This document shows, piece by piece, positions 1 to 64,000 of a DNA stretch of 64,000 nt. Positions within the stretch are counted from its first letter, which is position 1. Each line of letters opens with the position of its first letter. This stretch comes from Bilabrum cf. latius (Eukaryota). The stretch is taken from assembly GCA_965178125.1 (NCBI GenBank), contig OZ237769.1, positions 310,001-374,000 of the forward strand. Direction: 5' to 3'. The notes below the pieces were generated by a model. The model did no database searches, was not told the origin of the DNA, and saw only the letters and a list, made by a program, of their open reading frames with translations. The position numbers were made by a program, and so were the translations under genes.

Positions 1-1083
1 GAACCGGATGGAGAAAAGATCTTCCGGGGCCGTCATCCCCCCGGGCAGCCCCTCTTTCCTGAGCTGCTCGTACAGTCCACCTTTAGACCGGAAATCGGGA
101 ATACCCGCCGACACGCTCACCCCCGCGCCCGTCAGCAGAGTCACGCTCTTTACGTCGCCTGCGCGCACCGCCTTTGCGATTCCGGGTAGATCCATCCCAT
201 GGGTCTCCAGGCATCCCCCCGGCGACAGGTGCATCGCACTGCTGAGCTGCAGCATGGCGCCGTTGCAGTGTGCCACGGCAATGTCCCTGACCCTTGCAGC
301 CAGCACATCAGCGGGGAGCGAAGCGGGGGCGGGGGCAGCAACGGAAGGAGACGGCGATCCTGACGCGGCGCCGGTTCCGCTTGCAGCCAGACCCTCGTCA
401 GAGCCCACGGCACCATCGCACGATCCACTCGGATCTGCACCTGCACCTGCCAATGCACCAGGACCATCGCCTGCACCTGCACCAGTCTCTGCGGCAGCTG
501 CACTGACAATCGCTTCTCCGCCGGCTGGTGCCAGCCCTTCTGAATCGGAGCTGGCGGGGATGATCCCGGCCTGCCGCGCGGCTTGGACGAGCACGTTGCG
601 CGGGTGCATCTGGCTGTCCGCGTCGGTCGCGTCACCTGCCCCGCCCTCGCCCTCGCCACCAAATTTGGCCTCGCAAAGAGCGTTCACCGAGGGCTGCGTG
701 TAGTCCGATTCGATATAACTGTCGCATTCGAAGCACCACACGGACAGATCAAGAGCGGACACGGCGATCTGCCCCGCGTGCCTGCCCTCGCCCACTGCCT
801 CACTGCCGCCCGCCGCTGCTCCCGGATCGGCACCGTACTTTTCTTCGTTAGCCGCCCTCAGCTCATGTGCTCGACGCAGCATGTGGCTCTTAGCGTACCG
901 CGAGCACAGTACCTAGTGCGTTGACAGGTTGAACCAAACCTCTCCTTCGTGCCCGCATTCTTCGCATGGTTTTGCAACCAGCTCCCGTGCTTTGTCTGGT
1001 GAAATATCCCGAATGCCAGCTTCTGCAACATGCGGACAGTCACGTTTGACTTCAACCGCAAAACCTACCCCGAGGTCGACCAT
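1..1083 (-). CDS. Sirtuin (Sir2-family NAD-dependent deacylase) with N-terminal ZnF-UBP domain; 3' end lies outside the window
   Basis: ATG at 1083, reading through TAG at 915-913. ZnF-UBP signature CPH..CEEC..EVW..CSRY..HM..IAVS..DLSVWCFECDSY, then the sirtuin motif LLTGAGVSVSAGIPDFRSKGGLY near 150-60. Confidence 0.9.
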
Positions 1084-1260
1084 TGCAAAGCGCAGTTGCT
1101 GTTCTTGCCATTCTTTTCCTGGTTCGGTTGCTCTGGTTCCGCATTGAGCTGCGCGCGGCGCCATGTGAGCGGCACTGCACGCAACTTTCGAGTCGAGCGC
1201 GCAAAACCAGAGTTCACTTGGCTTGCTACCCCTCCACACTTTTGCACCCAAAGATCCAGA
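1084..1260. promoter_or_regulatory. Short divergent intergenic region, probable bidirectional promoter
   Basis: 177 bp between the divergent ATGs at 1083 (-) and 1261 (+). Inferred from gene layout only. Confidence 0.45.
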
Positions 1261-2602
1261 ATGATCGGATCTATTGCCCAGCTTATGGTTGTATCCGCTC
1301 TTGCAAGCGCCGCCATGGCCGCCAAGTGCAGCTGCAGGTGCGAGGGCTCCGCCGATACCGTGCTGGACGTCACCTCGTGCGGCATGTGCACGGAGGCTGT
1401 TTGCGGGCAGGCCGCGAGCTGCTCTGCTCCCACTGCCGTCTGTAAGTAACCGCACCATAGATGAAATATTTGCTGAAATTGATAGTTTCTGGCTTGTTGC
1501 ACGATTGTCTGCCGCAAACTCTGATCCAAGCACTGCTTGGCAAGGTGTTGTGAACACTCAAGATTATCTCGCTCTTGCTCGCTTGACGGCCCATTGAGCT
1601 AGCAAGGAAATGAATGCATTTTGATTCACAGCACAACTCACCCGGTCGCTTGCGAATTCTTGGAATTCGGTTTGGCCGTTCGACGTCCCGTCTGTTTCCT
1701 GCAACTATACGAACAACATGATCACTGGCCTCTGGCGCCGCCTATCCCACCATCTCCTCGCAGGCGATGCACTCAGCACTTCCATTGGATCCAGTTTCGG
1801 CCTTGGCAACAACTCGGGCAACGGCTCTGGCAACTCGACGAACGATGACATGATGGATGACGACGCGGCTGCTGCCGACGACGATGCCGCTCCCGGCAGC
1901 ACCATCGCAGTGTCTCTGTTCCGGTATAAGGGAAGGTACCTCCAGACCCAGTCTCAGACGACCCCGCCTATCACCTCAAAGCTCGATGGGTGAGCAGGTA
2001 GCAACTTGAAGCACGGACCTGTGTATCCGCGCTTGCACCCCGCGCACGACGGGCAGAGTGCCGTGGAGTACGCTCGCCCGCGCAGTGAGGCAAACACATG
2101 TAGCACCAATTCAACTACTTGCTTTAGTTTTTTTAATATCATGCGCAGTTGCGTGAAGGACATGCCGACGCCCGGCTGGAGCTACACAGCCACGACCACC
2201 ATCGCGGGGCAGACCGTCTAGCAGGACATGCAGACCACAGAGGTCATGGAAATGTACGACGCAGGCACAAAATCTGGATTCGTGGGACTCGCATGGGCGC
2301 TTGCCAAGGTCAAGGGGACGAACATCGACGGCACCAAGTACACCAACAAGTACCTCTGCACGCTCTTCGGCCAGTCACTGACCAACCAGCCGAGCACGCT
2401 CATCGCAGAGGGCGAGATCGCTGGCACCAAGACAGAGGCTCTGCAGCTCTGCCCCGGGAAGGATGCTGCCACTAAGGACAACACTGTCCCCAGGGTCAAG
2501 TCCGACTGCGCAGGGGCTGCAGGGGCGGCGGCGGCGGCGGGCGCCGCGGCTCTGGTGGCTGCGGCTGTGGCGGCCCTGGCAGCTGCCAAGCGTGACGAGT
2601 GA
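1261..2602 (+). CDS. Secreted, probably GPI-anchored or C-terminally anchored Cys-rich surface protein; 3 exons (1261-1441, 1632-1989, 2149-2602)
   Basis: Signal-peptide-like N-terminus, Cys cluster, hydrophobic Ala-rich C-terminus. Introns 1442-1631 (GTAAGT..CAG) and 1990-2148 (GTGAGC..CAG) preserve frame. One in-frame TAG at 2219; ends TGA. Confidence 0.7.
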
Positions 2603-2640
2603 ATAGGGGTGTGACGAGTGGATAGGGGTGTGGCGAGTGG
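2592..2640. repeat. ~19-bp tandem repeat (about 2.6 copies) built on the GTGACGAGTG motif, overlapping the stop codon of the upstream gene
   Basis: gtgacgagtgaatagggg-tgtgacgagtggatagggg-tgtggcgagtgg. Confidence 0.75.
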
Positions 2641-2814
2641 TCCGCGCTAGGCGCCATTAAGGTATCCGGGTGGTGCTGTGGCTCTCTGGATGCCGGGGCT
2701 GCATTGCATTGTGGCGCGGTGACAGCTCAATCGTACCGCGTCAAGACCTGGGTACACCACGCATTGATACTATCTTAGTTGGCTCGCTACGACCACAATA
2801 TACCGGGATGCTCG

Positions 2815-4206
2815 TCACGACACACCCACCGGAGCCACACCCTTGCCCCTTGGATCGCCCAGCGATGCCCCATCTCCACCCTCGTCATCCTCCTCCTCCT
2901 CTCGGTCGCTCAGACTCGCCAGGCTATCCAAACCCCACGAGGGCTGCTTCCTCGCCCGCCCCGTGAGGGAGCGCCCGAGCTCGTGTGACGAGTGAGCGTG
3001 TGACGGGTGTTGTATGCCAGCCGGGGTCATCGCCGCCATGCTGGCATGAGCGCTGGCACCGCCCGCTTTGTGGCTCCGGCCAGGGCGCATAGGACTACCG
3101 GTTGCAACCTCACGGGCTGCTCTAGATCTATCCCCATCCCCAGACCTACCGATTAGAGTACCGCCACCACCACCATCAACACCATCAACACCAATACGCC
3201 CCTGTCTCTATCCCATACCTAGTACCTGCTCCTGCCCTAGCAATGCTCCGAATCCCTGCCCCTGCCCATGCTGATGCCCCTACCCATGCCCGAGCGCCTC
3301 CGCAAGCGCGGTATCGAGATCTAGGTTATCGCGCACCAGCGTCTTTAGGTCCTGCGCGACCACGGCGATGTATGGAACAACCTCTCCCACTATGAAAAAT
3401 GCGCTCACCAGCACGCCAAACGCCCATGGCTTGGCTTCAAACCTATAGAGCACCCCCTCATCGGCTGCGATGACCGGCAGAGCACCGTAGATGAACCGAC
3501 CCACGGTCCAGCCGAAGAAGGTCCAGCCGATCCTGCCGGCTTTCCTTCTGGCGTCTTCGTTTCTGTAGGGAAATCCTCCCAGCTGGCACTGGGCGTAGCA
3601 CCACATGCAGCTTGCGACCAGCGGGGCTCCCAGGTTCACAAAAGCGAGCACGCCGTAGATCGTCTTGAGGACCTCCAAAGTGTACGTTTTCGTGAAGAAG
3701 AAGGCGATGTACATGCCGAGCTGTCCGAGCAATAGGAAGGCGTGGCACACAATATAGGCAATCATGGTGCGCCGCGTGAGCTCCATCTGGTTGTTGTCGA
3801 GCATGTCGCGAGCCAGCGTTTGCGCCTCGATCCACAGCACCGCGAGCAGGAACCAGCACGACAGAGCAGAAAAATCACCCAAATTAAATAGAACGCTAAT
3901 AGTTTTCGAAAGCACTTCGTAGCTCGAGTCGGGAGGGGTGTAAATCCCAGCGAGCGCCTCGAAAAGCTGAACGTTCAGAAAACTGAGAACCGTAAGGCTG
4001 CCAAATGTGATCAGTCGAACGCCCATAGAGTACACTACAAGGGACGCGAAAAACGTTCGCACTTCTGTGAAGACTAGCGTCTTGCAGCTGACTCCGCCAT
4101 TGCAGGTAGAGCGAAACAGCATCGCGATTAGTAGCACGAAATATATTATGGCCAAGGTGAATAATGTCACTCCATTTTGGACAACAAGAGCCGCAACAGC
4201 TAGCAT
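2815..4206 (-). CDS. Multi-pass (~7 TM) membrane protein, THH1/TOM1/GPR137-like, with low-complexity C-terminal tail
   Basis: About seven hydrophobic segments, including LFNLGDFSALSCWFLLAVLWIE. The TAG at 3282-3280 lies in a GHG-Q-GHQHGQGQG repeat, and the frame continues (second TAG ~3210) into ORF 2815..3090, ending TGA. The start codon is uncertain. Confidence 0.65.
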
Positions 4207-4471
4207 TCTATATTACTATGCTGCCGCGCCCAGTCCAATCTTGATGTAGGGGCAAATAGAGCTTAAAGTGGCACAAATCTCCGCACACTACTGCACTAAT
4301 CATCACGCAGTCCCAGTGGCTGCGTTCGCGGCGACCCTGGTAGTTCACCGTGTGTTGAGCCTCCCACTATCCGGTTCAGCGCGCATGAACATGGTACGTT
4401 AATTGCGTCTAATGACACACTCACTGAACTTGAATCGAGCCGCATTTTTGGTCGATACGCTCCGCGCCCTT

Positions 4472-7400
4472 TCACCACAGCAGCAGCCGCGAGGCGGCTA
4501 CTTCCATAAAGAAAACGAACGTTCGCACGCCCCACTCCCCCACGGGGGCTGGATCCCGCCGCCCCGCCGGCGGCACCGGCAGTTCTAAACCGGAAGCCCT
4601 AGCGAACGGCGTCCCCTGGGCCTCCTCGTCCTCGTCCCATGGGTCGGGCACCCCGTCCTCCTCCTCCTAGGCCTACCCCCCCTTGCCCCCCTCCCCCTGC
4701 GCCTCCACCCCGGCATCGAACATCGCACGCAGCTGCGCACCGGAGAAACGACCCGCACCGAAGAGGGTTACAACCGCCTCCGACAGCTCCTTGTACCCCA
4801 GGCCGCCCGACGAATCCCGATCGAACGTTCGGAAATCGTGAGCCAGCGCAGACCGGAACTGCGCCCTCCCTTTGATCCGAGCCTGCAGGATCCAGGCCAC
4901 GAGTTGTTCCCTGTCCACCCGCAGGGCCAGCCGCAGCGTCTTCTTCACGTGGCCGGGTAGCCTGAGGTTGTCCCAAGCAGGCTCCCAGCCCGTCACTGCT
5001 TCCCTGTTGATCTTGTCCAGCACATCGTCCTGTTCGTGCTGGAGCAGCATCAGGCGCACGATCTCCCTGGCCCGGCGCACCCACACCCAGTTCAAGGAGC
5101 CGTCCTCCATCTCAGGGAACACAACCGTGGAGCCCGTCGCCTTCCGCACCATCACCTTCTGGTCCACCGACAGCCCCGACGCGCGGACCAGCCGACCCAG
5201 CCGCGCCGAGCTCCACAGCGACGCCACTGTTCCCTCGGCGTCCTTCCTGGCTCGTGCGATCCCCGAGGAACCTTGCACAGGGTCACCACCCGTGATGGCC
5301 TGGATGGCACCGGAGAGGTCGCTGTACCTGGACAGCTGGTCTGCCCTGGCTCCCTGCATGGACGGCCGCCGCATCTGCATGCGTTGTTCCCTGAGCCGCA
5401 TGCCCTCTTCGCCTGTCTCCCCCCTTCGGATCGCGTCCAGGCGCGCCTTCCTTTCGCTATCCGGAATCGCGATTCCTCCGCCGCCCCCCCCACCCCCGCC
5501 GCCGCTGCGGGGGGGTCGCCCGGCCCGCTGGGGCGAAGCAGCGCCCGAGCCCGACGCCAAACGCGCCGAGTTGGGTGGGTCCGCCGAGCGGCTGCGCGCG
5601 TGCGCGGCGCCGAGCGGAACCGTTTGCGACCGAAGCGGGCACCCGTCCGCGTCATCGTAGCTGCCCGATAATGTTCCCTGGCCGTGTGACGAGCCCGCGA
5701 TGTCCCCCTCCCTCGAGGGGGCCCTGGGCCTCGACCCCCTGGGCCTGGTGGGAACGGTGCCGCGGCGGGAGGATGGTCCCCCCGTTGGGCGGGCCAATTC
5801 CGATTCCGAATCTTCGCCCGAGCTCGCCTCCCCTTCGTCGTTGCCGACGCCGCGCGATGATGCACCCGGCGCCCCGGGGCTCACGGACCCCACCCGCTCT
5901 AGAGCCGCGACGGCGGCGTCCTCGTCCGGTGACTCCGGCGTGTGACGAGCGCGCAGGCCGCCGTAATCACCTGCGAAACGGGAGGCAGAGTCTTGGTCTT
6001 CGCCATGCCCGTGCAGCTGATCGTCTGCAGCGGCCGAGTGGTCAGAAGGAAGCCTCACCCTCGCGCTCTACATCGACATGCCTCCGGCTGTTTCAGAGGC
6101 CGCGCCGTCCGCCTCTGCCTCTGTGAGATCCAAGGCGCCTTCGTGCGCTCCTCCTCGGGTTTGACCACCCCTTCCAGCCTTGTTCTATCGGTTCTAGCCC
6201 GCGCCGCCGGCGGTCACCCGAGTGGGCCTGATATTGCGGCCCGGGCTGTGCGGGGCGTCAATACCGCGACTCCCCCCCGAAGCTGACGCGGCGGAATCTT
6301 GATCCGATCCCGACTCAGCACCCGATCGGCGCGGCCCGCGGCTCCGCAGCAGATCCGATCCTTCGCTCGGCCCCGCGAAGCCTAGATCCTCTGCACCCAA
6401 GTCGTGCAGCTCGTCCGACCCTACGCTCTCCATCAGCGAGCCGCTGCCCATGGAGACGTATTGCCCGTACGACCCTGCTTCTATATGAGCGCTTCCGTTT
6501 GAGGACACGGGGTCCCGGGGTCCATACCCGGAGGCCTCTTCGTGCACGCCATCGCCATAATCGGTAGCCGCCTTGCTCGACGACTGCTTGGGGGAAGAGG
6601 TCACAGACGACGATTCGGCAGCCGCTTTGGAGCCGCGCCTGGGCCGGTTGCCTCCCGCAATGCCCGCGCCGCTGTCACCGCCCTCACCAGTGAATCCCCC
6701 CATGGACACCTGCGATAGCCGCCGCCTCGCAAACCTGACTTTCTCCACGGCACCCAGGTCCGCGATGCTGTTCTTGCGGCCGGCCTCTCGTACCGCACTC
6801 CTCACCAGATCCTGCACCTTGCTGTGTGCCTCTACTTCCTGCAGGGCGTTTGCAGCGCGATTTCTCTGCTCTAGCTTGGCGCGGGCCCGCGACACTGTCT
6901 TGCTCGCCCTCTCGCCCCGCTGCTTCTCCTTCTCCTTCTCCTCCCGGGAGCCCTGCAGCGCGGTCGCTGCGGCTTTCATGTCTGCAGCGGTAAAGAAGCT
7001 GTCGGGCCGTCGCAGGGCCGAGTTGCGGCGTTTCCTGCCCCTGGACCCCGCATTCGACGGCTTGCTTCCCTTGCTGGATTTGCTGCGCGCATCCTCATCA
7101 TCCGGACCACCATCACCACCATCACCACCATCACCGTCATCATCATCACCATCATCATCGTCATCGTCGTCCCCGCTGTCCAGACCAGAGATCGCCGACT
7201 GTGCACCAAGCGACTGCCTGCGGGCTCGCGCCTGACTACTCCTCCTGCGCGCGCTGCCCGGGCCCCCGCCCCCGCTCGTTGTTCCCTGGGCCTCCCTAGC
7301 CTCGTTGTTCTCTCGCTCCAAAATGGCTGCCTCCTCTTCCTCCCTGAGCGCAACTGCCTGGGTCACCACCTCCGATGCGGCAGCGAGCTGCACGTCGGTG

Positions 7401-10400
7401 AGTCGCGTGGCGTCCAGGCCGGCGGCGATCGATGCTCGCCTTCCCCTGATCCGATCCGCAACGGGCAGCTTCGCACCGCGCCCGCCCCTGAGCTTGAAGA
7501 TTCTCCGGAGCACCACCCTCCTCAGCACAATGCACGCGTGTATGATGCCCCACTTGAACAGGGCTTTCTGCCTGGCCCTGCCGCCCACCGGCAGACCTAC
7601 AATGCCCCAGGCCGAACGAGGCACCCCGCCGCGCCTGCACAGCGCCCGCACGCACAAGGCCACGGCGAGATCTTCGGCGGGGAGCATGCACGGCTGCTGC
7701 AGCAAGGACATGAACAGCGCAACTCGCGCGTCGCTGGCATATGCCCTCACGCACCGCAGGACCGTCTTGACGTGCTTGTCGGCGATCTTGGCCAGGCCGT
7801 ACTTGCGCTGGTAGTAGTCGGCGGTTGACAGATCCAGCCGGCTCCACTCGAGGGCAGCCGAGGGAACAGCGCTCTACTTCCGGTTATCGCCCTGCCGGAA
7901 GGCGTCTCCGGCCTGCTTGATCTGCCGGATGCTGCCCTCGGTGGGAGGATCGTCCCCCGCGCCGAGCACGATCAGCTCTGGTCCGAGGGGCTCCAGCAGC
8001 TCCGGTCCGTCCCAGCCGGCTACCCCGGTCGGCGCCGAGGAGCCAGAGGAAACCCCACCCCCGCCCCCGCCGCTGCCGCTGCCACCGGCCGCCCCGCGGC
8101 TGCCGGGCCGGCTCGAGTGCGCGCTGGTGATCGACCGCATGGACCGGCCCCAGTTCGCACTCGTCACACCGAGCACGTGCCTCCGGGACCCCACGCCGCG
8201 GGTCAGGGCTAGGGAGGGCGGCGCGAACCCGATCCCACTCGTCACACCGACACCAAGCAGCGGTGACCCCCCGGCAGTGGCCGATGCGGCTGCTGACGTG
8301 GTCGTTTGATGACCCCCCGCCTCTCCCAACCCGCCCCCCACACCGTACAGGGACATCGCCCCTCCTGAGGGCCCCGGCCGATCCCCCCCGCCGCTTGTGC
8401 CCCTGCCAGCGCCCGTCGTGTCGGAAGTGCCCGGCCTCCCCAAGGAGGACGAACCGTCTCCGCCCTGACCCCCACTCGTCACACCGACCTAACCCGCCTG
8501 TTCCACCAGGCCCGCCAGCATGCTCCTCAGCAGCGACTCCCTGTCGTTGAGGATGCTCGTGATCTGGCCCAGGCACCACCTCAGGGGGTACGGGGCCTTG
8601 ATCTTGCCCCTCTTCTTCATCAGGGTCTGGAGAACGTTCGCTACGGCGACACGGTTCTTCGTCCGCCGCTTGGTGCCTGTCCCAAGGGAAAACCCCTTGA
8701 TCCGAGTGAACCGGGGACGTCCCCCCCGAGCACCCCTCGACCCCATGGCGGGGGCGCGCAGCCGCCGCTTCCCATCTGCGACCAAGTGCCCCCCCTCGTC
8801 CACGCCCAAACCGGAAGCATCCCCACCCACGCCCGCAAAGAAATTGCTCGGCTCCGCACCGGATCCAGCCCCCTTCGTCGCCCGGACACCACCACCAGGC
8901 AATGCACCCAACAGGCTATCAGCATCGCTGTCCTCACCTGCCCCGGCGCTGCCTGTGCCCCCCCCTTCTGTGCCACCGATCTGAACGGATTTATGCGCCT
9001 GCTCGCTCATCCCCGCCTATTTTCGCAGAGCCGCTAGCACGCTAGCTCCTTGCTTTACCCGGGCTCGTAGCGCAAGCACGTGCTCCATCCACAGCCTCCG
9101 CCGCAGCTGCTCCTCCTCACCCCAGCCTCCCCGCGGGGGGCCTCTTCGGCCCTTCGGTTTCTTCGCCTTGAGAACCTTCCCTCCTGCGGAACTGGCGCCG
9201 CGCAATTCGTCCTCATCCCCGCGGTCTCTCTGATTCTTCTTTTTGCCCCCCGTCCTGGATCCCGCCCCCTCCCTCCCCTTCCCCTTCGCCTTGCCCTTCC
9301 CCTTGCCCTTGCCTCTGCCTCTGCCCCTGGTACCAGCCCCCCTTGCTGCATCGTCGGGCCCCGATAAGCCGACATCGCTACTTCCGCCGTCGTCTGGTGA
9401 CCCGCCGCCCCGCCGACTCCTTTTGTGTTTCTTGCCCTTCTTCCTGTGTTTCTTCCTGTGCTCCTCTCCACCAGCGTGACTCCCGCCGCCGCTGTTGCTG
9501 CTGTCGGTGCCAGACCCTGCCTGCCCTTCCCCGTCACCGTCCGCACCCCTTTTGCTGTGCCTGCGACTCTTCCTCCTCCTGCTCCTGCTCCTGCTCTTCT
9601 TCCGGTCTTTCCTGCTCTTACCCTCCCCATCGGCACCACTTTCACCACCGGACGATTCATCAATTCCACCACCCGGACGCCTGCCTCGCCGCCGGCTGCC
9701 GTTCCCGCGTCTGCCCTCGCCCTCGCCGTCTGAACCTGTGCCGGATCCTTCGCGACCACCGCCCCTTTGGCCACCCCTTCGACGGCTTCGTCTGCCACGT
9801 CCCTTGCTGCTTCTACTTTGGCGACCTTTTTTGCCACCCCCACCCCCTGACTCCTCCTCGTCTCCGTCCTCGCTGCCGGAATGGCCACCCCCGCGCCCGC
9901 CCTTTCCTAGTCTGCCCGTTCTGCGCTTCCGCGTGCCTCCCTCACCCTCCTCACTCGTCACACCATCCGAATCACCTTCAGCCAAGGACCCCTCGCTGCC
10001 GTACCCCTCGCCGGTTTGCCCACCCCCACGGACTGTGGCCGGCCCGCCGTGCCTCCGTCCGTCACCATCACCACCCATGCCGCTGCCACCGGACGACGCA
10101 CCACCCACCCCACGCGCTTCACTCGTCACACTGGAACCAGCCCCGGAGCCCCTCCGTCGCCCGCTGCCTCGAGAACTGCTCCCGTGGCTGCCCCTGCGGC
10201 TGCCCCTCCGCATCTTCCGTCCGTGGCGAGACCCCCCCCCAGAACCCCCCCCTGGAGATCCATCCGCTCCGGCCGAAGAAGAATAAGAGCCACCTCCTCC
10301 TTCGCCATCGCCCCCGCCGGTGCCGTCTTGTTCCCCAGCCATGTCCAGCAGGGCATCCCGGTCGCGGATGCTGAAGGACGCCCGCGACAGCCGCCTGCTC

Positions 10401-13390
10401 TTGCGCCTTTGTCGCTTCATCTTCATTTTCAGCGTGGCGCGCCTCCGCTCCGTCTCATCACGAATCTGCCTAGAGGCCTACAGCAGAGCGCCGTTGATCA
10501 GCTCGACGTCGGCCGTGGCATGCATCTTCTCCCACTCGCTGCGGCATGCCTCCCACTTGTTCCTCAGCATGAGCGCCGCGCGCTCCAGCACGTCGGCGCT
10601 GTACCCTTGCAACGCAATGCCCCTGGCCTGCGCCACCAAGCGAACGTTCTCCAGCTCCTAGCGAAGCTGCACCATGGCGGTCCGCGCCACGGCATTCTCG
10701 TCCTGCTGATCCGCCGCCCGCGCAGCGTGACCCGCCGCAGCGGCCCGCTCCACGTCAGTCTTCGCCCTCGCCTCCTCCATCCGATCGATGTGTTCCCCGA
10801 GCCGTCGCTCCCACAGTCCCTGGGAACAGTCCCACAGGTAGGCCAGCGACCGCCCAACCTATGCGCACGACCGGCCGAGACGGCGGAACAGCTCCGTGCC
10901 CGCTGACTCGTACGCGCACAGCACGTCCACGCTCACGGAAAGCAGTCTCCTGGCCTGGAACGCCCGTCGGGACAGCTCGGAGGAATCCAAGATAGCCCGG
11001 CTTAGCCCGTCCTCGTCGCCCGCCACCCCAAGCAAAGCGTCACCCTCGGCGTCTCTGCGGAGCAGCTGCTCCATCCGGGCCGACAAACCGGAAGTAGCAC
11101 TCACACCAGCACCAGACGATAAAAATGAAGAAGAAGACGCCGCGGACCCGCGCGCCTTGAACGCATCGAGTGGGGAGAGGCCATGGTGACCCGGACCCTC
11201 CTCCTCTGCCGAATCCACGATTTCAGCTCCGGATCCGGGACCCGTCACCTGCCCCAGCCGCGCCTTCCAGTACCCCTGCAGGGCCAGCACGAGCGGATCC
11301 GTCCTCGTGGATCGCAGGGACAGGGCGTGCTCGGGGGCGCGGGCCGGCGCGCTGCCCGACGTCAGCTTCCAGCCACCTGTCGATGTCCCTGCCCCGCGAG
11401 CCATGGCCCCGTGGTGTCCCCCCGGTAGTATGACGAGTGCGAGGTCGGTGCCACCCATGCCTCCCTCTGCGGCAGCAGCAGCAGCAGCAGCCCAAGAGCC
11501 GTCGCCGATGCTGGCCAAAGCAGCGACGGCTGCGCGGGCCGCCCGATGCCCCGGCCGATCCAGTTGTTCCCTGGCGCCAGCCAGCTGCTCATCCAGCCAA
11601 TTTCCGAGCATGCGAGCTGCCCTGCGGTCAGACAGCTCGGACACGATCTGAGGCCACAGGAGACCCCGGAGCAGCGCGTCAAGACGGGCACCAACACCCT
11701 CCCCCCGCGTTGTTCCCTGAAGCGTGCTTGCCTTAGATAGGCGTGCGGGCCGGGGTACCAGCGCCGTCGAGTTGTGGGCAGCAGAGCGCGGGATCGGAAC
11801 CGGGAGGCGGCCGTGCCTACTTGAGAGCCCGCGCTGTTTTTTAGAGGCCATCGCACTCGTCACACGGATACCACTCGTCATATGGCTGCTCCCGATGGCG
11901 CTGCGCCCCCTTCTCAGCAGCCGTCGGATCTCTTGAGACCGCGCGGTGGCGCTATCGTGCGCTGCACCCAGCTCGCAACGCCGACGTGGACCGTGTCCGG
12001 CTCCGAATCCGCCCACCTGGCCGTTCCGCTGCTCCGCAGTGGAGGCAGAAGCTGGCGATGAACGTTTACCACCACGTGATGAAGAATAAGAAGAAGAAGC
12101 GGCGGAAGAACACAGCAGAAGGGTAGGGGAGGCCAGCGGAACCGGCTGCATGCGGCCGAGCCCACGCCGCTGCGCCCCCGCAGCACGACCCGCCACCCTG
12201 CTCTGGGCAGCGAGTCGGAGAGCCTCCACGTCCTCCGGGGTGGGGGACGGGGCGCGGGCGCTGGGTGGGGCCACCAAACCGGAAGTGGTTGCGCCGCCGC
12301 TCGAGTGGTCCTGCTCCTCATCGAACTCTGGGAGTGAGGGCATGTGCGCCATGGACTCGGAATCGTTGTCGCCGAGTCCGCGGAGCGTGAATTTGTGCAC
12401 CCCGGAACCACTAGTCACACCGCCGTGCACGAATGTACCATGTGACGAGTGCAATGGGTCTCCCCGTGGTGTCTCCTCCTGCGACGCATCCGTGGGGGCT
12501 GCGGGCATCGGCACTGGGGGGGTCTCGGGATGGTGACCCCTCGAGGGGGGTGGCCCCGGGGGATTTCCCCTGGGGGGTGCATGGCCGTGTGCTTGTCCCC
12601 TCGGCGGGGGTCCCGGCTTTCCAGGTGGCCCCGGCCTCGAGTGGGGTGCGCCGGCTTCTGCTGATGGGTACTCCATGGGCGGCTCGGTTAGGTTATTCCC
12701 AGCGTGCTGCGGCCCGTACACGCCCTCAGGTTGTGCTTCTTCTCCACTTGCATTGGACTGCTTGGACTCTGACCAGTCCTGATGAGGCCGGTGCTGCTGC
12801 TGCGGCCGGTGCTGCTGATGCGACCGCTGCTGTTCGAGCCTTGCGACCATCCGCTCGATGTCATCGAGAGAGTGAGCAGCGGCTTCTGCCTGGGCACCTG
12901 CTCGGCGTATGGCGATAGCAGCGGTCTTTCGAGCGCCAGGACCGCTTCTTTGCTGCCATCCCGGCCGAAGAGCATCTGTTTTCCTCATTGCCTGCGACCA
13001 TTGCAGACCTGCTCGCCGCTGGGTGGAGATTCGCCCCGCGGTCGATGCTCGCTTTTCGCTGGCCGCCCTGAGGCCGATGCCCGCGAATGGCATTCTTGAT
13101 ACTGTGGCTTTGCTGCTTGTGGACCGAGAAGCTGTTGTGTGGCTCCCGATTTTCATCGCGCTAATAAACTCCGAGATTGCTGGCTCGACCGTGTCCAGTT
13201 TTGCTTCCTGCTCATCTCCATCTGACTGATCAGCGACCTCCTGCAGAACAGAATCAGCTTCCCGTAATACCTTCGCCACGGTTCCGTCCTTCAGTGCGGC
13301 GTCTCTGTGCCGCTAGTAGCCCCGGCGGTCTCCCGCATAGTCGATGGCCGACGCAAAGAGCTCGTCTTTGCTTAGCTTAGGCTGCTGCAT
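4472..13390 (-). CDS. ~2970-aa low-complexity/coiled-coil protein with C-terminal EF-hand (YGL motif region reminiscent of TSNAXIP1-like ciliary proteins)
   Basis: ORFs 10859..13279, 9017..10426, 8489..9010, 7874..8482, 6194..7750 and 4673..6058 share one frame and are separated only by TAG (~12). ATG at 13390, TGA at 4474-4472. EF-hand FRTFDRDSSGGLGYKEL; motifs LRWCLGQITSILND and YYQRKYGLAKIADKHV. The family call is tentative. Confidence 0.75.
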
Positions 13391-13600
13391 ACAATAGTGC
13401 GATTGCTTAGATATGCATCAAGTAAAATCTACACTGGCCAAGGCCGTCAAAATCCCGCATCAGAAGTAGGACGGGACAGCGATGATTGGCCTAACGGACT
13501 CGCTCGCGGAATCCGTCCATGGACCAAGCGAACGTTCGGCACCATGCCGAAATTACGACGGCACGCGACTGGGCCATTGGGGAGGTTTCCCCGGCCCAAC
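13391..13600. promoter_or_regulatory. Probable bidirectional promoter between two very large divergent genes
   Basis: 210 bp between ATG 13390 (-) and ATG 13601 (+), with lower GC than the flanking CDSs. Confidence 0.45.
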
Positions 13601-16600
13601 ATGGCAACTGGTGCCGCATCCGTTGAACTGTCCAGGCTCCTTCGTAGGAGGCTAGCCTTGGTGCCTAGAAAGCTCGACACTACGGCACACGGGGACTCCA
13701 TTTTCTCAACACCGTTCGAGACGCGGAGTGGCAGGTCACCAGCTTCAAGTCCTCTGCTCGACCCAATATCACTACCTGCGTGGATATAGCGCGTCTACAG
13801 CGAATTAGCTAGTGAGTGTATGGTCTGCAATTGCCAGTGCACCCCCTGCTCGGCACCTAGTACGTGGGCTCTGCAACCACCGCCGGGGCTGCTTTAACAA
13901 CTTACGATTGAGTGTTGAGCCTCTTCGCGCCAACTGCTGAATTCTGCGCTTATTCTAGTTGCGCTGTTTGGCCGAGCCATAGTGCTGGGTCTCCCGATTC
14001 AGACCAAGTTTGTTGTGCAAACCGCTAGCAGCTGATGCCACGGTCCGCATTCCTTTTGTACCGCGCTTCTCCCGTCGATTTGCACCGCAGGTAATACCGA
14101 TATCAAGCAAGATGTCACTACCACTAGCTGGTGCTGTCAGCCCTGCTTCCCTTGGTTTCCGTTGGTGCTCGACGGGCCGGCTCGGCTAGCCGGCCCAACG
14201 CTCATCAAGCAGCTTGGCATGACCGTGTTCGTGTATTTGATTTTCTTGGGTTCGGAAGCTTTAGTTGTCAAGGACTATTTGGTGATCACGTCCAAAGCCC
14301 ATGACGAGCGCTGGCTCTGGAACGACGGCCTGAGGGAGCGCCAGCAGCGGGAGCATGCTCGCTTCAACGACACGGGAAGCGGGGGGCCGAGCCTGTGGGC
14401 ATTCAACCCCGACGAATCAATACCACCCGCTGACATCGTGACCATGCGACTGCTGAGGAACGTTCTCTCCATCGTGCTAGCAACGGTACTCCTGTTCATC
14501 ACCCTAGTTTCGGAGGGTTCACGGGCGGCCGTCGCGCGCAGCAGCGGCACTCTAGACGGGAATCGAACCCACGAGACGCTGCTTCGAGACGACACGATCT
14601 CGCTCCGGGTTCGCGCAGAACGTTCAGTGGCACTTCCGGCCGTGGGTCGAAAATCGGCGGCCAGGCGCATGCGGCAATGGGACAGGGTGGGGAGGCGAGC
14701 CGCGGGCTCGGGTGTGACGAGTGCGTGCTGCGCCGGGGGAACGGGTGTCCCCGCGCTCGCTCACAACTCCTCGTCCTCCATCGAGGGCGCGGACGGCGGC
14801 CAGGGAACCCCAGCGAAGGTTCCCTTGCGCAGGGCCTCCAGGTCCGTCCTCGGCGTCCCCTCCAACCGCGTGGTTCCATTGCAGGGGACGGGGCAGGGGC
14901 ATGAGCAGGAGCAGGGGCAGGGGCAGGGGCAGGGGCCGGGGCCGGGATCTCACTTCTCACATGGAAGAACCGATGACCTGGGCGCACCCCCGTCCCGGGC
15001 CGCACCTCTCACTGCGGGTTCCCCCACCCCGGGGGCATACCCCCACCGAGGGGGGGGTCGCAGGCCGAGTAGAAGCGTGCAGCAGCAGCAGGGGTCATTC
15101 GTGGCCGGGCCCTCGGGCAGCAGCGGCGTGTCTGGCATCACTGCTGAGGACGGGGCCCACAGCACTCGTCACATCCTCGGGCCGCGTTAGCCGTCCATGC
15201 GGGCCCGCGATACAGCTCAAGAGGCGTTCGCAGCCGAGATGATATACATGAGGGCAGGGGCCACCAGGCCGAGCGATTGCGTGCTCTGGCTGCTCTCGCC
15301 GCGCACGTGCTGCGGTGTGCGCAACGTGGCTGCGGTAACCTGGGCCAGCATGGGGTATCTCATGCTGGGCGTCCCCTTTGCCATCCACATCGACGCGGTG
15401 TACGGATATCCGGGGAAGGGGACCATGATGGTGGTGTTTCAGTACCCCTTAGTTGCCATCATGCTGGGGCCCCTCCTGCTGGAGCACTTCGGGATAGCGT
15501 ACGGGGCATCCTGCCTTGCGTACTTGCTGTGGTGCGTGGCGTTTGGGCTGATTCGGGGGATGGCTGGCGACATGCTCAGCATCGACGGCGGCAACCTCGT
15601 GTCGATTGCCAGTGCCATGGTCGGCGGCATCGTGCCGTACGTCCTGGTGGTGGCCGTGTACGTGTACGGCAAACAGAGAGATATGGTGCGAGTGAAAGGG
15701 CAGGTGCTGGACCAGATGGAGCAGGCGAGGAGAGTCATCGCCTACCACGAATCTGTCTCGAACGCAGCCAGGGCGCAGCTCCCAAGGTTTGCCCTGTCTC
15801 TGCTGAGCCACAAGCTGCAGGCAACAGAGATCGATGCCTGTCTCCTCGTGTTCAACGTATCGGCACAGGTCCTAGAGAGACCGCCAGGCGGCGGGGCTCG
15901 AAGCCTGAAGTAGCGCGCCGCCGCCGACAAAGAGGTCACGCGGAGCGGCAGCAGCACCGGGGTGAGTTAGGACTCCTAGTCCATGCAACCCACCGGTGGA
16001 GTGCCGAGCATGCAGCTGCAGCCAGGGTCCCAAGTAGGCGGCAGCGAGCAAGAGCAGAGTGGGGCACAGGAGGAGATGCAGGTCTTGGGACAAGCGGCCG
16101 ATGGATCCACCCCCGGCAGCATGGGTCCCACTGTTGGAAGTGGCTAGCCGGGCGGCAGGAAGATGCGGCAGATGGGCCCCGCCCTCCCAGCCCCATCCTC
16201 CTCCTCCTCCTCCGCATAGGCTCACCGTCGATCCGGGTCAGGACCCATACAGACCCTTGTCACGGGCAACGCAGAACCCGGCTCCAACCAGGAGCTGCCT
16301 GGGGGCACCGCACCCTCCACCGCCGGTCGAGATGTAAGCCTGGATGCTTCTGGCCTGGAGCTCAAGACCGCCAGGAACATTCAGATCAGCATGGCCAACA
16401 GCGGGCCGATCGGGCGCACCTCCATCGAAATCGGGGGGGTCCGCGGGAACGGTGACAACTCGCAAAAGTACCTCGTCCCGGGATCGAACCGGGGAGGCAC
16501 AGGCGTTCCCGAATAGAAGGCAGCTCGCGCTGCCGCGGCCGCAGAACGGCACGCCAAGGCGTCCGCGGCCAAGAAGGCCCGGAAACTCGGCCGATCCGCA

Positions 16601-19600
16601 GCTCGCGACATGGCTGCGGTGGCGGCAGTACACCGCGCCATGGCTTCACTGGACGGCATGATGCAGCAGTACGGCGTGCAGGTGACCAAGCTGTGCCAAG
16701 CTGGTGGCGACGTGGTGTACGCGGTGCATGGGCCCGAGGGGTGGCTGGCCAGCGATGCCAGAGGGGCGGTCCCTCGGGGCAGGTTTGACAGCGCAGATGC
16801 GCAGCAGAGAAGAAGGGGAAGGAGCAAAGGCAGGGGGCGGGGCGGAACTCGCGGTCGCAGCATGAGCCGGAGCCGGAGCACGAGGACGATGAGGCAGGGC
16901 AGCAGCAGGCACCACAGCCGTGCCCGGTCCGTCGATTCCGGCGTCCTGGGAACAACGCCGTCCTCTTCATAGCCGTCTTCCCGAGCGAAAGGACACTTTA
17001 GCGCGGGCCACGGGCAGGGGCACGGCGGTCGCCACGACCCATACGGCAACGACACGGCAAGCGACCTCCCCTCTGCCGCACCCGGCCGCACGCCCAGCGA
17101 CTCGATTCAGGGAAATGCCGGCCACGGGCCGCGAATGGGTGATGCGGAAGACTCCATCGGAGTGCGCCCAGCCACCACAAACTATCCGTTGAGACCTGGG
17201 CAGACCAAGCAGGTGGCGGACCGGGCCGATGTTGTCCTGGCAGCAGTCCGTATCGCCCGCGCCGTGTCTCAGGAGATCGAGATGCAGGAAAACTAGAAGG
17301 AGATGGACTGGCGGTCTGGTCTGCTCAGGGAGCGAGAGATCAAGGAGGCACTGATCCTGGGTCGCAAAGGGTATGCCGCCTTTGGTGCGACCCCAATGAC
17401 CAGCGGTTTGCTTGCGACGGGGTCGGCCGACCCCTCCGGCGGCGGCCATGACGCCACTGGGAGGCCGATTACCATCCTGGGCAGGCCAGTGCCAAGCAGC
17501 GCATATTCGAGCTCGCAGAGCAGCAGCAAGGGGCGAACGATCGGCAACTCGGTCGGTACCCGCTCGAGCCAGGGAGGCCGGGACAGCACCGTCGTGGAAC
17601 TGCCGGACGCAGCCTCCACGCCAACGATGTATACCTAGCATTAGCATCAGCATCAGCATCAGCATTAGCAGCAGCATCAGCATCAGCATTAGCAGCAGCA
17701 TCAGCATCAGCAGCAGCATCAGCAGCAGCATCAGCAGCAGCAGCAGGACGAGAAGGATCCCAATGTTGAGGTGCAGCTGGCCGGTGGAGGTAACACAAGC
17801 CACGGCAGGCCTCGCACTGAGGAGGACGACAGCAACCGCCAGCAGCGCGGCAGCCGCAGCGATGGAAACCGCAGGGGGGAGGAGGCCCGCATGTCTGTGC
17901 TGCACGCTGCAGTTGCCGGAGCCATGCACGACGACCCCAGGGAACTGCTTCGATTCGGAGCCGCAAAGCTTCCATTTGCGAGGGCCCGCGTGGGCTGCGG
18001 AATTGCATTGGGCTCGGCCAATGTCGCCGGCTTTGTGTCAAGCAGCGATTCCGCGCACCAGTGGAGCGTATTTGGGGACGCTGCGTCCGAAGCAGCCGCG
18101 CTTGCTGCGCAGCGGCCTGCCAGGGTGCGGATGACGAGTGCAGCCGCGAAGATTTTCGAGTCTTCGCGCGCGTGGAGCGCAGTGTTCATGCGGCAGGCGA
18201 TTGACTTCGACGCCGCCTCCAAAGCGCTCCCACCGGAAGAGAGGAACGGCACCAGGAACCGGTTCGTGCAGCAGCTGAGGGACGCAGCAGACGATATCAA
18301 ACAGGCGATCGAACGTGTCAAGGCAGAGTGCGACAAGGAGCCCATGCCGCCCAGCGCGTCTGCGGACGGCAGTACCGTGCTGTCCACCTACCAGCTGGTC
18401 TTTCCCAACGTGCCACAGCTGCTCAAGCGACGCGTGTCCTCGCGCCGGATAGACGGCGCACTCGTCACCAACAGCGCCACCCAGCCCGGTTCTGCCACGG
18501 CGAAGGTTCTCCTAGCCGGGATGATGGGCAGCTCGTCATACAGCGAGGGCGGGGAAGGCGGGGAATCGGTAATCACCGAGATACCAGACCTCAGGAGAGT
18601 GCCGTCCGATCCCAGAGCAGATGAGGCAGTGGCCATTGCAGCCGGCGCCGGTTCTAGAAGGGGTGCCCAGCAGCACCAGCAGCAGCCCAGGGGCCGTAAG
18701 CTCGATGTATGCAAACAGGGCAATAGCAGACCCTCCGACAGCACCTTCAACAGCAACACGAGGGCTCTTCTCCGGCCAGGCACCGACATCTCATCCGACG
18801 CTCTGGCACCAGGCACGAGCGCAGACTACCGCATCATGCGCGCCAAATCAAGGCGCCTGTCCCTGGCCCTGCACCACCTCCAGTCGGTGGGCCAGTTCGA
18901 CAGCACCGACTTGGACGACTTGAACCTGACAGAGGCAAGGCCGCGCGCAACCTCGGTGGCCAGCAGCTCAGCTGCCGGCAGGCGAGGCCACAGCCAGGGC
19001 AGCTCAATTCCGAAGAGCGGGGGAACAGGGACCGGCTCCGTTGCGGTTCCGAGTAGAAGTGGAGGCCGGCGCACAGGGGGCGTCAGATACAACGACGAAT
19101 TGGGCGCGGGTGGCCTGGCCATGGTGCCTGGCAGGGAGTACGCCAGGGAACAAGGAGGTGGTGTGGGCACCAGCATGTCCGCCAGCTAGCTTGCCTCCAG
19201 CAGCCAAGACGAGGAGGACGGGTGGGGAACAAGCCAGTCCATGGGCACTGGGGGGACGAGCGCGGGTCTCGACGGTTCCGACTTGACCAGCGCCGCGGCC
19301 GGCGTCTCTAGCCAGAGCGATGACTCGGAATCGTATTCCGGGTCCGAGTCCGAATCGGGGGCGCTGGGCGGCATCACGGCTGGGCTGCACATGCCGGCGT
19401 TCATACAGGGCATGGAAGAGGCCCTGCTGGCCACGGTTGGACGGAAGAACAAGAGACGCGCCAGGGCGGGCGGGAAGAAGAAGAAGAAGAGTGGGAAACG
19501 GAAAACAAAAGGCGGTGCCTCCCCGGGCAGAGGGGCAGGCCAACGCCGGCGAGTCCTGCCAGATGCCGCGGGTGCGCGCCACAGCGCCGACCCCGACGCG

Positions 19601-22600
19601 GCAGAAGACGGACCCTTATCGCAGCACGCAGAGCCGAGGATGTCAATGGAGATCATCTTCCGGGGCAGTGAGAGAGGCAGGACACAGTACTCGAGCGATG
19701 CAGGGACGGGGGGCAGCTCCTCCTCATCCCAGGCTGCAGGGACGGGTGCCGGAATGACGAGGCGGCAGAGGCACGCGAGCTCCCGAGCCGGCGCTGGTAC
19801 CTTCTTAAAGCCTTCCCCGCGGTCCGTCCCCCTTCCCCTTCCCCTTCCACCCACCCAGCGAGCGATGGTAGTGGTCGGCAGATCCAAATCGACCGGATAG
19901 CTCGGGAGCTCCGACGATCCGGCCCGGGCGGCAAGCAGCTCACGCGGCCAGACTCACTCGTCACACGGGCAGCATAGCTCTCCCCACGCCGAGGCAGGGC
20001 ATGAGCAGTATTCCGTGTACGAGGGCGAGGACGGGGCGCACGAGGGCAGGGAATCCAGCTACTTTCATTCTGCCGGCTCTCAAGAGTACGGTTCGGTGCC
20101 GGGCGATACGGGAGGCCACGGCACGCACCGCGATTCGCCCATCCCGGGCTGGTGCGTGCCCGTGTGCAACACCTGCGGGGATCCCGGGGACACGCTTAAC
20201 AACGTGCAGGAGCCAGGCGGGGTCGCAGAGGTGCTGCAGTCGCCCCTCGTCGTCATCCTGGTCAGCATGATCGTGCTGGTCAGCACGATCTGCACGCTCG
20301 CACGTGCCCTCCTGTCTGCGCCTCAGGTGTTGGAGATCCCTGCCGGCGAGGTGGCCGGGATCGTGCTGGTGGACAGCATACCGACCCTGGCCAGCGTGGT
20401 GTTCTGGCCCGTAGCAGCCTACTGCGTGTGGAAATGGTACACCCCGGTTGCATACCCATCACTGCTAGCCAACGAGGACGAGGGCGATGGCAGCGGGGCA
20501 GCCCGGCTGGGGAGCCCGCATGCGGCACCTTGGGACGGGCCTGGTGTACCCGCGTGGTGCGGCCTCTGCAGCCGTACCCCGCACGCTATGCGTCGCGACA
20601 TGGCCATCTTCAACTTGGTGGCTTATCTGTTCATTTTGGTGTCGCACGTGGTCGGCACCGGTCGCAACCTCGCGATCGACCCAAAGCTCGGTTGCCTGCT
20701 GCGGCAGACCCAGGAGGGGACTCCCGTCACCGCCATGGTTGGCTTCATGCTGTGCATCACGGCGCTGTCTGCATCTGACCTCATTCTGATGGACATGCCG
20801 CTGGACACCTGCCGGTCCGTGGCACTGATTATCACGTCCGTCGCGGTCGCGATGCTGGCGGCTCAGTTCAACCGGTCTGACCGGTTTGCGAGCGGCGTGG
20901 CGGGCAGCGACGACTGCCTTGAAGAGCTTAACCCCTTCATTCGATATAGGAGCAGCTTTGTCAGGATCTTTTACACGGTGCGACTCACGGTAGCCGTGCC
21001 GTTCATCCTGCTGATCCAGGGAACAAAGTACGTGTACCTCCGCCGCATGTCCCTGCGGATCCTCAACAAGCTGAGCAGCAGCGCGCAGGACGCCAAGAGG
21101 CAGGCAGACGCCCTTGATATGACCCTAAGAAGGATGGTGCCCTCCCCTCTGCTGCGGGTGCTTGACGCGCACGCGCTGCATTCGCTGGCGGAACACTAGG
21201 CGAGGAGGAGGGTGAAGTCCCTTCTGAGGCGCAGCGAGTACAGCCTGGTACACCGAGCGGGACAGTCTGGTCTGCTGGCAGACCGGGACGTGTCTTCCTA
21301 GACGAGCACCACGACGATGCCGTTCAGGTCGCTCAGCACGAGCGCGGGCGGAGAGGCCCCTCCGGGCCTGCCCTCGCCCAACCATCGGGGGAGAATGCAT
21401 TCCATGCAGTGGGATAGCGACAGCGCTGCGGGTCAAGGCGCGCGGCGGCAGGTGCCCGGGGGCGGGCATGCTGTACAGCCTTCGCTCCCCACCGCCGCCG
21501 GGGGGACACCCCGAATGCTGCTGGACCTGTCCAAGCTCGACTACAACCCGCTGGAGCGGGTGCTCCGGACCAAGGCACTGGGCCTTTTGCCCCCGGGAGG
21601 TGCCGTGCTGCGTGACCGCAGCTGCGTCGTACCCGTCCCAGGGGTGGCTATTCTCGTCATACGGCTGGAGACCGTGCAACGGCTCAACTCGGTCGCATCC
21701 CCCCTAGACCTGTTCCGAGTTATGAGGCTTCTCGGTCTGATCGTGGAACGCGCGTGCGTGCCCAGAGGTGGGCTTAGGGTCCGGGTGAAGCAGTACACAA
21801 TCACCACAGTGTTTGGATTGAACAAGGACGGCCACAGGGCGGGAGCCAAAGACGCTCTCTCGAGGACGCTGAGGGCGCTGAGGCGGCGGCGACGGAGGGA
21901 CAGCGGAACCGATGGCGCGGCGCCTCTGGGCGTGGACTCGGACCCACCGACGGGCAGCTCCTTTGGCAGCTTTCTCCTGGGTGGGCTGCAGGACGGCAGC
22001 AGCCGGTCGCGTGGCTCCCGCCGCCCCCGGGGGTCTGCGGGGACGAAAGGGGGTGTGGGAGGGAACGACTCCAGGGGTATCTCCAAGGAATCCATTCCGG
22101 GGGCTGGAACTGGCAACCGTTCGGGCAGCGGCAGCGGGGAGAGAACGAGTCCTGAGGGGGGCAGGAGCAGGGGCAGGGGCGGCCGGTTGGGCTCGCGGGA
22201 CAAGTCGAACGGGCCCTGGCAGCGCAACGCGACGCCATCGCGGGTGTTCCGCTCTAGCTCCGGCCCGGCCACCCTCCACGACATCGCAGAGCAGGAGGAA
22301 ACGAGGCCGGATGATTTTGGGTCCTTTATTTACACTGGGTCGGAGGCGGGCCGGGGCGCGGGGCGGGCGCCTGCGACGACTGGATTGGCCCGCGTCGACG
22401 ACGACGATTCGTCGGGTGTCGAGGGCGACCTCGCGGGTCGCAGACGGCATCGCGTGAGCCCGCCCATCGGGGGAACAAGAGCCAGTACGAGGACGAGGAA
22501 CGGATCTCCACCGGTAGATAGCGAGACCCGCACCAACACCGCTACTGCTACCGCCACTGCCGACGAGAGCGAAACTGGAGACGATGACTTTCCTCCTCAC

Positions 22601-25600
22601 CCCGATGATGCGTGGGGCCGTCGCCACCGGGCTAGAGGGAGAGGCGTCCCTGCAGCGCCAGAACCACCGGCAGACGCGGTCGGGTACGGGAGCAGCTCAC
22701 AGCACGACACGGGCCGGGGGAGCCGCACGGTCGAATTCGAGGCCGAGCCGGGCACCGCACCCAGCGGGTCACGATCACGATTGGGATCGGATCAGAAAGG
22801 ATGGGGTTAGCGTGGCGGGTACGCCCGGGTGCGGGCATTGGGCGGCGGCGGGAGCAGGCCTAGAAACAGGAGCGATCGAGGACGGAGTCATGCCGCTGCC
22901 GGGGCCATGTTTGCCCCACTGGCGCATCGACACGCGGTGGGCCTCCGTGCCTTGCGCGCACTCATGGCCGGGAGCGACACCCTCCGATCGTTGCAGCGGC
23001 TGTCGCGGGTGCTCGGCCTGCAGCTGAACGCTAGCGTCGCGGTGCACACCGGCACCGTGGTGCTTGGGCTATCAGGCAGCTCGGGCGCTTCCTGGGACGC
23101 CTTCGGGCACAACGTGGTTGTGGCCGAGGGTCTTAGCTACGTGGCTGGCCGGTCAGCGGGAGGGCAGAGCGTGGTGGCGCTGACCGACACCGCGGTGGAT
23201 CACCTGGATCCCCTACTCCCGGGCATCGCCACTCTGCTCCCCGACAGGCACGAGGTCGAGCAGAGTGATGAGGCCGACACGGGCGACGTGCCGGCCGGGT
23301 CGTTTGTTCTGCAACGATCCAGAGCTTCCTCCTCGGACAACTCTACGGGGGTACCCGTCCACACGAGTAGCACGGCCACCAGCAAGGTCAACTCGGCAAC
23401 CGGCGTTGTGCAGCGCACTGCGGTGCCTGGGCAAGGGAACAGCGGTGCAGCCGCAAACAACGGGAGCGGTACCAGCCCTCCTGCAAGCGTCGCGGGAGGC
23501 GCTAAGATGGACCATGACAGCGTAGAGCAAACCGCGCCTTCGCTTCCAAGCCGGAGCCCAAACCAGTCGAAGTTGCCCGCCGCCTAGCCGTCGAATGCCT
23601 CCAGCATCCACTCCATCCGAGGGGCACACAGCAACCCGAGCGCCAACCATTGCCCGCCAGGTGGTACCCTAGACAGCTCGAGAAGCAGCGCCAGCGGCGA
23701 AGATGATGCGGCGGGCGGGGACAAGGGCGGGGCCGCGTGCGGCATGTCGCAGCACTGGACGAAGGACTTCCACCGAGCGGTGCAGCGCACTGCGGTGATC
23801 GCCGCGACGGTGGCGTGCGGCCAGGATCCGCGCGGCTCCTGGCGCGGCCAGCAGATGAGCGGTGTGCTACTCGAGTACACTACCCGCAGGAGGGACCGGG
23901 AGGAGTCGCGGCAGCTCCGGCGCGAAGCCAGGAGGGCTCGTCTGGCGGAGACGCGGGCGGCCAAGATAAGGAGGAGGAAATCGCGGAGTGCCTCCCTGCT
24001 AGACCAGTCGGCCGTCACGAGTGGCTCGGCAGGAGCGGGTGCAGATGAACTCGCCACCAGCGTTGGAGACAAGGTGGATCCGACCCAGTACGACTCTTAG
24101 ACGGGCATCATGCTGGTGGATGACCTCGCCGAAGCGCAGAGGAAGCAGCCGTCCAATTCGCAGTACAAGAGCAGCGCCACGCTGACCGTCACCTCTTCGC
24201 GCAACCGGCCACCGGCGTCCTCCAGTTCATCTTCCTACAACAACCTCGAGCCTGCGGCGGCCTCAATGCAGGGGCTCATGGAACAGGCCATGGTGGCGGG
24301 CGGAAGCACCGCCTCCACCGCGGTGGTGCAGTCCACTGCAGCGCAAGACACGATCGAGATGGAGCGGGCCTCCATGTCATCGGACCTATGGGCCTCTCTG
24401 TGCCTGGCGAGGCTAAAACCGCTAAGGCTGCTGGGCAGCGGAGCCTTTGGCGACGTGTACGAGGCGTGCGACCTCCGGACTGGCGCACTGGTCGCGCTCA
24501 AGAAGCTAAAGCGGCAGACGGTGGTGCGAGAGGAGCTGCGCTCGGAGCTGTCTTCCCTTAGCCTCGTGCCGCAGTGTCCTGGGCTGCTGCAGATGGGCCT
24601 GTGCATCTCCTCCGAGGAAGGCATCAGCCTCATCACCGAGATCGTGGACGGGTCTTCGCTGTCAGATCTGACCGCGGGCGGCCGCTGCCTCACGGAACCC
24701 GCCTTGCAGCACTTCATGGCCGAGATGATCGCGTCCATCGAGGCCATGCACGAGGTGGGCGTGCTGCACCGCGACCTCAAGCCGGCCAACATCATGGTGA
24801 CCAGCGGGGACGGTCACGTCAAGATCATCGATTTCGGGCTGAGCGACCGCCTCGAGCCCTAGGCGCACCATCCGCGGGCGCAGCAGGCCCTGTTTGAAGA
24901 GGCCCAAGCAAGGGCCAAGGCGGACTAGGAGTTGGACAGGTTCCTGGAACTAGACGACGAGCGCGACCGTGCGGAGCAGGTAGCGGCCGGGTCGGAGCAG
25001 AGCAACAGCCAGCAGGTGATCGCGCTCGGGCGGGACCGTGAGGGAGACTCGGCCGCATCCTCCAGGCGCAGGAACGGCCCTGCCTACAGGAGCAACCGGC
25101 CCCGAGACTCTGGCGGCAGGGGCATCCTCGGCACCTCCAGTGGGAAGCTGTCCTCGCTGCAGCTGCCCTCGATGCGGTCTGGCAGAGCCGACGTGCAGCC
25201 CGTGTCCAGGGGCCTGGTGCGCCAGTTCAGGGTGCTCTCCCCCTGCCTGACATTGAAGGAAGCGGAGCGGATCCTGCAGAGGATGGCAAGGGCCCAGGCA
25301 CGTGCCCTCCAGGCGCAGGCCGCCAGAGAGAGCAGCGGGGCGAGCGGATGGTCTGTGGACAAGAGCCCGACCGCGGGCGGGACCGCGACCGGCGGCGGCA
25401 GCAGCAGCCGGCTGTTTGGTCGCCTCGGGGCCATCAGCGTGGGCTCTGAGGTGTTCCTCCCCCGGGCCTCGATGCTCGTGTTCGACACGACCCTTGAACG
25501 GCCAGAGGTGGTCCGCCAGCTGGAGCAAGAAGGCAGCCAGTGGCTAGTGAACGAGAGGGCGAAGCGGGAGCAGGAGCGGCGGGAAGAGGAGGAGGATCGT

Positions 25601-28600
25601 GAGAGACTGGCCTCTTTGGGGGCGGTGGCAGCCGCTGCGGCTGACGGCAAGGACGATGCTGAGGGCAGCGGACCCGACGATGCAGCAGCAGCAGCAGCAG
25701 CGGCAACAGCCGTTCTTGCCGCGCAGAATGGCCAACGCGGGCCGGTGGTGGCACCAGGCGCCACACTGCACGGCAACGCAATGCATCTACTCCCCTGCGG
25801 CACCGGCGAGCCCCCTAGCAAGCAAACGACGAAGAAGAAAAAGAAGAAAAGCAAGCGGCGGGCCAACCAGATCTCCCTCGATGAGCCCAGCGACATTGTC
25901 AGGGCCGCAGTGGCTCACCGGTACGCCGGCGTCCCAGGTGGCGCCGGCCCGTCCGGTGGCAGCCCAGGCGGAGCGCCGCCGCGATCCGTGCCTGTGGTGC
26001 GCCAGCGGGAGCTGAGCATGCTGCTGGGCGGCCTGGAGCCGCGGAGGCACGAGCTGGTGGACGTGTTCGAGGTAATCGACAAGGACATGCGGGCTGGGCC
26101 CGGGCTGGTGCGCAAGACGCTGGATCTCGAGTCAGCCATCCGGCACGACGCGCTCATGTTCGACGCCATCCTCGTCACGGACATCGAGTCGCCCAATGTG
26201 GCCCTCGCCCTCGCTCGCCGCATTCGTCACATCCTGCAGAGCGAGCAGCCCAAAGCGGCCGCGCAGCTCAAGGCCGCTGGCGGGGCGCTTTCATCCAAGG
26301 GCAGCAGCAGCAAGCGAACGGAAGGAGGGTCAACCGCCTCGCCCGCTGCCGGGTCAGCCTCGTCCTCCTCTTCCTCCGATGGCACCGCCATGAACAAGAC
26401 GAAGCAAGGGCGGGACGGCGGCGGAGAGCCGCGCGTCCTCCCCGCGGTGCACTCGGCGGCGGCCGCGCCGAGCGTGGCTGCGGGTTCCTTCAGCTCCTCC
26501 TCGTCCGGGGGAACAACTCGACCGGTTGCAACCGGGTCACCAGCCCGCGGGCGCATCACCACCGGCTTCGACAGGGCTCGTCTCCTCCGCAGCATGGGGC
26601 CGACGGCCCTGCTGCCCCGTGTCATCTTCGTGGGCGCCGAGAACGCTACCAATCAGCTGCTCCAAGACGTGAAGGAGGCGGTCGCGACCCAGCTGCAGGG
26701 GGCGGAGGTCCTAAATTACAGAGACTCGGTCGAAACGTTCGCCAGGACCATGCTCCTCCCCTCCTTTGCCCGAGCCATGAGGCAGTACCTCGTCCTGGAA
26801 AGCGCGGTGGCCGCGCGCCAGCGCACTCGTCACACCGAAAGGCAGCGGAGGCGCGCCTCTTTGGAGGTTTCCATGGAGGCGCGCCGTCAGCAGCGCAGCA
26901 GAAAGCAGGCGCGCAGGGCGGCGCGGCGGGTGCTGCAGGGAGGCCAGATCACCTACAGCCAGATGGAGCCTGCGGGTGCTCTGGACAGCCTCAACATATC
27001 GAGCGCAAACGTGTCCAGCGACGCGGCACTCGACGCGCTCTTCGACCCGAGCCAATCCCTCCGCGTGGGGGGTGTGCGAGCGGGGCAGGGTGCACCGCAC
27101 GGTGGTGCGGTGGTGCCGCAGCCAGCGGTCAGGGACCGCCTCATCGGGGGCGGCGCGCAGCAAGGCAATGCACCCGCAGGCATGGACGAGGCACTCAGGG
27201 GCAGCGGGATCCTTGCCGCCACGCAGAGCCCGAGGAGGTTGCAACCGCCAGCCGCGCCGGGGCCGGGGCAGGGGCAGGGCGGTGTCGTGGGCGCGCCGCC
27301 GCATCCCTCGTCCTCCCATTCGTCCTCCTTCCACCGCAGGCCAAGGCACCAGAACAGGCACAACAAGGCGAACCGCCCCCTGGACATTGGGGGCGTGATG
27401 CGGGCCACGAGTTCACCCGCCGTCCAGGGTGCATCGCACGGCAGTGCGATCCTAGCCGCGGGCCAGCCGCCGGGCATCGTCGATGCATCAGGGCGGGGGG
27501 CAGCCGGGGCCAGGGGAGTGCCCATCGCAGAGGCTGCCCGCCGGCTGGGCCTGGGCCAGCTCAAGGCAATCCAGCTGGCGGACACTGCCATGGTCACCGG
27601 CCTGCGGCAGCAGCACAAGCGGCGGCACGGCGGCGGACCGGGCGGCAACACCGGGTCTGGGTCTCCACCCCCCAACGTGGGGGCGGGGTCGGCCGAATCG
27701 TCGGCCCCCTCCAAGTGGAGCAGCGGGGAGGGGCGGGGGCCTAGCAAGCAGAGGGGGCGGGCCGCTGCAGCAACGGGGGGCAGAGGGGTGCCCCGCGACG
27801 AAGGCGTAGCGCGCGAGAAGGATGATGCGTACTACGGTACCGGCACGGGCGAGGGCAGCGCCGAGTCGATGCTCTCGGACGGCGGGCCCAACCACCCCAA
27901 CGGACCCCACGCGCAGACGACCCCGTACTGGGGTGAAGGCAGCGGTGAGGGGTTGGGCTCCCCCAGCAGCGCCGCCCGGGGAGGAGCAGGAGGAGGATCA
28001 TCGAGCCAGGGGTACTTTAGCTGGAAGCTGCGCCTGCGGTCCATGAGCCACTCCAGGCACGGCAACAGCTCGCGGTCACTCGACGAGGGCGCCCACGACG
28101 AGGGCGGCGAAGATGAAGAAGACGACGACGACGAGCCGAGCCGCGCGGGGAAAACCGCGCTCCTGTCGTATTCCGAGGCGGCCAGGCGCAGGTACGATCG
28201 AGAGGTGCGCAGGGACGCACGGCTGGACAGGTACTTTGCGTCATCCATTCTCGTGCGCAAGAGGGACGCGGCCAGGGGGCTGGCGGGCACGCCTGCCTAC
28301 ATCGCGCCTTGCGTCGCACGGGGGGAGGGGGCGTCGTACGCATCGGACTACTACGCGCTCGGGGTCATCTGCTTCAAGCTCCTGTGCGGGAAGCTGCCCT
28401 ACGCCGGCAAATCAAGCGCGGAGGTCTTGCGGCAGGTGAGCAAGGGGGAGATAGTGTGGGAGAGGCTGCCCCGGGACACCTCTCCTGCCCTTTTGGACCT
28501 GCTGCACGGCCTGCTGCTTCACGGCAGGCGGAAGCGATACGGCTCCAACGATGCGCCATGGCTGCACGAGCACCCGTTCTTCACGGGGGTGCGCTGGGGC

Positions 28601-29902
28601 GAGGCTCACCTCTTCGGGCGGCCATCCAGGCTCGCTAGTCCCGACGAGAGCCACTTCAGGGGGCCAGTGCTCCCCTCAGAAACGTTCGAGGACGGGCACG
28701 CGGCCCGGCTCCGAATCCGTCTGGGCAGGGGCCTGGTGGGCGACATCCGGGGGATGCAGCAGCGGAGGCTGGCGCGCGGCAGGCTAGAGCCCAGGGCACA
28801 GGGGCAGGAGACGGCCGCGCTTGAGGCGGCTGTTCCCTGGCTGGCGCGGGTCACCATGGAGGAGGAGGCGCGGCAGCGGGAGATCGAGGCGGAAGAACTG
28901 TTTTTCCGGCAGCAGCAGCAGCAGGCCGAGCTGGAGGAGCGGCAGCGGGCGGCGGCGGTGCGGGCGCAGATGGCGGTGCAGCAGGGGGGCGCGATGGTGC
29001 TTGACGGTGCCGGGGGGCAATCGTCGCAGGGGCAGTGGCTGACCAGCGGCGAGGACACCAGGGGCATTGGGGGCAGCGTGGGGAACAGCTAGCAGGGGCA
29101 GGGGCAGGGGCAGATGCTTGACGACGATGACGTGCCAGCCCCCCTGGGGGCCCTGCCTGCAGTGCACGGTGGTGCGGTCCGCAGCAGGGGCGGCGGGCGG
29201 GCGGCGAGTCGGCACGCGGGCCGGTCGGTGGGCGCGTCGGCGGGGGGAGCGGGCAGCCAGCGCCTGTCCCGATCGAACGTTCTCTACGGAGGCCCAAAGT
29301 TCGCGGAGGTGGAGGGACCTAACGTCTACCAATGGCAGCAGCAGCAGCAGCAGCAGCAGCAGGATGAAGACAGGCGGCAGCAGCAGATTCAGGCGCAGCA
29401 GCAACAGAACGTGCAAGGGGGGGCACAGGGACCTCCACACGGCAACGGATTCGGAGCCGGGCCAGACGCCATGCGGCACATGGACCCGAGGCAGGCGGCC
29501 GCCATGGCGCAGAGCCTGGGCGAGTTTCCCGACGAGCTGGTCATGCAGGCGAGGACTGGTGGTGTGACGAGTGCGGGCGGGGTGGCGAGCAGCGGCGGCG
29601 CGGCAGCGGCAGCCGCCTCCTCGGCGGCGGCTGGGAGCCGCGGTCGGGGCGTGCGAGTGGTCGGCTCCTCGAGCGGCCGCAGCCACCTGTCTCGCTCCCT
29701 TCGGCTGAGCGCCTCCGAGTACAACAACGCTGGGCGGGCGCAGGCCGAGGTGATGCTCAGCGGCGGGATGCGGCAGCAAGGGTCCACCGGCAGGCTGCCG
29801 TCGCAGCTAGCTGCCGGGAAGCTCCCGGCAATTCACCAGCACATGCCGGCGGCCAGTGGCAACGACGGCCTAGAACAGTCGGCGTCAGGCCTTGGCCAAT
29901 GA
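13601..29902 (+). CDS. ~5340-aa protein: two TM clusters, two degenerate class III nucleotide cyclase domains and a split AGC/Greatwall-Rim15-like Ser/Thr kinase; exons 13601-13811 and 14091-29902
   Basis: One frame broken only by ~24 TAGs; intron 13812-14090 (GTGAGT..CAG) keeps phase; ends TGA. Cyclase-like motifs GIALGSANVAGFV..WSVFGDA and VAVHTGTVVLGLSG..WDAFGHNV. Kinase motifs LGSGAFG, VALK, HRDLKPAN, DFG (24830), then GTPAYIAP (28286), DYYALG, HPFF. Confidence 0.85.
17636..17746 (+). repeat. Coding (CAT CAG)n/(CAG)n His-Gln repeat with four CAG>TAG variants
   Basis: TAG at 17636, 17642, 17666 and 17690 occupies CAG positions in the repeat. Confidence 0.9.
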
Positions 29903-30083
29903 TAATTCAATTGAAACCTACGCGCTCACCAACTGTGCCGTCGAGGCGGATGAACGTTAGTCAGATCACGTGTATCTTTATACCCAAAGTGTTCTTCGTG
30001 GATTTCTCGCTTTGTCCAAGTTTGTACTTGATTGGAGAAACTGAACGTTAAAATTAAACCGAATTTCGTCTGCCGTGCGTGCC

Positions 30084-33000
30084 ATGGCTCGCGTACGTAC
30101 GGCAGGTCCTCCGCAGCCCTCCGGTGCCTCCGCTGGCGCTGCCGCAAGCAAGGGGTCGGGCCAGGCCCGCGGCATATCTCAGTTCCAAGTGCTACCGGAG
30201 GACTACACAACCATGGACGGGAGAGGCTCGGGGGTGTACGTTCAGGCATCGGTGGTGCTCCCAGCGGACGACCCACTCGTCACACAGGTGCTCGAACACG
30301 CGCAGAACGACAGCAAGGGCGCTTCAGACGCACCGCAGCAGGCTGCAAGCAGCGCAGCGGCCGTCCCCGCCCCCAACCGCCAATCGGCCCGCGGCAGGGA
30401 CCTGGCAGCACAAGTGCTCGCAAGGTCGATCAAGACTGCAGCCGGGACAGGAGGGCTACGCCTCCGCAACCTGTGCTGGCGGCCAAAGACAGGCACCACC
30501 AAGGTGGGCGAGTCTACCGTCAGCTCCAACATCCATCGAGCGGTGAGGGCGCTGGGCTGGGCCTCGGACAGCAAGCAGCCGACGTCTGCAGGCGCGCTGA
30601 TCTTCAACGTGCTGCTTGCCACCGGACAGGAGCTCGACGCGGCACTCTCCAAGACCAGCCCGCACGCGGCACGCCCGTCCTACTGGACCCTGAACGGCAA
30701 GTTCCTGTCGCCAGTGCAGGCGATCCGAGCCGCCGAGGCAGCCGCCGAGCTAGCCCTGACGATTGAACCGCCGGTCGACGCACCGGAGCGAGAGACGTGG
30801 GCAGCCGTCGGCAAGCCTGCTCCCGAGGCTAGATCATGGCAGGGCCATCGTGCTGCCCTGAGCGGGGCTGGAGCCAGCGGGCCCGACCCCCCATTGCATC
30901 GCCCACGCAGCACCATGGCCCTGCAAGAGGATACCTCGGTGGCGCTCGACACTGACAAGGACATCAAGGGCATGATGCGGAGATTGGGCGTGCTGTGCAA
31001 GACTGCCACGCCATCGCGCAGAGAGCTCGCAGAGCTGTGCGCTCTCGTCGTTCGGAGCACCGCAGACGAGTCAGAGAGCCAGCTCGTCCGCTCGCCCGTG
31101 CCAGCCCCGTCATCAAGCAGCTCCAGCAGCTCCAGCAGCTCTAGCAGCCCACAGCACCAGGACGTGCAGCCCGCCCTCGTCATCACGGTTGAAGGCAAGC
31201 CACCGTGCAAGTCCGCGGCGGCAGCCGGCTGCATGAAATCGGCCATGCGTCAGGACGGTGCCACACATGCAGCTCTCCTGGCCTTCTTCCAACGACTGGT
31301 ACGCCACGTACAGCTAGCTGACTCTGAGCTGCAGCAGCAGCTGGCAGCAACGTCGGAAGGCAATGCCCCGCAGCCATTGCTCGGAAGCAAGCGCAAAGCC
31401 AGCAGCCTCGCGGCAGATGGTGCCAGCGTCGCGCAGTCGCGAATGGCAGAGGCAGCTGCCAGCACCACGCGTCAACGAATGGCAGAGGCAGCCGCCAGCG
31501 CCACGCGGCCACGAATGGCAGAGGCTACGGCGGCCTCCGGACCTGGCTCCAACGGGACCGCTGCCGCTGCCAGCTCGGCGCCACCCTAGCAGTTCCAGGT
31601 GCAGCCGATCGATCAGCTCGCCGACGCGCACTCGGCCATGACCGAGACCGGCCACCAGCAGCAGCTGCTTCTCGTCGTTGGGCGGGACAGCGACACGGCT
31701 CCCATCACGATCCGCATTTGCACGCAGCACCCCATGCTGCTGCGGATCATCAACAGCTCGGGTTTCTCGGGGACAAAGGCAAGCCACGGCCACCACACGC
31801 TCCGCGAGATGTGCGAGCTGGCCCTGTGCGAGGCGAAGCAAAGGCTGGACAACTCGAGACGTTCCCTCGCGGACGACCGTAACGCCTCCGATCAGCTGAG
31901 TGCATCTTGGCGAGCGTGCGTGGCTGCTGCCGGAGACCTTCTCAGCGCAACGGCGGCGTGCCGCGCGCAAGGTCCAGGTCCGGCTTGCATCGCCGCCGGC
32001 CGTATTGTTTGGTCCTCGGCAGCGGATCCCATCCCCGGCTTTTCTGGCGCAGTCGGCCACATTCAGAAGTCTGGACTGCTGCAGGAGCGCGAAATCGAAT
32101 CACTCCAAGAGGAGCAGCTGCGCAGCCGCCAGCAGCATCAGCCCGACCTGCCAATGACACGCTTCGCAACGAACGCAAGCGGTACGAGCTTGTGCCGCGT
32201 GGACAACACCAGCGAGCTCGGCCAGCTTCTGCTGAACACTCACGTTGGCACGGAAGGGCTGGGCGTAATCCTGGCCAAGTCCAGCTTGGCGCAGATGTCG
32301 AGGGGAAGAGTGACGCCGGAGATCGTGAACACGTTGTCCAAACTGTTCTGTTCTGGAGCACACCTGCTGGAAAGTGGCGGCAAGCGGTGGGATTCCAACA
32401 GTCCCGAGGCAATGGCGTGGGAAGCAGGCGGAAGCCTTGTAGCCCTGGCCTTTGTGCGCAGCTGCACCGAGGGCCACTACCAGCACAGCGCCGACCGCGC
32501 GGCTCTGGTGCACTGCAAGGTTCATTCGTCTAGCCCTGGCATGGCGCTAGTGCAGATGCTGTCGGTCCGCCCGACGTTGCACCTTAAGCTTGGTGCTGAT
32601 CTGCAGGAGGCCGAATAGCTCAGGCGCTAGCAGCAGCGCGATGGAATGCGCCGGCACCCTGCCTCAGCCGCTGCCTCAACCGCTGCCTCAGCCGCTGCCT
32701 CAGCCGCCGCTGCCGGTGGCGCACAGGCACGCAGCGAGGGCGCAATCGGGCAGTCCGGTACCGGAAGGGCAAGCGACCGTGTCTTCGTTGAGCGTGGTGC
32801 AATCATACTCAAGCTGGCGGAATGTGTCAGCTCAGCAACCACTGCATCCGGGAAGATAGCCAGGCATTGGATGGAACACTGGGTTAATCGCGAAATGGGG
32901 CAGAGCAACGACGCTCTCACCCTGATGAACTGGGCAGCAGGAGTGCGGTGGTCCGATGCGTCCAAGCGCGCATCCGAGCGCCTGTGTCAGGCAGTATGCT

Positions 33001-35093
33001 CCCAGTCACGCTCGGCAGCAACACTGGCCAGCGACAAAAAGCTGAAAGAGTGGGCACGCGCAGGAATACAGGGATCGCCAAATCGCATCGTCCGCCTCAG
33101 TATCAAGGGATTCAATATGAAGAATCTGTTCATCCACGCACGAGGGGCGTCATGGGGCGGGGCCGACGTTCCGACGACGTTCGCAGCGGCTGCCGCGCTA
33201 TCGAAGGAGGCGGCCATCACGGCTCTGCGGACGCTCCACCAGCAGACAAGCAAGGCTCCGTCTTAGCCCAAGACCCACAAGGTAACCGCGAGCAAGACCT
33301 TTGACGCCAAGGTGGAACTCACCAACGCAATATTTGCCAAGGCAGACGAGCAGCACGGTGACGCGATCGGTCGCGTCTCCAACATGAAGGTCGGGACAGT
33401 GGCTTATTACGCCAAAGCGCGCATCGAGCAAGCACCGGCGGGCGCAGCGCACACTGGGGTGCCAGCAGCCGGATCCCAGTCCTCCGCGCCCCAACCCGAC
33501 GCTTTCGCCTCGGCAGCGTGCGAGCCAGAGGCCGCTGCGATCCCCAGCCACCTGAGCCTTGAGAAGCCCGCCGTGCCCCGCGCCGCCCTGGACAAGACGA
33601 TCCGCGTGCAGGTCATCGACTTCCGGAGGGGCCTGCCACTGGTGGGCGCCAATGCCGGAGGACCAAAGGCGTCCTCATCCTCCTCATCCTCCTCATCCAC
33701 AGCGGCAGGTGCCGCACGTCCTCCGCTCCGGACCATTGGCACCCTCACCAAGACGGCCAAGGCCAAGCCGCTGGTTCCAACCGATGCAGTCCATGGTGTG
33801 AACGCCAGCGTGCAGGGAGCCGCCAACGCCCTCGTGCTGCACGCCCTGGTGGCGGACAGGGGATTCGTCGGCGGCACGTGCGTGTACTTGCGCCTTCCTG
33901 GCGGGTCACAGGGCAACGAGGCAGCTCCCCGCGGCCGCGTGGCGCTATTCGCCCTGCCACCGGGCCAGGTGCTCACCCTGCACGCCGCGGCGTCTGGACT
34001 GTGTCCCACGCTGGATCAGCCCGACACTGCGAGGGAGGCGCGCGAGGCGGCCTCCGGTGGCTCTCGAAGCACGCATGCAGGTAGTGGCAGGGGCAAGGGC
34101 AAGGCCACGAGCAAGGGCAACGACAAGGGCAAGGGCAACGGCACGGGCAAGGGCAAGAGCACGAGCACAGGCTAGATCGCGGGCGGTGGCGCAGCCATCG
34201 CGCAGTTCTTCCGCTCTAGTGGTGGCATCCAAGCGACGATGCCGCAGCAGCCGGGCCAGCACACACAGCAGCAGCCTGGTGGGCAGCCGCACAGCGAGAG
34301 CGACCTGGACCAGGACCAGCGCGATGCGAAGCGCCGGCGCACCATGACGGGACGAGCGAGTGCGCGAGTACCCCAGGATGAGATGCCTGTCGCCAGCGAC
34401 ATGTCCCAGCGGAGTGGTCAACAGGATGCACTGGCGGCCGCCGTCGCTGTCAAGAGGGTCTAGAATGCAAAGATTTCCCGTGGGCAAAGAGGCGCGCATT
34501 CGTACGATGAGCCCCGCATGGCAGTGGCACTGGCCAAGCAGGGCAAGCAGCCCATGGCCGGGATGGCCGGACCAGGCCCGCGAGGGCAGCAGCCGCCCAT
34601 GGCCGGGATGGCCGGGCCAGGCCCGCGAGGGCGGCAGCAGCCCATGGCCGGGATGGCCGGGCCAGGCCCGCGAGGGCGGCAGCAGCCCATGGCCGGGACC
34701 GGTCCATCGAAGGCGCCGCGCCGCATGAGTCCTTCCGCGGCGGCTGGTCTCGCCAAGCGGCGGACCCAGGCAGCATTGGCCCCTACAAGCAACTGGGAGC
34801 GCACCCAGCCCGGATCAGCCTGGGCCCCCGCCCACCAGCCCCGCATGGTCGCGCAGGCCGCGGCAGGCGACCAGGGCTCTGCATCCGCCCGGCGTGTGGC
34901 ACCTCGCCTGCCTGCAAATGAGACGCAGAAGAAACGCCAGGGACGCACGAAGAAAACGGAGGTCGCAGCTCGGCAGCCTGGACAGCAACGAATTGCGTTC
35001 TTCTTGGCGCGGGCACACGGCCAGGACACCCAAGGCCGTGGCCCTCGTCCGTCGGGTGGATCTAATGCTTCGGGTGGAGGCTCGCTGTCGTGA
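30084..35093 (+). CDS. ~1670-aa hypothetical protein with internal tandem repeats; no recognisable domain
   Basis: ORFs 30075, 31599, 32646, 33312, 34239 and 34518 share one frame and are joined by six TAGs; ends TGA. Repeats: RMAEAAAS x3 (36-bp unit, ~31440-31535) and PMAGMAGPGPRGxQQ x3+ (45-bp unit, ~34548-34700). Confidence 0.75.
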
Positions 35094-35500
35094 ATGCATG
35101 CCCCATCTTTGAGATTACGTGCATGTAGCTCACAGACTTGCTGCAAAGGTATAGTCCAAATAAGTATCATGAATTTTATTTTATTTTCAGGAGGAATGAT
35201 GAACGTTAGCCCTGCCCGTGCAGACGCGCTGACTTCGACATCAAGCGTTTCGGCTGCTTCCCAATTGTTTCGAGAACACCCATGCTGTCAAGCGTGCAAA
35301 GGCAATAACAGTAAAAAAAAAAAAAGCATGTGCCAGGTTTGCTTGCGCATCCAGACGAAAATAGTTTGTGGGCGGCATGGATACTTTTCTGTAAACGGTT
35401 CATCACCATTGCAACAACTAGCAAACTATAGAACCCACGACCATAGTACAAAGGTTCAATACCGTTTAACCAGGACCAGTATCCATTCAGAAATTGGCTA

Positions 35501-35534
35501 ATGAAACTGTCGCGCTAACCAACTGTGCCAAGGT
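35501..35534 (-). pseudogene. Inverted copy of the 5' half of the adjacent tRNA-Met, ending at the anticodon
   Basis: 35501-35534 is the exact reverse complement of 35590-35623. Confidence 0.85.
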
Positions 35535-35586
35535 ATCTCATACCAGACTGTTGTCAGTATATATTATTTCTTGTCGGTCGCTATGA

Positions 35587-35660
35587 GCCACCTTGGCACA
35601 GTTGGTTAGCGCGACAGTTTCATAAGCTGTAAGTCCCCGGTTCGAGTCCGGGAGGTGGCA
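35587..35660 (+). tRNA. tRNA-Met(CAT), elongator type
   Basis: Acceptor stem GCCACCT/AGGTGGC; anticodon arm ACAGT-TTCATAA-GCTGT; T arm CCCGG-TTCGAGT-CCGGG. G1:C72 and the TTC loop indicate an elongator tRNA. Confidence 0.95.
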
Positions 35661-35687
35661 TTCTTTTTTCTCTCTTTTTCTTTTTTC
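35661..35687 (+). terminator. Pol III oligo-T terminator
   Basis: Several T6 runs immediately after the tRNA discriminator base. Confidence 0.7.
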
Positions 35688-35805
35688 AATTATACAACTG
35701 CAACTCTTATTTTCTTTATAACAACAACCAATTGCATCCATAATTATGCTAGATTATGTGCGATGATTTGGTTCAAACCACTTTGTGTTCTTAAGTGGCA
35801 GTTAA

Positions 35806-36450
35806 AGTCATGTGTCCTGCAGCGTGTGTCTGTGTGTTGGTGGTGCAGAGGGAGGGCTCGTGGATGGGCCGGGGCACAGTGGTAGGGGGGCAGTGGGAGT
35901 CATGTGTCCTGCAGCGTGTGTCTGTGTGTTGGTGCAGAGGGAGGGCTCGTGGATGGGCCGGGGCACAGTGGTAGGGAGGCAGTGGGAGTCATGTGTCCTG
36001 CAGCATGTGTCTGTGTGTTGGTGGTGCAGAGGGAGGGCTCGTGGATGGGCCGGGGCACAGTGGTAGGGAGGCAGTGGGAGTCATGTGTCCTGCAGCGTGT
36101 GTCTGTGTGTTGGTGGTGCAGAGGGAGGGCTCGTGGATGGGCCGGGGCACAGTGGTAGGGAGGCAGTGGGAGTCATGTGTCCTGCAGCATGTGTCTGTGT
36201 GTTGGTGGTGCAGAGGGAGGGCTCGTGGATGGGCCGGGGCACAGTGGTAGGGAGGCAGTGGGAGTCATGTGCCCTGCAGCGTGTGTCTGTGTGTTGGTGG
36301 TGCAGAGGGAGGGCTCGTGGATGGGCCGGGGCACAGTGGTAGGGAGGCAGTGGGAGTCACGTGTCCTGCAGCGTGTGTCTGTGTGTTGGTGGTGCAGAGG
36401 GAGGGCTCGTGGATGGGCCGGGGCACAGTGGTAGGGAGGCAGTGGGAGTC
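35806..36450. repeat. 92-bp G-rich tandem satellite, block 1 (7 units)
   Basis: Unit AGTCATGTGTCCTGCAGCGTGTGTCTGTGTGTTGGTGGTGCAGAGGGAGGGCTCGTGGATGGGCCGGGGCACAGTGGTAGGGAGGCAGTGGG; near-identical copies, one with a 3-bp deletion. Confidence 0.95.
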
Positions 36451-36969
36451 TGTTATATGGACTCGGACATCAGGATTGAAGCAACGGGGAGCAGAGGTGA
36501 GACGGAAGACGAGGTGGGCGCAGGAGGACAGGAGGTGGAGAAGAAGAGGGGGACACCGGCACAGGCGACGACAGTGCGGTGTCAACAGGGAGAACACAAC
36601 GGGAGGAATGGGGGCTCCAGGTGCAAGGCACGAGGGAGACATGGGTGGCAGCGGACTGCATTGCCAGCAGCACGCAGAAGGCCAACAGGTGGGTGGACAG
36701 ATGGGGCGCACGGCAGGTCGGCCAGGACCGGCGCGTGCAGGCTGAAAGGATAGGGCCAAGGTGGCAATGCTGGGAGCAAAGCACACGGTCCCTAGGGCGG
36801 GGAACAGGAACAGGAAGCCATGTGGCGACGAGGCCAGTCGGGTGCATGGGGAAAGTGGTGTGTACATTCGTAGTGTCAGATGAATACCGCATTCAGGTGG
36901 ACCGGTGAAGAACCAGTCGTTCGGGGTGAAGCCCAGTGGGTCCGCGGGACCGGGGGCAGGAATTTTTCT

Positions 36970-37374
36970 TCCTGCAGCGTGTGTCTGTGTGTTGGTGCAG
37001 AGGGAGGGCTCGTGGATGGGCCGGGGCACAGTGGTAGGGAGGCAGTGGGAGTCATGTGTCCTGCAGCGTGCGTCTGTGTGTTGGTGGTGCAGAGGGAGGG
37101 CTCGTGGATGGGCCGGGGCACAGTGGTAGGGAGGCAGTGGGAGTCATGTGTCCTGCAGCGTGTGTCTGTGTGTTGGTGGTGCAGAGGGAGGGCTCGTGGA
37201 TGGGCCGGGGCACAGTGGTAGGGAGGCAGTGGGAGTCATGTGTCCTGCAGCGTGTGTCTGTGTGTGGTGGTGCAGAGGGAGGGCTCGTGGATGGGCCGGG
37301 GCACAGTGGTAGGGAGGCAGTGGGAGTCATGTGTCCTGCAGCATGTGTCTGTATGGTGGTGCAGAGGGAGGGCT
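36970..37374. repeat. 92-bp satellite, block 2 (~4.5 units, last unit truncated)
   Basis: The same unit resumes at TCCTGCAG after a ~520-bp unique insert and stops at ..GAGGGAGGGCT. Confidence 0.95.
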
Positions 37375-37708
37375 AAAGATAGAATGCCACACTCAAATCG
37401 GCCTGAGGGCGCGTGAGGCATCCAATACTCTCTCCGATCCATGGAAACTTCTGGGCCAGAAGTTCTGGGTCTCCGCAGCTCACGTCCACGCTCGTACGCC
37501 AAACGCCAAGGACTGATTGGCAGCTTGCAAACTGTAGATTTATATTATTTGTACTCAAGTGACCTTTGCCATCCCGAATTCGTCGCCTGTGCGATATGTG
37601 TGCTCAACGGAAGCTAGCTCGTACCGCAACCGGGCTCGAAGCGGGCGAGGACTGCAGCTGCACGAGCATCCTTCTTGGTAATCATGAAAGCAATTTGTGT
37701 CAGCTAGA

Positions 37709-40700
37709 ATGAGCCAGAATGGTGGAGCATCCGCGACCGATGGACGGCGTCTTCCATCCACGCAACCTCCACGAACAGCTGTGCGGGCTCACTCCGCTAA
37801 GAGGCTACGAGTGCCATCCCCGAAAGGCGCTACTCAGGTGAATCCATCAATGAATGTTTAGGGCATAAGAACCGGCTCTAATGGCAATTAGGAGTCGAAA
37901 GGAGTCTTCTAGATGCAGAAGCAGGCGAATGGCGCGACTGGCCCGCCACGAATGTCGCATAAGGCAAGAGAAGGCAGAACAATAGGTGCCTCTGGAGGCA
38001 CACCTTCTGAAGGAATAAGCATGCGCTCTCCTCTTGGCATTCGAGCATCTGCGCCATCCAGCAGGTACGTGTCTTCGGCGCCGAGCACTCGGGGACACTC
38101 ACCAGTGGTCGCCTCGAACGGTGCCTCTGGCAAGGGTGCCACGGATCGCCCCCCTGCCAGCGGCGGGCGCATGCGCATGGCAGGCAGGAGGGGCGGGGGA
38201 CCGGTCTAGCGCGGTGGGGGGATGACATCGCCCTCTATGACACCGAGCAACGGCAGGTCCCGATCCGCGGCCCCGAGGGCAGGGGCAGGAGCCGGTACCG
38301 GCTGGGGCGGCAGGCTGGTGGGCAGTGGTGGCGCGCGAGCAGGCACCTCGTACACACAGAGCCCCATCATGGCCGCCAAGAAGGGCATGCGCATGGCGGG
38401 ACGGTGCAACGGTCGCGATGGGACGAGTGGATCCGGAGCCCGAGGTGCGGGCAGCGGCACGCCGATCTCCAGAGGGCAGGGACAGAGATAGGGACAGGGA
38501 CAGGGGCAGGGGAGAACCAGTGGGCAGGGGCGCCAAGGCCACCGCCCGCCCGGTGGGAACGGCGGCCACCACGGGCCTGTGGCTCATAAAGTCTCTGGTG
38601 GAGGAAGGGGGGTCAGCCAGGCACGGCCGGTGGGCAGATCGGGTCCTGGTGCAATAAGAGCGAGGGGGCGGGGGTGGGGCGATGGTGATGGTGCTGGGTT
38701 TGTGCGGGAGCATGGCCTGGGGGTTAGGGGGCGCATAGGTGCAGGAGGTGGCGCTGCAGGGGCATCATCCGGAGCTGGGATGATGCGCGGCAGCAGCAGC
38801 GCGGTTGCCACTCCCGTGTGGGAAGGAGGGCCCGGTGAAGACAGCCCCATGGCCGGCCCTTCCCCCTTGCCTATCGACCCGGACTCGGGAATGGTCATGA
38901 CACCAGAGCTTAGGGGTGGTGGTGACCAAGACGTCATATTTTAGTCCCCCTCCGGCCGGCTCAAGTCAGCCAAGAGCATGCGCTACCAGCCCATCCGTTC
39001 CCGTCGTCCCACGGTGGCGCCCAACAGCGAGCTGTACCATGCCCTCCGTGACAAGCCCACGTCGTCCAGGGACGCAGCAGCAGAGGTGCCCAAAGAGATG
39101 CTGCAGGACTCTGGTGCGTCCGATGACATCACCGTGCACGGCAAGCGCATCAAGGCGACGCACAAGCAGTACCACCTCAGCTACGGCATGATGCTGGGCA
39201 TATGGACCACGGCCCAGTTTGTGCCCACCAAGCCTCGTCCCTCCATGGACGATTTTAAGGATAAAGAAGTCCGGCTCTTCAAGGTGGACGGAGATCCCAG
39301 CATGAACCTGCCCCCGCTGGATATCAAGCACCCTTTTTCATTCCGAGTGAGACTGGCCGTTGTGTGCGGCCTAGCGATGTTGTTCTGCGCTCGAAAGCCT
39401 GTGCGGCCTGCTACACCCGCGGCAAGCTGCGCGTTGCCAGCTGCTTGCCGTGCCTAGCCCGGCCTCATCCCGACTCGCCCATGGCACATTGCTTCTTCCC
39501 ACCTGCCCCCAAACCCAACCCATCCCGTCTCTTCTCGTCTTCCCTCCCCTCCCCTCCATGCAGTCTTACGCCCCCAAGGTGTTCCACCATCTCAGGAGGT
39601 GCTTCGGAGTCGCCAACCAGCAGTACGCTGCCTGCGTGGGCGGCATGTAGGACTACATCGAGTTCAACAGCAACGAGTTCAACAGCAACGCTAAGTCATT
39701 CTTCTTTTTTTCTCACGACGGGAGATTCATGATCAAGACGATGACCAAGGAGGAGAGCAAGTTCCTGCGGCGCATCCTCCCGCACTACTACGTGCACGCG
39801 CAGAAGAACCCCGAGACGTTCCTCTGCCGCTTCTACGGCATGCATCGGGTGGACATGCCACACCTGAAGAAGTCAGTGTACTTCCTGGTCATGCACTCTG
39901 TCACGGATTCCGGGGACACGGTGATGACCAAGACGTTCGATTTGAAGGGGTCTAGCGTGGGCCGTGCCGCGACGGAGAATGAGAAGAAGAAGTACGGGGA
40001 CAGGGTGGTGTACAAGGACAACGACCTGCTGGAAATGGGCGTCAAAGTGAGGCTTGGGGCCAACCGGCGCAACAAGCTCCTACAGCAGCTCAGGGTTGAC
40101 GTGGATTTCCTGGCCAGAATGGGAATCATGGACTACTCCATACTGCTGGGCATTTAGGACCCGGATAAGGAATACAGGCCTGTGGACAAGAGCAGCGGTG
40201 GCGGTGCGGGTTTGGACAGGTCTGGGGGCAGCCGTGTGCCGAGCGGGAGCGGGCTTGACGAGGTCGTGGAACCTGAGCACGGAGCGAGGTGGGGCGCGGC
40301 CGCCTCTGCCTCTGCCGCTGGCGGGAGGGCGGGCCGCGCGAGCGACTCTAGGCCCGCGCCTGGGCTGGGTCGCGGGAACGGCAATTTTGCCCGGAAGGCC
40401 AGCAGCAGGCTTGTGGGCCGCAGGCACTCTGCCACCCCGCGCGCTCACGTGCACGGCCAGTCCCGCAAGTCTAGGCTGTCTGGGTCTGGGAGGCGGTCCC
40501 TGGCCTCTTCTGGCAGCGCGACTCGCCCCACTAGCGGCGGCGGTGCTGCTGCTGCTGCCGGCGGGATGTATCCTTCCGCTTTGGTGGATGAGACTATGTC
40601 GGACTCGAACGTGAGTATGGCATCGGGCAGCTCTGATCTCCCCGAGAGGCCCGAGTTCACGCCAGCGGATGCCAACGCGCCTCCCCGCAGCAACTTCCCC

Positions 40701-40910
40701 ATCCCCAGCTACGACCCCGCTACGAGAGAGCTGGGCAAGGAGATCTACTTCATGGGCGTGATCGATATCCTGCAGGCCTACAACATGAGGAAGCACGCAG
40801 AGACTGCCCTCTTCTCCGTGACCAAGTGGAACCGTTGCGGGATCAGCTGCGTGCCTCCGGGCGAGTATGCCAACCGGTTCATGCAGTACGTGGAGGACAT
40901 GGTGGTGTGA
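37709..40910 (+). CDS. Phosphatidylinositol phosphate kinase (PIP5K family), possibly degenerating; exons 37709-39346 and 39564-40910
   Basis: Motifs FSFR|SYAPKVF..LR..FG, FFFSHDGRFMIKT, FDLKGS, KDND, MDYSILLG, GVIDILQ, ISCVPP.EYA.RF. Intron 39347-39563 (GTGAGA..CAG). Eight in-frame TAGs; ends TGA. Confidence 0.88.
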
Positions 40911-41141
40911 GCATGCCAACCGGTTCACGCAGTACGTGGAGGACATGGTGGTTTGAGTTGTGCCATGGGATGTTGTTTGCACAGGTGTATTCATTGTGCT
41001 GGTGGAAGTGTTGGGGCGGGCAGGGAACCAGGCTTGGCTGGCCCTAGGCCTAGATCTAGGTGTGCCTGGATTCGATCCGGATTCCGGAATGGACTGGAGC
41101 ACCAAGACAAGTCTACACTTTGACCGGGATGCGAGTCAGAT

Positions 41142-42910
41142 TCAATCAATGTTGGGCGCACCCTCCTCAAGAAACTTGATCTGCGCCCCCATCCACTTCG
41201 TCCGGATAACCTGCCCGAAACTTTGTCTCTGCTGAAGCCTTCTCTTGTCGTGGCAGTGGCCAGCCCCTGTCGCCTCTGGAGCAAATGCCCCCGTGTCTGT
41301 CTCTTGCACCAGCAGCGGGTACACTTGTGCCTTCCTGTCTGCGGTTTCTAGCCCATTCACGTGCCACAGGGTCACAGATCGGATTACCTTTGCCTTGCCC
41401 AGTGCCCTCTCAATTCGTGGATATCTCGCTGCACGCTGTCCGTGCTAGACGCCCGTATCATCGGAGGTACCTCACCTCCGCCCGCGCCGCTCTGCGCCTC
41501 CAAGGAGGCCGCCAGTGCGGCTGCCAGCTGAGCATCCTCGTCCATGGGCACCTGTGATGGTGCCGGTGCTGGAACGGGTGCTGGCGCCGGTGCTGGCGCT
41601 GGAGCATCGGCTGCACTGGGGCTACCGTCCTACCTTCGTTTCTTCTCGGCTGGCTGGCCGTCTGCCTCCCTGCCCGATCCAGCCTAACCGGCACCGCTCT
41701 CTACGGGTATGCCACTGCTGCCTAGCACTTTCCCGTCTACCACCACCTGCAGGCTGCCGGCCTTGGCGGCTTCCAGCTGCTGCTTCTTCACCTGGGCCTC
41801 AGCTTTCTGTGCAATGTCAGACACACTAGGGATTGCACCGCCAGTAATGGCTGCTTGCAGTCGCTGCACCAAATCTAGGTCAATAGCAAGATCCCCGCCG
41901 GCACTGGAGCTGCTGCCAGAGGTAGACGCGCCCTGATAGGGTGACGGTGATGGCGCCGGTGCCGAAGATGCCGCACTGGTTCCGACAGTTGCCGTGGGCG
42001 TCTGTGGCCCTTTCCCCCAGGCATCTTCGGCGAGGCTCGCCTGGATGGCCGCCTCCTCCTTCTTCTTCTCCTTCTCTAGCCGCTGGGCTTCCCTGGCCGC
42101 CTTTGCTCTCGCCTCTTCTGCAGCCTCGGCTGCCTTGACCTTATCTCCCACCACCACGGGACCGGCCACCTCCCACAGCGCCTCGAAGAAGATGATGCCA
42201 TCCATCGCTTTGGCGCGCACCTTGCGCTCCAGATCCTCCCTGCTCTTCCTCTGTTCCTCCCTCTGATTATCGGCGGCCGTAGGCGGGAGCTCAGCGTAGG
42301 CTCCGGCACCCATGCCTCGCAGCACAGCCGGCACCTGCTCCGGCTGAATGAACCCGCCCCCGATCGCGTCCGCCTCGTTGAACGCCTCCCTGGCCTTGCC
42401 TTCGATCTCCGCCTCGTCCACCACCACTGGCTTTGCATCCGACTCGCTTCCCTCCTGGAGCCACTTGCACAGCACGCTCCAGAACGTGGACCAGGGCACA
42501 ACGCCCATGCCCTGGTCCAGGGACTTCGTTAGCAGCTTCATCTGCTCGGGCTAAGAGACGATCGGGAGCTCGAGCTCCTCAAGCACCTGAGGAAGCACCT
42601 CCAGCGCGATGAAACCGCCGCTGGATGCGTCGTGCTTGTCAAAGACGCGCTTGGCCGCCGACTGCGGGTCCGGTGTTCATGCCTTTGGGTCGGTCGAAAA
42701 CAGCACGCTGAAGTGCGACTCGCTATCCACCGACCAGGCTGGAAACCTCGGTTCCTTCAGGTAAGAGCCCACCTTTGTGGCTCTTGAAAACTCTAGCCTG
42801 GTGAGGTATCCCACGTACGGCTGGCTCATGATCCCCTTCATCATGAAGCCCCCTCCCACGTCTTTCTCCCCGTCAAACACCTCCGATGTGCCCCGCCCCG
42901 TGACCATCAG
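41142..42910 (-). pseudogene. 5'-truncated MINDY-3/4 (FAM188) deubiquitinase with EF-hands and UIM-like motifs
   Basis: Motifs LMVTGRGTSEVFDG, VGYLTRLE..KVGSYLKEPRFPAW..SESHFSVLF, TLWHVNGL, IRTKW. Lesions: catalytic N-terminal part absent (cut at the satellite), in-frame TGA at 42679-42677, apparent 1-nt frameshift near 41413. Confidence 0.8.
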
Positions 42911-42972
42911 GTGGTGCAGAGGGAGGGCACGTGGATGGGCCGGGGCGCAGTGGTAGGGAGGCAGTGGGAGTC
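42910..42972. repeat. Distal part of one 92-bp satellite unit
   Basis: GGTGGTGCAGAGGGAGGGCACGTGGATGGGCCGGGGCGCAGTGGTAGGGAGGCAGTGGGAGTC, two mismatches to the consensus. Confidence 0.9.
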
Positions 42973-43526
42973 GAGGGGTTATGTGCTCTGTTGTGAGTTA
43001 GCAGATTAGTTTAATTTGCCACATGGAAGGCGCCTTTTCTTGAGTATGTCCCGATGCTAATGGCTCCGTTGTCAAACTTTAGGTTCACTGGTTGTTTGTG
43101 TCTGGTTTTAAAATTGTGTTAGAATTGTAATATATTGGGAACCCGTACCAGAATCCAGGATGCGTACTCGCTGGGTATTTAGTATGGGGCCCATCCATGG
43201 CCTGGTGGGGGTCGTGGCGGGGGCATGCCGATTTACCGGTGAGGATCCCGTCCCGGTGATTTCCCCTGCATACTTGCAGTAAACATAATACAAAGCATCA
43301 ATTGGCTCATCATGTTTGGCTGAAGGAATGTGTTGCGTTCCCTGCGAGGAACGTTGGTAGCGATCGCTTGGCAAAGTCGCTGCTGCAACGTACTACTAGT
43401 AGTAGCAACTGTTTACGGCCAAGCAGCAGCAGCCGTCCATTCTTCAGAAGCTGCTGCACAAACGCACTTTCATGGCAGACCGGGAGAAACGTGAGCGACT
43501 CTTTAAGCAGCAAATGGAAGATATGA

Positions 43527-44102
43527 ATGCTGCTGTTGCAAGTCAAGTGCCACTCCGGGGACCCCGCGAGGCGGAAATTAGAGCGCGGGACTACGGATTG
43601 CGGTCGGGGCAGCAGCCCAAAGGTAACGCCGCCCAAGACAGACAGCAGGGACAGGGTGCGCAAGCACCTCGACATTGATCCACAGCGCCAGGGAGATGCA
43701 CGGAACGGAGAGGCAGCGGTGGCACCGGAGGGCCAGTAGGCTCCTCGTCCAGGCACCGACGGAGCGCAACCAGCAGGCAATGGTCTTGGTACTGACTGCT
43801 GCTCAGACCAATGTTCGTGGTGCATCTACATGAGCACCGCAGCATGCGGAACTGTACCCGGAGGGAACTACATGGACGTCGCCAAGACCCTGTAGGCTCG
43901 TCTGTGGATCCTGGCGGCGATCAGCGCTGTGATTGCAATCGTGCAAGTCATCAGTGGCATCCTGAATAACACTCTTGACGAGAAAAAACTAGAGGTGGCT
44001 AACTGGGTCATGGTTTGTGTGAGCGGCATCGCAGCAGCATTAGCCATCCTCGGTCTCTGCTGGCGTACGCCGAGCTTTGAGCCTGTTCCGATTGGACAGT
44101 GA
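43527..44102 (+). CDS. Small protein with two C-terminal TM helices; true start may be 43472 via a frameshift
   Basis: ORF 43527..43739 reads through two TAGs into LWILAAISAVIAIVQVISGIL and VANWVMVCVSGIAAALAILGL; ends TGA at 44100-44102. Confidence 0.5.
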
Positions 44103-44461
44103 GGCTGGCACGGTCGATGAGCCCTGCAGCTCCGGGCAGGGTCAGCTGTTCGTTCGCGAACGTTCAGCTGATATGCCCCGTCGCTCTCTTTCTCAGCACC
44201 ATTAACTGGTGGGTCTACACATTTGTTACTGAACTCCGAGCAAGCATTACAGGATCATAGACGGGAATTGAATCCATGTGCTTAAACAGCTGTTGCATCA
44301 GCGAGTGCTCGATCCGTGGGCGCTGATCGCGTGACTGGTTGTGGCTGTATGCCAAGCTTGCTCTGGTTGTTCGTCAAAGGTCTTTGGAGTTCACCCAAAT
44401 CATTCGACGTACTGCACAGCATAGACTATCCGGATCGCAATGACGTGGTCTCTTGACGCTC

Positions 44462-45844
44462 TCACGGTCCAAGGGACATTTGGTCTGTCCCCGCTCGCAC
44501 GGCCTCCACAGCAATGGTGGGATCGTCGCCGTGCAGCAACTACCGCAGCTGGTCCTCCATCGCCTTGAGCTTCTTGCCGTCCTCTGCCGTTGCCACCTCG
44601 ATCTCGAACAGACATCCTACGCAGGGTGGCGCAAAGTCAGCCTATGGCTCTGCATCTGGATGCAATGGTTGCTATGGTCCGCCGAGTCGGTCGTAGCCCC
44701 GGTCCCAAGCCGAGGTCTTGCAGCCACCAAGGCGCTTGCCATGCTTCCCCGTTTGTGAACGGCGACGAACGGAGTTGACGGCTATGCCGTGGTCCGATAG
44801 CCAGTCTCTCACGAACCCACGCTGCTCGAAAGTGGGAGCAAATATGATCGATGCACCCTTTGCGGGCTTGCGGAGCACCCGGTAGACCCGGGGGTAGATA
44901 CGAGCAGGGTCCATCGCCTGTATTGGCCGTCCCCCCGGTTCCACCCCCGTGGGATGTTCTGTCTGGAAGCATGCTGGGAACCGTGTCATCTTGACCGCTG
45001 CCTAGCCTTCACTCGCGAATGACCCGCGAGAGAATCTGCTGGTCTCCTCACCACCCTCAAGATGGTCGGCTGCTTCCCACCGCTTGATATCATCGGCACA
45101 GTCGGGGCTATGTGGCCGCCTAAAACTCCCAACACCCTGTCTAATAAGCTCTTCAAACCGCCTACCGCCGCCTTTGGACCTAATCGTGACCCGGCTAGCG
45201 CCCAGCTGGGCCAGCCGGTCCTCGCGCACAGCAGCACCGGGCGGGCCGGGGCCGACGCCGGATGGGATGGAAGCATCGCTGATCCTGGCCTGCGTGGCCG
45301 CGCACTCTCTCTTTGAAGAAGTGGCTGCCGTTGCACCACGCAGTGCGGCGCCACACGGGTCGGCTGGGCGGCCATTGGCAGCGACCGATGCCGCGCGGCT
45401 CGCGGTCGACGATAGCTGGACCACTTGCACGCAGCCTGCGCAGCGCAGGGCTGTGCCATTCTTCTTGGCATGCGCAGGATCGGTGCCCCCAGTACCAACT
45501 GCAAGGCTGCTCGCAACCATCGAGGCTTTTGCTGTGGCGGTCGGCCTTGCCGCTGCCGGCCGGCCTCGGGCGGCCGTTCTGTGCTGTGATTCTGCCTGGA
45601 GGGTGTGGAGGGCCTTGGGAAATGACCTTTCAAGGTCCTCCTTCTAGTGCCGACACTCTGCGCGCCGGTGCGCCGGCCTAGAATGAGGGCCGCGTAGCAT
45701 GTGGCGGCAACGCGGGCGGGGATGCAGCGCGAGCGGATCACCATCGAGGACGTGCAGGGAGCCGTTCTCCCCGTGGTCGCCTGAGCTCCCGCTCATCATC
45801 GTCATCCTCATCTTGCGCATGCGATGGGTGCGCTCGGCTGCCAT
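44462..45844 (-). CDS. Paralog A of a three-member tandem family with an unrecognised C-terminal domain; 5' end uncertain (frame is open to ~46350)
   Basis: ORFs 45644, 45002 and 44672 are joined by TAG. Domain GASIIFAPT..FVRDWL..CLFEIEVATAEDGKKL..DDPTIAVE. TGA at 44464-44462. Confidence 0.6.
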
Positions 45845-46817
45845 CGGAAGGTAGACCGAGGCGCCGTGCTCGGATTCGGCAGTTTCCCGCGTCCAAGACG
45901 AGACGTGCTCTGCCTCGTCCAGGGATATGGTCTCCTTGTCGAGGGTCTACGGGTCGGGCTGGCCTGGCCCCGCCGGTTCGGCCTTTAGCCTGCCACCGCG
46001 TTGGCAGGTCGACCGCCGTGCCACCTGGGAAAGTGGTGGCTGGGCTTGGGAGCACGGGTTGTCGCAGGTATGCTAGAGACAGCGCCCCGCCTGCAACTCC
46101 TGACCCCCTTGCTACGCGGTGTCGGCCCTGCCTGTGCGCCAGCGCCGGCCTCCAACAAGCGATTTTGCCGCAACGTGCGCCAAGCCGGCGTCTAGGATGA
46201 GCTCTCCGGTCGGAGTGTCTCCAGTCGCAGGAGCACAGTGCACCCTAGGGTTCAAATGGTTTCTCGAGGCCTACACTGCGCACAACTCATCGCGAAAAAG
46301 GAGCGTTTCACGCGAAGATGATTTCACCGCGTGGCGGGTCCATTGTTTGCTGGCTCAATTGTTGGCACCATGAGCGCAGAATGGTATGTTCAAAGATGAC
46401 TCGAGGCAATGTTAGGCGTACCCCAAGTAGCTCTCACCTTTACGCACGGAGTCTGAAGCAATGGGCTCGGTTGCCGTCGTTGCAACTGCCGAGAAATGGC
46501 AGCCCATTGGAACCAGGAGGTCGCACGATCAACCCCCAGCGATGCAGCAGGAATGCCGGTAGCAGCCTAGGAGTATAGTGTATGATTGACTCAAGCAGAC
46601 GGGGACACTGGTTCAACAGTTCGGCACCAAGCGTTCGGGTTCAAGTTGTGTGACGTGGGGCGCACGTGCGGCCACCGTCATCCGACCGGTCAGCCGGTCG
46701 TCACACTCTCCCAGCCCACGAAAAAAAAAAACATGCCATTGGCTGTTGTACGAGAAGACTGCGACGCAGTTTATCAGACGCATTGCACATAGACGACGAC
46801 ATGGTCTCTTGAAGCCC

Positions 46818-47791
46818 TCACGGTCCAAGGGACGTTTGGACTGTCCCCGGTCGCACGGCCTCCATCGCGATGGTGGGATCGTTGCCGTGCAGCATCTGTC
46901 GCAGCTGACTCTCCATGGCCTCAAGCTTTTCGCCGTCCTCTGCCGTTGCCACCTCGATCTAGAACAGGCACCCCGTCGGCTCGATGCCGCGCGCTTCTCC
47001 CCCAGTCGGCGTGTCGGCCGCACGCTCCCTTCTAGATTTATAACAAGATTCGCCGCCACCGTCTCGCACTGCCACAACGGCCAGCCCCTCGCCCCGGAGC
47101 CACTCCAGCACGAAGTTCATCTGCGAGGCGGACGGGGCGAAGATCACAGAGGCGCCCTTGGTGCGCCTGCGGAACATCCTGTAGACCCGGGCATCGCTCG
47201 TTTGAATGCTGTGGCTGCACGGCGGCGCCGGGCACGGGCTTTCCGCACCACAGGGTGCTCGATGACCGTCGTCGTTGCCTGCCGCGCGGCGGCATCCTTT
47301 TCCTTTCGGCTGTTCCGGCGGGCGGGGACTCTCCGTGGTCGCGGTTGTGCCTGCCTTTGCCCCGCGCTGCGTGCTCCGTTGCGCGTGACCCGCCGCAGCT
47401 GCGGCCGGTTCCCGCGCGCCTGGTTTCACCGCAAGACGACGGCTCTCATCGGGCGGCGAGCCAGTCTGGCATTCGGGATCGCGCTCGCTCTCGCTGGTAG
47501 TGCTCCCACCGCTTTGGGCCAGCCTGCTAGAAGACCGGCGTTCATTTGTCGGATCCGGGGCATGGCTGGCGGCATCGTCCGCATCGCGTCCCGAGCAATT
47601 CCCCTCGCTGTCGATTTCGAAGCTCCTGCCTATCATGATGCCTTCCTGTGCGCGAGCCATGAACCCGCCATTTGTGGGGCTGTCCGTCCGGCCCACGTGT
47701 GTAGAGGCATCTTCCAGTACTTCACTCGCCGCCACAGTGCTCGTTCCATCCCCCGCGGCGGGTGCTCGCTGCTAGCTCGTCCGAGTAGTGC

Positions 47792-47824
<33 letters not shown>

Positions 47825-48446
47825 GGCTACTGCTGCGTGTTGTCAGGGGCTGGCCGGAACACGCGCAGGAGGGCAAAGGCGCCTGTGCCGCGGCCGCACG
47901 CTCCGAGGGGTCAGCCACGGAGCATCCCGCCGCTGCACCGCTCGGAGTGGGCTAGCTGGACGGCTCGATTGGCTCGAAGGAGAGTGAGGCAGTCATCATC
48001 GAGGCTGCTCGGTTGGCCGGTTCCTGCAATTTGGGAGCGCTCGACGAGGCGGCCGCTGCTGCTGCTACCCCTGCCGGGGTATTCCCTCCGGTATCCGCGC
48101 ACGGATGGACGCTACTTACAGCTGTGGAAGTCCACGGAGTGACCGTCGGGGCTGCCGCCGATGATGCACTGCCTCCTCTCGTGGGCGTACGTGGCCGGCT
48201 GGCACCATGCAACCTAGAAGTGGCTTTGCGGTCGCTGCATTCCTCCAAATTACAGGAAAGCATACTTGAGATTCTTGTATTCAAGCGCACTCGTGCCTGG
48301 AATCGTCGTGGCTGGGGCGTGGCGTGCTGTTGAGTATCCTGCCAAATCTTGCCACCACAGCTAGTAGGTCCGTCCGCTGGTCTGCCGCTCTTAGTATCGG
48401 CAGCACCAGCAGCACCGAACCGAAATTGATTCATAGTGGATCGCAT
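46818..48446 (-). CDS. Paralog B of the same family
   Basis: ORFs 47952..48512 and 46959..47735 are joined via TAGs. Domain GASVIFAPS..FVLEWL..CLF(TAG)IEVATAEDGEKL..NDPTIAME. TGA at 46820-46818. Confidence 0.6.
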
Positions 48447-49646
48447 AGCAGTGCATTTGTGCTCCCCCGGATCATAGCATGGGAAGCCAGGTCCGCTCGG
48501 CGTCGGGCGCACGTTGCCCCACCGGCGGGCCTGACGCTGAATCGCCGACGACGTATTGCCACGTGACGGCTCGCCGGCCTTGGCGACAGGACGGGCCTAC
48601 TTCTTCAGAAATGAATCATCTGCGGAGATATTTTGAAGCAGTGCAGTTATTTGCGGTGCACCTCGCGTATTCGTGCAAGCGTTTTGGAAGGGTACGCATG
48701 GTCCGGCTCAGCAGCAGCAATCCCAAGCCAGGCAGCGAATTTGACGCTTCCGCTTGAAAGCTGACAATGACAAGCAATGAAGTCAAATAGAATGAAGCGG
48801 GTGCCGCAGCTCACAGCACTCAAGCGGCTCCATCATATCGTCTTCGAAGTCTGGTCGCGTGGCCCTCGAGCCGGTACAGCCCATCGGACAGTATCGAATT
48901 GGCTCCAGTGTCTATTCCGCAAAGTCGTGTGCAGTAGCTTAGTACCTCAGGGATCTTATCTAGAAGTACTATAAAAAAAAATGGAGCCGCCGGGTCTTGC
49001 AGCGACCGCTGTGTTGCTCCGAACCGGAACCACCACTGGCAATGTGGCAATTCCTGAGCCAGCCCTTTTCGAAGGCCCGGGTATCATCCTTGTCAGGTGC
49101 CCTGCCTCGTGATCGGTATGATATACATTCGGCTTGATCCCAGCTCGCCAGCCTTTGCACGGCTCTACGCCTAGATCTATTCCCCCCGATCTTGGAGCAA
49201 CGAGGACCCCGCGCAGCAGCATTCTCGCACAGCCAGCACTTGCCACTCCGAAGCGGCTGACCGCTGTAGCAAGCTTCTTAGCTGCATGCGAGGCCTCATA
49301 AAGCTATGAAAGCGCATCGCTGGCCGCCTAACATGCTCCCAAGCCTGGCCTATCTCTCTGCGCCCCTGACAATTCTGTCACCCGCGCAGATTAGCCACCC
49401 GCCCAGCTAGCCGTCTCCCGCAGCACGCTTTCAACTCCTGCCAGTGGACTCACTCTCACCCGTAGGTACTGTCAACTGCACTCTGTTTCTTGCTATCGAC
49501 TCGGGCACCGCGCCCGCAGTCGAAGTGTACATCGCGCTGCTAGACCCCAGGCTGGTCAGTAGCAGGACAAACTGTCCTTGCCCTTGTCCGTGTCCGTGTC
49601 CTTGGCCTTGTCCTTGTCTCCATCTCGGTCGTGCAGACGGCCGCTG

Positions 49647-52198
49647 TTACGGCCATTTGGGGCCACCGCCGCTATTTTCATTACTCTGGCGCTTCTAGAC
49701 GGCCTCTAGACGAGTTCTTTCCCTGCCAGGCCCACTCTGCACGAGCACTCCACTAGACGATCCAGCACCGGCTTTCGTCGTTTCCTATAAGGGCCGAAGC
49801 GTTGCCTGGACAACAGCGGCACGACCCGCCGATGTGCGGGCGGAGGCAGCGAGGGCAGCAGCATCGCTTCGTGCCCGAGCAGCAGCTTCCGCCCGCATCC
49901 TCCCCCTCTTCAGAACGGAGCCCTCCCCGGTTGCGACCCGCCGCCGGACCTCCGCCCGCCTCTATTGTTCCCTGGCCAGCTGCCGGGCCCGCGCCTTCTC
50001 TGCCCTGCGCTGCCGGCGCAACAGGGTGCCCGCGGGCGTGGATCCGGAGCCGGAACCTATCCTCTCCATTGTGCCCCTGGCTAAAGTGCCACCTCCACCC
50101 CCATCTCCACCCGGCGCAAATCTCGTGCTCGCGGTCATAAAGCGGCCATCTTGGACTGCGCCTGCTGCCTCCATCTATCCCGCCAGGCTGCCTGCATCAT
50201 CACCGCCACTGCCGCTGCCGCTGGTGGTGGTTGTGCCGGTGGTATCCGACCGGGAGGAGTCCAGCGCCCGCTCCACAGCGATGGTATCATCTCTCCCGTT
50301 GAGAAGCCTTTTTAGCTTGCCCGCAACGGCCTCCAGCCTGCGAGCGTCCTCGTCGGTTGCAACCTCGATCTCCAGCAGCCCCCCCCTCGAGCCTTCGTGC
50401 GGGCCAGGGTGCCGGGCCGCAATCACGCTGATGCGCTTGCCAGACAGCCACCGGCGCACGTACGCCCGTTGTTCCCCTGTAGGGGCGAACACCACGCTGC
50501 GCGCCTTGCCGCGACGCCGCACACGGAACGTCGTTCGCTTGCTGCTCATCAAGGTTCCGCTGGTCGCGGGATCGGCGCCGCGCTCGCGACCTGCGTGGTG
50601 CCGGCCGTTTGCGCCCGGACTCGTTGGTTCCGTTGGTTCCCCGGTAGACATTTGTATGGTCCTATGGGGCCCGTTGACAGCCGCACTCGTCACACCTCGA
50701 TCACGTCTCAGCGGTTCGTCTGTCCCAGGCTGGCGCGGGCTGCGGTATCCTCTTGCTCGTCCTCCTCCTCCTCCCCACCCCGCAGATCTGGGTGTTCCTG
50801 CTCCCCTGGAGCCCATGGCCCCGGTTGCCAATGCCAGCGGGGAAGATGATGCGACCGGGGACGAGTTGCGACGAGGATGCAACTGCGCGGCGGGCTCTCC
50901 CTGCCCTGCATGAGACTAGGCGTAGGCGCCCATGAGCAGCATTGGTCGCTGCTGGTCGGGACTGCATGCATACACACCGTCGGTGCCGCCGTCAGCGATG
51001 ACCATGCCAGGGATCACGAGCGTTTCATCCCGGCCTACTGAGCCGATACCGTGTGACGAGTGGGCCTGCCGGGCTACACCGGCGGCGTCGGCGCCGGAGT
51101 AACCGGAATTGCCATGGTCCTAGCCAGTGCCACCAGAGTGGTCGGATATGGCACCAGGGTGCATCGCACTGCCGTTACCGGTACCGGGGATGCGGGTCAG
51201 TGTCCTGAAACGGCCAGTGGGATGGTGACCCGCAGTGGTACACGGCTGGCTTGGGTCGAAACCGGGGTTGCGACCAGAGTCGCCACGAGCCGGTCGCCGG
51301 CCCCTGCTTGGAGCAACTGCTCCGCGGGGCTGCTCGCTCTCGGCCTGCACGCCCGCCCCCGATGTGCTACATGCCTCTATCGGGCCGGTTTCCCACTGGC
51401 ACTCTGTATCGGCTGCTCCCTCCCTTTCACTGGAATCGTTATCGCACTCGTCACTCCCCGTTTGCTCTGCAGAGCCCTGCAAGTACTGCTATCCTTCACC
51501 GGTCGGTCTGCTCCCCAGTTGTCCCTGCCCCTCCTTTAATCGAGCGGGGCCTCTGGCGGCTCCCACATGACCAATAGGTTCGATGGAATCCATGTTTCCG
51601 GCATAGGCGGGGTGGTATAGCGCGTGCACGGATTCCGTCATCAGCCCCGCGATGCCTTGTGCTCGCCCGCGAGCAACTGCTCCGGGTACCGAGGAGCGGG
51701 CGCTTCCCGGTTCTTGCACGGACAGCTCCATGCTATCCTGCTCGCTTTCATTCCCGTTCATTTGCACGCTTTGGCTGGAGCTAACGTCCTGGGATGACAT
51801 TTCTTGCGAGGGCGCCGCCATGACAAGCTGCTGCTCCACAATCCGTCGCTGCTGCTGGTAGCCGAGCGTCTGTTGCTGAGCGTCCTTCTAGGCAGCGCCT
51901 CTCCATGTTCTAGGAACACTTTCATCGAGCAAGGATGCTGCAGGTCCTCTTGGTGTCGCTTCCGAGTCGAGCCGGTCCGTGGCCCTGGATGCCTCCTTAG
52001 CGGGTGCGTGTTCGGGTCTTCTTCCCGCCCCCTGTTGCATCGACAAAGAGTTATTAGTTCTACCGAGACTTTCAGTCCTCGCCGAGTTTGTTGCTTGGTT
52101 AGGGTGCGTGGACGACAGCGCAACGGGGAGGGCATCCTGACGTTGACTTTGGGCTGTTTGCGGCTCACCGCCAGTCTGCACTGGTGCAGGGTTCCTTC
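49647..52198 (-). CDS. Paralog C of the same family (more diverged); first exon not located, 3' end ambiguous
   Basis: ORFs 51888, 51489, 51120, 50175 and 49962 are in one frame joined by TAG. Domain ARSVVFAPT..YVRRWL..LLEIEVATDEDARRL..DDTIAVE. Probable acceptor CAG at 52201-52199. First non-TAG stop is TAA at 49649-49647. Confidence 0.55.
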
Positions 52199-52926
52199 CT
52201 GCGAGAATATACGAGACAATCAATAATATTTTGGCGCTGGTGTGTATTAAATGGCAGGTGTCGCAGCGAGCGAACGTGCCGCATGTTGACCCAACGCTGC
52301 CCGGCTATGCACATCGAATCATATGGAGAGCACCAGGTCGTGCAGAGAGCTTTTCGGCAATGTAAAGCTTCAACAATGATTCTTGCGTATGCTACGAGCT
52401 AAAGTCAGCAACAGACAGCCTGGCGCAATTCCAAAGTACGCAACAACTGCGATTCAGCCGAACACGAGCCGGCGCTGCAGCCGAGCTGGGTCTCCAATGG
52501 ATATCATAGAAACATTCGAACATGTTTTAATTAATCTAGTGCGGATTCCGGCCAACGTATGCGGGAGCGACCTTACGTTTCAAGATGGCGCTGCGCGCAG
52601 AGGAAGATGGTGCTTCAAGCTGGGTCGATGTGCCACAGCCCATTCCGCAGTTTATGGAACAGCTGACCCAGTTCTCAAACCTTTGGCACAATAGCTCAGT
52701 ACCGTGTTTGATTGTCCGGTGGCAACTCTCTTTGACTTAGTAGAAGCAAGTTCGGGCACAACGAACTTGCTCTTTCGCCGGCGGTCGCGCAGGGTGGTCG
52801 CAAAGGCCGGTTGCAGTGCAGGGATGGCGAGGATCTCCCATCGACGCGGCCACATGGACGCCGAAGCAAGCACTTTCAGGCAATTGGACGCAATGAACCA
52901 CTTGATGCGTCCGTGACTCGGCTTCT

Positions 52927-53079
52927 AGCAAGCCAGCAGCGAGCAGCATGTGCATTCACGTTGCGTCCTCCACAGCAGCAAGCCAGCAGCGAGCAGCATG
53001 TGCATTCACGTTGCGTCCTCCACAGCAGCAAGCCAGCAGCGAGCAGCATGTGCATTCACGCTGCGTGCTCCACAGCAGC
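52927..53079. repeat. 50-bp tandem repeat, 3 copies
   Basis: AGCAAGCCAGCAGCGAGCAGCATGTGCATTCACGTTGCGTCCTCCACAGC x3; the third copy has two substitutions. Confidence 0.9.
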
Positions 53080-53358
53080 GGGTGCGCCCGATTGAGGTGG
53101 GCTCGGGGGGGGGCGGAATGTGTCGAGCACAGAAGCGGAGGAAGACTTGGCTACCTTGATGCCCATTCATTGCGCATTGGTGCCTGTGGCGCTGAGAGAG
53201 TGAGCGTAGGCGATGGAACACGCCTTGGATCTAAGTTGTTATCTTCATCACATCCGAGTGGACACTCGTCACATATTCTGTCTGCATCCGTGGATGCACC
53301 GCCGCCTCCCACAAACGAACTAAACCGATTATTCTTAAATCAGCAAGAGTATTATCGT

Positions 53359-55420
53359 ATGTCACGATGGGGCCCCGCTAGTGGAACCCGCGATACCGGC
53401 GCGGATGAGAGTGAGACAATGAATGTCCCAGCACTTGGGCATGTTTGCATGGTTCCAACCGACATTACTTATGGCCCATTGATACATAGTGCAATCTAGC
53501 GATACGATAGCACTGTATTCGCTTTCCACAGATGTCAGCAAGCGAAAAAGATCAAGATGGGGAGCACCATCCTCAATTAGCGAGGCTGGTGATAGCACGG
53601 GTGGCCAGCCGCAGCCTCAAAATACGGTAGTGGCGATGAATTAGCAACACCAACTCAAAGATTCGTCTAGTTTTACAACTCCAGCCCTGCCCGGGCAGGC
53701 AGTACATTTGGCCCAGCTTCCAGTATCGAGTAGCAGCAGCTATCAGCCTCACTAGGCTGCAAGCACCCTGCCAGGGCAGACATACTACCAGCAGCAAAAC
53801 CACGGACCAAGCGATAGGGAAGCGCAATCATCCCACCAGCACGGCACGATCAGCCCGCATGGGCATACGATGCACCACCACTTCAACCCACAGCCGGGAG
53901 GCCCAAGCCCAGGCCAAGCCGGCGCCGCCCCATGGCAGGCCACCGCGCACTCATCACACCATTTCGGGGGCAACTCCCACGTGCTTTCACTGCCCTCTGC
54001 TGCCACTGGCACAGGCATTATGATGCACCCGTCACTGCCCCCGAGCAACGCGTTTGTAGCTGCACCTCCGCTCGCGTCTGGAGTGGTGCCGCCGATAGGG
54101 ATCGGATCAGCAGGGATCGGATCAGCAGGGATCGGATCAGGTGGGAGTGCCGCCGTGCTGCCTCCATGGATCCGGCAGCACCCCGCCTGGGCAACCGGTC
54201 GAAGTGTGACGAGTTCTGGCGACGTGACAAGTGCGCTGGATCCCGGGTCGCTGCCCGTTGGGCATGCGGCAGAGGTGCTTGGATTTGCGACCAAGCAGGG
54301 CTTGAGGCGCCCTGTGGCCCCCGAAAGGATCCGGGAGCATTCGGGAGCACGCGGGTAGGGCAAGGAGCAAGAGAAGGAGAAGGAGAAGGAGAAGCAGGAC
54401 GGCAATGCGATCCCGAGTGGAACCGCAGGGAGCTCTGCTGTGACCACGTAGGATACCTTCAGCGGAACCACCGGCGCCGCGCAAGCGCACTGGCCTCCGG
54501 TGGACTTGCAGGCCCTGGCACGAGTGCCCGGCACGGTGGAGGCCGTCCGTCTCTCGGCGGCTAAGGGAATCGAACCCGGGCGGCTGGAGGCTAAACTCAG
54601 GGAGTTCTACCGAAAAGCTGAGGGGATGCGGCGGCGGTGGGCGCGCAAAGCCGAGAAGCTTGCGATGGAGGATGGTGCGGACCAGAAGGAGCAGGACGGG
54701 GCTGACTTCGGCGGGGAGGAAGAGGAGGGGGGTGGGGGTGCACTGCACGGTGGTGGGGGCGAGGGGCATCTGAAAGAGAGTGACGAGCAGTGGGATCGGA
54801 TCAAGAGGCTTGCAGGCGCATCGCACGGAAGGAGCAGCGTTTCGGCTCCGGATCATTCTGCGAGCACGGGTGCAACGGTGGTTCCAACCGCAGAGGACTT
54901 GGCAGCACTGGCGAAAGCATGCCTTGGCAGGGCAACGATCGATGGTGTGACGAGTGATGACGCTGCCCGGGGGCTGTTCGCTGCCCTTGATTCGCCATCA
55001 CGGCCCCTGCCCGCCGCAGTACTGCCCTCGAGGCTGCAGGACGTGGGGGTGGGAGTGCGTGGTGGTGTGACGAGTGCTGATGGTGATGGGCAGGTGGCAC
55101 ATGGGCCCATGCCGAGTACTAGGGCTGGCAGCATGGGCATTGGCAAGGGCATGGTCGCGGGCCTTGGAGGCGTCGAGCAGCAGGAGCAGCAGCTGGCGAT
55201 GGAGGGTGAGGGACTGGCCCTTGGGCTCGTGCGGAGGGGAGGGGAGGCAGAGTCAGAGGTCAGGAAATCCGCCCGCAAGCGGCGGGAGTGGTCCCGTCGC
55301 CAGGCAGGCTACAAGCAGAGGGTTAGAGCTGGGCAAGAGAACGAGAAGGGGAGGGGGAGGGGAAGGAACTTGAAGGGTGGAGGGGGATCGGAGCGCACGG
55401 GGCTTGGCCTCCCCGTCTGA
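53359..55420 (+). CDS. ~645-aa hypothetical protein with KRKRSRWG (ULM-like) motif, possibly splicing-associated; exons 53359-53410 and 53532-55420
   Basis: Intron 53411-53531 (GTGAGA..CAG) keeps phase; four in-frame TAGs; ends TGA. The functional hint rests only on the SRWG motifs. Confidence 0.6.
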
Positions 55421-56374
55421 GTACATCCCCGGTGTATAGGGAGTTCGTTTCGTGCATTCTCGTTCATCACCGTTGGTTTTGGGGACCGCGTCAATCGAGG
55501 ATAGGTGCGAAAGTTCTAGAGATCCAGGATCTAGCCGAAAGGTTGCAACCGGCTTGGGATCTGTCTTGCGGCGCCGGCAGCAAACGCGCCGGCATTCGGA
55601 TAATTTCAAGCGTAGCGGCTTGCTGCTTCAGTACCAGGTGCCGTAACGGTCATGTGAGTATAGCATGCTGCTTCTTCGTATCAGTGGCTTGGTGGCATTG
55701 TTGTATTTGAGAAGGAAGATTTGCGACCCGTGCTGATCCTGTTGTTTTGTCTGTGCTTCGTTCGTGCACGAAACTCGGTAGTTCAGCTGTCTGTACCTGC
55801 AATTGAGCCACTAACATGTGTTTAAGCTTGACCTTTGCATTGGGTTGCCCGTACAGGGCGCGTTCGCAAAGCTATTCAATAGACCCGTTGTGGACTGTGC
55901 AAACTTCTCTGTGTCGCACGATATCTGAGCACAAGCTTGCATCGTTACGCTTTGATACACAAATAAAGCATGATTGGGAGCTGCATGCAGCCACTGTGAA
56001 TGCTGAGCAAGGCATCTTGATCAGTTTCTGATTTCGGGGGTTGGGTTCGTTGGCTGCTAGAGTGCTCTCGGCTGCTAATGCTACCTTCTGTGGTCATGGT
56101 CACGTTTCTTTTCACGATGTGTTTATCACCAATTTGATTCGCTTGGAACTGGTCTGGATTTTCCGCATCCGAGTTGGCACCGCCGTGCCTGTAATGTCTT
56201 CTCGCAGTCCATCGCAGACTGATTACGCAAGATAGAAGAAGGATCCATCGGCACGATAACATCATTAGTAGACATAGGTTACTGCATCAGCTACTGCGCA
56301 TCCCGCTCGGCCTCACAGCCCAGCGCACCGCCGTACAGCAAGCCAGCGCGTAGCAGCCCGGCTCCTGACCTGAT

Positions 56375-59300
56375 ATGCCAAGCGAGCATGCACCGGCCAA
56401 AGGATCAGAACCGAATGTAACGCATTCACGCGCAGTGCAGGCAAACGGCGCCGCGAAGTTTCGCTGCGCAAGGCTGCACGATGATGCGTTCAACCGGCTG
56501 CAGGCCTCCTCCATGAGATTCTCAGGAAACAGCATCAGCACGGCGCGGTATTCCGTGTTTTCCTTCTTGTTCGTGAACTTGTTCGAATTCTTTCGGATCG
56601 TCGCGAACATTTACTTCCTGCTCATCTCGATTCTGTAGGTTGCGACCGACCTGTCCCCAACGAACGAGTACTCGACCATCCTGCCGCTCATTGTGGTTCT
56701 GATCATCACGATGATTAAGAACGGGATAGAGGACTACAAGAGGCACCAGGCGGACGCGGAGGTGAACGCACGGACGGTCGTCAGATCGAAAACGAGGCGG
56801 GAGATGCAGCCGCTGCTCAACCAGTGGACCGCCGAGCACGCCGCGCGGGGAAGCTAGCAAGGTTCGAGCCAGGGCCAAAACCGCACGCTACATAGCAAGT
56901 CTCACATGCTCCGATCTATCACGGACGAGCCCGCGTGGAAAGACATCAGGGTGGGCGATTTCCTCCTCGTGAAAGAAGGCGATGAAATTCCAGCGGATCT
57001 GCTCATCCTCGCGAGCAGTGAAGAGGGGGGCAAGTGCTTCACGGAAACCGCCAACCTCGACGGGGAGACGAATTTAAAGAGGAAGCAGGCGCTTAGGGCG
57101 ACCTCCGAGGCCATCGGCCAGCGGGAGACCCCGAAGGACGACCCAATCCACCCGTGGATCAAGCTGGCCAGGGGCACCGCATTGAGGGGAGAGGTTCAGT
57201 ACGAGCTACCCAACGACCGCCTCTACACCTTCGTCGGGACGATGAAACTGCACGCTACTTAGGGGCCCATCCACGGCCAAGTGCAGGCGCAGTCACCCGC
57301 CTCTGGGCCAGCCCGGCCTCTGCATGGCGGTGCAGGGGAGACTGGGGGAAAAGCGAGCGGGGAGGACCCGCTGACCATGCTGATCCCGAGGAGGAGCAGC
57401 AGCGCCTTGCAGAACCAGACAGGGCAGTCCTCTTTGGAAAGCGGCCCAAACGGCCTGCAGAGCACCGCATCCGCTGCCCCGGCTGCAACACGCACAACTC
57501 CGGGCCACGGGGACGACACTGAAGGTGCTGTTGATACAGGTGCAGGGGGGTCCATTGTTGGATCCGCCAGCACAGGTGCCATCCCGGGCAAAGGAGCAGG
57601 CGCAGGCACGGTGGCTAAACCGGAGGTGTGTCCCATCGGCCCGGAGAACGTGCTGCTTCGCGGCTGCAAACTGAGCTCCTGCGCTCACGTCGTTGGCTTC
57701 GTGCTATTCACAGGCGACGACACCAAGCTGATGCGAAACTAGAGGCAGCCTCCCTCCAAGGTGTCCAACGTCTACGCGCAGCTGAACCGCCTCATCTTCT
57801 TGATCTTCTTGGTGCAGTTCGTCCTCATCGTCATCAGCACGATCGCGTTCTTTCTGTACAGCAGGCGAGCCACAGAGCTTGCGGAAGGAGACAAGATAGG
57901 CTACTGGTATCTGGAGTCCGTGTTGGAAGGGGGCGGCGCATCCTCGGCGGTGTCGTTCATCACCTTCCTGATCCTGTACAACAACCTGGTGCCCATTTCG
58001 CTCTATGTATCGCTGGACGTGATCAAGGTCACGCAGGCCAAGCAGATCGAGATGGACAGGGCCATGGCGTACGACCCGGCAGAGGACGACCCATACCTCG
58101 CGATTGAGAGGAGAAAGAAATTCGGAATGAAAGATCAAGGAGGTGAGGGTGGTCAAACCGGCGAAGACGGTGTCGTTCGGACGGACTCAAGCCAGATGCA
58201 GGTGCCGCTCGCTGCCGCCACCGGCAGCAAATTGGACCCTGCCTCTTCAGCCGCGGCCGCTGCAAGCAGCAGCGGGGCCAGCACCCTTGGAGCGCACGGG
58301 GCCAGCTCCGGCGCTGGGGCCGATGCATCGAATAGCAACATGGCGAATGCAGACGACAGGCTGCCCCCGGCAGACAATTCGGAGCTGAAATTTGCCAAGG
58401 CCCGCACGTCAGACCTCAACGAGGACCTTGGCCAGATCCAGTACATATTCTCCGATAAAACGGTAAGTGCACGCTACTGCGGTGGACTGTCCGCGCCCCG
58501 CTTCTCAGTCTCGTGCCGCCTAATAAAAGTGATTTGCGCGCGACTCCGCATTATGCCACTACTACCCTGTGCGAGCACACTATACTGCATTCGTCTCCTC
58601 CGCAGGGCACCCTCACTCGAAACATGATGGAGTTCCGTAAGTGCTCCGTGGGCGGGATCAGCTACGGCTTCGGTACCACGGAGATCGGTCGCGCTGCGAT
58701 GCAGCGGGCCGAGCAGACGGGTGTGCAGGGCGAAAGAGACGTGCCGGGCGTGCTGCCTGGACAGATCGCGCAGCAGCTCTCCAATGCAGAGTGCGCGCAA
58801 GCCTTCAGAGACGTATCGATCGCGTTTGATGACCCCAGACTGCTGCTTCATCTCTCTGGGTTGGGAGAGGTTGGTGCAGGGAACGTCCAGGAGGAGGAGG
58901 AGGAGGAGGAGAAGGAGAAGGATGGCGGTGTTCGAGGTAGTAATGCTGTGGATGGGAGGGGTCAGGTGCAGAGCACAGCAGGAGCAGGAGAGGAGCACAT
59001 CCCCAGGGCTTGGGGAACACCCGACGGGCGACAGGCCGTGGCTTCTCCGGACGGTGTGACGAGCGAGGCGGGGGCGCTGCTCTCGTCGCCCGTAGTCTCT
59101 GAGCAGGAGGTCCCAAGCGGCGGCAAGCATGACAGCGGTGCGAGCGGCGACGCGGCTGGTGGGGGCACGGGCTTGGGCGGTGGGGGTAAAGGCGGTGACG
59201 CCGTAAAGGGGAAGGTCGGTCGCGTTGGCACCGCAGTTCCGCACGGCGCCGCGCAGCAGATTGCGGACCACATGGTTGGGTCCACGGACCCCTCCATGAC

Positions 59301-62300
59301 CGCGACGCCCAGCCAGATTAGGCTCGGGAAGCAGTCGTCACACCACAGCCACGAGCGGCGCCAGAGTCGGAACAGCAGCGGGAGCAGCAGTGCGGTCCCA
59401 TCTTCTATTTTATCTACCTTCCCCACGGATTTTCTAACGGGTCTCGAACCTGAGAGCCAGGCCATGTTGCTGGCTTCCCCGCCGGCGGGTCAGCAGCGAC
59501 GGCTGCACGATTTCTTAGTTTGTCTGGGCGTGTGCCACACGGTCATCCCAGAGAAGAGCCACAAGACAGGCAAGCTGGTCTTCAGGGCCTCCTCCCCCGA
59601 CGAAGAGGCCCTGGTCAAAGCGGCGCAATGCCTCGGGTACGGGCTCGTCACTTCGGCTCCCGAGGTGTCGCTTCGCCTCGGGGCAGCCGGGAAAGCGGCG
59701 GCGCTGGCTGGGTTGCAGGGTGCAGGGCACGGTAGTGCAAATAAGGATGCGTCCTAGTCCTCCCTATTGGAGAGACTTGGATTTGTGATCATCGGGGTCA
59801 ATGAGTTCAACAGCGACCGCAAGAGGATGAGCGTCGTGGCCCGGCGGAGAGACCCACGAACGGGCCAGCTGCTGCCGGGGGGAGTGCTATTCTGCAAAGG
59901 AGCGGACAACAAGATGCTTGAGCTCATTACGAATTGGACCATGGACGCAGGGTCGTTGTCTAGGACCAGGCAAGGGCAAGAGTAGACGAATGAGACCGTG
60001 CATGCAGCCGACCGCGGCAGTTCCAGCGACCAGAAGGCGGTGCTCATCTAGCACCTCAAGCAGTTTGCCCAGGAGGGCCTGAGGACTCTCGTGTGCGCCA
60101 AGCGCGAGCTCACTGAGGATTAGCTACTGGCCTGGGAGGACATGTACCACGAGGCAGCGGCGGCTCTGGAGAACAGGGACGAGAGACTGTCGGAAGCGGC
60201 TGCAGTGGTAGAGCAGGGCATGTCGTTCGTGGGTGCGACAGCGATCGAAGATAAGCTGCAGAAGGGCGTGCCCGACACCATCGCCACACTTGCGCGAGCA
60301 GGGATCAAGATCTGGGTCCTGACGGGAGACAAGGTGGAGACTGCGGTGAACATTTCGTACGCGTGCCGGCTGTTCTATCAGGGAATGTCAAGGCTTCACA
60401 TGACCCTGGAACACGTGCAGCTTCCGTCAGACGAACAGCAGCAGCAGCAGCCGTAGCAGCAGCAAGAAGACAAGAGTGAATCACGCGGTGATTAGCAGAA
60501 GACAGATGCCCCGGCGAATGCGGTTGGCGACACCGACGCACAGCAGGGCAACTCATCCAAGCGCCGGTACAGCGGCGGCCGCACGGCTCGGGTCGTGCCT
60601 GCCAGCACAGTTGAAGTGGCCGGAGCCGGAGCAGGCGGACAGATAGACAGCGATGACGGCATCGAGCATGACGAATCCGCGGCGGCCATGGCCAAAGAGG
60701 CAAAGCAGAAGCAGAGGCTGCTGCGGCTGCAACTGCTGCACGTGAGGGAACAGCTGCAGACGCTGACTAGGGACCCACGGGCCCCGTGCAGGCCGCATCT
60801 CTTGCGGCAGGGTCTGCTGACTCGTGCTGAGATCGAGCAGCCTATCGCCGCCGGTTCCCTCGTGCGTGTCGGCAGCATGACCAGCGAGGTCAACGGCTAG
60901 ACGCGCACCCACAGGGACGCTGAAGGACACGCGAAGGACGCCGCCAAGCTGGACGTGATGGAGATGAAAGACGCCCAAGCTCTCGCCCAGACTCTCGCCG
61001 ACAGCTCCAGCGACCTGCCTGAGCTCGGCCTCGTGCTCAGCGGACAGTACCTGACCGTGGTCTTCCACGGCATGTCTAGCGAGAGCGAGAAAGAGAAGCA
61101 ATTGTCCAAGCAGCTTCTCCATGACCTGCTCCGAGTAGCCAGGTGCTGCAAGGCCGTTGTTGCGTGTCGCGTGTCGCCCAAGCAGAAAGCCGCAGTGGTC
61201 CGAATGGTGCAGCAGGGCGTGAGTCCCAGGCCGCTCACGCTGGCGATCGGCGACGGCGCCAACGACGTAGCAATGATTCAGACGGCGCAGGTGGGGGTGG
61301 GGATCAGCGGACAGGAAGGCGTTCAGGCTGTCAACTCGTCCGACTACGCCATCGCGCAGTTTCGGTATCTGCGGCGACTTCTCCTCTGGCATGGGAGGAT
61401 GAACTACCAGAGGATATCCAGGACCATCCTCTATTCGTTCTACAAGAACGTGACCCTCGTAATGGTGCTCTTCATCTTCAATTTCTGGAACGCATTCAGC
61501 GGAACGACGTATTTCGAGTCGTTCGTGCAGGCAGGGTGGAACTTCTTCACGGCCCTGCCCATCCTGGCCGTCGGTATTTTGGACTATGACGTCCCGGCCG
61601 ACCAATCAGAGCAGCTGCCCGGGCTGTACCCTGATGGACAGAAGGGCAATCAGCTGAACCTGTTCCAGTTCGCCCGCTGGATCGCGAATGGCACGCTTCA
61701 CGCGGTGCTTGTGTTCTTCCTGACCATGCCCGTGGTGTCAGACACACCCTGGGACCCGAATGGAAAGACGGACGGCCTCTTTAGCTACGGCCTGGGCGTG
61801 TACGCCTGCCTGATGTTCACCATGCAGCTCAAGGTCATGCTGCTGGCGCGCGTATGGACGTTCTGGTTCGATCTAGCGATGCTGCTGTCCTTCTTCATGT
61901 TCTTTTTGTTCTGCGTGGTGTACGGTTTCTTTGCCGACGTGGTCAGCGCCGACTTTATATACGTCCCGTTTGTCGTGTTCCGCTACCCGCGGTTCTGGTT
62001 CCTGACCGTCTTTGTGCCCGTCGCCACCATCGCGATCGACTTCGCTCTGGAGGGCTAGAGGGAGGGGTGGTACCCCTCCATCGCAGGGGAGTACAGGACG
62101 TGGGTGGTGGGCAACGGGCTGGCTGGGTCCTGGGACTAGAAGAAAGAAGAAGAGGAGGAGGAGAGGAGGCTAAAGAGCAAGGCAGGGACACTGGGCAAAG
62201 AGCGCGCAGGTGGCAAACCAAGCGAAGTAGAAGGGGACGCTGCCGCTGGTGCTGATCGCCCAGCATCGGACGACGCTTTCGACGGACTATGCTGCTTCCA

Positions 62301-63849
62301 CTGCTGCATGCGAGAGGCACCTGAGCCTTTGCAGACCAGCAAGCTCAATGCGGGCGTGCTCATGCCGCAGACACCGCTCTGGGACCTGGCTGCCGCGCAG
62401 GGCAGGCTTCATGCAGATGACCTGCGCCTGGTGGATGGGACCGGCGGGGGCGAGGGTGCAGGGCACGGTGGTGCTACGGCGAGTGGGTAGGAGGGTGGCA
62501 AGCTGCAAGTGCAGGTCATGCCTCTTCCCACCAAGGGCAATAGCCCGGCTGGCGCCCCATACGGGTCACCGTCCCAGGCGGACAAGGCTGCAGCGACCAG
62601 CAAACAGCAGGGCAACAGCAACAGCTGGGGGAACACCGGAAGTAGGGCGCCTCGGGCTTTGGATCATACGACGGTATCGCACGGGCAGTCTGCAACAAGT
62701 GCGTTCGGTCAGTCCGCTGTGGCTTCAGCCATGGGCTCGTCTGCGCTGGGCTCATCCACCTTGGGCAACCTTCCTCAGGTGTCCCCCTCTGCACGTCCTG
62801 TGACCACCACGGATGGGTCCAGCAGCGGGCCCCCATCGAGCAAGGGCAACTCTGCGAGTAACGCCACCGCTACCGGCACCGGCGACACACCTGGTGGCCA
62901 AACCGGCAGCACACCCGGTGGTCCTCTGGATGCAGCCCGGGACACTGACGGGCTGACTGCGGTGGAGAGGCAGAGGAGCAGCGGGGAGGACGGGCAGGAC
63001 ACGGCCGCGCTCAGGGAACAATGGAAGCTGCAGCAGCAATAGCTGATGGAGGAGGGTGCAGGGAACGGTAGTGCGGCTTCTGCAGAAGCGAGTCACGGGG
63101 CGCAGTCGTTCACAGGCAGCATCACGTCGAGGACGGCTCTTCCAGACCACTGCGCCCCCGCATCGGGGTCCGGCGGAAGGGGGCGGGCGAGGTCGGCCGA
63201 GATCCAGGAAGCATCCGGAATCGATAGTACGGAGAGCTCCGCTGGTGCAGTGCACGCCACGCTGCACCAGACCAGGACGTGGTTCGGGCCTTCCTATAGG
63301 GCACCGCAGGGCAGCAGCTTCTACAACCGTACATGGCGCTCGAGCGGCGTGGGGGCGGGCCATGGGTCTGATTTGGAGCACAGCATGGGCGTGCACGACG
63401 GCGGGGACCATCTTGGTTTCGATTTCAGCGCGGCAAACACGTCTAGTTTCTTCGCGGCGGGTAAGGGCAAGGGCAAGGGCAGGGGCAAGGGAAGGAAGGC
63501 CAGTGGCAGGGCGGGAGGGCTGGGACCGGGGCATCAAGGGGCAGGGGGCGTTGCTCTCGTGGCGATGAGCGCGGGAGCGGCGAGAGGCTCGCGAGTGAAG
63601 CGGGCGGGTTTGTCCAGGTCTGCTTCCATGGGTACCATGGACGTGAAAGGGGGCGGGGCTGGCGGCCCCGCCACGATACCGGAAGTGGACGAGGGTGACG
63701 GCGGCGCGGCGCCGTCGGGGCGGAGCAGCCGGCAGGACCGTGGCAATCTCGATCGGTCTTCTAGGATGTCGAATTCTGCCAGGGCGCCCTCGTTGCGGGC
63801 ATTCACGGAACAGGTTGAAATCAAGGCGCCACTGGCGAAGGAGGACTGA
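56375..63849 (+). CDS. P4-type ATPase (phospholipid flippase), ~2440 aa; exons 56375-58462 and 58606-63849
   Basis: Motifs NSISTARY, ANIYFLLISIL(TAG), ETANLDGETNLK, PISLYVS, FSDKT|GTLT split by intron 58463-58605, SSPDEEALV, EFNSDRKRMS, KGAD, GLRTL, EDKLQ, LTGDK, CRVSPKQKA, AIGDGANDV. About 15 in-frame TAGs; ends TGA. Confidence 0.95.
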
Positions 63850-64000
63850 GAGCATCGCGTGGGCCGCATCCAGGAGCTAGCTTGAAGGTATCTTTTATCA
63901 GAATTGTATGCATCGGAGCATACCTGTGAATGAGTCATCAGCCACTTTAATATGTTTTGAGGCAAGTGTTTATGTAGTACATCGATATTTTCAGCTCCAG

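Follow-up and report, generated by a model that had tools for sequence, protein, structure and literature searches.

A twelve-base word embedded in the coding DNA of a eukaryotic genome segment and its tentative reading as a DNA recognition signal

Why should one exact word of twelve bases recur on both strands of a densely coding stretch of eukaryotic DNA, and is it kept at the level of DNA, RNA or protein? The stretch of DNA analysed, here called the window, covers 64 kb of one genome, and all counts of the word, GTGTGACGAGTG, were taken within it. Seventeen exact matches were found on the two strands, with every coordinate and strand given in a preliminary description reproduced, and none of 100 dinucleotide-preserving shuffles contained any match; six of the seven one-mismatch examples named in that description are genuine, and the one at 5684 carries two mismatches. 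Sites with at most two mismatches number 40 against 5.62 expected (highest shuffle, 13) and comprise 17 exact, 14 one-mismatch and 9 two-mismatch sites, about 4 of the last class being above chance. Mismatches affect 10 of the 12 positions. The consensus reads (G)GTGTGACGAGTG, with C, A or G as the next base, and the word, which differs from its own reverse complement and thus is not palindromic, contains a 9-base core, TGACGAGTG, found 26 times exactly against 0-3 times for each of its 27 one-off neighbours (sum 20).

Copies of the word family are clustered, with 13 gaps no longer than 400 bases where 5.3 were expected (P = 0.0005), and the spacers in adjacent pairs differ (3, 6 and 7 bases). 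No copy lies between 30.3 and 50.6 kb, which is 20 kb of the 64-kb window. The tandem array described earlier was found with period 19 and 2.6 copies; this arrangement is limited to 2592-2640 and the remaining copies are dispersed. Membership in the tandem repeat or microsatellite class was rejected because head-to-tail copies occur only there.

The window is eukaryotic, with spliced GT..AG introns and genes for a P4-ATPase, PIP5K, THH1/TOM1 and a protein kinase. In its open reading frames (ORFs) TAG encodes glutamine, and this reading makes about 80% of the window coding, the longest ORF then reaching 5288 aa. Three ORFs that hold copies of the word are the following.

4472-13417, minus strand: giant ORF A, 2981 aa, 12 in-frame TAG codons, no Pfam match, largely disordered; 12 family members
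14036-29902, plus strand: giant ORF B, 5288 aa, 23 in-frame TAG codons, a weak cyclase-like match and a split protein kinase domain; 8 family members
53483-55420, plus strand: ORF D, 645 aa, 4 TAG codons, partly conserved in the relative L001; 4 family members

The 34 members of the family are listed below.

2590-2601, plus: one mismatch (GCGTGACGAGTG), read R-D-E; with base 2602 it gives the TGA stop of the gene ending at 2602
2609-2620, plus: exact, 3' UTR, unit two of the 19-base array, TGA in frame 3 codons past the stop; transcribed, as a spliced contig of X3 spans 2148-2715
2628-2639, plus: one mismatch, unit three of the array
2983-2994, plus: exact, antisense HSSH, TAG-extended tail of the THH1/TOM1-like gene
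2998-3009, plus: one mismatch, antisense HPSH, 3 bases past the 2983 copy
5940-5951, plus: one mismatch, ORF A antisense, RHT frame
8158-8169, minus: exact, ORF A sense, GVTS
8236-8247, minus: exact, ORF A sense, GVTS
8473-8484, minus: exact, ORF A sense, GVTS, preceded by an in-frame TAG codon
9952-9963, minus: exact, ORF A sense, GVTS
10120-10131, minus: exact, ORF A sense, SVTS
11428-11439, plus: one mismatch, ORF A antisense, LVI
11854-11865, minus: exact, ORF A sense, RVTS
11872-11883, minus: two mismatches, core intact, sense MTS, 6 bases upstream of the 11854 copy
12409-12420, minus: one mismatch, ORF A sense, GVTS, synonymous ACG>ACT
12440-12451, plus: one mismatch, antisense HSSH, inverted pair with 12409, 19 bases apart
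14712-14723, plus: exact, ORF B sense, GVTS
15163-15174, minus: one mismatch, ORF B antisense, TRHI
18129-18140, plus: two mismatches, core intact, ORF B sense, MTS
18459-18470, minus: two mismatches, core intact, ORF B antisense, LVT
19955-19966, minus: exact, ORF B antisense, HSSH
26824-26835, minus: exact, ORF B antisense, TRHT, within a long insert splitting the kinase domain
29562-29573, plus: exact, ORF B sense, GVTS
30274-30285, minus: exact, ORF C antisense, LVT
50684-50695, minus: exact, ORF E sense, GVTS
51051-51062, plus: exact, ORF E antisense, HSSH
51445-51456, minus: one mismatch, ORF E sense, other open frame (SDEC), Cys codon of the word altered
53263-53274, minus: one mismatch, outside the listed ORFs
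53948-53959, minus: one mismatch, ORF D antisense, HSSH
54204-54215, plus: one mismatch, ORF D sense, SVTS
54945-54956, plus: exact, ORF D sense, GVTS; L001 has SSHSSS here, with flanking blocks conserved in the same frame
55065-55076, plus: exact, ORF D sense, GVTS, opens a segment of about 40 aa missing from L001
59054-59065, plus: one mismatch, sense GVTS, synonymous AGT>AGC, non-conserved P4-ATPase loop
59332-59343, minus: one mismatch, antisense, same P4-ATPase loop as the 59054 copy

Thirty-one members lie inside ORFs, 18 in sense and 13 in antisense, and 3 lie outside, a distribution that makes the word orientation-neutral and argues for DNA rather than RNA as the level of constraint. 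Among the sense members, 16 of 18 are in the VTS frame, where they nearly always encode (G)VTS; the other two use the second open frame and have lost the Cys codon of the word with the 9-base core intact, indicating that protein coding takes precedence at the edge of the word but not in its core. The copies sit in disordered stretches rich in G, S, R and E that are confined to this lineage, and none falls in a Pfam-matched domain, in agreement with the low-complexity linkers described before, and all four translations proposed, (G)VTS, HSSH, TRHT and LVT, were seen. The earlier claim of an overlay on exons stands as an overlay on coding DNA; the term exon suits it less well, since the window is intron-poor and its ORFs are whole only with TAG read as glutamine.

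Shuffling synonymous codons with the proteins kept (15,918 coding bases, 1000 shuffles) gave a mean of 0.105 copies and a maximum of 2, against 12 observed, and shuffling codon order gave a mean of 0.002, so the enrichment survives the codon-preserving shuffle in the window. With 13 occurrences against 3.9 expected, VTS is an over-represented tripeptide. A single codon string accounts for the excess; codon usage gives this string a probability of 0.011, and it contains the rare AGT (7% of Ser codons); the other VTS tripeptides number 6, near the expectation. The word keeps two T-ending codons despite a strong preference for G/C-ending codons. Flanking sequences were unrelated at ±40 bases, and at ±150 bases for 31 sites, which argues that the copies are not relics of a single repeat, and no enriched partner word was found within ±80 bases. 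Thus, GTGTGACGAGTG is constrained as DNA and not as protein; the constraint at the DNA level across several frames and both orientations that had been claimed is upheld by the synonymous shuffles, the unrelated flanks and the sense and antisense placement.

The comparison with related genomes covers one relative, L001, which is syntenic and shows 71% amino-acid identity over aligned blocks. No copy with at most one mismatch was detected in the 10.8 kb compared, so that over this length the copies are absent from this close relative. In the two genes conserved with L001, copies fall in non-alignable segments between blocks conserved in frame, and at 54945 the sequence of the window is no longer than that of L001. 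The difference would reflect gain here or loss there.

Taken as a whole, these observations lead us to favour, tentatively, the reading of GTGTGACGAGTG as a lineage-specific DNA recognition word that is maintained by selection or biased fixation and placed wherever the coding sequence permits it. A putative sequence-specific factor would read the word on double-stranded DNA, and selection or biased fixation would hold the copies exact; we infer both this protein reader and the upkeep by selection or drive. Since nearly the whole genome segment is coding, the word must be accommodated within genes. It would build up where the protein tolerates it, namely in fast-evolving disordered segments rich in G, S, T and A, and in frames giving harmless peptides (GVTS in sense; HSSH, RHT or LVT in antisense). 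The copies most likely arise through a few substitutions in already word-like sequence and not by transposition. Because copies lie deep inside very long genes, our guess is a role in chromatin or recombination rather than in promoter control.

Bacteria are known to carry hyper-abundant exact words in their coding DNA, and there the words are signs of uptake, repair or methylation systems. PMC2817400 describes uptake sequences in bacterial coding DNA as raising tripeptide frequency, showing frame bias and occupying poorly conserved positions, and the analogy to DNA uptake sequences drawn in the preliminary description is borne out in these three respects. The DUS of Neisseriaceae and the USS of Pasteurellaceae are exact, lineage-specific words of 9-12 bases, occurring about once per few kb in both orientations and mostly in genes, in tolerated frames and with perfect copies exceeding near-misses above chance. 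The word studied here is likewise exact, over-represented, present in both orientations and set in unique flanks; its density is similar, most copies are intragenic, it is lineage-specific and its perfect copies also exceed the near-misses above chance, and its coding copies occupy tolerated frames and poorly conserved positions with the encoded tripeptide raised. It differs from DUS and USS, which belong to competent bacteria with a type IV pilus DNA receptor, in that the host is eukaryotic, possesses introns and a variant nuclear code and has no known competence machinery, that terminator-like inverted pairs are not a feature and that the codons used are not the preferred ones; membership in that class was rejected on account of the host. 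HIP1 of cyanobacteria is also a hyper-abundant exact word overlaid on coding DNA, of debated function. It is a palindromic octamer, GCGATCGC, tied to GATC/CGATCG methyltransferases, whereas GTGTGACGAGTG has 12 bases, is non-palindromic and lacks such a site, and was rejected as a HIP1 member because it is no palindromic octamer.

TGACG is the half-site of bZIP factors, the fission-yeast M26/CRE hotspot ATGACGT works inside an ORF, and factor sites typically form homotypic clusters of variable spacing. The core of GTGTGACGAGTG contains TGACG, and three variants read ATGACGA. The word differs from such sites in its twelve exact positions, which make it far sharper, and in lying deep inside ORFs rather than being concentrated in promoters. 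Polar chromosome words of the Chi or KOPS type are not favoured, because orientations are mixed within 15 kb.

A more far-reaching version of the recognition-word reading appears doubtful to us: that a eukaryotic nuclear genome carries a self-marking word of the USS, DUS or HIP1 type, the first outside bacteria, with tens of thousands of copies driven by a DNA-level process with a dedicated recombination, repair or chromatin reader, and a proteome reshaped by a GVTS excess, in a lineage that reads UAG as glutamine. To our knowledge, such words have no eukaryotic nuclear counterpart, and neither a counterpart nor GTGTGACGAGTG itself was found in the literature (open-access papers and bioRxiv). 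Several points weigh against the recognition-word reading in general. We know of no process that drives such a word in a eukaryote, and a motif marking recombination hotspots should be lost over time instead of gaining copies. Four runs revealed no variation at the copies covered, which gives selection no population support. Furthermore, one burst with subsequent neutral decay would explain the mismatch classes of 17, 14 and about 4, spread over 10 of the 12 positions, just as well. Of the three sense VTS copies with a single mismatch, two (12409, 59054) are changed synonymously at a third codon position, the outcome expected of neutral decay where the protein is constrained.

Neutral decay is also part of a rival reading, which we consider rather unlikely. 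It holds that a burst of 12-base insertions swept the genome, either as filler DNA copied from some abundant RNA or DNA template or as scars of mobile elements, that these survived where four added residues were harmless and that they are now decaying. The length of the word is exactly four codons, the mismatch classes would correspond to one burst with about 0.8 changes per copy, the copy at 55065 borders the segment missing from L001, L001 is without copies, and the short-spaced adjacent copies could represent repeated insertion. However, random sense insertion should use both open phases, and the 16 of 18 sense copies in the VTS phase, with none keeping the Cys codon, do not follow this expectation; a target-site duplication or shared flank was looked for and none was found; and the copy at 54945 adds no length relative to L001. 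The telomere-type repeats in the window bear no resemblance to the word, and we know of no enzyme whose insertions would be one fixed, non-palindromic 12-mer with constant ends.

Action in RNA is improbable. Here a protein that binds RNA would recognise GUGUGACGAGUG in mRNAs, or a guide RNA of about 12 bases would pair with it, to control stability, localisation, modification or translation. Guide-target duplexes typically span twelve bases, the exact copies within ORFs divide into 11 sense and 5 antisense, and three tandem units lie at or just past a stop codon in a transcribed 3' end. Nevertheless, neither 18:13 for the family nor 11:5 for the exact copies departs from 1:1 (about 0.5 and 0.2 in a two-sided binomial test), a sense excess can stem from a G-rich coding strand (GC skew) together with the cost of antisense peptides, and the Rfam families in the window comprise one tRNA and no other.

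A by-product of mutation or repair bias that needs no reader, in which local composition and biased gene conversion favour the string, is in line with the GC-rich genome and with the moderate enrichment of other words, namely CAGGGAAC (18 copies), GAACGTTC (10) and GGTTGCAACC (5). These words are far less sharp, with 18 copies of CAGGGAAC against 62 of its one-off neighbours compared with 26 against 20 for the core; the two T-ending codons are retained against the G/C-ending preference; and the 10-mers of the word were counted 21-23 times against 0.07-0.16 under a third-order Markov model, which together make this explanation very improbable.

A longer interspersed repeat (MITE, SINE, introner) of which the word is the remaining core, or a splice signal, is a remote possibility. 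Its reverse complement opens with CACT and the word closes with AGTG, resembling the ends of CACTA-type elements, and inverted pairs occur at 12409/12440 and at 50684/51051 (355 bases apart). Against this, the flank and partner-word searches were negative, 8 of 13 neighbouring copies are in direct orientation, target duplications were looked for at both inverted pairs and none were found, copies are flanked by blocks conserved in one frame with L001, and excising 14712-14803 would break the 5288-aa frame. SINEs, MITEs and introners are likewise dispersed, lineage-specific and present in many copies; GTGTGACGAGTG differs from them in that it is not spliced out and shared flanks, terminal inverted repeats and target-site duplications are all absent, and this class was rejected. 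The two introns seen in RNA-like contigs start with GTAAGT and GTGAGC, and the word falls at none of their ends; the splice-signal class was rejected on this ground and on the evidence from the reading frame.

Protein-level selection on a short linear peptide motif, GVTS, is barely credible: although 16 sense copies give (G)V/M-T-S in disordered regions, the excess rests on the one codon string with its expected share of 0.011, the 13 antisense copies encode other peptides, and the enrichment is gone after synonymous shuffles (0.1 against 12 copies with proteins kept), so that with codons not varied the class was rejected, a verdict that holds unless the gene models are wrong.

If GTGTGACGAGTG is read by a protein, it would open, via DNA pull-down, a so far unknown system acting genome-wide in a little-studied protist or alga and would show how a DNA signal and protein coding share bases where about 80% of the genome is coding. 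If the copies are footprints, they would point to an unknown short-insertion process that adds four residues at a time to proteins. Whichever reading is true, gene callers misread this genome unless TAG is taken as glutamine.

All 17 exact copies of the 12-base word GTGTGACGAGTG listed in the preliminary description were recovered at the same coordinates and on the same strands, and no exact match arose in 100 dinucleotide-preserving shuffles of the window. A search tolerant of mismatches gave 40 sites where 5.6 were expected, the 17 exact copies being joined by 14 one-mismatch and 9 two-mismatch sites; site 5684, previously listed as a one-mismatch copy, carries two. Its 9-base core, TGACGAGTG, is present 26 times in the window, and its 27 one-off neighbours occur 0-3 times each, 20 times in sum. 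A weak consensus extends beyond the word, with a preceding G in 18 of 31 sites and, after it, C, A, or G followed by G. The tandem array described at 2592-2640 is also present, with a period of 19 bases and 2.6 units.

The window has a G+C content of 63% and contains eukaryotic genes, namely a Sir2-like gene and genes for a THH1/TOM1-like membrane protein, a protein kinase, a PIP5K, and a P4-ATPase. Adjacent long ORFs share one frame, and the breaks between them are almost only single TAG codons. With TAG read as glutamine, the listed ORFs cover about 52.6 of the 64 kb (overlaps counted twice) and include three giant ones.

Giant ORFs of the window, with TAG read as glutamine
4472-13417, minus strand: ORF A, 2981 aa, 12 in-frame TAG, 0 internal TGA or TAA
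14036-29902, plus strand: ORF B, 5288 aa, 23 in-frame TAG, 0 internal TGA or TAA
30045-35093, plus strand: ORF C, 1682 aa, 6 in-frame TAG, 0 internal TGA or TAA

These three ORFs are intron-free and mostly disordered, and in ORF B the halves of the kinase domain are parted by a low-complexity insert of about 1150 residues.

L001, a metagenome contig from a relative, is syntenic with the window at 54.5-63.5 kb, and 1026 of 1439 ungapped aligned codons encode identical residues. An in-frame TAG stands opposite a sense codon 17 times, facing Gln (CAG or CAA) in 14 cases, Ala in 2, and Glu in 1, and TAG faces TAG once; examples lie at window positions 56636, 57740, and 60049 and at L001 positions 3882-7791. 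No in-frame TGA or TAA was found in the 1439 aligned codons. UAG is thus glutamine in the source organism and in that of L001 alike. ORFs end in TGA and TAA. The latter probably remains a stop, because the roughly 10,000 codons in the giant ORFs include no TAA, where the CAA:CAG ratio would by our arithmetic predict about 7 if this codon, too, encoded Gln. The code is a UAG-only reassignment resembling table 15; one report (PMC5304391) presents the flagellate Iotanema spirale as the first case of UAG alone becoming Gln while UAA still served as a stop, and describes UAG-only reassignment as rare among nuclear genomes.

Under this code the THH1/TOM1-like gene (2815-4212, minus strand) continues past the TAG at 3280 to a TGA at 2815, which adds a disordered tail. 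A protein search with its product gave 2 matches, and gene calling under the standard code has probably truncated its database relatives (318 and 326 aa) at TAG. No match was returned by a protein search with ORF D (53483-55420, plus strand), an ORF partly conserved in L001. The Atlas neighbours were diatom or oomycete for one window protein and streptophyte for another.

For the position of the word in genes we considered a family of 34 members (17 exact, 14 one-mismatch, and 3 two-mismatch copies with an intact core), 31 of which lie within ORFs, 18 in sense and 13 in antisense, with 3 outside. Among exact copies alone, 11 are sense, 5 antisense, and 1 outside ORFs. Neither set differs from a 1:1 ratio of sense to antisense (two-sided binomial, by our arithmetic, about 0.5 for the whole family and about 0.2 for exact copies).

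Reading of family members within ORFs
Sense, frame (G)V/M-T-S: 16 copies
Sense, other open frame: 2 copies (RDE-stop at 2590, SDEC at 51445)
Antisense, HSSH type: 7 copies
Antisense, RHT type: 3 copies
Antisense, LVT type: 3 copies

The two sense copies in the other open frame have lost the Cys codon of the word and kept the 9-base core. No family member falls inside a Pfam-matched domain; copies occupy G/S/R/E-rich stretches, the insert between the two kinase halves, and a P4-ATPase loop. One small gene, ending at 2602, takes its stop codon from the first unit of the 19-base array, and the second unit provides an in-frame TGA three codons past that stop. The 3' end of this gene is covered by a spliced contig, and its GT..AG introns at 1442-1763 and 1989-2147 are skipped by contigs of two runs. 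These were the only two introns found in the runs presumed to be RNA (their contigs are of uncertain type), which are otherwise collinear with the DNA. No differences appeared among four runs at the copies that these cover, and hence there is no population signal.

The constraint acts on DNA. In 15,918 coding bases, 12 copies of the 12-mer and 19 of the core were observed. Among 1000 shuffles of each type, shuffling synonymous codons with the protein kept gave means of 0.105 (maximum 2) for the 12-mer and 0.67 (maximum 7) for the core, and shuffling codon order gave 0.002 and 0.064, respectively; the enrichment over shuffles that preserve the protein thus goes against the first refutation named in the preliminary description. 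The tripeptide VTS was counted 13 times where composition predicts 3.9, an excess carried by the codon string GTGACGAGT, which was counted at least 6 times, a lower bound because the ORF set was built under the standard code and contains a few wrong frames. The share expected for this string from codon usage is 0.011, since AGT makes up only 7% of Ser codons.

No copy of GTGTGACGAGTG with up to one mismatch was found in the 10.8 kb of L001, and 80 metagenome loci (638,893 bases) contained the 12-mer 0 times and the core 6 times. The copies at 54945 and 55065 in ORF D lie on either side of a block conserved in frame with L001, which has SSHSSS and SSESPEG at the two GVTS sites; the copy at 55065 begins a segment of about 40 aa missing from L001. 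The loop holding the two one-mismatch copies of the P4-ATPase cannot be aligned with L001. This comparison places the copies in real coding DNA, within fast-evolving segments, and makes GTGTGACGAGTG a lineage-specific word. Among the matches listed from open-access papers and bioRxiv preprints, the 12-mer and the core occur only as parts of primers or constructs.

The 40-base flanks of the copies appear unrelated. An all-against-all comparison of ±150 bases at 31 sites, with the word masked, revealed no similarity beyond overlapping neighbour windows and matches of 14-19 bases attributable to chance, so the copies are not relics of one repeat with long shared flanks, the second refutation named in the preliminary description. 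No partner word was enriched within ±80 bases. Copies are clustered, with 13 of 30 gaps at or below 400 bases against 5.3 expected (P = 0.0005), in part because one 20-kb stretch lacks any copy; 8 of the 13 close pairs share orientation. Outside the 19-base array, two pairs are adjacent, their members 3 and 6 bases apart. A scan of viral contigs for two cores within 30 bases gave at least 114 stretches, each holding at most one 12-mer, and was uninformative, since the most frequent five-base spacer, with 15 matches, fills in a (TGACGAG)n heptamer repeat.

From 64 kb of the genome and a single informative relative, our results establish a sharp, orientation-neutral DNA word that lies in coding sequence at places the protein can tolerate, has no surrounding repeat, and is lacking in that relative, which shares about 71% identity. 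The preliminary description had likened it to HIP1 and DNA uptake sequences. As an account of behaviour the likeness is apt, and bacterial uptake sequences in coding DNA, as treated in PMC2817400, behave in the same manner; membership does not follow, as the word is not palindromic and the host is a eukaryote, with no uptake or methylation system that can be linked to it.

We tentatively favour a recognition word that would be read on DNA by a putative reader, with copies kept through selection or biased fixation. Copies would grow by substitution out of look-alike G-V/A-T-S coding sequence. We lean this way because the frame pattern suits such substitution better than random insertion, because the core is kept whereas the edge yields to the protein, and because two T-ending codons persist despite a strong preference for G/C-ending ones. 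The main rival, a now-decaying burst of 12-base insertions, agrees with the spectrum of mismatches and with a length of four codons, but it seems rather unlikely, as the 16:2 frame bias would have to be explained away and no enzymology for 12-base insertions is known. An RNA element is improbable, weakened by the 13 antisense copies. Composition bias is a very improbable source. A repeat relic or a splice signal is scarcely credible, the tests of both in the window being negative and a splice signal being ruled out because the copies lie in what the L001 comparison indicates is real coding DNA, and a peptide motif is rejected.

Other candidate identities were also set aside. The lack of further copies of the 19-base unit and of a telomere-type context speaks against a telomere-like or healing insertion; as to CACTA-like solo ends, target duplications are absent and most copies are in direct orientation. 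A 5' splice site or introner was rejected as the identity of the word. An intron running from the word to CAGGGAAC as its 3' splice site was likewise rejected, since excision at the sole close pair, 14712/14801, would take out 92 bases and disrupt the 5288-aa frame.

The window contains further enriched words. CAGGGAAC(AAC) has 18 copies, mostly sense and in two frames (REQ and QGT), for example at 4906, 5386, 7281, 11566, 11712, 19144, and 21017; it occurs 5 times in the 10.8 kb of L001 and, with 62 one-off neighbours, is far less sharp than the 12-mer. The palindromes GAACGTTC (10 sites, for example 4517, 4823, 10642, and 13530) and GGTTGCAACC (5 sites, for example 3101, 26525, 50356, and 55542) are 14- to 88-fold above third-order Markov expectation, and GAACGTTC has the GAAnnTTC form known from heat-shock elements. 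GCGCGGCGCC, with 9 copies in the 10.8 kb of L001, was considered as that contig's own analogous word and set aside, as it resembles an ordinary promoter element; five copies lie within 470 bases at L001 922-1390, several of them adjoining GCGGAAC words. A bipartite element, GCGGAAC-N4-GGCGCCGCGC, is conserved at orthologous positions, window 54462-54482 and L001 1097-1117, upstream of that part of ORF D which is shared with L001. This element probably serves as a promoter module.

Directly after a tRNA-Met gene (35587-35660), a 92-base satellite forms arrays at 35806-36450 (7.0 units) and 36970-37374 (4.5 units), with 96-97% matches. A conserved module without a Pfam match, ...VIFAP...EIEVAT.ED...L.G.D.TIA.E..., is common to three neighbouring minus-strand ORFs. 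It lies at the C-terminus in 44462-46354 and 46818-48707 and internally in 49647-52526, the only one of the three with the 12-mer. Finally, 41-100% of the words sampled from window 2500-12499 were found in runs with three organism codes from three studies; the source organism may accompany other organisms, or the three codes may denote close relatives.
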